In this document: piece by piece, positions 1 through 64,000 of the stretch
Position numbering within the stretch: position 1 is the first letter of the stretch
How the letters are laid out: each line of letters starts with the position of its first letter
From: Tolypothrix carrinoi HA7290-LM1
Lineage (GTDB): Bacteria > Cyanobacteriota > Cyanobacteriia > Cyanobacteriales > Nostocaceae
Direction of reading: 5' to 3'
NCBI GenBank assembly: GCA_019358935.1
Contig: JAHHIK010000008.1
Span: 52,153-116,152 of the forward strand
DNA: 64,000 nt
The notes under the pieces: generated by a model
Database searches by the model: none
What the model was told of the DNA's origin: nothing
The model's input: the letters and a program-made list of their open reading frames with translations, nothing else
Made by a program: the position numbers and the translations under genes

Positions 1-115
1 TTAACGCAGCAGCTAAAGGTGGTTGATTAATATTATCCACTGGCTCGTCATCTAAAATAAAATCGTCTGGTAACTTTTCCCAGGTAACTTCAAATGTGGC
101 TGAATTAGCTAACAT
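1..115 (-). CDS. Uma2 (DUF820) family endonuclease-like protein, 5' part (runs off the window)
   Basis: Manual translation from ATG at 115: MLANSATFEVTWEKLPDDFILDDEPVDNINQPPLAAAL, an N-terminus typical of cyanobacterial Uma2 proteins; GAGG RBS upstream. Confidence 0.7.
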   Translation of the reverse strand, partial: MLANSATFEVTWEKLPDDFILDDEPVDNINQPPLAAAL

Positions 116-153
116 AATGCTACTACCTCATTACGCCGTTTAATTATCGGTGG

Positions 154-1131
154 TTATTCTTGAGATGCAATACTTGACAAAAGTTGTTCAAAATCTGCAA
201 CTGAAGGAATAGCGATCGCTCTTTTGAGAAGCATTTTTAACACGGCAGATTCCTCAATTTGATTAACAACTTCCACAATCGAACTTGGCACGAGTCCAAA
301 CCGTGTCTCTAAAACTTCAATCAAATTTTCTCGACTTGTTTGCAGAATACCTTGTTCAATTCCCTCTTCAATTCCTTCTGCTTTTGCTAGCCTTTCAATA
401 CTTGTTACGTACCGCATTCTATTTACCTCTTCGTAACTTCTCAATTCTGTTTTAAAATTATTTGCCAGTTCTTCTGGAAGTACCATCACCCAGTCAATAA
501 ACCGAAATAATCCCAAAATGTATTCTCGGTCATATCCCCTTTCAAACAAGCTTCTGACTAAGCTTAATTTCCACTGTAGCCTGAAGAGCGGATTTCGGTT
601 TGTCGCCTTAGTTCTCAGATGTGCCATGACGACTATACTAAAGGGATTAGTACTTTGTTCCAGGCTTTCCCAGTCAGCTTCATAGTCTAAAAGTTTCGCG
701 ATAGGGAACTCTAAGCTGACACGACATCCCCCAAGTTGATAGTTATAACTTGAAGGTCGCCAACTCGCTGATTCATCCGCTAAAACCGCCAAGCTAATAA
801 CTTGCTTTTTATGACGGTCAAACAAGCGATAATTATATGTATACATCCTTTCGGCAAACTTGCTGTCATATTGCCCTTGGACTTCCACATGAATTAATAC
901 CCAAGCTTCTTCACCATCAAGTAGCCAAACTTTCGCAACTTTATCAACTAAACGCTTGCCAATTTCTGCATCAGGTTCTAACTGTTGCAGTTCAGTATCG
1001 AGAAATTCATAGTCTCTTTCCCAATCAATAACAATGTAGGCATCAAGAAAGAAGTATTCTAAAAAGCGAGGAAAAAAGCTTTCAATAACTTCTTTCCAGG
1101 GACTATCATAATCACTAAATTGCTCAGTCAT
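154..1131 (-). CDS. Rpn/YhgA-like PD-(D/E)XK nuclease-family protein (putative transposase-like)
   Basis: DYDSPWKE, VDKVAKVW..WVLIHVEVQ, ERMYTYNYRLFD motifs; C-terminal EGIEEGIEQG repeat. Confidence 0.8.
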   Translation of the reverse strand: MTEQFSDYDSPWKEVIESFFPRFLEYFFLDAYIVIDWERDYEFLDTELQQLEPDAEIGKRLVDKVAKVWLLDGEEAWVLIHVEVQGQYDSKFAERMYTYNYRLFDRHKKQVISLAVLADESASWRPSSYNYQLGGCRVSLEFPIAKLLDYEADWESLEQSTNPFSIVVMAHLRTKATNRNPLFRLQWKLSLVRSLFERGYDREYILGLFRFIDWVMVLPEELANNFKTELRSYEEVNRMRYVTSIERLAKAEGIEEGIEQGILQTSRENLIEVLETRFGLVPSSIVEVVNQIEESAVLKMLLKRAIAIPSVADFEQLLSSIASQE

Positions 1132-1134
1132 GAA

Positions 1135-2862
1135 TTAAAACAAAAAGTATCTTTGTGCCATTGGTAAAATCGTCGCCGGTTCGCAAGTCAGCAACTCTCC
1201 ATCAGCGCGTACTTCATAAGTTTCCGCATCAACTTCAATGTGAGGTAACGCATCATTCAACTTCATATCCCGCTTACTCAATTGACGTGTCCCGGAAACT
1301 GCAACAATTTGCTTTTGCAAACTCAACTGACTGGGAATTTCTCTTTCTAACGCTGCTTGCGAAACAAAAGTTAACGATGTGGCGTTCTTAGCACCTGCAA
1401 AACTACCAAACATCGGACGCATATGCACAGGTTGCGGTGTGGGAATACTCGCATTAGCATCACCCATTTGCGACCAAGCAATCATTCCCCCTTTAACTAC
1501 TATCTCTGGCTTCACGCCAAAAAAAGCAGGACGCCACAAACACAAATCTGCTATTTTACCCTCTTCCACTGAACCGACATACTCAGCAATTCCATGAGTA
1601 ATTGCCGGATTTATCGTATACTTAGCAACATATCGCTTCGCCCGGAAATTATCTGCTCTTTGCCCCTCTCCTTGTAGGAGAGGGGTTGGGGAGAGGTCTC
1701 CCCGCTGCACTTTCATTTTATGCCCCGTCTGCCAAGTTCTAATTATCACTTCGCCTACCCGTCCCATCGCCTGAGAATCCGAAGAAATCATACTAAACGC
1801 GCCCAAGTCGTGTAAAATATCTTCGGCGGCGATCGTTTCCCGACGAATGCGCGACTCAGCAAAAGCGACATCCTCGGCGATCGCTGGATCGAGATGATGA
1901 CATACCATCAACATATCCAGATGCTCATCCAAAGTATTCACCGTGTAAGGGCGTGTCGGATTGGTAGAAGATGGTAACACGCACGGCGTACCGCAAACTT
2001 TGATAATATCTGGTGCGTGTCCTCCGCCTGCGCCTTCAGTATGGTATGTGTGGATAACGCGATTTTTGAAAGCAGCGATCGTATCTTCTACAAAGCCGGC
2101 TTCATTCAAGGTGTCAGTATGAATTGCCACTTGTACATCATACTCATCCGCAACGCTTAAACAAGTATCAATTGTTGCTGGCGTAGTTCCCCAATCTTCG
2201 TGTAACTTTAAGCCGATCGCACCCGCGTTAACTTGTTCTACAAGTCCTTGAGGTTGGCTAGTGTTGCCTTTGCCCAAAAATCCCAAATTGACGGGGAAAG
2301 CATCAGCAGCTTGCAGCATTCGGTAAATATTCCAGGGTCCAGGCGTGCAAGTTGTGGCATTTGTACCTGTAGCAGGACCCGTACCACCGCCAATCATCGT
2401 AGTAATACCAGAAGCGATCGCCACTTCAATTTGTTGCGGACAAATAAAATGAATGTGGGTATCAATACCCCCAGCGGTGAGAATCATTCCTTCCCCCGCT
2501 AAAGCTTCAGTTCCAGGACCGATAATAATATCTACATTGTCTTGAATATAAGGATTTCCAGCTTTCCCGATTTTGAAAATTTTGCCATCTTTAATGCCAA
2601 TATCTGCTTTGACAATCCCCCACCAATCGAGAATTAAAGCATTTGTAATCACTAAATCAACCGCACCATCAGCATTAGAAATCGGAGATTGTCCCATCCC
2701 ATCTCTAATAACTTTACCACCACCGAATTTGACTTCATCGCCGTAAGTTGTGAAATCTTGTTCAACTTCAATAAATAATTCTGTATCAGCAAGTCGGACT
2801 TTATCTCCGACAGTGGGACCGAAAGTTTCTGCGTAAGCGCGACGAGACATTCTGTAAGGCAT
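1135..2862 (-). CDS. ureC: Urease subunit alpha
   Basis: [41 protein letters not shown] urease motifs. Confidence 0.99.
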
Positions 2863-2895
2863 AATGCACTTTTAGTAATGGAGGTTAAAATCGAG

Positions 2896-2942
2896 TTTAA
2901 ACGCAAAGTGACGCAAAGGTAAGCGCAAAGGGTTCGCTGAGG
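2896..2942 (+). repeat. Left inverted repeat abutting the GxxExxY start codon
   Basis: tttaaacgcaaagtgacgcaaaggtaagcgcaaagggttcgctgagg; similar to the reverse complement of 3321-3366 and to 3841-3888. Confidence 0.75.
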
Positions 2943-3320
2943 ATGGATGAGAATGATTTGAGTGGGGTGATAATTGGCTGTGGGATGCGAGTGCATACAG
3001 CGTTGGGACCGGGTTTGTTAGAGTCAGCTTATGAGGAGTGTTTGTATTACGAGTTGACAAAGAAGGGATTAAATGTTGGTAAGCAAGTTCCATTACCCCT
3101 TGTTTACGAAGAGGTGCAATTAGATTGTGTTTATCGATTAGATTTAATAGTCGAAAATAAAGTAATTATTGAAGTCAAATCTGTAGAATCTATTAAACCA
3201 ATTCACTCAGTACAACTTTTAACTTATCTCAAACTCACCGATTGCAAACTCGGTCTTATTCTCAACTTTAACGTCCTCCACCTCAAAGAAGGCATTAAAC
3301 GTGTGGCAAATAAACTCTAA
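2943..3320 (+). CDS. GxxExxY protein (PD-(D/E)XK nuclease fold)
   Basis: VHTALGPGLLESAYEECL, RLDLIVENKVIIEVKS, QLLTYLKL..GLILNF. Confidence 0.95.
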   Translation: MDENDLSGVIIGCGMRVHTALGPGLLESAYEECLYYELTKKGLNVGKQVPLPLVYEEVQLDCVYRLDLIVENKVIIEVKSVESIKPIHSVQLLTYLKLTDCKLGLILNFNVLHLKEGIKRVANKL

Positions 3321-3366
3321 CTCCGCGCACCTTTGCGCTTCCCTCAGCGTCCCTCTGCGTTAAAAA
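3321..3366 (-). repeat. Right inverted repeat abutting the GxxExxY stop codon
   Basis: Reverse complement reads ttttaacgcagagggacgctgagggaagcgcaaaggtgcgcggag, which aligns with 2896-2942. Confidence 0.75.
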
Positions 3367-3464
3367 ATAAATATACCGTAAATTTAGTGATGTCTGAACA
3401 AGAGAGTAAGAGTTATCTTGTACTCAGAATACTGTAATAAAAAGTTAAAAAAGAGCAGTAAAAC

Positions 3465-3662
3465 TTGGCTAATAAGTACAAAGTCACTATGCGTATAACA
3501 GGTTCAGATTACAAAGAAATACGCGGCTTTTTTGGGGGAGTTACAATAACAGGCACAACGGCAGAAATCACCGTGGAAGCCGACGATCCAGAAACAGCTA
3601 AATCTACTGTAAGTAAACTACTCGGTCATCGTTTCCCTCTTTTAGGGGCTACAAAACTGTAA
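3465..3662 (+). CDS. Small hypothetical protein (65 aa)
   Basis: Non-overlapping ORF (TTG start) with protein-like composition, followed by a hairpin at about 3705-3770. Confidence 0.45.
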   Translation: MANKYKVTMRITGSDYKEIRGFFGGVTITGTTAEITVEADDPETAKSTVSKLLGHRFPLLGATKL

Positions 3663-3840
3663 TTCAGTTTGTATATCGACTTAACGAAAACAAACCTGAT
3701 ATAAAAATTTACGCAAAAATGTAAAGGCGCTGAGAATCACTCTGCCTCTTTAAACTTTTGCGTGAAATTTCATATTTAAAATCAGCCAGTTTCCTAGTGA
3801 CTGTATTGGAGTTTGAAATTAAACCTATTCAATAACCTTT

Positions 3841-3888
3841 TTTAAACGCACTCGTGACGCTGAGGGAAGCGCAGAGGTACGCAAAGGG
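3841..3888 (+). repeat. Third copy of the GxxExxY-flanking repeat, just past the ureB stop
   Basis: tttaaacgcactcgtgacgctgagggaagcgcagaggtacgcaaagg. Confidence 0.7.
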
Positions 3889-3891
3889 TTT

Positions 3892-4197
3892 TTAGAGGTT
3901 GCCATTAATTCTGGCGTTGAAACCGTAAACTTGTCGGCTACCAGCAAGAGGAATTAAAGTAACTTCTTTCTCATCTCCTGGTTCAAACCTCACAGCAGTT
4001 CCCGCAGGGATATCAAGACGCATTCCCCTTGCTTTTTCCCTATCAAAATTTAAAGCCGCGTTAACTTCAAAAAAGTGAAAATGCGAACCAACTTGAATTG
4101 GTCTATCTCCTGTATTTGCCACCAGCAATCTTACAGTAGAACACCCCGCATTTAATTCAATTTCCCCATCAGACGTAATAATTTCTCCAGGTATCAT
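3892..4197 (-). CDS. ureB: Urease subunit beta
   Basis: [38 protein letters not shown]. Confidence 0.99.
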
Positions 4198-4212
4198 AAG
4201 TAATTAAAAATG

Positions 4213-4358
4213 GATAGTTGATAGTTGATAGTTGATAGTTGATAGTGGTTAGTGGTTAGTCGATAGTCGATAGTCGATAGTAGTTCATAAAGCAACCAAC
4301 AACTAGCAATTAACAACTAGCGACTAACAACTAACAACCAACAACCAACTACTAACAA
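4213..4358. repeat. Inverted STRR heptamer arrays (GATAGTT)n ... (CTAACAA)n
   Basis: Visible 7-bp tandem units in opposite orientations between ureA and ureB. Confidence 0.9.
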
Positions 4359-4359
4359 A

Positions 4360-4662
4360 TTATCTAATCGGATTATGCACAGTTACCAACTTAGTTCCAT
4401 CAGGAAAAGTTGCTTCTACTTGCACCTCATGCACCATTTCCGGCACACCTTCCATCACCTCATCTCTTGTTAACAGAGTTGTACCATAACTCATTAAATC
4501 TGCAACAGTTTGTCCATCTCTCGCACCCTCCAAAATAGCAGCAGAAATATAGGCGATCGCCTCCGGATAATTCAACTTCAAACCTCTATTTTTACGCCTT
4601 TCTGCTAACAACGCAGCCGTAAAAATCAACAGCTTATCCTTCTCCTGCGGCGTAAGTTGCAT
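4360..4662 (-). CDS. ureA: Urease subunit gamma
   Basis: [37 protein letters not shown]. Confidence 0.99.
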
Positions 4663-4710
4663 CTTTCTCTCTTCCCTTTTCTCTGTGTCCTCTGCGCCTC
4701 TGCGGTTCGT

Positions 4711-5580
4711 TTAAATCTGCCAAACCCTCGGTACACAATTACCACGACTTAAAAAAGACATCCGCAGCAACTGCCAAACATCAATAAACCAGTTTCTCAC
4801 CTCAGATGTCAAACAACCACGATATCGACACAAAAATCCATTTTCCAAACGAGTAACCCCAGCTAAAGAGTGAGGAGTTAGGAGTGAGGAGTTAGGAGTG
4901 AACAAAGAACGTGCTTTTTCCACAATTTCCTTTGAAACTGGTTGTCCCACCCAAACTAGACTACCTGTAATTGGTTGCCCAGCCAAGCCGTGAGGACTAT
5001 GAAAAACTTCTTCGCTACCCGGTAGCCATTGTCTATCAATCCACAACGGTTTGCCTTGCTGCCAAATTTCCGTATGACTGCGCCATTCTCCTTCTACAAA
5101 CTTCTCACCTCTAGCACTGCGACCAAATCGAGTAATTTCCCAGCCTAAATAACTAGCTTTCGTAGCTAATTCTACCCGTAAATCTTGCCGATAAATTGCC
5201 CCGTTAAAAACAATAGTTTCTTGGGGAAACCATTCCAAACAAGCGCCAGCATCAACTTGTATATTAATGCTTTGTTTTGCTTGAGTACCGTTACTGCGAT
5301 AAATTTTACTAGCAGCGGCTGTAGTAATTAATGCTTGGGTGTTCGGTTGAAGGTGGAAATTAAGAGAAAGGCGATCGCCTCCCACAACGCCCCCAGCCGT
5401 ATGTAAAATGACGCTATGACAAACTTGCTGTCCTTCTGGGTAAAACGGGCGCTGTACCTTCAGTGGGGCTTGATGCGAGTTGGAAATTAGGGCAGTTGTC
5501 CCCAGGCGATCGGCATACACTAAATTAAGTTTGCCATGCCAGCCATTTTCTGATGCTGTTTGATAGTTACATTGATTCAC
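4711..5580 (-). CDS. ureD: Urease accessory protein UreD
   Basis: PLKVQRPFYPEG, LHTAGGVVGGDRL, LEWFPQETIVF, WEITRFGRSARGE. Confidence 0.97.
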   Translation of the reverse strand: MNQCNYQTASENGWHGKLNLVYADRLGTTALISNSHQAPLKVQRPFYPEGQQVCHSVILHTAGGVVGGDRLSLNFHLQPNTQALITTAAASKIYRSNGTQAKQSINIQVDAGACLEWFPQETIVFNGAIYRQDLRVELATKASYLGWEITRFGRSARGEKFVEGEWRSHTEIWQQGKPLWIDRQWLPGSEEVFHSPHGLAGQPITGSLVWVGQPVSKEIVEKARSLFTPNSSLLTPHSLAGVTRLENGFLCRYRGCLTSEVRNWFIDVWQLLRMSFLSRGNCVPRVWQI

Positions 5581-5599
5581 AAATTTTCATAAATTAATA

Positions 5600-6922
5600 T
5601 TAATATTTTTTCGCCAATATTACATAATCATCTAAAGAATAGTGCTGTTCATACTTATGACCAAGATACTTTTGAATCATCGAACTCATATACAGTTGCT
5701 TGGGTAACTTAGCTAGTGCAAATTTTCCAAACTCAACAGCCGAATAAGGTGTTCTTGAGCCTGTCGATGTAAGATACTTATACCACACAAGTTCTAACCC
5801 AAGTTCTGCCAAGAATTTATTTACCACCTTTTTTTCCTGTTCTTGGTCTTCTACTTGATAAGCATCATAAGCTTTAAATAGCTTCTTGTCTTGGACAACT
5901 AGCAGCACATAACCTTGTGGCTTTAATCTAGTAGCAAATATTTGTTTGTAGATATTATTTGCTTGAAGGCTTTTAACTGGAGTGTTAAAAAAACAATGGG
6001 AAACAGTTATAAAGTCAAAAAAATCTTTTGGGATATTACTAGATTGAGAATTCCAAGTAAAGATGTCGTCAGTTACAAAGCGAAAGTAAGCATTTACAGG
6101 CGTTTTTCGCGATTCTATATATCGTCGCCAAAATTGTAACCCTCGAAATTGAAAAGCATCTTGTTTTTCTAAAGAATAGTAAGATATATGCATTTGCTGA
6201 ATATCGAAAAAGCCGCTAGTACTTTGTAAAAATAAAGCTAAACCATAAGCAACTGTTCCCGGACCTGCGGCAATATCAAGTATGTTAATCTTATTTGGTA
6301 GTAAACCAGCTTTGTAAATCAAAAACCAAGCTAAGTAAATGCAGTAGACATTTTCTAAAAAATACTTCATAAAGTAGACATGGGGAGTCAGACTAAAACG
6401 GTAATCTGGATCTTGTCCACTTTTTAAGCTATTAATATCTTCCAGAGCATCTTCTATTTTAATTTTTAACTTGTTATCAGGTATTCTACTAAATTCTTCT
6501 TTGATATATTCAACTAATCTCGCTTCAAAGTCATCAAATATACGCTCATCCAGACTAGTAGATTGTAGCTTGTTGACATCATGTTCTATTAGCTTAAATG
6601 CTTTGGAGACAAAATTGATAAATTCTGCTTCTGGCTTGAATAGAAAACTATCTTGCTTTTCAAAAGCTACTTCAGTATTTAAATTTTCTAGTTTTTGTAG
6701 TGCTTCAGTTAATTTAAAACTTAAATTGGCTACCTCTCTTTTGTCTTGCTGCGAATAACTTTCTAACTGAAGCTTATCTCTAAATAGCTTCTCTAACCAG
6801 GAAAATTTTGCTCCTGATTTTTTAATTTCTTGCAACAATTTTCTTGCAACTTGCGTATTGCCACGCTTCAGCGCAGATTTAAATTGCTGACTTCGCCACC
6901 AATTTGCTATAGCATTACTCAT
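5600..6922 (-). CDS. Putative class I SAM-dependent methyltransferase-like protein with helical N-terminal extension
   Basis: Motif I-like INILDIAAGPGT, FDFITVSHCFF, LKPQGYVLLV; ATG at 6922 overlaps the upstream stop (the ORF track starts at 6928). Confidence 0.6.
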   Translation of the reverse strand: MSNAIANWWRSQQFKSALKRGNTQVARKLLQEIKKSGAKFSWLEKLFRDKLQLESYSQQDKREVANLSFKLTEALQKLENLNTEVAFEKQDSFLFKPEAEFINFVSKAFKLIEHDVNKLQSTSLDERIFDDFEARLVEYIKEEFSRIPDNKLKIKIEDALEDINSLKSGQDPDYRFSLTPHVYFMKYFLENVYCIYLAWFLIYKAGLLPNKINILDIAAGPGTVAYGLALFLQSTSGFFDIQQMHISYYSLEKQDAFQFRGLQFWRRYIESRKTPVNAYFRFVTDDIFTWNSQSSNIPKDFFDFITVSHCFFNTPVKSLQANNIYKQIFATRLKPQGYVLLVVQDKKLFKAYDAYQVEDQEQEKKVVNKFLAELGLELVWYKYLTSTGSRTPYSAVEFGKFALAKLPKQLYMSSMIQKYLGHKYEQHYSLDDYVILAKKY

Positions 6923-7835
6923 AACCAAAGCCGTCTTTTCCTTCTTTGATTTCCACGTCAGGAAGACGAGAAATCAAATTTTCCTTAAACTTTATATAAT
7001 TTACTTGTTCTAAGTCATACCACCAAGCGTATTTTTGCTTAATACCTTGTGCTTCTTCGCGGGTTCCTGCCACAAGCGAACGATTATGGCTTGCGTGAAA
7101 TTCCTGAATGACAATTCTATCTGCGATCGCTAATTTCTCAATAAAAGCGGCTTCATCTTCTGGTAAGGTGGGAAGTAGAGGCGTAATGGTGATAGAAACT
7201 TTCGGAATAAAACCTTTTAAAGGGTCAATAGTTTGTTTAATTTTGGTAATAGCATTTAATCTGGCTTTGATACTAGGCGATCGCGCTTCAAAATCTCTTC
7301 TCACAGACTCGCTACCAGTGGGGATACTCATATTAATTCGCAACCGCTGAAATCGTTGTAAAATATCGATATCTCTGGTAATAATTGGACTGCGAGTTTG
7401 AATCACCAACGTTGGACGATATTCAAGCATTACCTCTAACAAAGAGCGCGTTAGCTGATGTTTAGACTCAATTGGTTGATAAGGATCTGTAACGCTACTC
7501 ATATAAATTTTCGGAAATTTGTGAGGGTTTTTCTTATACCAGTTTTCTAACTCCTTCTCTAAAACTTGTGCAGCATTTTCCTTGATAATTACCCATTTTC
7601 CCCAATCTTGCCGCATTTGAGAATTAGGACTAAAAGCCGCAGCATAACAATAACTACATCCGTATTGACAACCCCGATAAGGATTTAAAGTAAAATCATA
7701 AGCAGCGATAAAACCAGTTGCCGGATTTAGTATAGATTTAGCATTTTGAGCATAAACTTTGGCATCACCGAAAGTTTCTTTAACTAACTTTGTCGGAGTG
7801 CCTTCAGAATATCCTTCATAACGTGCTTTTGCCAT
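6915..7835 (-). CDS. Radical SAM protein, spore photoproduct lyase-like family
   Basis: LNPYRGCQYGCSYCYA (CxxxCxxC), MSSVTDPYQPIE, IQTRSP; likely ATG at 7835 (MAKARYEG). Confidence 0.9.
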   Translation of the reverse strand: MAKARYEGYSEGTPTKLVKETFGDAKVYAQNAKSILNPATGFIAAYDFTLNPYRGCQYGCSYCYAAAFSPNSQMRQDWGKWVIIKENAAQVLEKELENWYKKNPHKFPKIYMSSVTDPYQPIESKHQLTRSLLEVMLEYRPTLVIQTRSPIITRDIDILQRFQRLRINMSIPTGSESVRRDFEARSPSIKARLNAITKIKQTIDPLKGFIPKVSITITPLLPTLPEDEAAFIEKLAIADRIVIQEFHASHNRSLVAGTREEAQGIKQKYAWWYDLEQVNYIKFKENLISRLPDVEIKEGKDGFGYE

Positions 7836-7968
7836 TTTTAAGCTTGATATAAGGTTGAATAAATCATGAATATTTCGCGCAAAGACGCTAAGAAAGAACT
7901 TTGCGTCTTTGCTTAAAATATGGTGCGGAGCGCGAAGCGCGTAACGCACCCTACTTTATCTTCTATTT

Positions 7969-8754
7969 TTAACTTTCAATTACTGACAAAATATGCACAC
8001 TAGTGTTATCAACCATGTAAACAAAACCATGCTCATTAACAAAGCGTTGATATAACTCTTGCAAACTAACAACGAGTTGCTGCTGCATTAGTCCTTTCCG
8101 AGGAACGTAAGAATAACTCATAGTACGACCAATTAGCCCAGTTAAATCTAATTCTTGTCGATGAACAAAAGTATGTTCGGTTATGTTAATAAAATGGAGA
8201 CTTGCTAATATTGGTTTTATAGATTTAATCCGCTCCTGTACTAGACCACTATTCGATGCTGCACGTATTAATTGGTTATATTCACCGGTAAAAGCATCTT
8301 CTTGATCGAGGTGATTCCACACTACTGCCAACCGTCCCGATGGTTTCAAGATGCGGTGGAACTCTGATAAAGTTGGCTCTGGGTTGAACCAATGAAAAGC
8401 TTGAAAACTAGTTACTAAATCAACCGATGCATCAGGTAGGTTAGTAACTTCTGCTGTTCCATCTCGAAATTCAACTAATGGATGTGGTTCAGCTGCTTCT
8501 CTCATTGCTGCATTTGGTTCAACAGCAATGACGCTAACTCCGCGTTTACCTAACAACCGCGAGGAAATACCAGTACCCGCACCAATATCTGCGGCTAAAA
8601 GTTGCGTCGGTGGTGCTAACCCTTCCAAGATAATATCAATTGCTGCGGCTGGGTAGCTTGGTCGATAGTTTACATAATCCGCTGCTCTGTCAGAAAATCG
8701 GGTTAGTGGATTGAGGGTGTATAGCGGTGTTGTTTCCGGGTTAGTTTGGCTCAT
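7969..8754 (-). CDS. Class I SAM-dependent methyltransferase
   Basis: RPSYP, ADIGAGTGISS, VEPNAAM, QAFHWF, ILKPSG. Confidence 0.93.
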   Translation of the reverse strand: MSQTNPETTPLYTLNPLTRFSDRAADYVNYRPSYPAAAIDIILEGLAPPTQLLAADIGAGTGISSRLLGKRGVSVIAVEPNAAMREAAEPHPLVEFRDGTAEVTNLPDASVDLVTSFQAFHWFNPEPTLSEFHRILKPSGRLAVVWNHLDQEDAFTGEYNQLIRAASNSGLVQERIKSIKPILASLHFINITEHTFVHRQELDLTGLIGRTMSYSYVPRKGLMQQQLVVSLQELYQRFVNEHGFVYMVDNTSVHILSVIES

Positions 8755-8987
8755 TGGTGTGGAATCGAAAATAATCTTAGTAATCTTATTAAGGTAAGTT
8801 AATTACCCATACTAATAAATATTTTCCAGAGTTTTACGGGAATTATAAAGTTACTTCTCCCGAAAAATACCTGCCACAGATAAATCCAATGCAAAAATGC
8901 ATAAAAAAACAGGAGAAGTTGAAATAAAACTGGTTCTGTGGCATTTACACAACTGAATTGGTTGTGAAGTAACTTTATACATTCCTT

Positions 8988-11270
8988 TTGACAATGCAGT
9001 TGAACCCCAGAAACACCCATCCTGCTAAGAAAACTAAATCGATACCTCTGCGCTTGATTCTTGTCGTTCCCTTTGTGCTGCAAATCTTTGCGGCTGTGGG
9101 GTTGGTGGGATATCTTTCCTTTAAAAATGGGCAACAAGCAGTTAATGACCTGGCGAATCAGCTAATTGATAAAGCTAGTCAGCAAGTTGATGAACATTTA
9201 GCTATTTATCTAGCGTTACCACAGCAACTGAGTCAACTGAATGCGGATGCAATTTCCGCAGGACAACTCAATTTAAATAATCAAAGGGCAAACGAGCAAT
9301 ATCTCTGGCGACAAGCCAAAGCCTTTAAGGATATCACATACATCGGCTATGTGTTAACCGACGGCAGAGAAGCTGGAGCGGGACGCTGGATTAACGGTGT
9401 CGATCTGCTAGTCTACGAAAACTTAATTGGAGATGGCAAAGCGTCAGAATATATTGCGGATAACCGGGGAAACCGCGCTAAACTTTTGCAAAGCTATGAG
9501 TTTGATCCCTGGACGCAACAAGGCACTAAAGATGCAGCCCGATTAGGCAAACCTATTTGGGGTCCTATCTTTACGTTTGATCCGGGGAATGTAAAAATCA
9601 CTCAAGAAGGTAAGGCGCTACAAACCAAAAACTCAACTTCCAATAATGGATTTGAGTATTATGTCGGCTTACCTGCCAGATATCCAATCTACGATCAAAA
9701 TGGTAAACTGCTCGGTGTCATAGCCATTGATCTGCTACTGACGAATATCAGTGAGTTTCTTCATAGCATAAAAGTCAGTTCGTCTGGGCAAGTCTTCATC
9801 ATCGAGCGCGATGGAATGCTGGTTGGCAGTTCTAGTAAGCATTCCATCTTGCATAAAGTAAATGGAAAAGCAGAACGATTTAGTGTTCTTAAAAGTCCCG
9901 ATCCGTTGATTCGCAGTATTGCTAGTGAGTTGAAAAAAAGGTTTAAAAATTTTCAATCTATCCAGAAGAATCAAGAGCTTAACATCACCTTCAACGGAGA
10001 ACGTCAGTTTATACAAGTGACTCCGTGGCGAGATAAATATGGTTTAGACTGGCTCGTAGTTGTGACGATGCCAGAATCAGACTTCATGGCACAAATTAAC
10101 GCTAATACTCGCACAACCATCTTATTATGTTTGGCGGCATTGGCAGTTGCAATTCTATTAGGAATATATACAGCAAGCTGGATTACCAGTCCAATTCTAC
10201 GCTTGAGTCAAGCATCGTCAGCGATCGCCATTGGAAAACTGAATCAAATTGTCGAAGAAACTCAGGTTAACGAACTGAATATTCTTGCTCGTTCTTTTAA
10301 CAGAATGGCGCAGCAATTGCGAGATTATTTTGCAGCTTTAGAGACAACAAATCAACAACTAGAACAGACAAACGAAGTCTTAGAAGTTCGTGTTACTCAA
10401 AGGACAGAAGAACTTTCTCAAACACTCCACGAACTACAACAAATGCAAACTCAGTTAGTGCACAATGAAAAAATGTCAGCACTAGGGCAAATGGTTGCCG
10501 GAATAGCACATGAAATTAATAACCCAGTAAATTTTATCCACGGCAACCTTACCCACGTCAATCAGTATACGCAAGATATACTGCAAGTGCTTGAAGCATA
10601 TAAACAACATTATGCAAATCCGCCGAAATCACTTCAAGAATTACTTGATGAAATTGATATTCACTTTATTACCGAAGACTTAACTAAAATTCTTCAGTCG
10701 ATGAAAGTTGGTACAACTCGCATCCGGGAAATTGTCTTATCACTGCGAAGCTTTTCGCGTTTAGATGAAGCCGAATTCAAAAAAGCAGATATTCACGAAG
10801 GTATTGACAATACATTAATGATTTTACAGCACCGTTTCCAAGCACAAAATCACCAAAAAGAAATTCAAATTATTAAACAATACGGTAACTTGCCTTTAGT
10901 TGAATGCTATGCCGGACAATTAAATCAGGTATTGATGAACTTAATTGCAAATGCCATTGATGCACTAGAAGAAATAGAAGTAACTAATAATTTTCAAGTG
11001 CCGACAATTTGGATTCATACCCAACTAACAAATGAAAATAAGGTATTAATTTCCATTCGTGATAATGGCGTAGGTATTCCGGAGAACATTCGTACTAAAT
11101 TATTTAATCCTTTCTTTACTACTAAAGCTGTAGGCAAAGGAACTGGTTTAGGATTATCTATCAGCTATCAAATAGTAGTTGAAAAGCATCGCGGTAAATT
11201 ATGGTGTGATTCAATACTAGGTCAAGGTACAAAATTTGTGATTGAGATACCGTTAAAGCCAAATTTATAG
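8988..11270 (+). CDS. Membrane sensor histidine kinase (Cache-HAMP-HisKA-HATPase)
   Basis: Two TM segments, [14 protein letters not shown]-box, [30 protein letters not shown]. Confidence 0.95.
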
Positions 11271-11386
11271 GGAAAATTGTAAGAGTGCGTAGACGCAGAG
11301 ACGCTTGTCGCAAAATATCGCTTGAGTTCAAAAAAGCGATATCATAGTATTAACGTAACTATTAAAAATAACAACTGCATCCAAAA

Positions 11387-11557
11387 ATGGAAAAATTACT
11401 TAACATCCATATTGAAAAATTACCAGAAGGTGTTTATTTAGCAACATCAGATGAGCTTCAAGGTTTAGTCGCTCAAGGACGGACGGTTGCTGAAACTTTA
11501 GAAATTGCCCGTGATGTAGCGCGTAAGTTATTGGAAGCACAATCTCAGGATGAATAA
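11387..11557 (+). CDS. HicB-like (DUF1902-type) antitoxin, short or truncated, 56 aa (not in the ORF track)
   Basis: Manual translation MEKLLNIHIEKLPEGVYLATSDELQGLVAQGRTVAETLEIARDVARKLLEAQSQDE*; fits the HicB N-terminal pattern. Confidence 0.7.
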   Translation: MEKLLNIHIEKLPEGVYLATSDELQGLVAQGRTVAETLEIARDVARKLLEAQSQDE

Positions 11558-11838
11558 TCTGTTATTCAGTAGATTCATTGTATGTAGTGGGATTGTGTGA
11601 GCCTTATTTTCGCTCATGATTTTTTGGGAATAAATATAATTATAAAAAAGCTCAGAATACGAAAAATAGGAATAATAAGTAACGTAAAAATTAAAAGAGT
11701 GCGATCGCATGCTTTATCAGGATATATAATCTCTTGTTTTAAGACACCATTGTGATTTGGGTCATTGATTGTGATGTACTTTTTGTATGTGGTCATTTAA
11801 ATCTTGCTGCATTTCTTATTTATATATTAATCGTGTAA

Positions 11839-12591
11839 TCATATCTTGCGGTTATCTTTGGTTTCAAGGTTCTCTGCTAGATAAAGCATCATCTTTGTCA
11901 AGCTACTATATTCTTTGGAAATATCTGCGTCTTCTGTTAATTTGGCAAACACTGGAGATGTTTCTTGTTGTATATTTTCACCAATCACTAAATAATAATC
12001 TTCTTGAAGAAAGGCAGAGGGCAGGAGGCAGAAGGCAGAAGGAGCAATCGGATGGGGATTCAAACCCCAACCGATTGAATCCACCGTGTAGACGGTGGGG
12101 TTTTATACCCAGTTGGCTCCAGCCAGAAGGCTGAATCAAAGACATAATTTATACCTTCTGCCCTCTGCCCTCTGCCTTCTGCCTTCCGCCGAAGGCGGAT
12201 AATCAATATTTTGAAACAGAGGAAACCAATTGACATTCCAAATATCTTTAGCATCCCAGCCAAAGTCTTCACCAAGGTTTTCGGCTTCTTCTTTAGCATC
12301 TTCAATTAATTCATCATATTTATCTAGTGCAGCTTCTAAAGAAAGAAATGTCAGACCGTCAAAAAATCCTGCTCTCTCTTCTTCTCCGTAATAAGTTCCA
12401 TTTCGCCATTGATAAAGCTTATAAACTTCTTTAGGTAAGCGAAAAGGTAGGTCTGTAACTCGTCTTTCAATCTCCTCATGAGTAAGTCCTGGTTCTAGAA
12501 CTTCCACAGAGGCATAGTTATCAGATGGGTGTTGTCGCCACCAATTTACAATTCTTTCCAAAGCTTCTGTTAACGCTGACATCAGATACAA
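11839..12591 (-). pseudogene. SMI1/KNR4-family gene interrupted by a 198-bp insertion
   Basis: LEPGLTHEEI..LPFRLPKEVYKLYQWRNG..FLSLE..WFPLF; the C-terminal half (YYLVIGENIQQETSPV..) is in the same frame beyond the insertion. Confidence 0.85.
12001..12198. mobile_element. MITE-like insertion with (GGCAGAA/G)n inverted heptamer arms and 6-bp target-site duplication ATAATC
   Basis: ATAATC at 11995-12000 and 12199-12204; removal restores a continuous frame; internal hairpins. Confidence 0.75.
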
Positions 12592-12762
12592 AGATTTATA
12601 GTTAGATAAAAATTTAGTTATTTCTAGATTAGCTTCTCTAATCCTCTATGTAAGAGTGCGGTTTCCACAAAAAAAGCGCGATACTCCTCCAGAGTCGCTG
12701 CGCGATCGCCTTTATGCTGTCTATTCCTGTAAAATTCCTAAAGTTAATCTATTTCAGCATTC

Positions 12763-12948
12763 ATGGAGCCAACAGAAGCACAATATCTCGTCCTCAATGC
12801 TTTAGAAACTTTAGGACTCCTTGAGGGTATGTTTTATGATGAGGAAAGGGGATTTTACTACATCACCACTCCTAGCCGCGTTTTACCTACAGCACTCCTC
12901 TTGCAAAATGGCGAGATAGCTCCTATTTCTTGGGCATCAGAACTATGA
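12763..12948 (+). CDS. Small hypothetical protein
   Basis: 61-aa ATG ORF; its stop overlaps the next ATG (ATGA at 12945-12948). Confidence 0.6.
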   Translation: MEPTEAQYLVLNALETLGLLEGMFYDEERGFYYITTPSRVLPTALLLQNGEIAPISWASEL

Positions 12949-13139
12949 AAGAACCAACATTATTAGAAAAGCAAAAATATCAAAGACTGAGAGAAATTTT
13001 TGCCCAAGCTAGACAGCGATATCTAGAAGCCGGTGGCGATCCTCGCCATCCCGCCGACAACCGTTACTTAACTGATGAAGAGAAAAAAGAAGCCTTTGAA
13101 TTAGGAGCGCAAGTTTTTAACACTCAAACAAAATCTTAA
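12945..13139 (+). CDS. Small hypothetical protein
   Basis: MKEPTLLEKQKYQRL..; translationally coupled by the ATGA overlap. Confidence 0.6.
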   Translation: MKEPTLLEKQKYQRLREIFAQARQRYLEAGGDPRHPADNRYLTDEEKKEAFELGAQVFNTQTKS

Positions 13140-13217
13140 TCTTAAATTAGTCCATACCCTCTCCTCCTCTTCCTTCGCGCCCTTCGCGCCTTTGCGGTTC
13201 GTTTCTCTTCCTCCTCA

Positions 13218-13259
13218 CAAAAAAAACAGCCGCCTCCCGCAGGAGACAGCCGTCAAAAA
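13218..13259 (-). terminator. Rho-independent terminator of groESL
   Basis: Minus strand gacggctgtctcc-tgc-gggaggcggctgtt followed by a T tract. Confidence 0.8.
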
Positions 13260-13277
13260 TAAGGGGGTTAATAAACC

Positions 13278-14927
<1,650 letters not shown>

Positions 14928-14964
14928 TCAACCTGCTATTTGTAAATTTGTTAATTGTTGGTGA

Positions 14965-15126
14965 TTGGTAATTGGTAATTGGGCATGGGGCATTGGGCAT
15001 TGGGCATTGGGCATTGGGCATTGGGCATTGGTAATAATTCTTTTTAAGCGTCCCCATTTTCCATTCCCCATTTTCCATGCCCCATGCCCTATGCCCCATG
15101 CCCTATGCCCCATTTTCCATTCCCCA
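14965..15126. repeat. Inverted STRR arrays (GGGCATT)n ... (ATGCCCC)n between groES and groEL
   Basis: 7-bp tandem units in inverted arrangement. Confidence 0.9.
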
Positions 15127-15438
15127 TTAGCTAACTACCGCTAAAATGTCTTTTTCTGAAAGCAGGACATACTCGTCAGTGCCGAGTTTGATGTCGGTAC
15201 CGGCGTACTTAGAGTACAGCACCTTGTCACCGACTTTTACATCCAATGCTTGACGACCACCGTCGTCTTTGAGCTTGCCATCACCGACAGCTACCACTTC
15301 GCCTACTTGGGGCTTTTCTTTGGCTGTGTCGGGCAAATACAGACCACCTGCGGTCTTTTCTTCAGAGGCGCTCACTTTTACAAAAACGCGATCGCCTAAA
15401 GGTTTTACAGTAGAAACGCTTAGAGATACAGCTGCCAT
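15127..15438 (-). CDS. groES: Co-chaperonin GroES
   Basis: [40 protein letters not shown]. Confidence 0.99.
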
Positions 15439-15457
15439 ACGAATTTCTCGCCTCTTA

Positions 15458-15484
15458 TTAGCACTCTCGACTCCTGAGTGCTAA
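15458..15484. promoter_or_regulatory. CIRCE element (HrcA operator)
   Basis: Perfect TTAGCACTC-N9-GAGTGCTAA upstream of groES; overlaps a minus-strand TTGCCA-N18-TACATT promoter. Confidence 0.97.
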
Positions 15485-15523
15485 TGTACCTAACTGCGGT
15501 ATGCAATGGCAATAAATTTGTTT

Positions 15524-15539
15524 GTACGGGTTCCCGAAC
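15524..15539 (-). promoter_or_regulatory. K-box of the cyanobacterial groESL promoter
   Basis: Minus strand GTTCGG-GAAC-CCGTAC fits the GTTCGG-NNAN-CCNNAC consensus. Confidence 0.8.
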
Positions 15540-15698
15540 TAAGCAACCAAAGTTATACTTAAGTACAAATACTCAATTATTTTTTGTTTACCGGGTTTTG
15601 TTTTGCAAGTTACGAATATTTTTATATAGTCAAATTTATTTGCTTGCGTTGAAAAATTGATATAGAACAGTAATCAGGGAGCCGCTTAACGAGTAACA

Positions 15699-16125
15699 AT
15701 GAGTAGATCCAGTCTTGGTGTGAAAATCCCAAAAACCACTTCTGTTCTGGGCAATAAACCTTAAGAAATTGTGTAAAAACTTTAGGACTGGCAAAAAATT
15801 CAGCCACATGTTTTTATATGCGCTGACCAGATAGTTCTAAAAAGCTACACAAAACAAGCTAATCTGGAATCTTGGGAACATTTGCTTGTTCGATTGCAAA
15901 AGCTCAAACTTGACCAGCCGCAAGACAAATATCCCACTTGCATTTCACTTGACCCAAACCAACTGCTTGCGAGTTTGTTGTTCTAGACCGATAATGGTGG
16001 TTTACCCGGATGGTGTCTGGTATCGCCTACGTTACCCCGGAAGTCCCGGAAAGCGGCTTAATCAAGGACACTTGATAGGCAATATGGTGGTGGAATATGC
16101 ATTTTTGACCCAACATATGCTTTGA
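15699..16125 (+). pseudogene. Frameshifted thioredoxin-like [2Fe-2S] ferredoxin
   Basis: Pieces in different frames: CVKTLGL / HVFICADQ..LESWEHL..LQKLKLD / NCLRVC..PIMVVYPDGVWYR..HLIGN. Confidence 0.8.
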
Positions 16126-16472
16126 AACTTCCTTTGAAAATGAGCGAACATCCACTGGATATGAAACAGCAGTCAGCATAATTAAAGCGCTTGGTTGGTT
16201 TTTAGATAGGGCGATCGAACTTCAATACCTACGTGTGAACGCAAAAGATTATTATTTAATCAGTGTTTTCCACCAGCCACGTACAAAGCGATCTATAATA
16301 GCGCATTATATAACTACTGCTCTACGTATCCTTACTGGAGTTTTGCCCTTGAAAGTTCAATATCACAAAAGTGAAAATCGCTTTTGTGACATCGCTTAAG
16401 CAAAGGCAAGTTAAGTGGGAAAAAAAGGACAACATCTCAATAATCCACCATAGAGGATAACTAATCAAGACC

Positions 16473-17153
16473 TTGATGGACCCAAGCGCGACAAGTGCCA
16501 CTGCTATGAAAGAGCCCAGCATGAAAGATCACAAAAGACTTCTACTGATTGATGATGACCCTAACCTCATCTTGCTGGTGAAGGACTACTTGGAATTCCG
16601 GGGATATGAAGTCATCACTGGGGAAAATGGTCGGGAAGCTCTGGAAATTTTAGAGCAGGATATCCCTGACATGATCATCTGCGACGTGATGATGCCGGAA
16701 ATGGACGGATATACTTTTGTTGAACAAGTCCGGCAAAACGAACGCACTAGCTGGATTCCCGTTCTTTTCCTTTCTGCGAAAGGTCAAAGTGCCGACAGAG
16801 TTAAAGGATTAAATAAGGGTGCTGACGTCTACATGGTCAAACCTTTTGAACCCGAAGAACTCGTTGCCCAAGTTGAATCTTCGCTCAAACAAACTATCCG
16901 CTGGAAAGAACACCAAGCAAAAGGAGGAGAAAACGGTTCCCGCATTCAAGTTCCCTTCGATGTGCAGCTAACTCCAACCGAACTGAAAGTAGTTCAGTTT
17001 GTTGCTAGGGGTTTAGCTAATCGGGAAATCGCTGAAGAACTAAACGTCAGTCAGCGCACCGTTGAAAGCCACGTTTCCAATATGTTGGGCAAAACCAATT
17101 TGCACAACCGTACTGAATTAGCGCGGTGGGCAATTGAAAATCAAATGGCGTAA
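16473..17153 (+). CDS. NarL/LuxR-family response regulator
   Basis: REC domain (LLIDDD, CDVMMPEMDG, KPF) plus LuxR HTH (LTPTELKVVQFVARGLANREIA..TVESHVSN); the true start may be 16506 or 16521. Confidence 0.95.
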   Translation: MMDPSATSATAMKEPSMKDHKRLLLIDDDPNLILLVKDYLEFRGYEVITGENGREALEILEQDIPDMIICDVMMPEMDGYTFVEQVRQNERTSWIPVLFLSAKGQSADRVKGLNKGADVYMVKPFEPEELVAQVESSLKQTIRWKEHQAKGGENGSRIQVPFDVQLTPTELKVVQFVARGLANREIAEELNVSQRTVESHVSNMLGKTNLHNRTELARWAIENQMA

Positions 17154-17298
17154 TAACCATTTGAGATTTAATAGAAGAATCTGAGGGGAGAAAATCTCCA
17201 CTCAGAACTTCAAAGAGAGTGCGATCGCCAATCTCAAATTTCAATTTCTTTTTCGAGATTATAGCCATTTTCTTTGGAAATGGCTTTTTGCCTAATTT

Positions 17299-18198
17299 TT
17301 GAGACTTACTCCGCACAACTTCAATATTTTGATTAGTGACGCTAATAACGCGCTGCTGTCTGTTCTTCCTGAAGTGCCAATTGCTTCAAGTCAGGCAACA
17401 GGCTGGGATAAAATTCAGCTTGCACACTACCGTCAACCTCCTCACATACTTCCGGAAATTAGTTCCCCACATCATACTATTTGCATTAATATTGGCGCTT
17501 GTGTCTTATTAGAGCATGTGGTTGATGGGCATATAAAGACAATTTATTCAGAAACGGGTGATATTGGTTTATATCCAGCTAACTTCAAGCAAAGCGTTCA
17601 GTGGGATAGAGAAACCGAATTTTTGCAACTTTATCTGGAACCAACACTGCCGATCGCTGTTAGTTACGAATCTTTTGGATGCGATCGCATCGAGATACCA
17701 CCACAACTGACGTTTTTCGACCCGTTGATTTATCATATAGGGTTGGCGCTCTTGACGGCATTGGAAACAGATGGTGTACAAAGTCGTCTTTATGCTGAGT
17801 GTATGGCTAATGCATTGGCGGTTCATTTAGTGTCTCGCTACTCGACACGAGAACGCGCCATTCCGGATTTTGTCCTGGGAGTATCCCCGCGAAATTTTCA
17901 GCAGGTTATTGACTATATTAACGACCATCTAGAGCATAATTTGAGCTTGGCTGAACTGGCAAATATAGTTCAACTGAGTTCTTATCATTTTGCCCATTTG
18001 TTCAAACAAACCACGGGAGTTTCACCGCATCAATATCATATTCGTTGCCGAATTCAGCGTGCCAAACAGTTGCTTCTAACAAAAAAAATGACGATCGCAC
18101 AAGTTGCTTATGCTGTGGGTTTTGCTAGTCAGGGACATCTCAACTATCATTTTAAACGCTTAGTTGGCATGACCCCGAAAGCATTTTTGCGGCAATAG
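17299..18198 (+). CDS. AraC-family transcriptional regulator
   Basis: C-terminal YINDHLEHNLSLAELA..HFAHLFKQTTG..VGFASQGHLNYHFKRLVGMTP. Confidence 0.95.
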   Translation: MRLTPHNFNILISDANNALLSVLPEVPIASSQATGWDKIQLAHYRQPPHILPEISSPHHTICINIGACVLLEHVVDGHIKTIYSETGDIGLYPANFKQSVQWDRETEFLQLYLEPTLPIAVSYESFGCDRIEIPPQLTFFDPLIYHIGLALLTALETDGVQSRLYAECMANALAVHLVSRYSTRERAIPDFVLGVSPRNFQQVIDYINDHLEHNLSLAELANIVQLSSYHFAHLFKQTTGVSPHQYHIRCRIQRAKQLLLTKKMTIAQVAYAVGFASQGHLNYHFKRLVGMTPKAFLRQ

Positions 18199-18228
18199 CA
18201 AGAACTTGGAAAACAAACGCAAGAACTT
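18198..18228 (+). promoter_or_regulatory. Putative AraC-type tandem binding site
   Basis: GCAAGAACTT direct repeat at 18198 and 18219 (21-bp period) upstream of the SnoaL-like gene. Confidence 0.5.
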
Positions 18229-18297
18229 TGAAGACAGCAGTTTGTTTCACTCCTGATACTGAATTAAGAATTCTGATTCAGGTAAAAGGAGATTTTC

Positions 18298-18732
18298 ATG
18301 TCTACATTAAGCGAACAAAACAAAGCGATCGCTCTGCGTTTTGCTAAGGAAGCATGGGGAAATGTTGCTCTGTGGGATCAAGTTTGGGATGAATTGGTGG
18401 CATCCGATATGATATGGTACTTTTGCGGTTGGTCCCAAGCGATTCGTGGAAGTAAAGCTAAGGAATTTTACGCCGATTTGTACCAAAGTTTCCCAGATAT
18501 CGAACTTGTGAGTGTGGAGAATGCGATCGCTGAAAATGATAAAGTTGCCTTTCGCTCTACCATAAAAGGCACACATAAAGGTGAATTTATGGGAATTCCC
18601 CCAACCGGAAAATCGATAAGTGCAAGCGATCTGAATCTCTTCCGCATATCTGAAGGTAAAATTGTCGAATGGTGGTATGAATTGAATTTGCTAGAAGTGA
18701 TGAAGCAAATCGGCGTAATATCTGACTTATAA
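18298..18732 (+). CDS. SnoaL-like ester cyclase family protein
   Basis: EQNKAIALRF, FPDI, GTHKGEFMGIPPTGK, FRISEGKIVEWW; AGGAGA RBS. Confidence 0.92.
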   Translation: MSTLSEQNKAIALRFAKEAWGNVALWDQVWDELVASDMIWYFCGWSQAIRGSKAKEFYADLYQSFPDIELVSVENAIAENDKVAFRSTIKGTHKGEFMGIPPTGKSISASDLNLFRISEGKIVEWWYELNLLEVMKQIGVISDL

Positions 18733-18734
18733 CA

Positions 18735-18767
18735 AGAAACCCGGTTTCTCTAAGAAACCGGGTTTCT
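18735..18767. repeat. Palindromic dispersed repeat / bidirectional terminator
   Basis: agaaacccggtttct-cta-agaaaccgggtttct between convergent genes; second copy at about 44755-44783. Confidence 0.7.
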
Positions 18768-18770
18768 AAA

Positions 18771-20162
18771 TTAAAACTCAGCACTTTGCGGTGTTCTCGG
18801 AAATGGAATTACATCGCGAATATTCCCCATCCCCGTCATGAATTGCACCAAGCGTTCAAAACCCAAGCCAAAACCAGCATGGGGAACGGTTCCATAACGA
18901 CGCAAATCGAGATACCACCACAAATCTTCTGGCTGCATTCCTTGCGCTAAAATCCGCTTTTCCAACACATCTAAACGTTCTTCACGTTGCGAACCACCGA
19001 TAATTTCGCCTATTTTCGGTGCGAGTATATCCATCGCTCGCACTGTTTTTTCATCATCGCTCAAGCGCATATAAAACGCTTTGATTTTCGCTGGATAATC
19101 GGACACAATGACGGGCTTTTTGAATAACTGTTCGGCTAGATAACGTTCGTGTTCTGATTGTAAATCTAAACCCCAACTTACCGGATATTCAAACTTGACA
19201 TCAGCTTTTTCTAATAGGGAAATTGCTTCTGTATAAGTTAAACGCTGGAATTCATTATTAATAATATTTTCTGCCGTTGCCAGCACTGTATCATCAATTC
19301 TTTGATTAAAAAATTCCATATCTTCCGGGCAAGTTTCCAACACATATTTGAAAACGTGTTTGAGAAACGCTTCGGCTAAATCCATATCCCCTTCTAAATC
19401 GCAAAATGCCATTTCTGGCTCAACCATCCAAAATTCGGCTAAATGGCGCGATGTGTTAGAATTTTCCGCACGGAAGGTGGGACCGAAGGTATAAACGTTA
19501 CTAAAAGCCATCGCCATGACTTCGGCTTCTAATTGACCGCTTACTGTTAGGTATGTTGGTCTGCCAAAAAAGTCTTGAGCGTAGTCTACGGCGTTATTCT
19601 CGGTGCGGGGAATGTCTTTTAGGTTCAAACCGGTGACGTTGAAAAGTTCCCCCGCTCCTTCGCAATCGCTAGCGGTGATGATGGGTGTGTGTACCCACAA
19701 AAAGCCGCGTTCTTGGAAAAATTGATGAATTGCGGTTGCACAAGCGTTTCTGACGCGGAAAACTGCACCAAAGGAATTGGTACGCGATCGCAAGTGTCCA
19801 ATTGTCCGCAAAAACTCATAAGAATGGCGTTTCTTTTGCAGCGGGTAAGTTTCGGGATCGGCTTCACCGTAGACTTTCACCATTTCGGCTTTCAACTCAA
19901 TTCGCTGTCCTTTACCTTGGGAAGGAACTAGTACCCCTGTTACTTCAACCGAAGCACCTGTATTCAGCTTTTTAATGATAGCCTCATAATCTGGCAAATC
20001 TTGATTCATCACGACTTGCAAACTAGCCAGCGATGAACCATCATTAACTTCGATAAAAGAAAATCCTTTCAACTCGCGTTTTGTCCGTACCCAGCCTTGA
20101 ATTAAAAGAGATTCATCAGGTTGACCACTTCGCAATATTTCTGCTATCCGTCGCTTTACCAT
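18771..20162 (-). CDS. asnS: Asparagine--tRNA ligase
   Basis: [54 protein letters not shown]. Confidence 0.99.
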
Positions 20163-20386
20163 AGTCTTTATACAAGAAGAAAATTTAGTATAGCAATTTT
20201 ACATTTTAGACTCGTTCCCAGGCTAACTACATGAAAACAGCCAAGGGAGCAACGGATTTTAGATTGTCCATGAATCCGTCTTGAAAAGCTTTGATGCCTT
20301 CGGCAACCCTTTCAGGGAACGGAGGAAACCTCCGCTCAAACTTTTCGCAAAATCCAAAATCCAAAATCTAAAATCCAAAATCGACA

Positions 20387-20746
20387 TTACCCAACATAGG
20401 ACTTTAATATCCAGCCTATGATAACGCCCAATCCACCAAAGCGGATGATTTGCCAAAAAGGTTTTTTGACGCTTTTCCAAGAAAATAACTGACTTTCTAA
20501 GCTAACTTCTAGCACTTCTAACTGCTGTTTGATGTGCTTTAACTCAGCTTTCATTTCTGGAGTGTGATGTTTATTTTTATTAAGTTCTTGGCGGCGTTTT
20601 TCATATTCTGCCTTGGAGATGCGATCGCGTTGCACTTGCGTGTAGCGTTCTTTCAAGTCAACAAGCGATCGCTCTAAGAACAATAGTTCTTCTTCAAATT
20701 CTAACTCTTGATTTGACTCTGGTGGCGGTTGTTTAGGCGGCTTCAT
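20387..20746 (-). CDS. Conserved hypothetical coiled-coil protein with C-terminal membrane anchor
   Basis: Coiled coil followed by FWQIIRFGGLGVIIGWIL. Confidence 0.8.
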   Translation of the reverse strand: MKPPKQPPPESNQELEFEEELLFLERSLVDLKERYTQVQRDRISKAEYEKRRQELNKNKHHTPEMKAELKHIKQQLEVLEVSLESQLFSWKSVKKPFWQIIRFGGLGVIIGWILKSYVG

Positions 20747-20900
20747 TTACAGGTAGTACACTAATAGTCAATAGTCAATGGTCAACTGTCAACTGTCAAA
20801 GGTCAATGGTCAATGGTCAATTAACTATAGACTCTTGACTATGGACTCTTGACTCTTTGGACTTTGGACTATCAACTCAGCACTCCTCGCACTTAATATC

Positions 20901-21176
20901 ATGTCCCAATCGACCCAACTGCCTAAAACCAGTCAATTAGATGAATTAAGCACTTTAGAATTAGCACAAGCTCTCATGGAGAGGTTGAGCATTTCTCCTA
21001 ACGATTGGCATCGCCTTAAGTCTAACCGCAATTCTCGCGCCAGTGAACAAGCCGCCGCCGCTCTTGTGTTTCTCCTCAAAAATCAGCCTACTGAAGCTCT
21101 TGCTAGATTAGAACAAGCATCTGGTTGGTTAGATCGCTCTATTTCCGCACCACCTTGTCCGAGTCACGGGAAATAA
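20901..21176 (+). CDS. Conserved cyanobacterial hypothetical protein
   Basis: [32 protein letters not shown]. Confidence 0.8.
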
Positions 21177-21385
21177 GACAGGGAGACAAGGGGACAGGGG
21201 GACAAGGGGGACAAGGGGGACAAGGAGGACAAGGAGGACAAGGGGGACAAGGAGGACAAGGGGGACATGGAGACTTGGAGGACTTGGAGACTTGGGGGAA
21301 TTTCTTCCCCTGCTCCCCCTGCTCCCCCTGCTCCCCCTGCTCCCCCTGCTCCCCCTGTTCCCCCTCTCCTTGTCTCCCCCACTTT
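21176..21385. repeat. Purine-rich (GGGGGACAA)n then pyrimidine-rich (CCCCTGCTC)n 9-mer arrays between convergent genes
   Basis: Direct inspection. Confidence 0.9.
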
Positions 21386-21388
21386 CCT

Positions 21389-21838
21389 CTAACGTCGCAG
21401 AGATAATCTCGGTCGATTATCTAGCTGTTTGCAAAGCCTTAATTCTGTGCCTTTGCGGTTCCACTCTACCTGATCGAAAATGTGATGCAGTAGAGTCATA
21501 CCCCGACCGTTTTCTGACTCATCTGGGGGTAGATAATCTGTGGGATCGCGATCGCATGTACAACATGGACTAAATCCGCTGCCTTGATCTGATATAATCC
21601 ACCAATACTGATTATCTATTAAGGAAAAACGGACTACTACTGTTTTTCCGGGATCGAGATGATTGCCATGTTTTGCTGCATTGACTAGGGCTTCTTGAAG
21701 TCCCAGTCGCAGCTCGGCTTGCAACTTCACGGGAATTTCTGCCAATAGTAAATCTAAGATTGGACAGAGATATAGAGTTGAGGCGAAACTAATTGTGCCC
21801 CAATTACGTCCAACTGGACGGAGCGAAATGGTAATCAC
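21389..21838 (-). CDS. pmgA: Anti-sigma-factor-like HATPase protein PmgA
   Basis: [49 protein letters not shown]. Confidence 0.8.
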
Positions 21839-22259
21839 AAGAGAAACCCCATAGCCTTCAGTTAGCTAGACATCAGTTTGCACACGCAGGTACCCTGATA
21901 TAAGTTGAGGTGGTCGTGCTGCCTTCAAACTAGCGTCTTCAAAACTAAGTTGTGAAAATACTGTGGAGCATCGGTTATCTTCATGAATTGCGGTTGCTTA
22001 TCTAAAACGGCTTGCATAAACTTTCAGTTGGGCAGTTAGCAACTAAAGATGCTTTCAATAATCTAGAAGAGTATAGCGATACTCTTTTACCTGCCGATTC
22101 GGAATTTAAACAACCAAATTCAAGTTTAGGAGTAACCCATACAACTTCAATTTCTTTATAGAAATGGAATTCAATGAATTCTATGTTTAGCTTAATTCAA
22201 TTTTAGCATTTTTCCTATGCACTAGACTAAAAATAAAAAATTTGAGTTTTGTCAAGGGG

Positions 22260-23675
22260 CTAAATACCCTTGCCAGAAGCTGATAAAACTAGAATTGCGG
22301 CTGCTTCGACATGAGCGGTTTGAGGAAAAAAGTCAGCGGGTTGGATTCGTGTAATGGTATACATTCCATCTGCACAAAGTAGTTTTAAATCACGAGCGAG
22401 GGTGGCTACTTTACAGCTGACGTAAACGATGCGGGGGGGTTGCTTACGCCTTAAAGATTCGATGACATCGCTCGCGCATCCTTTACGTGGCGGATCTAAT
22501 AACACAATATCGGGCGAAATGTCAGGATGCGGTAACAATTTTTCAACTGCGCCGACAACAAAAGTTACATTATTAATATTGTTATTTCGCGCATTTAAAA
22601 TAGCCTGTTCGACCGCTTCGGCTTGCACTTCCAACCCCGTAATACTACGTACTTGTTTTGCCAAAGGCAAAGTTAACGTGCCTATACCACAATAAGCGTC
22701 AACTATAACTTCATTTCCTTGCAGATTCAGTTCTTTTTGAATTTCCTGTAAAAGCGCCTCGGCTGTTTCGGTGTAAACTTGAAAAAATGTATCTGGACGC
22801 ACTTGAAATTCTAATCCACAGAATTCTTCTCGCAGATAAGAAATTCCGGCAACGCAACGAGTTTCGTTACCAAAAATCGCATTAGTGCGATCGCTATTTC
22901 GATTTAAGCAGACTCCGACTAATCCGGGAAAGTTTTTTAACCACGCTGCGGAAAGCTTTTCAATTCCTGGTAAATTCCAGTCCTTGACTATTATTGTCAG
23001 CAACATTTCCCCAGTGCGCCGTCCAATGCGTAAACTAAGATGGCGTATTTGTCCAGTGTGACGACGTTCGTCGTAAACTTGCCATTGTGATGTGTGGATA
23101 TCTTGTTTAACTTGTGCGAGTAATGGATTTAATCGTGCGTCTTGCACGGGGCATTGATTTAAGTTAACTAATTGATGGCTACCTTTTTGGTAGTAACCAG
23201 CTTGAACTTGTCCGGTTGCCGATTTACCCACAGGATATGTAGATTTATTACGATAACCTAAAGCTGAAGGCGCTCTCAATACTGGGTCTACTGGTGGATG
23301 CACAAAACCGCCAATTCGTTCTAAAGCTTGAATAACTTGATTTTGTTTGGCTTGAAGTTGGTACTCATAGCTGATATGCTGCCACTGACAACCACCACAT
23401 TTATCAGCCACAATGCAACTAGGGCGGATGCGGTGGGGCGATGGTTGCGATAAGGAATGCAGTTTAGCGTGGGCGTATTTGGGTTTAACGTGTAATAAGC
23501 GTACCACTGCGCGATCGCCCGGTACAGTATCCGGAACAAAGACTACGCGCGAGTAGAAACGTCCCACACCATCCCCCGTATCACTCAAGTCTGTAATTTC
23601 AACTTCAATTAACTCTCCCTGTAGCCATTTGGGTGAATCATCTTCATCAGTGTGAAGCAATTCTGTAATCGACAC
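22260..23675 (-). CDS. rlmD: 23S rRNA (uracil-C5)-methyltransferase
   Basis: TRAM domain, C..CGGC, FFQV, DAYCGIG, LDPPRKG, YVSC, DFFPQTAHVE. Confidence 0.96.
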   Translation of the reverse strand: MSITELLHTDEDDSPKWLQGELIEVEITDLSDTGDGVGRFYSRVVFVPDTVPGDRAVVRLLHVKPKYAHAKLHSLSQPSPHRIRPSCIVADKCGGCQWQHISYEYQLQAKQNQVIQALERIGGFVHPPVDPVLRAPSALGYRNKSTYPVGKSATGQVQAGYYQKGSHQLVNLNQCPVQDARLNPLLAQVKQDIHTSQWQVYDERRHTGQIRHLSLRIGRRTGEMLLTIIVKDWNLPGIEKLSAAWLKNFPGLVGVCLNRNSDRTNAIFGNETRCVAGISYLREEFCGLEFQVRPDTFFQVYTETAEALLQEIQKELNLQGNEVIVDAYCGIGTLTLPLAKQVRSITGLEVQAEAVEQAILNARNNNINNVTFVVGAVEKLLPHPDISPDIVLLDPPRKGCASDVIESLRRKQPPRIVYVSCKVATLARDLKLLCADGMYTITRIQPADFFPQTAHVEAAAILVLSASGKGI

Positions 23676-23750
23676 CTTCTTATCTCCCTTTATTTGTGTA
23701 CCTAAGACTAGTTAAACTAGCAAGTAATATGTCGCGTGATTTTACTAATC

Positions 23751-24236
23751 ATGACTGTAATTAGCCAAGTTATTCTCAAAGCCGACGACGAACTGCGTTA
23801 TCCCAGCAGTGGTGAACTCAAAAACATCAAAGACTTCTTGCAAACCGGCGCACAGCGGATGCGAATTGTCACAACCTTAGCCGAAAACGAGAAAAAGATA
23901 GTTCAGGAAGCAACCAAACAGCTTTGGCAAAAGCGTCCTGACTTTATCGCACCTGGAGGCAACGCTTTCGGAGAGCGTCAACGTGCTTTATGTATCCGTG
24001 ATTACGGCTGGTACTTACGCCTAATTACTTATGGAGTGCTTGCCGGCGACAAAGAACCAATTGAAAAAATTGGTTTGATTGGCGTGCGGGAAATGTACAA
24101 TTCTTTAGGCGTTCCCGTACCAGGAATGGTAGAAGCGATCGCTTGTTTGAAAAAAGCCTCCCTTGACTTACTCAATTCCGAAGACGCTGCCGAAGCTTCC
24201 CCCTACTTTGATTACGTCATTCAATCGATGTCATAA
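23751..24236 (+). CDS. apcD: Allophycocyanin alpha-B subunit
   Basis: [41 protein letters not shown]; 161 aa from ATG 23751. Confidence 0.97.
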
Positions 24237-24474
24237 TCATGCGTGGGCGCTAATTTGAGCGTACACTTTTGGTCTACTAGAGTATCCATAAAATCTCTAA
24301 TTTGATCATACCCTCCCCACACTTGGTAGTGGCTCTGGCAGAATTCCTGTCAAGTTACCAACAGGTTGTGGGGAACTTTTATTTATGGGGCAATGGGCCC
24401 TATCGCAATTGTTTAATGGGCAATGGGTAATGGGCAATTGAAGAGGGGAAAAGCGGAAAGGGGAATGCCCCATG

Positions 24475-24519
24475 ACGCCAGTTGCCTCAACGGAGGACGC
24501 CTCCGCACGGCACTGCCTC
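24475..24519 (+). mobile_element. 45-nt hairpin mini-element inserted in an (ATGCCCC)n array
   Basis: acgccagttgcctcaacggaggacgcctccgcacggcactgcctc; removal restores the heptamer phase. Confidence 0.8.
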
Positions 24520-24553
24520 CCCCATGCCCAATGCCCAATGCCCCAGAATGCCA

Positions 24554-24591
24554 ATAAAAAACCGACAGACTTCTTCAAAAGGCTGTCGGCA
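24554..24591 (-). terminator. Orphan Rho-independent terminator
   Basis: Minus strand gccgacag-ccttttgaagaagt-ctgtcggt followed by ttttt; no CDS upstream on that strand. Confidence 0.6.
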
Positions 24592-25121
24592 ATTAGTGTG
24601 TTCCCTATTAATGACTCGGCTAGAGTTCAGTTATATGTAATTATGCCGGTTTACCCGTTTTTAGAAGACGATCTTAATCATGGGCATCAGTGATTGTCAT
24701 CACATGATTGTTGCAGCTTAACTGTATTTACCTAAAAAGAAATTTTTCACTTCGGATTTCTCCTATGCACATTTTGACAAAATAAACTGTATTTTTTGGT
24801 TACAACTTATTAAATTATCTAAATATCAAGGCATCTAATGGAAAATGCATAAAATTATCTATGCGATCGCAAAAACACTTCTACTCAACGCTTCTTTGGG
24901 TTGCACTATACCCAATTAAGTTTTCACAAGCGACAAAATTACAGCTACACCCAATACTGTTGATGCCAGTTATAACTCAAAAATTAACAGAGGGCACACT
25001 AAAATGCCATAATTTCTGTTGAAGGCGAAAAAATCCCGATTACACTAAGACTTTACGACCAATACAGTCACTTATTCACTTTGCGGCACATAATATTTTT
25101 GAGTTTTTCAAATCAAAGAAA

Positions 25122-25952
25122 GTGAGAACTGACACGATATTTTATCAACTTTTTCAGACTTTGCCTGGTATTCTCTTTGAACTCATCGGTCAATCTGCTA
25201 ATCAAGCAGAAGCTTATCAGTTTGCATCTGTTGAAATCAAAGAATTAGCCTTTCGCTTCGATGGTTTGTTTTTACCTTTAGCGGATTTGCCCGAACAACC
25301 CATCTACTTTGTCGAAGTTCAGTTTCAACCCAAAACCGATTTTTACTGGCGATTGTTTGCCGAAATCTTCGTTTACTTAAATCAATACCAACCGATTCAA
25401 GATTGGCGTGCAGTAGCAGTGTTTGCCAAACGAAGTTTAGATCCAGGCGTACCGATGCAGTACAGAGGATTGCTGATGAGTCAGCAAGTCACATTTGTGT
25501 ATTTAGATGAATTAGAGTCAACAGTAAATACGTCCCTTGGTTTAGGAATAGTGCAGTTAGTAGTTGAGGAGGAAGCGACAGTTAATGAACAAGCTAGGCA
25601 ATTACTTCAGAAAGCACAGCAGGAACTTGAAGATGTTGCCCTCAGGCAGAAAGTTTTAGAATTGATAGAGACGATATTGGTTTATAAGTTGACCAATTTA
25701 AGCCGCGAGGAGATAGAAGCTATGTTTGGGTTAAGTGAGTTAAAGCAGACAAGGTATTTTCGAGAAGTCGCACAAGATGCCAAAAAAGAGGGCAAACTAC
25801 AGGGCAAACTAGAAACAGTACCCCTATTATTGGAGTTGGGGTTGACTGTCGAACAGATAGCTGAAAGATTAAGCTTGGATGTTGAAGCGGTAAGAAAGGC
25901 TGCACAAACGTCTTCTGTTGATAATTCCCAAGGTGAAGATACAGGAATTTAG
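25122..25952 (+). CDS. Rpn-family (DUF2887-like) nuclease / putative transposase
   Basis: RTDTIFYQLF, SVEIKELAFRFDG, IYFVEVQFQ, C-terminal EGKLQGKLE..LTVEQIAERLSL. Confidence 0.88.
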   Translation: MRTDTIFYQLFQTLPGILFELIGQSANQAEAYQFASVEIKELAFRFDGLFLPLADLPEQPIYFVEVQFQPKTDFYWRLFAEIFVYLNQYQPIQDWRAVAVFAKRSLDPGVPMQYRGLLMSQQVTFVYLDELESTVNTSLGLGIVQLVVEEEATVNEQARQLLQKAQQELEDVALRQKVLELIETILVYKLTNLSREEIEAMFGLSELKQTRYFREVAQDAKKEGKLQGKLETVPLLLELGLTVEQIAERLSLDVEAVRKAAQTSSVDNSQGEDTGI

Positions 25953-26054
25953 TGATTTAATGAAGAGCGATCGCGCTTATAGTTTGCTGTGATGAAGTGC
26001 GATCGCTATTCTAAATTAGTCTAAGATAGTTGTCTAATTTTGCTTTTTCAAAAT

Positions 26055-26927
26055 TTAAATGCTAACAGCAAGTATTTGAGCTTTTTTTTGCTCGAACTCT
26101 TGATTGCTAATGATGCCAGAATTTCTTGCATTTTCGAGTTGTTTTAATTTTTCTGCAAATGCAATTTCATTTTTAATTGCCGCAGACTTATTATCAAACT
26201 CTTCTTGACTGAGTATTCCGGCTGCTAGAGCAACTTTTAATTGCGATAGTTTACCGTCCATTTCCACATTTGATGACTGTGCCATCAATTCTGCTTTCTT
26301 TATCTCATATTCCTCTTGGGTTAAAATTCCCGCATTTAAAGCATTTTTTAGCTTTGTCAGCTTATCGTTAAGCTCTTGATTTTTTTTGCGATCGACAGCC
26401 TGATTTTCAATTTCTCTTCTCTTTGCATGATATGCTACTTCATCAATTAATCCTTGGTCAAATACTTCTTTTAGTTGTTTCAGCTTTTCTTCTACAGATT
26501 GTTCAGCCTTCAAAACAGTAATTTCTCGTTCTGATTTTGCCTTTTCACCAAAGATGGTCTTATTTTCAATAAAATTCCATATATCAGCTTCAATTTTTTT
26601 TGACCATCCAGCTGCCAATCCACTTCCAATAAGGCTGACACCTCCTGTGAGAACTGCGGCAACACCACCAGCAGCTAAATTTGTTGCCCATTCTCCCGTT
26701 CCGACTTCAACACAAAAGTCATTTGGTTGTCCCTCAATTAAAATATTAAAAGCTCTAGATGCTCCAACTGCTTTTCGCCATGCTTCCACTTTCTGAGCTT
26801 GTACAATCCACGCTTTTTCGGCTTTGTTGGATTGCACTTGATATCCCTGTTCGGAGAACCATGATTGAATATCTTTAGTTAAAGTATCCAAATCACAATT
26901 TTTGTTTTGATAAGGTTTCTTAGTCAT
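26055..26927 (-). CDS. Multi-SHOCT-domain protein with a glycine-rich hydrophobic hairpin
   Basis: Four L..LK...G(I/L)(I/L)...E(F/Y)..K(K/R) repeats; LAAGGVAAVLTGGVSLIGSGLAAG segment. Confidence 0.8.
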   Translation of the reverse strand: MTKKPYQNKNCDLDTLTKDIQSWFSEQGYQVQSNKAEKAWIVQAQKVEAWRKAVGASRAFNILIEGQPNDFCVEVGTGEWATNLAAGGVAAVLTGGVSLIGSGLAAGWSKKIEADIWNFIENKTIFGEKAKSEREITVLKAEQSVEEKLKQLKEVFDQGLIDEVAYHAKRREIENQAVDRKKNQELNDKLTKLKNALNAGILTQEEYEIKKAELMAQSSNVEMDGKLSQLKVALAAGILSQEEFDNKSAAIKNEIAFAEKLKQLENARNSGIISNQEFEQKKAQILAVSI

Positions 26928-27050
26928 GAGTTTTACCCGCTCAATAATAATGTCTTGTCTACATGATTTTCTTAAGTTTATATGATTATTGTGTAGAGTG
27001 TTTTTACTGAAAATTATACGATTTAAATGATATTTACATGATTTTTTGAT

Positions 27051-27407
27051 ATGGCGTTCTCCTTGGGCAAATGCCTTAAGGCTACTCGCGAATCTCTAGG
27101 TATGACTCAGGAGCAAGTCATTGAGCAGCTAGAGCTTCGTTACGGGATAACACTTAGTCAACAAGCTATATCGACTATTGAAAACGGAAAACGAAAGGTA
27201 GAAGCAGAAAAAGAATTACCTGCGCTAGCGGGAATTTACGGAAAATCAATAGATTACTTTTACGAAACCCTAGAATTACCCACTGCACCCGCACCTGCCC
27301 CAAGCGGCGTTAAGTCTATAATTACCGTTGACTTAGAAGCGCTTACCCAGCGCGATAAGCTAGAGTTAGCAGCAAAACTGATTCATAACGTCTTGCAACA
27401 AACCTAG
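27051..27407 (+). CDS. XRE-family helix-turn-helix regulator
   Basis: LKATRESLGMTQEQV..LSQQAISTIENGKRKV..LAGIYGKSIDYF. Confidence 0.9.
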   Translation: MAFSLGKCLKATRESLGMTQEQVIEQLELRYGITLSQQAISTIENGKRKVEAEKELPALAGIYGKSIDYFYETLELPTAPAPAPSGVKSIITVDLEALTQRDKLELAAKLIHNVLQQT

Positions 27408-27419
27408 CTTGGGGTAACG

Positions 27420-27734
27420 ATGGCAACAGAACAAAAACACAGCACTTATTTATCAGAAGCCGAAAGTCGTTTGCGTCAACTTTCTCTTGAGAAGTTGCGA
27501 GTAGCAGTTGCAATTATTGCTTATCTGCAAAAAACAGAAGAAAGCGAAGCAACTGAGAAACTATTATTAAATATTCCTGATTTTGCCGAATCTTTCCGCG
27601 AAATTGAACAAAGCGAAGACAAATTAGAAAATACTGCCTCAAATCAGATTGCCTCAGATGAGGAAGTATGGCAGGCTTATTTAGCAGTTGAAAAAAAATG
27701 GGAAGAGGTATTCCGTCGCCTTGCAGACTCCTAA
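27420..27734 (+). CDS. Putative antitoxin upstream of Doc
   Basis: Small acidic protein overlapping the doc start; C-terminal WEEVFRRLADS. Confidence 0.6.
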   Translation: MATEQKHSTYLSEAESRLRQLSLEKLRVAVAIIAYLQKTEESEATEKLLLNIPDFAESFREIEQSEDKLENTASNQIASDEEVWQAYLAVEKKWEEVFRRLADS

Positions 27735-28122
27735 ATTTCTCACTATTTCTCAAGTCTTAGATATTCACCAACGCCAAATTCAAAGATTTGGTGGAACAAA
27801 TGGCGTCAGAGACGAAGGTTTGCTAGATTCAGCACTGGCACAACCTCAAGCTACCTTTGGCGGTGAACTTCTTCATCCTACAATTGGTGAGCAAGCAGCA
27901 GCATACCTCTACCATTTAGCAATGAACCATCCGTTTATTGATGGCAACAAGCGCACCGCTTTCGCTGTTATGCTTACTTTTGTGGACTTGAACGCCTACA
28001 CTCTCAACCTATCTCAAGAGCAAGCTTACAACTTGGTGATTCAAGTAGTTCAGAGGGAAATGTCCTTCATAAGAATTATCTGCATTTCTGAAACTGCATT
28101 TACAGCGCCTGTAAATCGATAG
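27721..28122 (+). CDS. Doc/Fic-family toxin (C-terminus probably frameshifted)
   Basis: GVRDEGLLDSALAQP, NHPFIDGNKRTA Fic motif; likely TTG start at 27721. Confidence 0.9.
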   Translation: MQTPKFLTISQVLDIHQRQIQRFGGTNGVRDEGLLDSALAQPQATFGGELLHPTIGEQAAAYLYHLAMNHPFIDGNKRTAFAVMLTFVDLNAYTLNLSQEQAYNLVIQVVQREMSFIRIICISETAFTAPVNR

Positions 28123-28157
28123 AATAATTCTCTGTCCCCCAGAGTGCATTACTTCCC

Positions 28158-31100
28158 ATGACTGCAAGCTCAAAACCAGCCTTTTCCGCTGAAGAAATTG
28201 CCGCCGAAGGTTTAAAGCCAGAAGAATATGAAGAAATTGTCCGCAGGTTAGGGCGTCATCCCAACAAAGCCGAACTGGGAATGTTTGGGGTGATGTGGTC
28301 AGAGCATTGTTGTTACAAAAATTCACGACCGCTATTAAAACAGTTTCCCACGACAGGCGATCGCATTCTTGTTGGTCCCGGTGAAAATGCTGGTGTTGTC
28401 GATTTAGGCGACGGGCTGCAACTTGCCTTTAAAATTGAATCTCATAACCACCCTTCAGCCGTCGAACCGTTTCAAGGAGCCGCCACAGGCGTAGGAGGTA
28501 TCCTCAGAGATATATTTACAATGGGTGCGCGTCCCATTGCTCTTTTAAACTCCTTGCGCTTCGGTTCCCTAGAAGATGCCAAAACTCAACGGCTTTTCAG
28601 CGGCGTGGTAGCAGGTATAAGTCACTACGGTAATTGCTTAGTAGGCAAAGAAACATTTATTTGGCGCGATGTTACAGGCGTACATTTTGACACTATCGGC
28701 AACTTTGTAGAATCGCGGTTGCACTCAAATTACACAACTTTAGAATTAGATGACGCTATTGCTGTTGAGACTCTTTCTATAGACCCTGACACTCACGAAA
28801 GTTGTTGGCAGCGTGTGCGGCGTGTGTTTAAACGATGTACTAACACATTGATAACTATTCGTACATCCCTTGGTCGTACCCTCACGGTAACACCCGATCA
28901 TCCGATGTTAATTCGCTCAAGTAGTGATTGGGATATTTGTGTTGCCCAAAACTTAAAAGTTGGTCACGAATTGCCGATACTAATTTCCTTACCGCGATCG
29001 CAACAACAAAGTACACCAGCCATCGATTTACTTAGTGCTTTGGATGTGCAGCAACATCAAAATGTTTATGTACAACTGCCTGCAAATTGGCAAGCTACAG
29101 ATACTGTCCGTACAGCTTTGCGCTTGCTAGAATTTTCTGCCAGCGATCGTCACAAATATCTCACAACTGGTAGACTACCTCTAGAGCATTTTCTCAGTTT
29201 AGAAAAACTACTGAATGTGTCGCGTAGCGAAGTTTGCCTCTTCCGTCGGGGAAAAGCAAATTACATGAAGGCAGTTATTCAACCAAATGAGCAGTTTGCA
29301 CGCTTGCTTGGCTATTACCTTTCAGAGGGATGTGTTTCTCAAAACGCGAAGACCTATAAAATTATCTTCACCTTTGCCCTGCATGAAACCGAATATGTCA
29401 ATGATGTTGTGCATGGGCTAAAAAATTTGGGACTGCGCCCTTGTGTTGAAAAACGAACTTCTACAATTGCTGTTTATGCCACTTCATGGTTGTTTGGACA
29501 TATTTTGAAAAATGTTTGGCACTGCGGCACTAAAGCAAGTGATAAAGCTTTTCCCAGCTTTGTTTTCCAATGGTCGCCTAACTTACAGCATGAAGTTCTT
29601 AAAGGTTTGTTTAGAGGAGATGGTTCCCTAACCACAAAAACTCATGGAAATCATGCCAAAATCAGCTTTGCAACTACCAGTCGCAAATTGTTTGACCAAA
29701 CAGTCGCACTCGTTCAAAATCAGGGAGCAATTCCCTATATTTATCAGCGTCCAGCATCATCAGGACAAATTGAAGGGCGCAAGCATATACGCTTACCACT
29801 GTGGCAGTTAGAAATTAACAACTTCGCTGGACTGAAAACCCTAGAAAATGTCTTTTCCCAAGAACGCACTGCACAATTAGCCACAGCGCTGGCACGCTAT
29901 AACAAGGAAAAATATTCATTTCCGCGTTTCCGTAAATTCTCAGATGAGGTGGCAGTTGTCAAGATTAAAAGCATAGAAATTAATACAGTTGATGAATGTG
30001 ATGTCTATGATGTTGAAGTAGACAATACTCATCTTTTCGTCACTACTTCTGGCATTGTCACACATAACTGCGTTGGAGTGCCCACTGTCGGTGGCGAAGT
30101 TTATTTTGATGCCGCTTACTCCGGGAATCCCCTAGTAAACGTTATGGCGCTAGGATTGATGGAAACTCCAGAAATTGTCAAATCTGGCGCATCTGGTTTA
30201 GGCAACCCAGTATTGTATGTTGGTTCTACCACCGGACGCGATGGTATGGGAGGGGCAAGTTTTGCCAGCGCAGAACTCAGCGATGAATCACTAGATAACC
30301 GTCCTGCGGTGCAAGTTGGCGATCCCTTTTTAGAAAAGTCGTTAATTGAAGCTTGCTTGGAAGCGTTTAAAACAGGTGCAGTCGTTGCCGCACAGGATAT
30401 GGGTGCAGCTGGCATCACTTGTTCTACATCAGAAATGGCTGCAAAAGGCGGTGTCGGCATTGAACTGGATTTAGATAAAATACCCGTGCGAGAATCGGGT
30501 ATGGTTCCCTATGAATATCTGCTTTCGGAATCTCAAGAAAGAATGCTGTTTGTGGCACACAAAGGACGCGAACAAGAATTAATCGATATTTTCCATCGGT
30601 GGGGACTGCAAGCGGTTGTTGCGGGAAAAGTTATAGCCGAACCCATTGTTAGAATATTATTCCAAGGTGGAATTGCCGCAGAAATTCCCGCTGAAGCTTT
30701 GGCAGAAAATACCCCATTGTATGAACGAGAATTATTGACAGAAGCACCAGAGTATGCTGTTAAAGCTTGGGAATGGACGCCTAATTCTCTCCCTGCTTGC
30801 ACAACTGCTGGCATTGAAATTCAAGGAAGCTTGCAAAGTTGGAATGATATTCTTTTGACTTTACTCGATACACCGACGATCGCATCAAAACGCTGGGTTT
30901 ATCGCCAATACGATCATCAAGTCCAAAATAACACCGTCATCTTACCAGGTGGCGCTGATGCCGCTGTCGTCCGGTTGCGTCCCCTTGAGGAGGACAAGGG
31001 GAGTGGGGGAGTGGGGGAGGGGGACGAGGGGACAAGGGGACAAGGAGGACAAGGGGGACAAGGGGGACAAGGGGGACAAGGGGGACTCCTTGGAGACAAT

Positions 31101-32153
31101 TCTTTCTCCCCCACTCCCACACTCCCCCACTCCCCCACTCCCCAACGCCAGTCGCTACAAACTCCTCCACCCCCGCAACGCGCTGGCTCCTCCCCACTCC
31201 CCACTCCCCAAAGTGCCGTTGCTGCGACGGTAGATTGCAATCCTCGTTACGTTTATCTTGACCCTTACGAGGGTGCTAAGGCAGTTGTTGCTGAAGCTGC
31301 ACGCAATCTTAGTTGTGTGGGTGCTGAACCTTTGGCTGTGACTGATAACTTAAATTTCGGCAGTCCGGAAAAACCGATTGGTTATTGGCAATTATCAGAA
31401 GCTTGTCGCGGTTTGGCTGAGGGTTGCCGAGAATTAGCAACGCCGGTTACTGGCGGTAATGTCTCACTTTACAATGAAACTTTCGACTCAGAAGGCAACC
31501 CGCAACCAATTTATCCTACCCCGGTTGTGGGGATGGTCGGGTTGATTCCGGATTTAAGCAAAATTTGCGGTCAAGCTTGGCAAGCTGAAGGCGATATTAT
31601 TTATCTTTTAGGATTGCCTTTAGAATCTAAAGTTGAATTGGGAGCATCGGAATATTTAGCCACTATCCATAATACTGTAGCTGGACACCCCCCACGGGTA
31701 GATTTTGAATTGGAAAGGTGTGTACAACGAATTTGCCGTGAAGGAATTCGCAATGGTTGGATTCGTTCAGCTCATGATTGTGCTGAAGGTGGTTTAGCTG
31801 TCGCTTTGGCAGAATGTTGCATTGCTGGCAAACTTGGTGCCGAAATTAATTTAGGATTAGCATCAAGCAATTCACAACTTCGATGGGATGAGGTGCTGTT
31901 TTCTGAAGGTGGAGCGCGAATTATCGTTTCTGTAGCGTTAGAACAGCAAGAAGTTTGGGAATCTTTATTAAATGAACAATTGGCTAATTATTGGCAAAAG
32001 CTGGGCAAGGTTAGTAATTCCAACACTGATTTGGGGGTGTTAACCTCTGATAACCAAAGTTTAATCAAGGTTAGGATCGAAGATATGAGCGATCGCTATT
32101 CCCATGCGATTGAAAGACGTTTAAAAGGTGCCGAGTTAAAAGTTATGAGTTAG
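28158..32153 (+). CDS. purL: Phosphoribosylformylglycinamidine synthase subunit PurL, with an intein and an in-frame repeat insertion
   Basis: [58 protein letters not shown]. Confidence 0.98.
28635..30068 (+). mobile_element. Intein with LAGLIDADG homing endonuclease (478 aa) in purL
   Basis: N-terminal C (GN/CLVGKET), block [18 protein letters not shown] and LKGLFRGDG motifs, block F VYDVEV, C-terminal VTHN/C(+1). Confidence 0.96.
30990..31210 (+). repeat. In-frame STRR insertion within purL containing a 45-nt element (31145-31189)
   Basis: Encodes ..[44 protein letters not shown].. Confidence 0.9.
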
Positions 32154-32483
32154 GAGTTATGAGTTATGAGTTATGAGTTGAAGAAGGTTCTGAACCTCCT
32201 CATTCTTAACGAAAGCTCCTCCTGACTCCAGAAGAACTGACTCTTGACTCCCAACTCCGCTCCTCCCAACTTTCAACTTTGCTCCTCCGCTCCTCCGCTC
32301 CTCCGCTCCTCCGCTCCTCCTGACTATTCACCATAAATCCTTGCTAACCCCAGGCATGATTAAGGTACTGTTATATGTATATAGATTGTTAACGATTTGT
32401 TAAGGTCAGTTAATATTTCTGAAAACAATCACTTATATATCCATCCCACTGACTCAAAACCTCATCTGGAGCAAAGCTGTAGC

Positions 32484-33956
32484 ATGATTCCTAACCATTC
32501 CGTCTCCTTGGATGACCACGCAATTGAAGCCCGTGCTGACAAGCCAGAAGAAGCTTGCGGCGTTTTTGGCATCTACGCACCAGGGGAAGATGTTGCCAAA
32601 CTGACCTACTTTGGACTTTATGCCCTTCAACACCGAGGTCAAGAGTCAGCGGGAATTGCCACATTTGCAGGGGAAGAAGTACACCTGCACAAAGATATGG
32701 GTTTGGTATCCCATGTGTTTAACGAATCAACTTTGAGTAAGTTACCAGGTAACTTAGCCGTTGGTCACACTCGTTACTCTACTACAGGTTCCAGCCGGAA
32801 AGTTAACGCCCAGCCTGCTGTTGTCGAAACTCGCTTGGGTTCAATAGCTTTAGCACATAATGGTAATTTAGTCAATACCGGGCACTTAAGAGAAGAGTTG
32901 CTAAAGAGCAAATGCAACTTAGTGACGACAACCGATTCAGAAATGATTGCTTTTGCGATCGCCGAAGAAATCAATGCTGGTGCAGACTGGTTAGAAGGCT
33001 GCATTCGTGCATTTAACCGTTGCCAAGGTGCCTTTAGTTTAGTAATTGGCACTCCAACTGGTGTTATGGGCGTTCGCGATCCTAATGGCATTCGTCCTTT
33101 AGTAATTGGCACCTTGGGAGAAAATCCAGTTCGCTACGTTCTCGCATCAGAAACCTGTGGACTAGATATTATTGGTGCCGATTATCTCCGCGACGTAGAA
33201 CCGGGCGAATTAGTTTGGATTACCGAAGATGGTTTAGCTTCGTTTCCTTGGAGTCAACAACCCCAAAAGAAGCTGTGTATCTTTGAGATGATTTACTTTG
33301 CCCGCCCCGACAGTATGATGAACGATGAAACATTGTACAGCTACCGACTGCGGTTAGGGCGGCGACTAGCTGAAGAATCTGCTGTAGAAGCAGATATTGT
33401 ATTTGGTGTTCCTGATTCTGGTGTACCAGCTGCGATCGGCTTTTCTCAAGCTTCTGGTATTCCCTACGCTGAAGGACTGATTAAGAATCGTTACGTCGGG
33501 CGCACCTTCATTCAGCCAACACAAATGATGCGCGAATCCGGAATCAAAATGAAACTCAATCCCCTCAAAGATGTCCTATACGGCAAAAGAGTGGTGATTG
33601 TGGATGATTCCATAGTCCGGGGTACAACCAGCCGAAAACTCGTCAAAACCTTGCGGGATGCGGGTGTAGTGGAAGTGCATATGCGAATTTCCTCACCCCC
33701 AGTAACTCACCCTTGTTTCTACGGTATCGACACAGACACCCAGGATCAGCTAATTGCTGCCACCAAATCAGTAGAAGAAATTGCCAAACAACTAGAAGTT
33801 GACACCTTAGCCTATCTCAGTTGGAAAGGAATGCTAGAAGCAACGCGAGAAGACACTAATAGTTTTTGTTCCGCTTGCTTTACCGGCGATTACCCCACCT
33901 CAATTCCGGAAGCGCTCAAAGGTTCTAAATTGATATTAGAAAAAGCAGCAGTCTAG
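32484..33956 (+). CDS. purF: Amidophosphoribosyltransferase
   Basis: EEA/CGVFG, LQHRGQESAG, GHTRYSTTG, VDDSIVRGTTS, FCSACFTGDYP; likely ATG 32484. Confidence 0.99.
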   Translation: MIPNHSVSLDDHAIEARADKPEEACGVFGIYAPGEDVAKLTYFGLYALQHRGQESAGIATFAGEEVHLHKDMGLVSHVFNESTLSKLPGNLAVGHTRYSTTGSSRKVNAQPAVVETRLGSIALAHNGNLVNTGHLREELLKSKCNLVTTTDSEMIAFAIAEEINAGADWLEGCIRAFNRCQGAFSLVIGTPTGVMGVRDPNGIRPLVIGTLGENPVRYVLASETCGLDIIGADYLRDVEPGELVWITEDGLASFPWSQQPQKKLCIFEMIYFARPDSMMNDETLYSYRLRLGRRLAEESAVEADIVFGVPDSGVPAAIGFSQASGIPYAEGLIKNRYVGRTFIQPTQMMRESGIKMKLNPLKDVLYGKRVVIVDDSIVRGTTSRKLVKTLRDAGVVEVHMRISSPPVTHPCFYGIDTDTQDQLIAATKSVEEIAKQLEVDTLAYLSWKGMLEATREDTNSFCSACFTGDYPTSIPEALKGSKLILEKAAV

Positions 33957-34096
33957 GGCATGGGGCAATGGGCATTGGGCATTGGGCATCGGGCATTGGG
34001 CATCGGGTCATCGGGTCAAGATTTGGCTTTATTCCCAATTCCCAATTCTTAATTCTCAATGCCCATTGCCCATTGCCCCATGCCCCATTCCCAAAT

Positions 34097-34378
34097 TTAG
34101 CTTTGCTGCAAAAATTCTACATTGGGTAACAACGGATCTGTAACAATGCCCACACCGCTGAAACCCCAGCGTTTCAGCAAACTTTTTACCTGCGTCCCTG
34201 GAATAGATTCTACAGAAAAGCGGCTTGCCAGTTCTGCGGCGTGGGTGTTGAGGTAGCTGAGGGCGTCAAAATGTTCGCCAAATAGCAACAAATAGCTTGT
34301 TCCTTGCGAGTTAGGACGGGCAGTAAGATAACTACCGTCAGATTTTGAGCGTATTAGATAATAAACTTCGGACAACAT
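34097..34378 (-). CDS. Conserved cyanobacterial hypothetical protein (93 aa)
   Basis: MLSEVYYLIRSKSDGSYL..LKRWGFSGVGIVTDPL; the upstream extension in the ORF track is repeat-derived. Confidence 0.8.
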   Translation of the reverse strand: MLSEVYYLIRSKSDGSYLTARPNSQGTSYLLLFGEHFDALSYLNTHAAELASRFSVESIPGTQVKSLLKRWGFSGVGIVTDPLLPNVEFLQQS

Positions 34379-34527
34379 GGAGGGGAGGGGGGGAGTGGGG
34401 GAGTGGGGGAGTGGGGGAGTGGGGGACAAGGGAGACAAGGGAGACAAGGGAGACAAGGGGGACAAGGGGGACAACCAACCACCAACCACTAACAACTAAC
34501 AACTAACAACTAACAACTAACAAGCAA

Positions 34528-35574
34528 CTAATTCAAATTTTCTAGTCTTATGCGCGGATCGGCAGCTTTCAGCATTAAGTCGGCGACTAAATTGCCGACA
34601 ATTAGGAGTACTGCACCCATTACCAAGCTTGCCATTACTAGAGGCACATCTAGATTTAATAAAGCTTGTAAAGTCAACTTTCCCAAACCGGGCCAGTTAA
34701 AAAACTGCTCAGTAATGAAAGCGCCGCTTAATAAACTAGCCAATTCAAAGCCCAATAACGTAATTAAGGGGTTAATGGCGTTACGAAGGGCATGAACGTA
34801 AATAACGCGGTTTTCGGGCAATCCTTTAGCGCGAGCCGTTTGGATGTAATCTTGACGCAGTACATCTAACATTTCGCCGCGAGTGATTCGCTGTAAACCA
34901 GCAAAGCTAGTGATGCTTAAAGCGATGGTGGGTAAAATTAAGTGCCAGCCTATATCTATAATTTTCCCAATTGGGGAGAGGTCGCTGTGATAAATGCTGG
35001 TCATACCACCTACGGGAAACAGGGGGGTGGTGATTTGGGCAAAGAACAGTAAAAACAAAGCGGCAATGAAACTGGGAAATCCTTGTCCGAGGTAGCTTAA
35101 GACTTGCAAAATCCGGTCGTAAGCGCGATTTTGCTTGACGGCGGCGGTGATGCCCAAGGGGATAGCGATCGCCCAAGTTACAATTAAAGAAGCGATCGCC
35201 ATCAGCAAGGTTGCTGGCACGCGTTCCCACAACAAAGATGCCACCGAACGATTATAAGAAAAACTCGTCCCAAAATCTCCCCGTGTCAAAATATTCCACA
35301 ACCAAAGTCCAAATTGTTCCAGCCAAGACTTATCCAAACCAAACTGTCGTCGCAGTTCATCAATTCGTTCTTTAGAAATTTTCGGATTTGCCTCCAAGGA
35401 ACTGACATAATCCCCTGGTGCGAGCTGCATAATAAAAAATGACAATGCTGATGCTAAAAACAATGTCAAAAGCGCCTGTAATAGCCGCTTGATGACATAA
35501 ATAAAGGTTTCGCTAGTGACCAGCCTATACAGCCAATCTCGACTTGTTTCTAAGGAAATTCTGGTAGAAGTCAT
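34528..35574 (-). CDS. Peptide/nickel ABC transporter permease (DppB/OppB-like)
   Basis: GDFGTSF, DYIQTARAKGL..HALRNA, ITEQFFNWPGLG, DPRIR. Confidence 0.95.
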   Translation of the reverse strand: MTSTRISLETSRDWLYRLVTSETFIYVIKRLLQALLTLFLASALSFFIMQLAPGDYVSSLEANPKISKERIDELRRQFGLDKSWLEQFGLWLWNILTRGDFGTSFSYNRSVASLLWERVPATLLMAIASLIVTWAIAIPLGITAAVKQNRAYDRILQVLSYLGQGFPSFIAALFLLFFAQITTPLFPVGGMTSIYHSDLSPIGKIIDIGWHLILPTIALSITSFAGLQRITRGEMLDVLRQDYIQTARAKGLPENRVIYVHALRNAINPLITLLGFELASLLSGAFITEQFFNWPGLGKLTLQALLNLDVPLVMASLVMGAVLLIVGNLVADLMLKAADPRIRLENLN

Positions 35575-35597
35575 AGTAGTTTGTCAAACGTCAACAG

Positions 35598-35687
35598 GAG
35601 CCAGTGCCGTGGTGAGGCAGCGCGGTCTTGGGGGTTTCCCCCATGAGCGACTGCCGAAAGGGTTTCCCGACTTGAGGCATCTGGCGT
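35598..35687 (-). mobile_element. Two nested 45-nt mini-elements (inner 35614-35658)
   Basis: Outer 29+16 nt split by a 45-nt relative; removing 90 nt restores the (GTCAANA)n array. Confidence 0.8.
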
Positions 35688-35744
35688 TCAATAGTCTTGA
35701 GTCAAAAGCCTTTGGACTGTAGACTTTGGACTTTGGACTTTTGA

Positions 35745-36263
35745 CTAATATTCCACAAGGCTAATAATCGGCACATCCGGCAGATTTTTTCGCCCTTGCA
35801 AATCCCGTAGCTCGATGATAAACCCAAATCCCACAAGTTCGCAGCCAATCTTCTCTATTAACTTTGCCGTCGCACTCGCGGTTCCACCTGTCGCAATCAA
35901 ATCATCTACAATCAAAACCCGGCTATTGGGGTGCAAAGCGTCCTGATGCATTTCCAAACAGTCCGTACCATACTCTAGTTCATATTCAACCGAATGAACT
36001 GCTGCTGGTAACTTACCTGGTTTGCGAACTGGAATAAAACCAACTCCTAATTTATAAGCTAGAGGTGTACCAAATATGAAGCCCCGCGACTCCATCCCCA
36101 CAATATAATCAGCTTTTAATCCGGCATCAATGCATTTTTCGGCAAAAATGTCAATAGTGTAACGCAGTCCTTGTGGATCGCGCAGCAGTGTGGTGATATC
36201 CCGAAAGACAATTCCGGGTTTAGGAAAATCTGGGATGTCACGAATCAGAGACTTTAAATCCAT
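35745..36263 (-). CDS. apt: Adenine phosphoribosyltransferase
   Basis: [36 protein letters not shown]; true start ATG 36263. Confidence 0.98.
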
Positions 36264-36270
36264 AAGAATA

Positions 36271-36517
36271 GGGAATGGGGAATGGGCATCGGGCATTGGG
36301 CAATGGGCAATGGGCAATGGGCAATGGGCAATGGGCAATGGGCAATGGGCAATGGGCAATGGGCAATGGGCAATGGGCAACGGGAATTAAAGACGCTCGA
36401 TTTTTGATGCGCGTTCTATTCTAATAGCATTCTTTCCATGCCCGATGCCCGATGCCCGATGCCCGATGCCCGATGCCCGATGCCCGATGCCCCATGCCCG
36501 ATGCCCCATGCCCAATC
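36271..36517. repeat. STRR-armed element copy 1: (GGGCAAT)n - 62-bp core - (ATGCCCG)n
   Basis: Core 36382-36443 is nearly identical to 38984-39045. Confidence 0.85.
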
Positions 36518-36799
36518 CTAGATACCTGAAAAATCGTACACTATAATGTCATACGCTTGGGATCATTGCTCAAGAACGCACAATCCATTGACGATTATCA
36601 GAATCTACACCAAGCTAAAGATGGAATTATACTACCTCTTGTTGCTATTAAACTTATGTTTTAAAAACTGACGATTTCAATATACGGAAACCTTTGAGTA
36701 GAACGAGTAAGTAATCTATATATTAGGCAGTCCTACTACTGCCATGTGAAAATGTTCACTTTTTAGACTAGCTATCTTAAATTAGTTTTACCTAGTCTG

Positions 36800-37453
36800 T
36801 TGCGATCGCACAAGGTATTTATAATGAATGTCTCCGCTTCTTTAACGCCGTTCAACAGTAGTCCCACGCAAAAATCAGCGCCGATGATTCTGGACACTCT
36901 CCCCGATCCTGCAATTGAGGGACAAGGATGTCCCCGTACAACCCGCGTGCAAATTGACCTTATTTTACTAGCAATTGAAGCTTTAGAACTGGGTGGCTCT
37001 GAAGCAATTTTGGGATTTGCTGAAGAATTGGATCTCAAAGGTATTATTAAAGATCGGGTGAATTTATGGCGAATGCGTAGCACTAACCCGTTACGTAGAG
37101 CAAATATTCGCCGTCCTTTGACTATTATCGAGGCGAAAGCTTTGGTAGTTATCGCTTGCTATTTGGCGCGACGGTTGACAGTTGTCATTCGCCAAATGCT
37201 AATGATTTATCAACAAATGAATGATAAACAGATTCCCTTAGAACAAAATTTGCGGCTTTCTAATTATCTAGAGCGATTTAGAGCGCATTTTAAAAGCCGC
37301 ATGAATCCCCGCCGTTCTGGTTTTTTGGCATTAACTTCTGATGAAAAAATAGATGAACTGGCGATGAATTTGTTAGGTAAATTATTATTTTGTACAGGTA
37401 CAGCGGGAATGCAACGCTTCTGGATTAGTCTTTTTGACGGTGAAGTAGAATGA
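36800..37453 (+). CDS. DUF3038-like conserved cyanobacterial protein
   Basis: IDLILLAIEAL, NLWRMRSTNPLRR, LLFCTGTAGMQRFWISLFDGEV; likely start ATG 36824. Confidence 0.8.
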   Translation: MRSHKVFIMNVSASLTPFNSSPTQKSAPMILDTLPDPAIEGQGCPRTTRVQIDLILLAIEALELGGSEAILGFAEELDLKGIIKDRVNLWRMRSTNPLRRANIRRPLTIIEAKALVVIACYLARRLTVVIRQMLMIYQQMNDKQIPLEQNLRLSNYLERFRAHFKSRMNPRRSGFLALTSDEKIDELAMNLLGKLLFCTGTAGMQRFWISLFDGEVE

Positions 37454-38904
37454 ATATTCAACGTAAGTATAGTTTACCTAATTGCACGCTGCTTTTAGAA
37501 GGTTTAAGTGATGCTACAAGAGCGGCACACTTCCAAGAAATGCGCCCAGAATTATCAATTTTGGTAAATGCAGAATGCTATTTATCTGGCTACAATCAGC
37601 CATTAGTGGGAGGGCGAGAATTTTTTGAAAGTTTGGTGAGAGCCGTTAGTGGTTATGCTCAAGAATTTTTGAGCAGTGTGCCGAACCCACTCGCACACAA
37701 CACAGAATCAGAGTTAGTGCAGTTCCAGAAAATTCACAGCAATCGACATAGATTGATTGTGCATTCAGAAGTACAAAAAAATCCAGAAGCTAAATCTAAT
37801 AATGGTAAAGCACCAATTCAAATCGATTTGAATAGCGTGCAGTTGTTTGATTTAGTCGAAGCGGTGGATCAGTTTTTTGCTGATAGCCAAACTTTACCAG
37901 AGCTGTCACTCGAATTACAACCTGTTGGCAAAAGTTCTGGTCTTGCTAGTCAAGCGTTTATCAAGCAAGCAGTACCAGCGGGTGTGGGTGTATCGAGTTT
38001 GGCTGTATGTGCTCTTGCCTTCGGTTTGATTCCAGCGCCACAAGTGCGTCAACCACAACAGCAGACTAACTCTACAACACCCAGCACCACTCAAAAAGCA
38101 GCAGATGCTACAAATCCCGCACCATCTGCTATCCCCACAGCATCTGCTACCCCTATCGCAAATGCTACTCCCACACCAACTACCACCCCGACTGCATCAC
38201 CCGCAGTTACAACAGATTTAGAAGCTCTTTTAAAAACAGTTCCGGAAATTACTGATGCCTCTCAACTGCGGGCATTAAATCGCCAAGTATACAATCAAAT
38301 TAATCCGGATTGGGCTAATCGCTCAGGATTAAATGAGGATTTAGTCTATCGTGTCGGTGTCGCAGCGGATGGTGCGATCGTCGGTTATAAAGCGATAAAT
38401 AAAGAAGCAAATCAGGCAATAGAAAAAACTCCCTTGCCGAAACTGCTTTATAATCCTGCCAAACGTGGGGGCATTAACAACGAACCGATCGCTCAATTTC
38501 GAGTAGTCTTTACACAGCAAGGTGTGCTGCAAGTTAGTCCTTGGCTGGGATATGCCAACACACCACAAGTTATCGGCGCAAAAATCACAGACGCCAACGC
38601 CGTCAAAGATTTAAATAAGAAGCTTTATGATACAATTCGCCAAAATTGGAGCGGAACTCCCACTTTTTCCCAAAATTTGAAGTATCGAGTCGCCGTCAAC
38701 AAAGATGGCACGATCGCCGATTATGAACCACTTAACCAAGTAGCTTTTGATTATTTCCGGGAAACACCGCTTCCCAAGATATTCAACGCACTTTACGGTT
38801 CAAATGTAGCCCCTCCCAACACCAAACAACCCCTCGCTCACTACCAAGTAGTATTTCAGCCCAACGGCAATCTAGAAGTCACTCCTTGGCAGGGATATCG
38901 GTAA
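37450..38904 (+). CDS. DUF4335-like membrane protein
   Basis: IQRKYSLPNCTLLLEGL, QLFDLVEAVDQF, a TM segment, a PT-rich linker and a duplicated C-terminal domain; ATGA overlap. Confidence 0.8.
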   Translation: MNIQRKYSLPNCTLLLEGLSDATRAAHFQEMRPELSILVNAECYLSGYNQPLVGGREFFESLVRAVSGYAQEFLSSVPNPLAHNTESELVQFQKIHSNRHRLIVHSEVQKNPEAKSNNGKAPIQIDLNSVQLFDLVEAVDQFFADSQTLPELSLELQPVGKSSGLASQAFIKQAVPAGVGVSSLAVCALAFGLIPAPQVRQPQQQTNSTTPSTTQKAADATNPAPSAIPTASATPIANATPTPTTTPTASPAVTTDLEALLKTVPEITDASQLRALNRQVYNQINPDWANRSGLNEDLVYRVGVAADGAIVGYKAINKEANQAIEKTPLPKLLYNPAKRGGINNEPIAQFRVVFTQQGVLQVSPWLGYANTPQVIGAKITDANAVKDLNKKLYDTIRQNWSGTPTFSQNLKYRVAVNKDGTIADYEPLNQVAFDYFRETPLPKIFNALYGSNVAPPNTKQPLAHYQVVFQPNGNLEVTPWQGYR

Positions 38905-39121
38905 TTGGGGAATGGGCAATGGGCAATGGGCAATGGGCAATGGGCAATAGGCAATGGGCAATGGGCAATGGGCAATGGGCAATGGGAATTAAAGACGCTC
39001 GATTTTTAATGCGCGTTCTATTCTAATAGCATTCTTTCCATGCCCAATGCCCCATGCCCAATGCCCAATGCCCCATGCCCGATGCCCCATGCCCGATGCC
39101 CGATGCCCCATGCCCCATGCC
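38905..39121. repeat. STRR-armed element copy 2
   Basis: Same arms and core as 36271-36517, same orientation. Confidence 0.85.
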
Positions 39122-41392
39122 CTATTTTGTAACTCTCCCCATATAATTTCCCCAAAGTTGGGCTGCTTGAGCGCTGCTGCCAGATGTGGGAGAATTGTTA
39201 TCATTTCCTAACCAAATACCAGTTACGAGTCGCTTACTGGGAATAAAGCCAATAAACCACAGGTCAACGTTGTCATTTGTTGTGCCTGTTTTACCAGCTT
39301 CGCCTAATCCAATTGCAGCACTGCGTCCTGTACCTCTGGTGACGACGCCGCGTAGCAAATTGGTCATGGTATTGGCTATTTCCGGTTTGAGTACGCGCTT
39401 GTTTGCTTCTGGAACTTGGTCAAAAGAGTAGATGACGCGGCAAGTTTTCAAATCCTTGGGATCGCGACAATCACTGCTATCTAAAATCCGGCTAATTGCG
39501 TGCGGACGATTCCAGACACCACGATTACCGATGGCTCCAAAAGCACCAGTCATTTCCGTGACATTAACTACACTTTGACCGAGAATTAAGCCAGGAACCG
39601 GATCGAGGGAAGACTTCACCCCCAAACGCTGTGCCATTGCGACAACTTTATTCAAGCCGACTTCTTTGGCGACTCGCAAGGCGATCGGGTTTTCCGAAAG
39701 CGCAAGACCGGTAGCAATATCTAAACTACCACCAGCGCCACTGCGACAAGGTTTGTAGGTAAAACCTTGCCAGCGCAAAGAATCACACGAATAACTTCTT
39801 CCGGGGGAAATTCCTTGCTCAATGGCGGCGGTGTAAGCAAAAATTTTAAAGGTAGAACCTGGTTGTCTTTTTGCCTGGATAGCCCGATTAAACTGACTTT
39901 TTCTGTAATCGGTTCCCCCTACCATCGCCAGTATCGCACCAGTGCTGGAATCAAGAGTCACCACTGCACCTTGGGAATAACGAAAACTTGAGCCACCGTT
40001 GTTGACAGAATTTCGCAATGCTGCTTCGGCTTGCGCTTGAATTGCTGGGTCTAGCTGAGTTTCTATAATAAAGTTGCCTTCTGTGGCTAACTCTTCACCC
40101 AAAATCGATCTGAGTTCTTGAAAGACGTAACTGTAGAAATAGGGTGCAATTGTTTTCGCTTGCTGTTCGCAAACTTTGGGGCTAACTTCGATAGGCGATC
40201 GCCTAGCGCGGTTATACTCTTCAAGTTTGATTTTCCCCATTTCCAGCAACCGCTTCAGCACGCGATTGCGATATTCAATTGCTTCTAACTTATTTCGACT
40301 TTCTCCACAAAAATCGAAGCCGTTGGGAGCGGGTAAAATTCCTACCAACGTCGCTGCTTCTGCCAAAGTTAATTCTTTTGCCGACTTCTCAAAGTAAAAT
40401 CGAGCTGCATCCTCAAACCCGGAGGTATCCACCCCCAAAAACACCCGATTTAGATAAGTCAGTAAAATTTCATCTTTACTGTAAAACGTTTCTAACTTCA
40501 AAGCAACTACAGCCTCTCGCAATTTTCGCCCCAAAGAGTCTTGGCTGCCGACATAATCGCGAAACAAACTTCTAGCGACTTGCTGAGTTACAGTACTAGC
40601 ACCTTGCTGCACATCTCCACTGCGGCTATTAATTAATACTGCTCGCAAAATTCCGTATGGGTCAACCCCGAAGTGCCAATAATAACGGCTATCTTCTGAG
40701 GCTACTACAGCAGCGGGCAAATAAGGACCAAAGTCTTCTAAACGCTTTTTGTCGATGTGAGAAGTAGAGCGAGGTTCGCGTAATGGCTTTTGTCCATCAC
40801 GAGCGTAAACGATTACCGGGGCACGGGTGGCTGTGGGTAGAGGTCTAACCGAGAATTTTAGTGATTCTACGCCAATTACCAAGGCGAATAAGGCTGTGGC
40901 TCCACCGACACCGCAAGCGCTCCATGTGGCAGCTTTTACATACCAAGGTGGTGGATCGACGTATTGCAGCCGCACGGAAGCAGCGAGTTCTGGCGGTCCG
41001 AGGGTGAAAATGTCACCGTGTCGTAGTTCTAGGGAAGTGACGCGACGTTTGCCGCGATAAATGCCATTAGTTGAGTTTTCATCTTTGATGATAAAAACCG
41101 GAGTTCGTTGAGTGGAATCGCGGGACAGTGACAGATGAATTTGGCTGACTACTGGGTTGCGGATGACGATATCGCAGGATTTGGAACTGCGACCTAATAC
41201 GTAGCGATCGCCTAATAACGGATATACTTCCGCCTTGTCCGCCCCCGAATCCTGCACCAATAATTCTGGTACTCTGGCATTAGGTCGCAGCGCGAGTTTG
41301 GAAAAATCAACTCTCGCTTGAATTGTTTGTACTGCTTGAGTCACCTGACCAAGCAAAGTTTTTGGCTTTTGAGGGGGGTGGGGGGAACTCAT
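39122..41392 (-). CDS. FHA-domain class A penicillin-binding protein (transglycosylase/transpeptidase)
   Basis: FHA (LGRSS..VSQIH..NSTNG), EDSRYYWHFGVD, GASTVTQQ, QPGSTFK, GKTGT. Confidence 0.93.
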   Translation of the reverse strand: MSSPHPPQKPKTLLGQVTQAVQTIQARVDFSKLALRPNARVPELLVQDSGADKAEVYPLLGDRYVLGRSSKSCDIVIRNPVVSQIHLSLSRDSTQRTPVFIIKDENSTNGIYRGKRRVTSLELRHGDIFTLGPPELAASVRLQYVDPPPWYVKAATWSACGVGGATALFALVIGVESLKFSVRPLPTATRAPVIVYARDGQKPLREPRSTSHIDKKRLEDFGPYLPAAVVASEDSRYYWHFGVDPYGILRAVLINSRSGDVQQGASTVTQQVARSLFRDYVGSQDSLGRKLREAVVALKLETFYSKDEILLTYLNRVFLGVDTSGFEDAARFYFEKSAKELTLAEAATLVGILPAPNGFDFCGESRNKLEAIEYRNRVLKRLLEMGKIKLEEYNRARRSPIEVSPKVCEQQAKTIAPYFYSYVFQELRSILGEELATEGNFIIETQLDPAIQAQAEAALRNSVNNGGSSFRYSQGAVVTLDSSTGAILAMVGGTDYRKSQFNRAIQAKRQPGSTFKIFAYTAAIEQGISPGRSYSCDSLRWQGFTYKPCRSGAGGSLDIATGLALSENPIALRVAKEVGLNKVVAMAQRLGVKSSLDPVPGLILGQSVVNVTEMTGAFGAIGNRGVWNRPHAISRILDSSDCRDPKDLKTCRVIYSFDQVPEANKRVLKPEIANTMTNLLRGVVTRGTGRSAAIGLGEAGKTGTTNDNVDLWFIGFIPSKRLVTGIWLGNDNNSPTSGSSAQAAQLWGNYMGRVTK

Positions 41393-41814
41393 TGGCTATA
41401 TCACACCACGATTAGTTAGTCAAGAAAACTGTCGATTTGCGCTCTTGATGCTGGTATTTCACCATTTTACTCATAAGCCAAAGTAGAATTTGGCTGTACG
41501 GAATTATTGGAATTTCATTTGACACCAATACCATATAATGTCACCGGATTAAATTTGTTAATTTTATAACATACTTATCTCAGCAATAATTCTTATACAA
41601 ATTATCTAATCCCTATTTCGTAAATGACGAATAAAATGTAGTTATTTGAAGTTGTATTGATAATTACTACCAATCCTGGTACAAATTATGTAAATTTTAT
41701 AGCTTTGGGAGCTAGACAAATTTCAAATTCAAAATATACATCTTCATTTAGGAAGATTTTATAAATTATATTGTTTGATTTAATGGGCGGAGTGTTCCGT
41801 TGAGGTTAAATAAG

Positions 41815-42771
41815 ATGAAGGGAAAATATCTGACCCTAATAGGTACAGCCTTTACCCTAGCAGTTACCAGCAATGTTGCTGTTGCTCAATCGTCCAAATT
41901 CCCAGAATTAGCAAGCCAATCCACAAGCACCTCGCCAACGGAGATCAAGCTGAATGCCGATGCTCAGGAAATTTTGTGTAAAAATTTCCCGCTGAATTCC
42001 CGTTGTCAAGGAGGCACCACTGGAGCGACTCCAAACACTCCAGCTAACACAACTACCCCAGGTACCACCACAACTCCTGACGCAACTACCCCAGGTACCA
42101 CCACAACTCCTGACGCAACTAGCCCAAGTAACACGCCAATTCCGGAAAACAGCAATCCCAGCAACCCGTCAACTCCTGACACCATCAATCCAGGAAGCAC
42201 TACATCTCCGGATTCAAACAGCCCAACCAAAATTACTCCGGTTCCAGGAAGCACTACACCGAACGACACAACTACCCCACCAGGTAGCACGATTCCGGAA
42301 AACAGTAATCCCAGCGACCCGACATCTCCTGACACGAGCAATCCAGGAAGCACTACATCTCCGGATTCAAACAGCCCAACCAAAATTACTCCAGTTCCAG
42401 GAAGCAGTACTACTCCCGACACAACTACCCCAGGTAACACGACCGAGCCTGATAGCGGCACTCCTGGCACTACTACTCCCGAAAACAGCATTCCAGGAAG
42501 CACCACGGTTCCTGATTCGAGCAGCACAATAACTCCTGATTCGAGTACCCCAGGTAGCACGATAACTCCTGATTCGAGTACTCCAGGTAGTTTGACAACT
42601 CCTGATTCGAGCAGCCCAACTCAGATCACTCCAGTTCCAGGCAGCACGATAACTCCTGATTCGAGTACTCCAGGTAGCACAATCGAACCAAGCAGCAGTT
42701 CTCCCAGTACACTTCCATCCGGTTCGGAAAAAGTTCCTACTGGTGGCTCACAAATGTTAGAACCACGTTAA
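41815..42771 (+). CDS. Secreted Pro/Thr/Ser-rich repeat protein
   Basis: Signal peptide (..AVA/Q), LCKNFPLNSRC motif, many TPDSSTPGS-type repeats. Confidence 0.75.
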   Translation: MKGKYLTLIGTAFTLAVTSNVAVAQSSKFPELASQSTSTSPTEIKLNADAQEILCKNFPLNSRCQGGTTGATPNTPANTTTPGTTTTPDATTPGTTTTPDATSPSNTPIPENSNPSNPSTPDTINPGSTTSPDSNSPTKITPVPGSTTPNDTTTPPGSTIPENSNPSDPTSPDTSNPGSTTSPDSNSPTKITPVPGSSTTPDTTTPGNTTEPDSGTPGTTTPENSIPGSTTVPDSSSTITPDSSTPGSTITPDSSTPGSLTTPDSSSPTQITPVPGSTITPDSSTPGSTIEPSSSSPSTLPSGSEKVPTGGSQMLEPR

Positions 42772-42896
42772 TTCAAACATAATCGCATTCTTGCCACCAG
42801 GGAATAGTCGGTTTGTCTAAATGCCGATTATCAATTTCTAATGGTGGCATTTAAAGATCGTGTTGATTAGAGTTGAAACGAAAAACGTCAGAAAAG

Positions 42897-42952
42897 AAAA
42901 TTAAGCCTGCTTACTCTTGGGGTTTTTCAAAGTAGTAAGCAGGCTTAATTTT
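42897..42952. terminator. Bidirectional hairpin between convergent genes
   Basis: aaaattaagcctgcttact...agtaagcaggcttaatttt perfect inverted repeat. Confidence 0.7.
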
Positions 42953-42985
42953 GTGAGGACTTCAGTCCTCACAGGAGAAGGAATG

Positions 42986-43510
42986 TTAAGGCGATCGCCT
43001 ACTTGAAGCTTCTGTTTTTTGAAACGAGGAAATCAGCAGGCAAACAATGCCGATACTAATAAATGAATCTGCCACATTAAATACAGGAAAGTTGATCAAT
43101 CGAAAATCGAGAAAATCAACTACGTAACTTAAAATAAAGCGATCGATACCATTGCCCATCGCTCCGCCTAAAATAAAGCCATAGCCTAGTTGATCCCAAA
43201 AATGTAAGGCTGGACCAAAGCACGCTACCGCTATCAATACTAAACTTACGGCAAGTGATAAAAAGCGCAATAAATCTATATGTCCGCTAAGTATACTCCA
43301 AGCTGCACCATCGTTTTTTACGTAGGTAAAATGAAATATCCCCTGGATGAGTGGCAAAGTAGGTCTGTATATTATATTTCCTGTTTTTGATTCGATTATA
43401 GTTTCCAACTGCCAAGATTTTGCGGCTGATACTACTTGGTTTTTCGTAACTTGGTCTAAGATAACAATTACAAAGGCAGCAATCCAAAAGAGGCGATTTT
43501 TTAAGCGCAT
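42986..43510 (-). CDS. lspA: Lipoprotein signal peptidase II
   Basis: LDQVTK, NDGAAWS, GAMGNGIDR, VVDFLD, FPVFNVADS. Confidence 0.97.
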   Translation of the reverse strand: MRLKNRLFWIAAFVIVILDQVTKNQVVSAAKSWQLETIIESKTGNIIYRPTLPLIQGIFHFTYVKNDGAAWSILSGHIDLLRFLSLAVSLVLIAVACFGPALHFWDQLGYGFILGGAMGNGIDRFILSYVVDFLDFRLINFPVFNVADSFISIGIVCLLISSFQKTEASSRRSP

Positions 43511-43590
43511 GGCAAGTTAGTCAAGTATCATTTGTCAAAAGTCAAGTGTCATTAGTCATGAGCTTTTGACAAACAACAAATGACATTGAA

Positions 43591-44181
43591 CTAATAAAAC
43601 ATTAAGTGTCGTAATAGATATGCTATTACAGTAACGGCGCACACTACAGCTAGTTGACCTGGTAGAGCAAACCAGGAGTATGTGAGGATTGCTTGCATCA
43701 TTAATGGCAGAGTTTCTGTACCTTTCCAATGAAAAATATAGCTGATAATCAAATAACTAATACCGCAAACGTGGACAATTAACAAGCCACAAAAACAGCT
43801 AAACGCCAAAGTTTCTAGTTTAGGTCTAGCTTTAAAAGCTAAGAAGCCACAAATCCAAGCTCCCGGAATAAAGCCCAACAAATAGCCAAACTGAGACTCT
43901 TTGATATAACCGATACCGCCACCATTAGCAAAAACCGGTAACAAAGTCAACCCCATAACTAAATAGGCAATTTGCGATAGCGCACCCGCATTTTTGCCTC
44001 CTAAACAACCTACCAGCAGCACTGCGCCAATTTGATATTTAACACCTAAAGAAAAAGTCTCAATTCCATGCTGACTCCAACTCCAAGGTAAAGTGATACC
44101 ATAAGCCTCTAGGAAGGTGCCACCTATTGTCAGGAGTAAGCCAATCATCGACCATAGTAATTGATTGGAAGCAGCAAACAT
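43591..44181 (-). CDS. bioY: Biotin transporter BioY
   Basis: QIGAVLLVGCLGG, AYLVMGL..LPVFANGGG..FGYLLGF. Confidence 0.9.
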   Translation of the reverse strand: MFAASNQLLWSMIGLLLTIGGTFLEAYGITLPWSWSQHGIETFSLGVKYQIGAVLLVGCLGGKNAGALSQIAYLVMGLTLLPVFANGGGIGYIKESQFGYLLGFIPGAWICGFLAFKARPKLETLAFSCFCGLLIVHVCGISYLIISYIFHWKGTETLPLMMQAILTYSWFALPGQLAVVCAVTVIAYLLRHLMFY

Positions 44182-44960
44182 TTACAAGGCAATAGTGAAA
44201 AGCAACGAACTGTACGAGTATTAATACTTATAGCGGTATGTGCTGATTTACGAAGTAGCACATTTTCTAAATGCCTTTTGGGAATAGATGCTTTCACAGG
44301 GAGCGAACAGTGCCATCATTCCCATATGAGCTTTGAAAACGCTCAGGCTTGCGGTTTCTCGTAGTTATAATTCTTTTATTAATTAAGAATAATTTATAAC
44401 TTATTTAGCAATTAGCGCTTTTGGCTTGCGATAGTTAAAAAGCAAACAAGCGCCCGCCTGGGCGCGATCGCCGTTCTTCAAATAAATATTTTACATTATA
44501 CCATATAAAGCCATCAATTTTTCAAAAAACGGTAGTGCGATCGCCTATTTATTTTATTTCGTGTTTGAGCGACCATTTATGTCAACTTCGTAACAAAACT
44601 TGAGGAAGTCGGACTTAACAACAAAATAAATGCACTTGCAAAAAGTTGAAATTTCAAACTTAATAGTATTAATAAAGTGAAGCTCTTCATCTGCATTCAT
44701 CCGCTACAGGGTGCGGTTAATTATTTTGTACCTGGATTGCGCTTTTATACTCATAAACCCGGTTTCTTGTAGAAACCGGGTTTATCTTGGTTACGTTTAT
44801 TTATTTCCAAGTGCTTAGATTTGTCTAAAATTCCCGCTTTCGCACGCTGACTTGAATATGTACTAGAAATATTATTGTTATATTTTATACTTTTTATATC
44901 ACTAAATGGGATGATTTAATTTTTGATTTTTCGATAAACAACCTAAGTATTTTTTACTTT

Positions 44961-44979
44961 GTTAACCTTGTGTTTACCT
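44961..44979 (+). promoter_or_regulatory. Cyanobacterial Pho box (SphR/PhoB site)
   Basis: GTTAACCT-tgt-GTTTACCT, an 11-bp-period repeat just upstream of pstS. Confidence 0.7.
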
Positions 44980-45022
44980 TAAAGCGGTATCTTAAAAGCG
45001 CTACCTGAAAAATTACATAAAA

Positions 45023-46210
45023 TTGACAGCGATGCTATCACGGCTAAATGTAATCAAAAGTAATCGCCTAACAGCTTCAATCTCAGTGTTAGCACTCTCC
45101 ATGAGCCTAGCAGCTTGCGGTGGACAGCAAACCGCAGAAAATCCAGGTGCTACTTCTGGTACTGCTACTGAGACTACTGCTTCTAGCCCTGGCAAATTGG
45201 ATTTGGGTGGAAACGTAACCTTAACTGGTGCCGGTGCATCTTTCCCCGCACCGCTGTACCTAAGTTGGTTCGATGCGTTAAACAAAAAATACCCAACCCT
45301 GAAAGTAAACTATCAGTCAGTTGGTAGCGGCGCTGGTGTTGAGCAATTTACCAAAGGTACTGTAGACTTTGGTGCTAGCGACGTAGCGATGAAGGATGAA
45401 GAAATCAGCAAGATACCAGCCGATCAAGGTGTACTTTTGCTGCCAATGACTGCTGGTAGCATTGTTATGGCTTATAATTTGCCAGATGTTCCAGAGCTGA
45501 AGCTACCACGAGCAGTTTACACAGATATTTTACTCGGCAAAATTAAGTCTTGGAACGATCCGAAAATTGCTGCTGCAAACCCAGGTGCAAAACTTCCCAA
45601 TCAACCAATCACAGTTATTTATCGTTCTGATGGTAGCGGTACTACAGGTGTGTTTACAAAACACCTCAGCGCTATCAGCCCAGAATGGAAAACAAAAGTT
45701 GGCGATGGCAAAAGTGTAAAATGGCCCGTGGGAGTTGGTGCAAAGGGTAATGAAGGCGTTACAGCTCAAGTTACACAAACTCAAGGTTCAATTGGTTACA
45801 CTGAGTACGGCTATGCTAAACAAAATGGACTCAAGTTTGCTGCATTGGAAAACAAGGCTGGCAAAATAGTTGTAGCTGACGATCAGTCCGCGGCAAAAAC
45901 CTTAGAATCAGTAACCTTACCAGCAGACTTGCGTGCCTTTATTAGCGATCCAGAAGGTGCAGATTCTTATCCTATCGTTACCTACACTTGGCTTCTTGCT
46001 CATAAAAAATATGCTGATGCAGCAAAAGCTAAAGCTGTAGAAGCCATGATTGAATACGGTTTAACTGAAGGTCAAAAGCAGGCTGTAGAACTAGGATATG
46101 TTCCTCTACCTGCAACGGTGGTTACTAAAGTAGCAGCAGCAGCCGATGCCATCAGCCCAGATTATAAAATAGCTGTTGGAGCTACCAATAATAACAGCGC
46201 TAGCAAATAA
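45023..46210 (+). CDS. pstS: Phosphate ABC transporter substrate-binding lipoprotein
   Basis: Lipobox LAAC, GAGASFPAPLY, YQSVGSGAG, DFGASD, RSDGSGTT. Confidence 0.98.
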   Translation: MTAMLSRLNVIKSNRLTASISVLALSMSLAACGGQQTAENPGATSGTATETTASSPGKLDLGGNVTLTGAGASFPAPLYLSWFDALNKKYPTLKVNYQSVGSGAGVEQFTKGTVDFGASDVAMKDEEISKIPADQGVLLLPMTAGSIVMAYNLPDVPELKLPRAVYTDILLGKIKSWNDPKIAAANPGAKLPNQPITVIYRSDGSGTTGVFTKHLSAISPEWKTKVGDGKSVKWPVGVGAKGNEGVTAQVTQTQGSIGYTEYGYAKQNGLKFAALENKAGKIVVADDQSAAKTLESVTLPADLRAFISDPEGADSYPIVTYTWLLAHKKYADAAKAKAVEAMIEYGLTEGQKQAVELGYVPLPATVVTKVAAAADAISPDYKIAVGATNNNSASK

Positions 46211-46444
46211 CGATCGCGAAAAGTCAACAGTCCATAGTTGTAGAGACGCAAGGGTATCGCGTCTGTACGAGTCAATAGTCTTGAGTCGAAAGTCCAAAGA
46301 GTCAAGAGTTAAGAGTCCAAAACCAATGACCAATGACCAATGACTATTGACTATTGACCATTGACTATTGACCACTAACCATTGACCATTGACTAATAAA
46401 GGTTCGCTCCCGCATTTTCGCAACGATTTGATTTTTGCGTTCGT

Positions 46445-47395
46445 ATGACTACACAACCCCAGAATCCTCCATCAGGACTTAGACAACGCTCAGAAGTAGA
46501 AAAGTCACTAGATAGTGGCTTTGTTTGGCTGACTCGGATTTTTGCTTTTGCGATCGCCTTTACTTTATTATGGATAGCAGGGCAAGTATTCGTAGGAGCT
46601 ATCCCAGCAATCCAAAAGTTTGGTCTGAGTTTCTTAGGTAAAAGCGCTTGGAACCCAGTCAATGACGATTATGGCGTACTGCCTCAAGTTTACGGAACTC
46701 TCATGAGTTCGTTTATCGGTTTGTTGATAGCTGTACCCATTGGTGTTGGTACCGCTGTTATCCTCAGCGAAAATTTTCTCCCACCTAAAGTCAAGCTGGT
46801 ACTAGTTTTCTTAGTAGAACTGCTAGCAGCAATTCCCAGCGTTGTCTACGGCATATGGGGTATTTTCGTCTTGGTTCCCCCCTTAACCAGCTTCGGAAAA
46901 TGGCTGAATGCTTCCTTTGGCTTTTTGCCAATTTTTAGCAGTCCTCCTACAGGTCCAAATTTATTGGTTGCGGGATTTATCCTCGCGATTATGACTTTGC
47001 CAATTATTACCGCAATTTCCCGCGATGCGTTGATTTCCGTACCTCCTAGCTTGCGACAAGCAGCTATTGGACTGGGTGCAACTCGCTGGGAAACAATTTT
47101 GAAAGTTCTCATCCCAGCAGCTTTTTCTGGGATTGTCGGTGCTGTGATGCTTGCACTCGGTCGGGCAATGGGCGAAACTATGGCTGTCACCATGTTGATT
47201 GGTAACTCCAACAATATTAGTACCTCGCTATTTGCCCCAGCGAACACGATTTCTTCTCTACTGGCAAACCAATTCGCTGAAGCTAGTGGTTTACAAGTTG
47301 GCGCTTTAATGTATGCTGCTTTAGTACTATTTGTTTTGACGCTGATTGTCAACATCTTGGCAGAGTTAGTTGTTCTTCGAGTCAAGCGGCTGTAA
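46445..47395 (+). CDS. pstC: Phosphate ABC transporter permease
   Basis: ELLAAIPSVVYGIWG, LGATRWETI, GRAMGETMAV. Confidence 0.97.
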   Translation: MTTQPQNPPSGLRQRSEVEKSLDSGFVWLTRIFAFAIAFTLLWIAGQVFVGAIPAIQKFGLSFLGKSAWNPVNDDYGVLPQVYGTLMSSFIGLLIAVPIGVGTAVILSENFLPPKVKLVLVFLVELLAAIPSVVYGIWGIFVLVPPLTSFGKWLNASFGFLPIFSSPPTGPNLLVAGFILAIMTLPIITAISRDALISVPPSLRQAAIGLGATRWETILKVLIPAAFSGIVGAVMLALGRAMGETMAVTMLIGNSNNISTSLFAPANTISSLLANQFAEASGLQVGALMYAALVLFVLTLIVNILAELVVLRVKRL

Positions 47396-47409
47396 ATAAT
47401 TGATGTTAT

Positions 47410-48318
47410 ATGGCTTCTACTAATTTTTCCAAAAATTCTCCCAGCGGATACAGCAGCGGCAGTCTAACTCGCACTGCTTCGTCTCCCCGGACGATGTTCA
47501 ACACAATCATGACCGTTGTCGCTTTTATTTGTGCGGTAATGGCGATTATACCGCTGGTTGCGGTGCTAGGTTACGTTATCTTTCAAGGCTTTAGTAGTCT
47601 TAATATCAGTGTATTTACTGAACTGCCACCGCCTCCTTTAAGAAAAGGTGGCGGCTTTGGTAATGCCATTTTGGGAACAATTTTAATGGTAGGAATCGCC
47701 GCAGCAATTAGCATTCCTTTGGGAGTGATGGCGGCAATTTATTTAACAGAGTTTAGCTCTGGCAAGACAGCGCGGGTCATACGTTTTGCTACCAACGTTC
47801 TCAGTGGAGTTCCGTCAATTATTGCCGGGGTATTTGCTTACGGGATTGTCGTTTTGACATTGACTAAGCTGGGGTTAGGTTCTTACTCAGCTTTGGGCGG
47901 AGGCGCTGCTCTGTCAATTTTGATGTTACCGATTATCGTGAGAACTACGGATGAAGCTTTACAATTAGTATCACAAGATTTGCGACAAGCAGCTGTAGGT
48001 ATTGGCGCAACTAAGTTTCAAACAGTATCGCAGGTAGTGTTACCAGCAGCTTTACCAGCAATTGTCACCGGCTCGACGCTAGCGATCGCCCGCGCATCTG
48101 GAGAAACAGCACCACTACTTTTTACGGCTTTATTTTCTCCATTCTGGCCCGATGGCTTATTCAAACCCACAGCTTCCCTTGCTGTTTTGGTTTACAATTA
48201 TGCTATATCTCCATTTAAAAATTGGCAGTCACTAGCTTGGGCAGCTTCTTTAATATTAGTGCTGTTGGTTTTATTAACCAGCATTATCACTCGTTGGGCG
48301 ACTCGTCAGAAAGTTTAG
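47410..48318 (+). CDS. pstA: Phosphate ABC transporter permease
   Basis: AAIYLTEF, LSGVPSII, ARASGETAPLLFT. Confidence 0.97.
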   Translation: MASTNFSKNSPSGYSSGSLTRTASSPRTMFNTIMTVVAFICAVMAIIPLVAVLGYVIFQGFSSLNISVFTELPPPPLRKGGGFGNAILGTILMVGIAAAISIPLGVMAAIYLTEFSSGKTARVIRFATNVLSGVPSIIAGVFAYGIVVLTLTKLGLGSYSALGGGAALSILMLPIIVRTTDEALQLVSQDLRQAAVGIGATKFQTVSQVVLPAALPAIVTGSTLAIARASGETAPLLFTALFSPFWPDGLFKPTASLAVLVYNYAISPFKNWQSLAWAASLILVLLVLLTSIITRWATRQKV

Positions 48319-48473
48319 TCAGTAGCGCGAATTGATATCATTACAGAATTTGGAAAAATAATTGTGGATTGACATCTTCCTATGGGAAGATTTTGACATA
48401 GCGATGGAAATATTTCAGCCTAACTGACGATGGGTGCTTACAACCCTGTTTTACAAAACTTAAACCTTCCTTT

Positions 48474-49280
48474 ATGACTACTAACATTGATACGGTAAAA
48501 GACACGGACACAGTATTGCGGACGGAGGGTGTGAACGTTTATTACGGCGATTTCCTAGCTGTAAAAAACATTTGGCTAGATATCCCGAAAAACAAGGTGA
48601 CAGCCTTTATTGGTCCCTCTGGCTGTGGTAAAAGTACTTTGTTGCGATGCTATAACCGCTTAAACGATTTAATTGACAGCTTCCGGGCAGAAGGGAAAAT
48701 TTTTTATTGTGGTAAGAATTTATACGCCCCAGACATCGATCCGGTAGAAGTGCGGCGCCGGATTGGAATGGTGTTTCAAAGACCAAACCCATTTCCGAAA
48801 TCAATTTATGACAATATCACTTTTGGCGCAAAAATTAACGGCTACAAAGGTGATATGGATGAATTGGTAGAAACCAGTCTGAGAAAAGCAGCTTTGTGGG
48901 ATGAAGTTAAAGATAAACTCAAGCAAAGTGGTTTATCTTTGTCGGGTGGACAACAGCAACGCTTGTGTATTGCGCGAGCGATCGCTGTACAGCCAGATGT
49001 TATCCTCATGGATGAACCTTGTTCGGCACTTGACCCGCTTTCCACCCTCAGAGTTGAAGAACTGATTACCGAACTCAAAGAGCAATATAGCATCATCATC
49101 GTCACCCACAACATGCAACAAGCAACACGGGTGTCAGATGTAACAGCATTTTTCAACGTTGAACCCACAGAAAAAGGCGCTCGTATGGGCTATTTGGTGG
49201 AGTACGACAAAACAGAATTAATTTTCAATGACCCCAAGCAGAAAGCAACCCAAGAGTACATTAGCGGTCGTTTCGGTTAA
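48474..49280 (+). CDS. pstB: Phosphate ABC transporter ATP-binding protein
   Basis: [39 protein letters not shown]. Confidence 0.98.
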
Positions 49281-49308
49281 AAATTGCATCCCGATAATTC
49301 AACGTATT

Positions 49309-49338
49309 GTAGAGACGTTCTACACCGAACGTCTCTAC
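49309..49338. repeat. GTAG-type REP-like palindrome (other copies at 46240-46268 and 59475-59504)
   Basis: gtagagacgttc-tacacc-gaacgtctctac. Confidence 0.75.
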
Positions 49339-49368
49339 GATTCATACCACGGTATGTTGTATCTACAA

Positions 49369-49439
49369 AGCGGGCGGCGGGAATCGAACCCGCATTATTA
49401 GCTTGGAAGGCTAAAGTTTTACCACTAAACTACGCCCGC
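49369..49439 (-). tRNA. trnG: tRNA-Gly (anticodon TCC)
   Basis: GCGGGCGTAGTTTAGTGGTAAAACTTTAGCCTTCCAAGCTAATAATGCGGGTTCGATTCCCGCCGCCCGCT; cloverleaf, CCA not encoded. Confidence 0.97.
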
Positions 49440-49500
49440 AAGTTTCCAACCTCCATAATATAACACAATGCGTGGTAATAGTTCAAGCAATTAATCAAAA

Positions 49501-50778
49501 TTAACGCCGCTGTATTTTGACCCGGACAAAGCGATTAGCAAAATCTGGTACTGGTGTACCATTTGTGGAGCGAGCAGGCTGAAATTTTTCGCCTTGGAAA
49601 ATAGAGTTAGCGAATTCCTCATATTTGCTTTCTTGTCCTGGTGGTATCGCCTGATATACAGTAATTTCAGGCTGTACAATACCATTTTTGTCAATCACCA
49701 AGCTAGCCAAAAACTCTCCCTCTGGAAGGTCTGTTGAATCAATTTGTTTCTCCTTAATGCCCCGATATTCGGGTAGAATCAAACCTTCGGGTAAAGGACT
49801 TCGCATCAAACTTCTCTGTTCTTCTCGACTTAAAAAACCCCAACTAGCTATTATTCCTCCTCCTGTTGAAGGTTGAGGAGTTTTGCGGGTAGGAGGAATT
49901 TGCTCTTCTTCACCGATTGGCTGACGTGGAGTTTTCCGACTTGAAATTGGTGAATCTTCACCAATTGGCTGACGTGGAGTTTTCCGACTTGAAATTGGTG
50001 AATCTTCACCAATTGGCTGACGTGGAGTTTTCCGACTTGGAATTTGCTCTTCTTCACCAATTGGCTGAGGTGGAGTTCTCCGACTGGGAATTTGCTCTTC
50101 TTCCCCAATTGGCTGACGTGGAGTTCTGCGACTTTGAGTTGGTGAATCTTCCCCAATTGGCTGACGTGGAGTTCTCCGACTTTGAGTTGGTGAATCTTCC
50201 CCAATTGGCTGAGGTGGTTCAACTGGTGTAAATTTTGGTAACGGTGTCGGCTTTCCTAAACTGATTCTTTCACGCTCGCGTTTCCAACGAAGATTACCAA
50301 GTGAATTTGTCGGTGTTGCTGTGGGTGTGGGTGTTGGTGTTGGTGTGGGTGTTGGTGTGGGTGTGGAAACTGATTGTTTAGGAACGAGTTGAGTATTAGA
50401 TTTAGAGACAAAAGTGTTTCTTTTTCTTTGTTGACGACTTGCACCAAAATTTATCCCGCCAGAATTTTCATTTTTTGGCGTGACTGTTGAAGATTGTTGA
50501 TTTGCTGAAGGTGGAGAGACTGTTTTAACGTTTAATTGTGGTTTTGCTGGTTTAGCTTTTGATGAGGAAGGAGAAATCTCGATAATCTCAATCGGAACAA
50601 TTGCTTGACTATCTCGTGGAAACCACAGACCAAACGCATTATTATAGCGCATTAGCCAGAACACCAGCAAATGCAAAGCAACTGAACTCGTGACTACAGC
50701 AATCCACAAACCCGGCGGATCGTTGTGTCGCCTTGATGTTACATCTTTTATTGCAGTTTGGTCAACCGATTGAGTCAT
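49501..50778 (-). CDS. Membrane-anchored Pro-rich repeat protein (TonB-like architecture)
   Basis: N-terminal TM with SVALH, PT run, about 7 x 16-aa repeats (48-bp units at about 49880-50215), C-terminal globular domain. Confidence 0.75.
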   Translation of the reverse strand: MTQSVDQTAIKDVTSRRHNDPPGLWIAVVTSSVALHLLVFWLMRYNNAFGLWFPRDSQAIVPIEIIEISPSSSKAKPAKPQLNVKTVSPPSANQQSSTVTPKNENSGGINFGASRQQRKRNTFVSKSNTQLVPKQSVSTPTPTPTPTPTPTPTATPTNSLGNLRWKRERERISLGKPTPLPKFTPVEPPQPIGEDSPTQSRRTPRQPIGEDSPTQSRRTPRQPIGEEEQIPSRRTPPQPIGEEEQIPSRKTPRQPIGEDSPISSRKTPRQPIGEDSPISSRKTPRQPIGEEEQIPPTRKTPQPSTGGGIIASWGFLSREEQRSLMRSPLPEGLILPEYRGIKEKQIDSTDLPEGEFLASLVIDKNGIVQPEITVYQAIPPGQESKYEEFANSIFQGEKFQPARSTNGTPVPDFANRFVRVKIQRR

Positions 50779-50905
50779 ATTAGATAAGTGGTAATTGGTA
50801 ATTGGTAATTGGTAATTGGTAAAAAAATATTCACCACTAACTCCTAACTCCTAACTCCTAACTCCTAACTCCTACTCCTAACCACTAACTCCTAACCACT
50901 ATCGA

Positions 50906-53900
50906 TTATCGACTAACTGTTACTTCTGGTTTGACAGCAAACGTCAGAACTGTTTCATCTATTCCTTTAAGTTCTAGCGGACTACCTTTAATGATTTCAT
51001 CTTCATCCAAATAATCTGCAACCGCAGCAGAAACGAGGATAGTACCAGGAACAGCAGCAACTTGCAATCTGGAGGCAATATTCACAGAAGGACCGATCGC
51101 AGTATAATCGGCACGTTCGGCGCTACCAAACATCCCGACAACTGCTGTACCTTGGTGAATACCACAGCGAAACTGTAAGCCATTACGTCCGTCGGAGTCA
51201 AATATACCTTGTTCTCGCCAACGCTGGTTTAATTCACTCAATGAACGATGCATTCCTCTTGCTGTGTTGATCGACCGACGCACCTGTTCATTAGGCGTTA
51301 GTTCTTCCGGCGCTCCATATAAAGCTAAGATAGCATCTCCCATAAATTTATCGATGGTACCGCCATTCTCAAAGACCACTTTGGTCATTGATTCTAAATA
51401 TTCATTAAGCAATTCCGCTACACGTCGCGACCTGAGGGTGTTTGATAGTTGAGTAAAACCCACAATGTCACTAAACAAAACTGTAATCAAACGCGGTTCT
51501 GGTCGCAAATCCAAAACTAAATCTCCGGTTGCGGCTTTTTGCACCAACGCACTTGGTAAAAAGCGCTTAAGCACCGATTCTGTTAGGTAAGTATTTAACT
51601 CCAAAACTCGGCGTTCATTTTCTTTCAAAGCTAAGAGATTTCGCACCTCAGCCAGAAGTTCGCGATCGTTAAATGGTTTAGCTAAATAAGCATCTGCACC
51701 TTTTTCTGTACCTTCGATGCGGGTTTCTTCATCAACTTTCGCCGTTAACAGGATAATTGGAATTCCTTTCAACTTTTCTTCGTTGCGAATCATGCGAATC
51801 ATCTCCATACCTGACACCAAAGGCATCATCAAGTCGCTGACAATTAGGCGTGGTATTATTTCCTTAGCCATCAGAAATCCTTCGGAACCGTTACGCGCTG
51901 TATGCACTCGATAGCCGTTGGCGCGGAGAATTTCTGATACATAAGTCCGCAAATCTGGGTTATCATCTACGACCAAAATTGATTCGCCAATTTTCAGTTC
52001 ATTTTCTTGAGTGTTAACACTATTTAATAAGTCTTTTTTAATATTTTCAAATTCTTCTATTGATTGTAATTCTAAATCAGCTAATTCAACGTTAGCGCGG
52101 CTGATGTTCAATTCACAAGGCGCTTCTAGCAACTGTTCTGTAGGTAGATGAGCGCCTCCGCTGACCAGCCATAAGCTAAAGGTAGTACCTTTGCCGTAAA
52201 CTGATTCTACAGTGACTTTACCGCCGTGCATTTCCACGAGTTCTTTGACCAAAGCCAAACCTAAGCCGCTACCTTCATAAGAGCGATTTTCAGTTCCTTC
52301 AGCTTGGCGAAAGCGTTCAAATAAGTGGGGAATTTGTTCAGTAACAATGCCAATTCCCGTATCTTGTACTTGCAATCTACAGCGATCGCCTTGAGATTGC
52401 AATCTCACAGTAATACTACCACCTATGTCTGTAAATTTCATGGCATTCGACAGCAGGTTATAAAGTACTTTGTCGAATTTTTCCATATCTAAGTACACTG
52501 TAGGAGATGCTTCTAGTTCGGTAATCAGATTCAGTCCCTTTTTCTCGCAATAGGGACGAAACGATTCGACAATTTGGTTGACAAATTCAACTAAATCGCA
52601 GGGACGGAAACTAGGCTGCATTCTTCCAGCATCCAGACGTTGCAAATCGAGTAGTTGATTTACCAGTCTTAGCAAGCGTCTGGAGTTGCGTAAGGCGATC
52701 GCACTTTGGGCATATGATAACCCTTCTTTTGTCGCTACCGCTGATTCTAGGGGTCCTTGAATTAAGGTTATAGGCGTGCGGAACTCGTGAGAAATATTTT
52801 GGAAAAATTCGGTTTTTTGTTTGTCTAATTGCAGCAAGCGTTCAGCTTGTTCGCGAGTTTTTTGGTATAAATGTGACTGCTGTACAGCGATCGCTGCTTG
52901 AGCTGCGACAGAAGAAGCTAACTCAATTTCTGTAGGCAGCCACTTGCGCGATCTGCTATCTTGACGCAGAGTAATACTACCGATGCTTTTGCCATCAGCC
53001 AGTAAAGGAACCACCATGAGCGATCGCGCTTTTCCTCTTAAGGGCAAATCAAACCCCTTGATTTCTGGCGGAGACTGGCTCATATCCGTAATTACCACAG
53101 GTTCTTGTGTCCGCAACATTTCTTGCAGAATTGGATTAGAGTGAATCGGTGACTGAGATTGAGGTAATTCCTGATTGTCTATGTAATTATGACTACCTGT
53201 CTCCCAAGGATGATCTAGTTTGAAAGAATCCTCTGAACTGTAAGAACTTTCATACAAGCCCACACACTTGACATACTCATCTTCCTCTGTCCACAAAGAC
53301 AAAACACAGCCATCGACTTGCAAGGCTTGTCCTAATTGTTGGGTGATCGCTGCAAAAATATCTTCAGGATCTAAGCTAGAGCGAATCGCGCTCGTAATCG
53401 TATTGATTAGCGATTCCCGTTTCGCCAAAGCACGCACTTGCTCGTAAGCATAAGCTTGAGACAAAGCTAAAGCTGCCTGATCCGCCACCATCACCACTAA
53501 CTGCACCTCGTCTGTTGACCACAAACGGGGCTGCTTGCACTGATGCAGCGCCAGCACCGCCATAAGTTCTTGTCGGCAAATCAGTGGAACTACCAAGCTA
53601 GAGCAAATTTTAGCTGTAGCAAAAGCAGCAGCGCGACTTAATAGCTCGGCAGTATCGCCCTGAATACGCTCATCTTTTGCAACATCATGAATCACCTGCA
53701 CTTCCCGGATTTCCCATACTGTCTGCGCTAGTAGAGGGGGATGGGAAGAGGGGGGAAGGGGGAGCCAGTGCGTTGCGGAGCCAGCGCTGTGCGGAGGTTC
53801 CCTCCGTTGAGGCGACTGGCGTGGGGTTCCCCCCGTTGTAGCACCTGGCGTGGGAGTGGGGGAGAGGGTGATGGGGAGAGGGGGGGATGGGGAGAAAGAA

Positions 53901-54601
53901 TAGTCTCCCTTGTCTCCCTTGTCTCCCTTGTCTCCCTTGTCTCCCTTGTCTCCCTTGTCCCCAAGTCGTCCCCCTATCTCCAAAAAGTCCTCTTGAACTC
54001 CTATGCGGTAAATAAAATTTTCATCCACCAACTGCCCATCTTGGAAAGGACGCAACAAGCAGACATCCACTTCCAGCATATGACCCACGGTATCCACAAT
54101 TGCTTGCAGAATTTGCCGATAGTCTAAGGCGCTGCGAATCGTGTTTGTGACGGTGTTCAGCAGCGATTCTTGACGCAGGGTGCGGGTAAGTTCGCGGGTA
54201 CGGGTTTTGAGGACGTTATGGGTATCCAAAGCTTGGCGTACCACTGCTTTGAGTTCCTCTGCTTCCCACGGTTTGGTGACATATTTGAATACTTTACCAG
54301 CATTAATTGCTTCCACCAGGTCTTCGACATCGGTGTAGCCAGTTAAGATAATCCGGATGATATCTGGATACTGAGTCGCGGTTAGGCTCAAAAATTCTGT
54401 ACCGCTCATCATTGGCATCCGCTGATCGGAGATGATCACGGAGACTTCTCCTTCTTGCTGAAGCAGTTCTAATGCCGCTGGACCAGAAGATGCCTTAAGC
54501 ACCTTATAGTCGCGATAGAAGGTGCGGTAAAGCAAGTCAAGGTTGTCTGGTTCGTCATCGACAACCAAAATTTTCGGCTTACTGTTTGATTGGGATTTCA
54601 T
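50906..54601 (-). CDS. cyaC: Adenylate cyclase CyaC (REC-GAF-GAF-HisKA-HATPase-REC-cyclase)
   Basis: VVDDEPDN REC, SHEFRTP, GSGLGL, VLFSDIVGFT, DKFMGDAI, YTAIGPSVNIASRL. Confidence 0.93.
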   Translation of the reverse strand: MKSQSNSKPKILVVDDEPDNLDLLYRTFYRDYKVLKASSGPAALELLQQEGEVSVIISDQRMPMMSGTEFLSLTATQYPDIIRIILTGYTDVEDLVEAINAGKVFKYVTKPWEAEELKAVVRQALDTHNVLKTRTRELTRTLRQESLLNTVTNTIRSALDYRQILQAIVDTVGHMLEVDVCLLRPFQDGQLVDENFIYRIGVQEDFLEIGGRLGDKGDKGDKGDKGDKGDKGDYSFSPSPPLPITLSPTPTPGATTGGTPRQSPQRREPPHSAGSATHWLPLPPSSHPPLLAQTVWEIREVQVIHDVAKDERIQGDTAELLSRAAAFATAKICSSLVVPLICRQELMAVLALHQCKQPRLWSTDEVQLVVMVADQAALALSQAYAYEQVRALAKRESLINTITSAIRSSLDPEDIFAAITQQLGQALQVDGCVLSLWTEEDEYVKCVGLYESSYSSEDSFKLDHPWETGSHNYIDNQELPQSQSPIHSNPILQEMLRTQEPVVITDMSQSPPEIKGFDLPLRGKARSLMVVPLLADGKSIGSITLRQDSRSRKWLPTEIELASSVAAQAAIAVQQSHLYQKTREQAERLLQLDKQKTEFFQNISHEFRTPITLIQGPLESAVATKEGLSYAQSAIALRNSRRLLRLVNQLLDLQRLDAGRMQPSFRPCDLVEFVNQIVESFRPYCEKKGLNLITELEASPTVYLDMEKFDKVLYNLLSNAMKFTDIGGSITVRLQSQGDRCRLQVQDTGIGIVTEQIPHLFERFRQAEGTENRSYEGSGLGLALVKELVEMHGGKVTVESVYGKGTTFSLWLVSGGAHLPTEQLLEAPCELNISRANVELADLELQSIEEFENIKKDLLNSVNTQENELKIGESILVVDDNPDLRTYVSEILRANGYRVHTARNGSEGFLMAKEIIPRLIVSDLMMPLVSGMEMIRMIRNEEKLKGIPIILLTAKVDEETRIEGTEKGADAYLAKPFNDRELLAEVRNLLALKENERRVLELNTYLTESVLKRFLPSALVQKAATGDLVLDLRPEPRLITVLFSDIVGFTQLSNTLRSRRVAELLNEYLESMTKVVFENGGTIDKFMGDAILALYGAPEELTPNEQVRRSINTARGMHRSLSELNQRWREQGIFDSDGRNGLQFRCGIHQGTAVVGMFGSAERADYTAIGPSVNIASRLQVAAVPGTILVSAAVADYLDEDEIIKGSPLELKGIDETVLTFAVKPEVTVSR
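53762..53851 (-). mobile_element. Two nested 45-nt mini-elements (inner 53778-53822) inside an in-frame STRR insertion (about 53734-53978) in cyaC
   Basis: Outer acgccaggtgctacaacggggggaacccc|cgcaacgcactggctc split by acgccagtcgcctcaacggagggaacctccgcacagcgctggctc. Confidence 0.85.
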
Positions 54602-56104
54602 GCACCGCTTTCCTGCTGCAACGGCAGTCGGTTAAAGAATAATCCGATCTCTTGAGAATGTTTCTGAGTCAGGTAATAGCACATTTCGACTCCATAGGCT
54701 GTTTGGCTACATGACGGCTTCGTTCTAAAGCGTTTACTCACAGTAATTCGCCTCAATAGAAGATGCCTTACGCCATTTGCTTTGATGCACCCCAATCAAT
54801 TTGGTTGTCATTACTGTTACAGAATACATATTTGCTTGCTAATCCCTTCACCTTCTATCGCGATACAGATCTCCAATCTGGCTTAAAAATCCACGTCGGA
54901 GCTGCATATTAAGTTTTCCCCCCGCAACAGTTGCACTAACATTTGCAAGTAAATTTTATTTATGGCAGTCATGGTATCAGCAATATTACAAGAATAATAT
55001 TTCAAACCTCAGTATACTATTAGACAAGTATAATATTGACAATTGAGCAATGAGAACCATTAGTCAGGTGGTAGTGCAGGAAAATTGAAGATTACTAGGA
55101 ATATGCGCGCCATTGTTGAAACCCAGTTACTAGGACACGCCAAGAGCGATCGCGCTATCGTATCCCAAATCAAGCTATCGCGATCGCGTAGCGCGGACGC
55201 GAAAGCGCGACGGTTCGACGGACAGAATCCTCAACAGACGTACACGTCGCCCAGTTGTGCTTTGCACAAATGCCTATGGCAAAGCAACGAGGGAGGCATT
55301 TTTGAAAAAAATGCCTCGGCAGTATACGGACGATCGCGCTTTCCCCTTAAATCTCTTGGTGGCAATGGCGCGATCGCCTACCATAACGAACGCAAAAACC
55401 GAGTTTTTGGCGATTGCGGACGATTGTATTGTATAAGTAAGCATCCTCTAGTCAAACGCCCACTATTGTATTGGGGTTGACATCAGATAAAAATTTCGCT
55501 ATGAAGTTGATTCCCAATCCAGTTATTTTTTCACAAAACTTAACTATTAGAGAAGACAAATACATCTATAATAAAATGCTTAATTATCTTTATGTCAATA
55601 TTTGAGCAAAAAAGATGGCGCTCAGTTTTAATCCGGATCGCTTGCTACGGGTTGATGGCAGATACTGCAAGCATAGTTTAGGATGATTTCGTTATATTAT
55701 TGTCAAAAATAATCACACATCAGAATATGACCAAAAAGCAAATTTTCTGTGCTTTGTACGCTTTTACCAATGCCTGGAATGTTTAAACCTTTATTTAGAT
55801 AGATGCGAATGCAGCTTCTTCAAATGATGCATAAACTCCTGACAAACTGGTTTTTTGCCATTTTAATTGGCTACCGCGTCCCTATGACGCAAAGCTTTGC
55901 TCTACTTTTCAACCGCAATTGCATTCCAATTGCGTATCCTCTGCTGTCAAGTTTTGTACAAGTAGACAACGAAGAGCGATCGCACCAAATAAAATGAATT
56001 TGGGGATACACTCAATTCCTGATATAAAGCGGCAAAATTAAAATCTCACGCGCCAAGTTAAATGCTTAATAGAAGAACGCTATTCATCCAGATTTGATGA
56101 TGTT

Positions 56105-56770
56105 TTGGGATATTATGTAAGATTTTCCTTGAATAAAATCAATACTAAATTAGCTTTGACGACACCCTGGTTTTTTCACCCATCCCACCAACTGCAAGTA
56201 TTTGCCGCCGATCAACCTTTTAACCAATTCCAAATTCGTGCGGCTACTCCTGCTGATTTGACTAATGTTGCCGAAATCATTACCGAAAGTTTTCACTCCC
56301 CAAATGGTATGTGGGGATGGGCTTTCCCGTTACTACGTTTGGGTATTTACGAAGACTTAAGGCATCGTCTAGCATCAAGCGCACCCCATCACGTTTGTTT
56401 AGTTGCCGTTGATACTACTGCTACAACTGATAACTTAGTTGGAACTGTAGAACTGGGTGTGCGTTTTGGTGATTCTTGGACGGCTGTTGGCAAGAGTTTT
56501 CCTTATTTATCTAATTTGGCTGTTCACCCAAAATATCGTCGGTTGGGTGCTGCGTCGGAGTTGCTTAAAGCTTGTGAAAAAGTTGCCCTGTTGTGGGGTT
56601 TTAAAGACTTATACCTCCACGTTTTGGAAAATAACCATCAGGCACGGCAGCTTTATTTTAAGGCGGGATATCAGGTGCATCAAGTCGAATCTTATTGGAA
56701 TACCTTTTTTCTGGGACGCTCCCGACAGATATTCTTGCACAAGTACTTGCCACATTCTGAGACTATCTGA
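56105..56770 (+). CDS. GNAT-family N-acetyltransferase
   Basis: YLSNLAVHPKYRRLGAA, LYLHVLENNHQARQLYFKAGY; start uncertain. Confidence 0.92.
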   Translation: MGYYVRFSLNKINTKLALTTPWFFHPSHQLQVFAADQPFNQFQIRAATPADLTNVAEIITESFHSPNGMWGWAFPLLRLGIYEDLRHRLASSAPHHVCLVAVDTTATTDNLVGTVELGVRFGDSWTAVGKSFPYLSNLAVHPKYRRLGAASELLKACEKVALLWGFKDLYLHVLENNHQARQLYFKAGYQVHQVESYWNTFFLGRSRQIFLHKYLPHSETI

Positions 56771-57622
56771 ATTTTTCAGTTTTGTTTGAAAAGCGATCGC
56801 ACTCTTTGAATGCGAACAACCTATGAGAGCGCATCGCTTTCCGTAGCTTAAAGTAACTTGATTAAGCATTCAGGCAATAGAGAGGGATGTTTTCTGAATG
56901 CTTAATTTTTACAAATATGCATAAATAAATAGTTATTAATTAACTTTACAAAATATTAATTTATCAAATATTTTGTCATTCACATATGTACTTTTTGACC
57001 ATTAAAAGGAATAATTTTTCTGATCGCATAATACCAACGCGCAACGCATCTTTTTAGGGAGAAGAAATAAATGCTTTACTTTGCTTCTTCTGCATACGTG
57101 CTTATACGTATTGTGGCAACGCCACATCGACACGGCGAACACTCTAAATGCCTAGTGGCGTTTCTAAGCGCGATATCGCTCGTGTACCTAAGTGGTAGTA
57201 ATCACACGGAGAAAACGCTTTATTTTTATGCATCACTCTTATAGTTTTTTCCGAAATCTACTATTTAATAAAAATTAAATAATCATGTAATATTTAGCTT
57301 ATTTATATGATATGAATTTGAGATATCCAAATCTTAAAAGATAATTTTCTTTAGATACAAATAAAGTGATTGTGATTGTAATATCAGTAAAAATACGATA
57401 AAGAAGATTCAATCCCTCATAAGAACTTTGCATTTGAGATATTCATCTTTATAAAAACTTTAAAAAAAGAACTCCTTTAATTCAAGACAAAGTCAGTTAA
57501 ATCTCATAAAATATGATTATTTAATTGCTGAAAAAAGTCCATTTAATTTTATCTTAGTTAAATAAAGCAAAAAGTCTTGATAATTAAGATAAAACCAATC
57601 ATTTTGATTTAAATCAAGTTAA

Positions 57623-58222
57623 GTGTTGAAGTGCAGACTACTACCAAATTCTTTGAAACTTTTAGAAAACATGGATAGCGAAAACCGCCAACGCTATCAA
57701 ACTGCTATGGTATCAACTTATTACCCTGAAACTAGTTTCCTTGACTATATTGTCATGCCTGATGGAACTGAGCAATCTCCAGGCTCGGATATCCTCACAC
57801 AGCTGCATAGTGGAAAGGTCTTTATCGTTAACAGTCGTCGGCGAAATGGGTTAATACTATTCAAACGCTACCATGCAGAATTTGCAGGACCCGGCGCAGC
57901 AGTGGGAGGTGATTACGATCGCGATTGTCAAAATTTATTGCCGATAGGTAATTTGCAGCTATTGACTCCCGACTCTTATGACGAGCGTCAGAAAGCTTAC
58001 TTGATTAGACGCCAGTGGATTCGGTTAATCAAGCAAATTACAGAAAACCCACTGCCACAGCAACGAGTCCAAAAGATTCTCGATCAATTTGAGCAATACT
58101 TTCCACCAGAAACGGTGGATAAGTTGCCTGATATTGCTTTTGCTCTTTTGGTAGGTGTGCTGCCACAAACAGTGGGAATAGTACGGCGTTTGGGCAGCGA
58201 TGAGTATACCCGATTTAATTAA
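57623..58222 (+). CDS. Conserved cyanobacterial hypothetical protein (possibly Crp-related fragment)
   Basis: RRRNGLIL..HAEFAGPGAAVGG, RRQWIRL, ALLVGVLPQTV HTH-like end; start uncertain (57671 or 57707). Confidence 0.7.
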   Translation: MLKCRLLPNSLKLLENMDSENRQRYQTAMVSTYYPETSFLDYIVMPDGTEQSPGSDILTQLHSGKVFIVNSRRRNGLILFKRYHAEFAGPGAAVGGDYDRDCQNLLPIGNLQLLTPDSYDERQKAYLIRRQWIRLIKQITENPLPQQRVQKILDQFEQYFPPETVDKLPDIAFALLVGVLPQTVGIVRRLGSDEYTRFN

Positions 58223-58318
58223 CTAGCCCGAAGAACGCCATGCGTACACTCAAAGCACAGCTTGAAAATCTCTTGTTCCCTTTCCCATGCACCCCTTTTT
58301 GAAAGCTGGTTGTTAATA

Positions 58319-59461
58319 TTAAAGATTTGTTAAAGCAGTTTGTAGCCGACTCAGCGTGCGGAGGTTTTCCTCTGGGGTTCCTACTGTAATTCGCAATCCT
58401 CCACTGATGTGTCGCACAAGAGTGCCGGCAGTTCTCAGCTTTTGGGTAAGATTTATTAAATAATCGTCTTCTTGGTTCAAAGCATTTGGTTTTAGTCGCA
58501 GGTAAATAAAGTTAGCAGCGCTTTCGGCAACTTGTAATGTTGGGTATTGAGATAAAGCTTCGATAAGTTTGGCTCGTTCAAAGAGCTGAAGGGGAATTGA
58601 CTTCAATAACAGTTGGCGGTTTTGCAGAGCAATTAACGCCGCAGCGATAGAAACGCTGGGAAGATTGTAAGGTAAGCGCACTTTTTCTAGAATAGCGATC
58701 AACTTAGGTTGAGCCAGACAATAGCCAACGCGATGAGCAGCCAAGCGGAAGGCTTTAGAAAATGTCCGCATTATTATCCAGTTAGGACGTTGTGGTAATT
58801 CGTTAGCTAAGGTATCCTGACTGAATTCAAAGTAAGCTTCATCAATTACTACTAAAATACGATCGCTCAAATTTCTTAACCATGCTAATTCTGCCGCAGT
58901 TAAAGCATTGGCTGTAGGGGAATTAGGATGAACTAGAAAAATCACCCGAATCGGCGGATTTTGCGTTTGTTCTATAGCTTTATCAGCCGCTTGTAAATCA
59001 ATTTCAAAATTCGCTTCATTTCTACCCACCGTCACAACGGGAATACCCAAAGTTTGCGCCAAAATCCCGTACATCGAGAAAGTGGGATTAGCAATCAAAA
59101 CCGAACCTTCTCCCCCGACACAACTGGCAATTAAAATTGAGCGAATTAGTTCATCTGAACCATTGCCAACAGAAATATTAGCAGCCGTGAAAAAAGATGA
59201 AAAGACATTAGCTGATTCATTGACATAGAGAGCGATCGCATTCTTCAGTGTCTCATGTCCGCCATCAGGATAACGGTTCGTCTCAATTATCTGCTGATAC
59301 TCCCAAGCAAGCTTTTCTTTTAACTCAGGTGGCAAATCATAAGGGCTTTCATTCGTATCTAGCCGATCCAATTGCGATGGAACTGGTTCTGCTGTACTAC
59401 TACCGGGATGGGGTTTGTAAGCGCTAAATTTAGCTAAATCTTCGCGGATAAATGGCAGCAT
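58319..59461 (-). CDS. hisC: Histidinol-phosphate aminotransferase
   Basis: [56 protein letters not shown]. Confidence 0.95.
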
Positions 59462-59578
59462 AGTTAGTTAGGAGGTAGAGACGTTCCACACCGAACGTCT
59501 GTACGAGTTAATAGAATAGAGACTTTGGACTCTTGACTTACGAAAATTGGTTATGTGAGAACTTCATATTTTACAGCT

Positions 59579-60214
59579 TTATGGCAATTGACAAAACAAT
59601 CTAATTGCTTGCCAAATTTCTGAGGTGACATTGCCTAAAGCGTGATCGCTGTCAAGTTCGACTAACTCCACCCAAGGACGTAAACATGCAAAGTCGCGGC
59701 TAGCTTGAATCGGGATAACTTCATCCTCTTTTCCATGCAAAATTAAGGTAGGGATGGGACGTTGCAGTTGTCGTTCTTGATATTGATGCGCGTCGGTAAC
59801 GAAATCGTAACTAAGGGGTAGCGATCGCTTTTCGCCATAGTGGTAAACTTCTAAATATTTTTCTTGTTGCCAACGCTGCAATTTTTCATCTCCCAAGTTT
59901 GGCAACCAATGAGATAAAAATCCAAATGCTGGCGCCAACAAAACCAGACGCTGCACTTGTAAATATTGTTGTCCTAAATGAGCTGCGGTTAAACCACCCA
60001 AACTCGAACCTATCAAAGTCACCTCAGCAGCATTTAAGGGAAATTCAGCGGCAACTTGTTTTAGCTGCCGCGTGATTGTCAGATGAGAAAAATCGCCCAA
60101 ATTCAAATCGGGAATTTTTAACGGAGTGTGAATTTGGGCAAAGCGCGAAACTATATCCCGCGCTTTGGCAGAATTTGGACTCGAAGCAAAGCCGTGGAGG
60201 TAGATGTAATGCAA
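59579..60214 (-). CDS. YqiA/YcfP-family alpha/beta hydrolase
   Basis: YLHGFASSP.S.KA, GSSLGG, HGKEDEVIP, SDH. Confidence 0.9.
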   Translation of the reverse strand: MHYIYLHGFASSPNSAKARDIVSRFAQIHTPLKIPDLNLGDFSHLTITRQLKQVAAEFPLNAAEVTLIGSSLGGLTAAHLGQQYLQVQRLVLLAPAFGFLSHWLPNLGDEKLQRWQQEKYLEVYHYGEKRSLPLSYDFVTDAHQYQERQLQRPIPTLILHGKEDEVIPIQASRDFACLRPWVELVELDSDHALGNVTSEIWQAIRLFCQLP

Positions 60215-60295
60215 GGGGGAGACAAGGCAGACAAGGCAGACAAGGCAGACAAGGCAGACAAGGCAGACAAATGACTGCTGACTCCGCGCCTTTAA

Positions 60296-61672
60296 TTACC
60301 GCATGGTGACGAATTCTTCTGCTGATGAGGGATGGATACCGACGGTGGCATCAAAATCTTTTTTGGTTGCACCCATTTTGACGGCGATCGCTACACCTTG
60401 AATTATCTCACCTGCGCTTTCTCCGACCATGTGAGCGCCTAATACTTTGTCGGTGTTGCCATCGACTACCAACTTCATCATGGTTTTTTCTTGAGCTAAC
60501 GTTAAACTATGAAACAATGGGCGGAAGCGTGTACGATATACTTTGACTGCATCTCCGTATTTCTCGTGTGCTTCGGCTTCGGTTAAACCGACTGTAGCCG
60601 CTTCTGGGTTGGAAAATACGGCTGTAGGAACAGTTTCGTGGCTGAATAAACGGCGGTTGTTGCCAAATTCGCTATCAGCAAAAGCGCGACCTTCACCAAT
60701 TGCTACCGGAGTTAAGTTAATTCTGTCAGTGACATCACCGACGGCAAAGATATTTTCTTGGGAAGTTTGACTAAATTCGTTGACAGCGATCGCCATCATA
60801 TTGCTGTATCCGGGTCCTTCGATGTTACCTTCAACAAGATCGACTCCGGCATTTTCTAAACCCAATCCTTCGACATTCGGCATCCGACCGGTAGCGATTA
60901 AAAACACATCGGCAATTATCGGTTCTTGGTCTGCTTGTGATAAAGTCAGCTTTATTCCTGACGGCACTTTCTCAACTGTTTCGACTACATTCTTCTTGAT
61001 CAGTTTAATGCCGTGATTTGTCATCCCCTCTTCAATTCCGCTGCGGATGTCATCATCAAAACCTTTCAAAATTTTGTCGCCCCTGGTAATCTGTGTCACT
61101 TCGGAACCCAGACCACGCATGATGCAAGCAAATTCTGTGCCGATGTAACCCGCGCCGATAATGACGATGTGCTTCGGTTGCTGTTTGAGGTGAAAAATTT
61201 CATTGGAAGTAATGCCATATTCCATACCAGGTAAATCTGGTTTAACCGGACGCCCACCGACAGCGATTAAAATTTTCTCTGCTGTAACTTTGCGTCCATC
61301 AACTTCTACGGTGTGAGGATCTACTAAACTAGCACGAGCGGGAATTAAATCGACGCCGGCTCTTTCTAAAAAACCGATATGCAGTTGCGATAGTCGGCGG
61401 ACTTCTTTATCTATAGAAGTAATGAAATGTTCCCAATCCAACTCAGCTTCACCGACTTTCCAGCCATAACCTGCGGCATCATGAAATAATGCCGGAAAGT
61501 GAGAGCCGTAAACCATGAGTTTTTTGGGAACACACCCGCGAATCACACAAGTACCGCCGACTAAATCATTTTCAGCGATCGCCACTTTTGCACCGTAGCT
61601 AGCTGCCCGCTTGGAAGCTGCTAAACCACCAGAACCAGCACCAATGACAAACAAATCGTAATCATACGTCAT
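60296..61672 (-). CDS. gor: Glutathione-disulfide reductase
   Basis: GAGSGG, GGTCVIRGCVPKK, LTPVAI, GIHPSSAEE. Confidence 0.96.
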   Translation of the reverse strand: MTYDYDLFVIGAGSGGLAASKRAASYGAKVAIAENDLVGGTCVIRGCVPKKLMVYGSHFPALFHDAAGYGWKVGEAELDWEHFITSIDKEVRRLSQLHIGFLERAGVDLIPARASLVDPHTVEVDGRKVTAEKILIAVGGRPVKPDLPGMEYGITSNEIFHLKQQPKHIVIIGAGYIGTEFACIMRGLGSEVTQITRGDKILKGFDDDIRSGIEEGMTNHGIKLIKKNVVETVEKVPSGIKLTLSQADQEPIIADVFLIATGRMPNVEGLGLENAGVDLVEGNIEGPGYSNMMAIAVNEFSQTSQENIFAVGDVTDRINLTPVAIGEGRAFADSEFGNNRRLFSHETVPTAVFSNPEAATVGLTEAEAHEKYGDAVKVYRTRFRPLFHSLTLAQEKTMMKLVVDGNTDKVLGAHMVGESAGEIIQGVAIAVKMGATKKDFDATVGIHPSSAEEFVTMR

Positions 61673-61908
61673 AAAAATTATGTTCCCTGAAAATAGGACA
61701 ACTTGGCTAATTGTTTCTCTATAACTATTGAAACAAAATTCATCTGTTGCTGTCAGCTGAGATTTCCGCCCCTAGATTGATGGTGGGCGATCGCTTTTGT
61801 TAATTTTCTGTAACTCTTAAATGTAGTAAGGGATAGAGCCGCTTAAAGCAGTTGCAATTGAGCGGTAAACCGCTCACTACGAACAAGGAATATATTGTTT
61901 CAAGCTTG

Positions 61909-62131
61909 GAACTTGAAATTTCGTGTTCGGAACTTGAAACTTCGTGTTCGGAACTTGAAATTTCGTGTTCGGAACTTGAAACTTCGTGTTCGGAACTTGA
62001 AACTTCGTGTTCGGAACTTGAAACTTCGTGTTCGGAACTTGAAACTTCGTGTTCCAAACTCGGAACTTCGTGTTCAGAACTTGAAACTTCGTGTTCCAAA
62101 CTCGAAAGTTCGTGTTCCGAACACGAAACTT
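61909..62131. repeat. 21-bp tandem repeat (GAACTTGAAACTTCGTGTTCG), about 10.6 units
   Basis: Head-to-tail units without spacers, degenerating toward the right end. Confidence 0.95.
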
Positions 62132-62259
62132 GCAGCTTTTTGGGTAGAAGTACGGATGCAGATTTTCGCATTTGCTATTCTACCCAACTACTGAACTGTA
62201 GAAAAAGTTAAAAGCAAAACAAAACCTTACTCCCCAGTTCCCAGTCTCTAGTCCCCAGT

Positions 62260-63606
62260 TCAATCTAATGTCAAAAACTCTTCTGCTGTGGTGGGATGAA
62301 TACCAATTGTGTCATCCAAATCTTGTTTGGTGATACCCTTGCGAATGGCAACCGCGAGACTTTGAATTATATCGGCTGCGTGTTCACCCACCATATGAGC
62401 GCCTAAAACTTTCTCAGACTCGCCTTCAACTACTAATTTAATTGTTGCTTGCTCATCTTGTTCGGTCAGCTGATAAAATAGCGGTTGGAATTTGCTGCGG
62501 TAGCATTTGACAGATTCGCCGAATTTTTCTCGCGCTTTTGTTTCTGACATGCCGACACTTGCCCCTTCCGGACGGGCAAAAACAGCGGAAGCGACAAAAT
62601 CATAACTTGGTTTTTGCGGCTTTTTGCCAAAAACTGAATTGACAAAATCAGTAGCTTCAGTTATTGCAACTGGCGTTAATTGCACGCGGTTAGTGCAGTC
62701 ACCCACAGCAAAAATATTTTCTTGGTTGGTGCGGCTGTATTCATCAACTTTGATTTCTCCTTTTTCCCCAAGTTCAACTGAGGCTTTTTCCAAATCGAGA
62801 TTTTTGGTATTTGGAGCGCGACCTGTGGCAACTAAGATTGTATCTGCTGTGACGATTTCTTCTTTGTCGCCTTTAGTAGTCACCAGCAAACCGTCATCTG
62901 AGAATTTAATTTCTTTCGCAGTGCTGTTGTTGATAAAGCGAATTTTCCTTTTGCTCAAACCCTCTTGAACGCCAGCGCGAATGTCATCATCAAAGCCTGA
63001 TAAAATCATTTCATCGGTATTAATAACCGTGACTTCGCACCCGAAAGCGTTCATCATGCTGGAAAATTCTACACCGATGTAACCACCGCCAATAATCGCC
63101 AAGCGTTTGGGTAAGTAAGGCAGGTGAAACATCTCGCGGGAAGTGATAGTGTATTCTATACCGGGAATATCCGGTTGCACAGGATGTCCGCCGACAGCAA
63201 TTAAGATTTTGTCAGCTGTGACTTTGCGTCCTTCAATTTCGATGGTATGAGCATCAACGAAAGTTGCCTGACCGTGAATTATTTCAATTCCCGCTTTTTG
63301 CAACTGCTGAAGGAAAGAATGCTGAATACCTTCAAGTTTCTGGTGTACTGATTTAATAAATAGTGTCCAGTCAAAGTGCCATTGACAGTCACTCCAGCCG
63401 TAGCTTTGCGCCGATTGATTTTGGAGGGCAAAATCAGCCGCGTAGACAATGAATTTTTTGGGAGTACAGCCGCGATTTGCACAGGTACCACCGAGGGCTT
63501 CTTGTTCGGCAATGGCGACGCGGACACCTAACGCGGCTGCTTTTTTGGCTGCTGCTAGTCCTCCTGGACCGGCGCCAATTACAAAGAGGTCATAATCAAA
63601 TGTCAT
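62260..63606 (-). CDS. Second glutathione-reductase-like paralogue
   Basis: GGTCANRGCTPKK, LTPVAI, GIHPTTAEE; likely ATG 63606 (MTFDYDLF). Confidence 0.9.
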   Translation of the reverse strand: MTFDYDLFVIGAGPGGLAAAKKAAALGVRVAIAEQEALGGTCANRGCTPKKFIVYAADFALQNQSAQSYGWSDCQWHFDWTLFIKSVHQKLEGIQHSFLQQLQKAGIEIIHGQATFVDAHTIEIEGRKVTADKILIAVGGHPVQPDIPGIEYTITSREMFHLPYLPKRLAIIGGGYIGVEFSSMMNAFGCEVTVINTDEMILSGFDDDIRAGVQEGLSKRKIRFINNSTAKEIKFSDDGLLVTTKGDKEEIVTADTILVATGRAPNTKNLDLEKASVELGEKGEIKVDEYSRTNQENIFAVGDCTNRVQLTPVAITEATDFVNSVFGKKPQKPSYDFVASAVFARPEGASVGMSETKAREKFGESVKCYRSKFQPLFYQLTEQDEQATIKLVVEGESEKVLGAHMVGEHAADIIQSLAVAIRKGITKQDLDDTIGIHPTTAEEFLTLD

Positions 63607-64000
63607 GGTTTGCTTTTGCTTTATGCTTGACAACTTGACGCATCAGACTGTTCTGTGCTTTTTCTAGCAACGAAAAAAGCGAAAATTTTATTGCTTGCTA
63701 GGCGTCAACTTGAAGCTTGACTCGTGTAAGGTAAAGCTGGCAACTTCCGAGTGACATATTCTTGGGTGTTAATTACCCCTATCTTTGGGTAGGTTGAGGA
63801 ATTAGGCTTTCTTACTGGGGGTTAGGGAATAACTGCCGTTTATTTTTGCTGATAAATGGGCTAGAGCCAAGCTTACCGCTACAACTAGAACACAGATTAA
63901 GTACTAATTTATAGAAATAGCCGGAATTATCTTCAGGTGCGTGGTACTATAAAAAAGTAATTAACCAGGCATTTATGACTAGATATGTCACACCGCGAGA

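Follow-up and report, generated by a model that had tools for sequence, protein, structure and literature searches.

In behaviour, the closest described counterparts of the element reported here are the small dispersed repeats (SDRs) of Nostoc punctiforme and its relatives, described by Elhai et al. (2008, Genome Res 18:1484). There were reportedly eight families of 21-27 nt, found in heptamer hosts and nested in their own copies, with compensatory changes in their sequences and a mover that was unknown, and an RNA/reverse-transcriptase route is said to have been favoured for their spread. A longer form of ~45 nt was reportedly attached to SDR2 and could be the present family, which may thus already be listed among the Nostoc SDRs. 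How pieces of DNA shorter than 50 bases move has been an open question since the SDRs were described. IS200/IS605 elements and the REP/RAYT system are recognised by hairpins at their ends, by polar insertion without target duplication and by a short target motif on the 5′ side of the cut. A further set of insertions lies in the P6b loop of the trnL(UAA) intron of Nostoc, and we take these to be the repeats called NIS. The length steps of the P6b insertions are 24, 44-45 and 48 nt (PMC4476775 Table S4). SDR5 inserts into HIP1 (PMC4390886), SDR repeats are centred on Nostocaceae (PMC5861425), and the REP/REPIN sequences that go with RAYTs are small non-autonomous hairpins, present in many copies, for which single-strand mobilisation by an HUH enzyme has been proposed (PMC3116915, PMC3733652).

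Copies in the window and across genomes

The window analysed here is a stretch of 64,000 nt from Tolypothrix carrinoi HA7290-LM1 (contig JAHHIK010000008.1, positions 52,153 to 116,152). A first-pass annotation had claimed six related units of exactly 45 nt at four sites in it (24475, 31145 and composites at 35598 and 53762), and these six units are real. Their ends were verified in the sequence, with ACGCCAG at the start of five and CTG(G/C)CTC at the end of all. The copies and the loci that host them are as follows.

24385..24546 (ends approximate), no strand: STRR-type inverted heptamer-repeat island hosting unit A
24475..24519, plus strand: unit A, a 45-nt core unit, intergenic in a CCCCATG heptamer array, with one outer-stem mismatch
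28158..32153, plus strand: purL, with AIRS domains and a LAGLIDADG intein, host gene of unit B
30984..31214, plus strand: repeat-derived purL insert hosting unit B; orthologous loci compared
31145..31189, plus strand: unit B, a 45-nt core unit, in frame in purL, without an inner hairpin
35575..35748, no strand: inverted repeat island hosting composite C
35598..35687, minus strand: composite C, 90 nt, intergenic, of a recurring composite type
35614..35657, minus strand: unit nested in C, of the 44-nt subtype, its ends placed to within 1-2 nt (previously given as 35614-35658)
50906..54601, minus strand: cyaC-type adenylate cyclase with receiver, GAF, kinase and cyclase domains, host gene of D (named from the first-pass annotation and the domain order)
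53732..54004, minus strand: repeat-derived insert hosting D, within the first GAF region of cyaC
53762..53851, minus strand: nested pair D, 90 nt, in frame in cyaC, a canonical 45-nt host with a 45-nt unit after host nt 29
53778..53822, minus strand: inner unit of D, 45 nt, z of -3.7 and -4.0 on the two strands

The stems said to be common to the units are mostly present, the exceptions being a C-C mismatch in the outer stem of unit A and the missing inner hairpin of unit B, a variant that is recurrent elsewhere in the genome. Deletion of a unit restores the heptamer phase at the first three sites, as had been proposed, while the cyaC flank, degenerate and rich in C, shows no clear phase. The inner unit at 35598, previously read as 45 nt, is best read as the 44-nt subtype, and composite C as a whole is probably a recombinant between a core host and the extended sister class. 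The mobilising enzyme, which the first-pass annotation placed outside the window, may or may not be encoded there: a GxxExxY gene, from one of the candidate classes that the annotation itself named, lies inside the window at 2943-3320, and nothing ties it to the 45-nt element.

The genome was surveyed with a recursive, structure-only descriptor that stood in for a covariance model, locally shuffled DNA serving as the control. The search gave 532 matches, compared with 15 in the shuffled DNA, and after a family filter there were 492 copies at 388 loci in the whole genome, which places the relatives of the six units far above chance. A length of exactly 45 nt describes 290 of the 392 core copies (74%) and is the mode of a core range of 44-47 nt; 70 copies have 46 nt and 15 have 47 nt, and the units of the sister (extended) class have 55-58 nt. 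The units look like mosaics of interchangeable modules. The family is present in 105 of the 121 Nostocaceae genomes, copy number ranging from 0 to 285 across strains, and also outside Nostocaceae at low copy. It occurs on plasmids of N. punctiforme PCC 73102 and T. variabilis ATCC 29413, the N. punctiforme copy sitting on pNPUN02 in a search confined to plasmids. Nine stretches in IMG/VR match the family, with no recurring mobiliser among the neighbours scanned, and the phage records gave no match. Three non-cyanobacterial GTDB matches lacked inner structure and were treated as chance.

Mobility, target choice and reading frame

The element is mobile. Its insertions have exact ends and duplicate no target bases, and on the C-rich strand they lie in one orientation 5′ of a loose C-Y-C-W-W. 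Selection keeps the 8-bp outer stem and, more loosely, the 6-bp inner hairpin, copies in genes survive only in frame, and many copies have then been carried further by their hosts. Empty alleles were found in relatives, and the one in cyaC is exact, a contig of run X2 skipping precisely the 90 nt of pair D. Empty sites are reciprocal between genomes G000 and G009, and no site is in common: in ~58 kb of syntenic DNA there are four loci in the window, one in G009 and none in G001 and G006. In G009, G001 and G006 different repeat islands stand where unit A has its host island, unit B is missing from the other 15 of the 16 purL orthologous loci read, and the site of composite C is empty in all seven orthologous loci read. 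The cyaC tract of G009 carries one different 45-mer, 31 nt further upstream than D. Deletion of 19 nested 45-mers yields, without duplication, hosts that exist free. The claim that no target site is duplicated is borne out by these nested and orthologous cases, on which it has to rest because tandem arrays alone cannot show it. Empty alleles, nested deletions and covariation together support the earlier description of a non-autonomous, structured and mobile micro-element.

The target motif lies 3′ of the insertion on the C-rich strand, and thus reads W-W-G-R-G 5′ of the insertion on the G-rich strand. It was seen in 108 distinct contexts and again in 74 loci of other genomes, and insertion is polar relative to it. 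Heptamer islands, REP-like hairpins, tnpB coding DNA and other family copies all serve as hosts. Nesting after nt 29 had been claimed for both pairs in the window. This stands at 53762, whose host occurs seven times in the census once nested copies are removed; at 35598 the parse into an inner 45 nt after nt 29 is arbitrary, since no leftover host of 44-47 nt, from any parse, exists free in the genome. There is no single nesting site, for 11 positions were found, with 64 of 104 nestings at nt 29-30 and nine of the 104 antisense. As the distinct contexts and the nesting positions indicate, a short sequence motif governs targeting in place of the structural guidance to one position that had been envisaged.

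The 15-codon length had been thought to let the units persist in genes. A frame filter does act on the survivors: when length mod 3 is tabulated, keeping of the frame is commoner inside ORFs (25 of 26) than outside them (198 of 265; Fisher p 0.013). Persistence in genes is not the family's way of life, because only 34 of the 388 loci lie within long ORFs though ~80% of the genome is coding. The purL insert, of 27-231 nt, is a multiple of 3 in all 16 orthologous loci read, and the island hosting composite C, of 88-170 nt in relatives, is free of the 3-base rule. Copies are found inside tnpB elements, also outside Nostocaceae, and IS605 elements are seen to carry such passengers between cyanobacterial families. 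The tnpB 3′ region of G000 is not enriched for copies (2 observed and 1.6 expected, with a mask that missed the copies C110, C25 and C34 deeper in tnpB). The low-complexity loops that recur in purL, cyaC and tnpB of Nostocales are accounted for by the family.

The moving form and its mover

Covariation was scored on 58 sequences, of which 55 came from a pattern with no pairing requirement. Their 8-bp outer stem is 99.8% paired and has a score of 0.418, against 0.120 when shuffled and at most 0.106 when slid. Mismatches in the inner stem are purine-purine in 102 cells on the G-rich strand and in 23 on the other strand. The variable 4:42 pair of the outer stem and the base at the cut vary together: a G goes with G, and a C with either C or A (odds ratios of 9.5 for the T. 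carrinoi genome and 6.2 for other genomes). Joined end to end, 374 of the 392 core copies would carry a GNRA loop on their G-rich strand, in three main variants (GTGA 323, GCAA 38, GTAA 9). That count is dominated by one conserved variant. The strand difference in folding energy is partly a matter of base composition. A likeness to group II intron domain V was given up, since the triad it would need is broken by the G/C variant at position 42.

The best explanation is a non-autonomous micro-transposon, its units 44-47 nt long (mode 45) and those of its sister class 55-58 nt; taken together with the following route of movement, we would give it about an even chance. The G-rich single strand would fold into a rod, and this rod would be the mobile form. 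It would be released as a tiny circle, the joined ends forming a GNRA loop that caps the outer stem, and the circle would rejoin a single-stranded target by a one-step strand transfer, as in the 'peel-and-paste' transposases of the HUH type, with an enzyme working in trans. We would be no more surprised to see this account of the moving form upheld than overturned. A Y1-type HUH protein is our best guess for the mover, and a tentative one, suggested by the chemistry and not by gene co-occurrence. No circle, excision product or enzyme was observed in this analysis of sequences. Some observations speak against this route. The replication-strand bias that IS200/IS605 would predict was not seen: same-strand neighbours number 103 of 193 and agreement with GC skew 195 of 388 in G000, a genome of little skew in 184 contigs with origins not located, and strands are mixed among the 100 of 141 copies listed for the G251 chromosome, again in a genome of little skew. 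In addition, the extra A at the start of seven nested copies would make a 5-nt loop at the joint.

Co-occurrence with candidate genes, which the first-pass annotation had proposed, gave no mover, as none of RAYT, Y1_Tnp, GxxExxY and group II-type reverse transcriptases tracks copy number cleanly in 121 genomes (high-copy, at least 30 copies, 54 genomes; near-empty, at most 2, 24 genomes). Y1_Tnp is present in 51 of the high-copy and 22 of the near-empty genomes (Spearman 0.29, uncorrected for genome size or kinship). The RAYT gene is present in 43 and 13, respectively, and is absent at E <= 1e-20 from 11 of the 54. GxxExxY is present in 50 and 14, a modest association that is likewise uncorrected for genome size or kinship. 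Genome G279, a draft in 340 contigs, has 63 copies, several of them identical, and only weak split Y1/RAYT matches. No copy lies beside the seven Y1_Tnp genes or the RAYT gene of the genome (none within 350 nt of the RAYT gene in G000), the flanks of the seven TnpA genes showed no similarity to the unit, and no gene family is enriched beside copies among 602 neighbouring ORFs.

It is possible, and in our view rather unlikely, that the unit moves through RNA: it would be excised from transcripts in a structured or circular form, and a reverse transcriptase supplied in trans would copy it into DNA. Each of the RNA runs compared, all of them contigs, contained no more than 0.10 of the words. GNRA is a classic RNA tetraloop and is predicted at the joint, the leader of the extended class has a cUUCGg loop on the C-rich strand, and the genome has 18 RVT_1 matches, yet G-U wobble is almost absent from the outer stem (one G-T among 125 distinct 45-mers) and the inner loops are triloops. 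In tnpB genes the G-rich strand is sense in all copies seen (L205, L209, L212, L213 and L225, and C110, C25, C34, C30 and C27 of G000), several of which represent one event; the orientation is the opposite in the copies that lie upstream of tnpB (L208) or downstream of iscB (L216), and there is no transcription orientation bias among copies in ORFs (20 of 34) or between tandem genes (107 of 205). Strong RVT_1 matches (E <= 1e-36, weaker ones not being scored) occur in 43 of the 54 high-copy and 16 of the 24 near-empty genomes; G024 (105 copies), G016 (93) and G325 (78) have none of this strength.

We give little credence to a different version of the mini-circle, in which the 45-nt strand would be self-contained, both cargo and a guide choosing its own target via the 4:42 pair, and would be moved by an enzyme outside the Y1, RAYT, GxxExxY and group II RT classes that is shared with look-alike micro-elements of other phyla. 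Also improbable is spread with no dedicated enzyme, in which repeat islands would exchange units by recombination or gene conversion, larger mobile repeats would bring units along as cargo, and the stems would be kept for hairpin or transcript stability. It leaves the first entry into unrelated targets unexplained, when insertions are found in 131 distinct contexts with ends that are always exact, at 11 self-nesting positions including antisense ones, in tnpB coding DNA and in REP-like hairpins, and when identical units occur in different hosts; the distinct contexts and nested deletions already imply entry into targets without donor-flank homology. Such spread would agree with the flanks of identical units, which are alike on both sides to 12 nt (identity 0.57-0.96, against 0.26-0.87 for different units), with the exchange of whole host islands between relatives, with the mosaic look of the units and with the position of 8 of 13 copies of low-copy genomes in or at IS200/IS605-type DNA.

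We likewise doubt that a site-specific recombinase, IS110/IS1111-like or other, integrates a double-stranded mini-circle via a core of 1-3 bp. Because units of the extended class have C, CC or ACC on both sides, their crossover could lie in a short shared core, and subterminal inverted repeats and insertion into hairpins are traits of IS1111. Core units, however, require no shared base (in some hosts the cut falls between G and C and the ends are unambiguous), duplex DNA of 45 bp is too short to form a circle, and no long partner with these ends was found within 4 kb, the head-tail pairs among the matches listed being nested composites and three unrelated long pairings. A domesticated host element, kept for function as an RNA-stability, termination or protein-loop module, would suit the strict conservation of the stems and the presence in 105 of 121 genomes, and is very improbable given that no orthologous site is in common even within the genus, that copy number runs from 0 to 285, that genes are depleted of copies, that orientation bias is absent and that Rfam gave no match at the four window sites (38 matches, all weak or unrelated).

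Comparison with known systems

The resemblance to the Nostoc SDRs that had been pointed out is supported in behaviour. Both are very small, dispersed, present in many copies and inserted precisely without duplication, and both occur in N. punctiforme and are centred on Nostocaceae. Heptamer arrays, further small elements and copies of their own kind house the present units and reportedly the SDRs as well, and a conserved structure with compensatory changes has also been reported for SDRs and is seen here. They differ in length, with 44-47 and 55-58 nt here and reportedly 21-27 nt for SDRs. The present family is found at low copy outside Nostocaceae, where SDR-like repeats were reportedly not found (PMC5861425).

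A link to NIS did not stand in the P6b loops examined. Both the family and the P6b insertions are found in heptamer repeats, have side stem-loops and show length steps that include 44-45 nt, but the P6b inserts differ in sequence in the long loops tested. The family is in none of the 10 long trnL(UAA) P6b loops from 301 genomes (loops of 100-130 nt, exact anchors); in five of these loops the insertion is an unrelated 24-nt unit, which in three cases has a 21-22-nt unit nested inside it (24+21 = 45).

REP/REPIN sequences are, like the present units, small non-autonomous hairpins in many copies, and REP-like hairpins serve the family as hosts. Compared with that system, the family has no GTAG/CGTC tag at the hairpin foot and no doublet organisation, and its copies neither flank a RAYT gene nor track RAYT presence. 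With IS200/IS605 elements the family has in common hairpin ends and a polar mode of insertion that adjoins a short motif and duplicates no target bases, together with a circle that is predicted here. It differs from them in being one 45-nt rod and not two separate ends, in a much looser target motif and in ends that are not common to any tnpA-bearing element of the genome. MITEs, with their terminal inverted repeats and DDE transposases, are set apart by the absence of a target-site duplication in the family. The exact ends, the strand, the target motif, the predicted junction and strains with 0-285 copies make the question of movement experimentally tractable, and if the stem reads the target base, the family would be a minimal scarless insertion system. 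New here are the polar insertion at a loose motif, the predicted GNRA-capped end joint, the covariation of the 4:42 pair with the target and the hitchhiking on tnpB.

Units of the window and of the genome

The four stretches in which the first-pass annotation had placed 45-nt hairpin units are present in the window, which belongs to contig C8 of a 7.96-Mb genome in 184 contigs:

24475-24519 (+), intergenic unit
31145-31189 (+), unit in frame in purL
35598-35687 (-), intergenic composite
53762-53851 (-), nested pair in frame in a cyaC-type gene

Once the inner segment after nt 29 is taken out, six 45-nt strings are obtained. When folded, each has an outer stem with 5+3 bp and a single bulged base (one mismatch in unit 24475) and, in all but unit 31145, an inner 6-bp hairpin with a 3-nt loop. 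In addition to its repeat-derived loop, purL (28158-32153, +) encodes an intein, at about residues 160-640, that includes a LAGLIDADG-like domain; directly upstream, genes for a small HTH protein and a Fic-domain protein (27051-28122, +) possibly form a toxin-antitoxin-like pair. Rfam matches in the window are a 5' ureB sRNA (2424-2709, +) and a tRNA (49369-49439, -).

Genome-wide, the pairs found by a head-and-tail search peak in length at 45 nt (97) and again at 90 nt (22), and a recursive search whose only criterion was a paired outer stem found 532 units, as against 15 in shuffled DNA. A family filter kept 492 of these and dropped 40, and the filtered units form 388 outermost loci. The unit had been described as exactly 45 nt long, which holds as the mode of the 392 core copies (290 of 45 nt, 70 of 46 nt, 15 of 47 nt, 17 of other lengths) and not as a rule, because core lengths vary and a longer sister class of 55-58 nt exists, distinguished by a 5' leader hairpin. 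Insertion of the inner copy after nt 29 likewise describes the commonest zone (nt 29-30, 64 of 104 nestings); other nestings lie at nt 10, 11, 20, 25, 31 and 32, or antisense at 18, 19 and 21. Seventeen sister units of 55-58 nt are nested in 45-mer hosts that also occur free; in 15 cases the insertion lies at nt 28-31. At site 35598, every parse tried leaves a host with no free counterpart in the genome; the same composite type recurs, so the composite is better read as a recombinant which spread as one unit. Small units of other kinds, of about 25 nt, nest within 45-mers throughout this genome (e.g. C170, C64, C77). The extended-class leader motif is matched 134 times in it, and two additional motif families 9 and 20 times.

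Stem structure, insertion target and predicted junction

Outer-stem pairs of 125 distinct 45-mers are all Watson-Crick but for a single mismatch and a single G-T, and compensatory swaps occur at 4:42, 7:39 and 9:38. Swaps are also seen in the inner stem (17:31, 19:29, 20:28 and 22:26), where mismatches are tolerated; these are purine-purine in 102 cells on the reverse, G-rich strand versus 23 on the forward strand. In an alignment of 58 copies (three from the window and 55 picked from GTDB matches), pairing holds in 94% of cells overall and 99.8% in the outer stem, and the covariation score is 0.418 versus 0.120 for shuffled copies, a test inflated by relatedness, and never above 0.106 when partners are slid. 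In 122-124 of the 125 45-mers the lower folding energy is that of the reverse strand, base composition being part of the cause.

Covariation extends to the unpaired terminal bases, two per end (AC..TC 323, GC..TT 42, AC..TT 9, GC..TC 0). End-to-end joining caps the outer stem on the G-rich strand with GTGA, GCAA or GTAA, all GNRA; such a junction fits 374 of 392 core copies, and a rare fourth end combination in one other genome (G021) also yields GNRA. Such joined ends point to a circular single-stranded intermediate as a candidate moving form. In the extended class, joined ends would prolong the stem through the leader hairpin. An extra 5' A in seven nested copies is incompatible with a 4-nt loop.

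Core-class insertions lie 5' of C-Y-C-W-W and seldom follow a T (108 distinct contexts), and this motif recurs at 74 loci of other genomes. Element position 4 (partner 42) covaries with the base immediately 5' of the insertion, with an odds ratio of 9.5 in the source genome (112 distinct contexts) and 6.2 (p 0.002) in other genomes; common descent of subfamilies and hosts could account for this covariation. Both flanks are far more alike between identical copies than between different copies; host repeats thus carry many of the copies as passengers. The same unit sequence occurs in unrelated hosts as well.

Empty sites and copies within genes

The empty alleles that had been proposed as a check were found in relatives at purL, 35598 and cyaC. 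At purL, the orthologous insert of 15 further genomes is a repeat tract of 27-168 nt, always a multiple of 3 in length and without the unit, and site 35598 is empty in seven of seven orthologous loci. The cyaC site is empty in three congeners; two genomes carry degenerate extended forms at other places in the tract, and the relative G009 carries a distinct 45-mer at a distance of 31 nt. The insertion site of G009 is empty, letter for letter, in the source genome, whose own site is empty in G009 save for one C within a C run. A contig of sequencing run X2, from another strain judging by 20 differences, omits exactly 53762-53851. Across about 58 kb of syntenic DNA there are four loci in the window, one in G009 and none in the relatives G001 and G006, with none in common. 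Deleting each of nineteen nested 45-mers leaves a host that also occurs unnested in the genome, and the ends are unambiguous in several cases, so insertion makes no target duplication. At 24475 the entire host island is replaced in relatives, and this wholesale swapping between congeners at 24385-24546 suggests that inverted heptamer/octamer repeat islands have mobility of their own. Such islands without a 45-mer lie at 4220-4350, 14950-15130, 21170-21390 and 33940-34100.

Only 34 of the 388 loci lie inside ORFs of at least 200 aa, which were called mechanically and cover 81% of the genome. Lengths are multiples of 3 in 25 of 26 core loci within ORFs versus 198 of 265 outside, so frame preservation, as originally suggested, stands as a filter on rare survivors and not as the family's general habit. 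Copies that survive in genes do so in loops which repeats had opened beforehand. Orientation is sense in 20 and antisense in 14 of the copies in ORFs, and 107 versus 98 between tandem genes.

Distribution, candidate movers and known repeats

Of 121 genomes of the cyanobacterial family, 105 contain matches to the strict pattern, with 0-285 copies per genome and most in the source genome. Phylum-wide it occurs in 31 of 201 genomes, 11 of them outside that family, of which about three are chance-like. Records among the matches listed (80 of 125) are from Nostoc, Calothrix, Tolypothrix, Scytonema, Brasilonema, Microseira and Pleurocapsales, and plasmid copies occur in N. punctiforme PCC 73102, T. 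variabilis, Gloeothece and Gloeocapsa. Thirteen copies were fetched from six low-copy genomes: four keep frame within the 3' end of tnpB (three of these share a single site in one element), one is upstream of tnpB, one is downstream of iscB and two are within DNA matching tnpB-adjacent sequence. The Gloeothece plasmid copy is also at a tnpB 3' end. Because many copies in low-copy genomes sit in or at tnpB/iscB DNA, we read them as having arrived by hitchhiking, the unit hardly multiplying there. Seven copies fetched from genome G040 are all in ordinary repeats, and the tnpB 3' regions of the source genome show no enrichment. The 3' regions of tnpB encode the guide-RNA scaffold, and the tnpB copies mark natural tolerated insertion points. 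Units of 45-90 nt, with the G-rich strand as sense, are seen in tnpB genes and 3' regions of fetched stretches L205, L209, L212, L213 and L225 and of source contigs C110 (at 4547), C25, C34, C30 and C27. A jacalin-domain protein with an aerolysin/ETX-MTX2-like domain adjoins the tnpB element in L209 (2680-3756, -; genome G203).

End-sharing, neighbour-gene, adjacency and co-occurrence searches found no mobiliser. No long element with the unit's ends appeared among the head-tail pairings listed up to 4 kb in the source genome, and no gene family is enriched among 602 ORFs neighbouring copies. All seven Y1 genes of this genome are nearest to IS200/IS605 TnpA, and no copy lies beside any of them or beside its single RAYT gene. 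Elsewhere, a 21-nt unit forms a tandem array downstream of an IS200/IS605 tnpA (L044). A GxxExxY (PDDEXK_3) gene at 2943-3320 (+), between urease genes, is flanked by short repeats of its own without the unit; the downstream repeat of another GxxExxY gene carries an inserted unit. None of four candidate classes tracks copy number cleanly when 54 genomes of at least 30 copies are compared with 24 of at most two, each class being present in many near-empty genomes: RAYT in 43 of 54 versus 13 of 24, GxxExxY in 50 versus 14, Y1_Tnp in 51 versus 22 and strong RVT_1 matches in 43 versus 16. Copies show no strand clustering or skew bias in the 184 source contigs or, among the matches listed, on the G251 chromosome, these being genomes with little skew. 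Our best guess, whose basis is insertion chemistry only, is that movement may be of HUH type.

The unit is not described in the portions searched of the literature, including PMC4390886, PMC3116915, PMC3733652, PMC5861425, PMC2884548, PMC6513891, PMC4476775 and the text, apart from its sequence table, of PMC3488679; the portions of PMC2884548 and PMC6513891 cite Elhai et al. 2008. One published length step of the trnL P6b loop is about 45 nt (PMC4476775, Table S4). Such a step can be a 24-nt unit plus a nested 21-22-nt unit (L186, L189, L190), which rules out the 45-mer family as the insert where tested and accounts for long P6b loops of Nostoc-type introns. The source genome has three group I intron matches, hosted by a tRNA-Leu-like gene (C30:8671-8936), tRNA-Arg(CCT) (C18:56060-56312) and tRNA-Met (C11:51839-52036), the latter two called by ARAGORN, and its small contig C183 is a dense array of at least 19 tRNA genes.

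The genomes surveyed by Elhai and colleagues reportedly include ones in which the 45-mer family occurs, so the chance that their survey already lists it is close to even. The present results add a defined strand and ends, a target motif, a predicted junction and a covariation between stem and target, and so open the mechanism to testing. The 45-mer is a real, recently active mobile micro-element resembling the small dispersed repeats of Nostoc, and its kind is already known.
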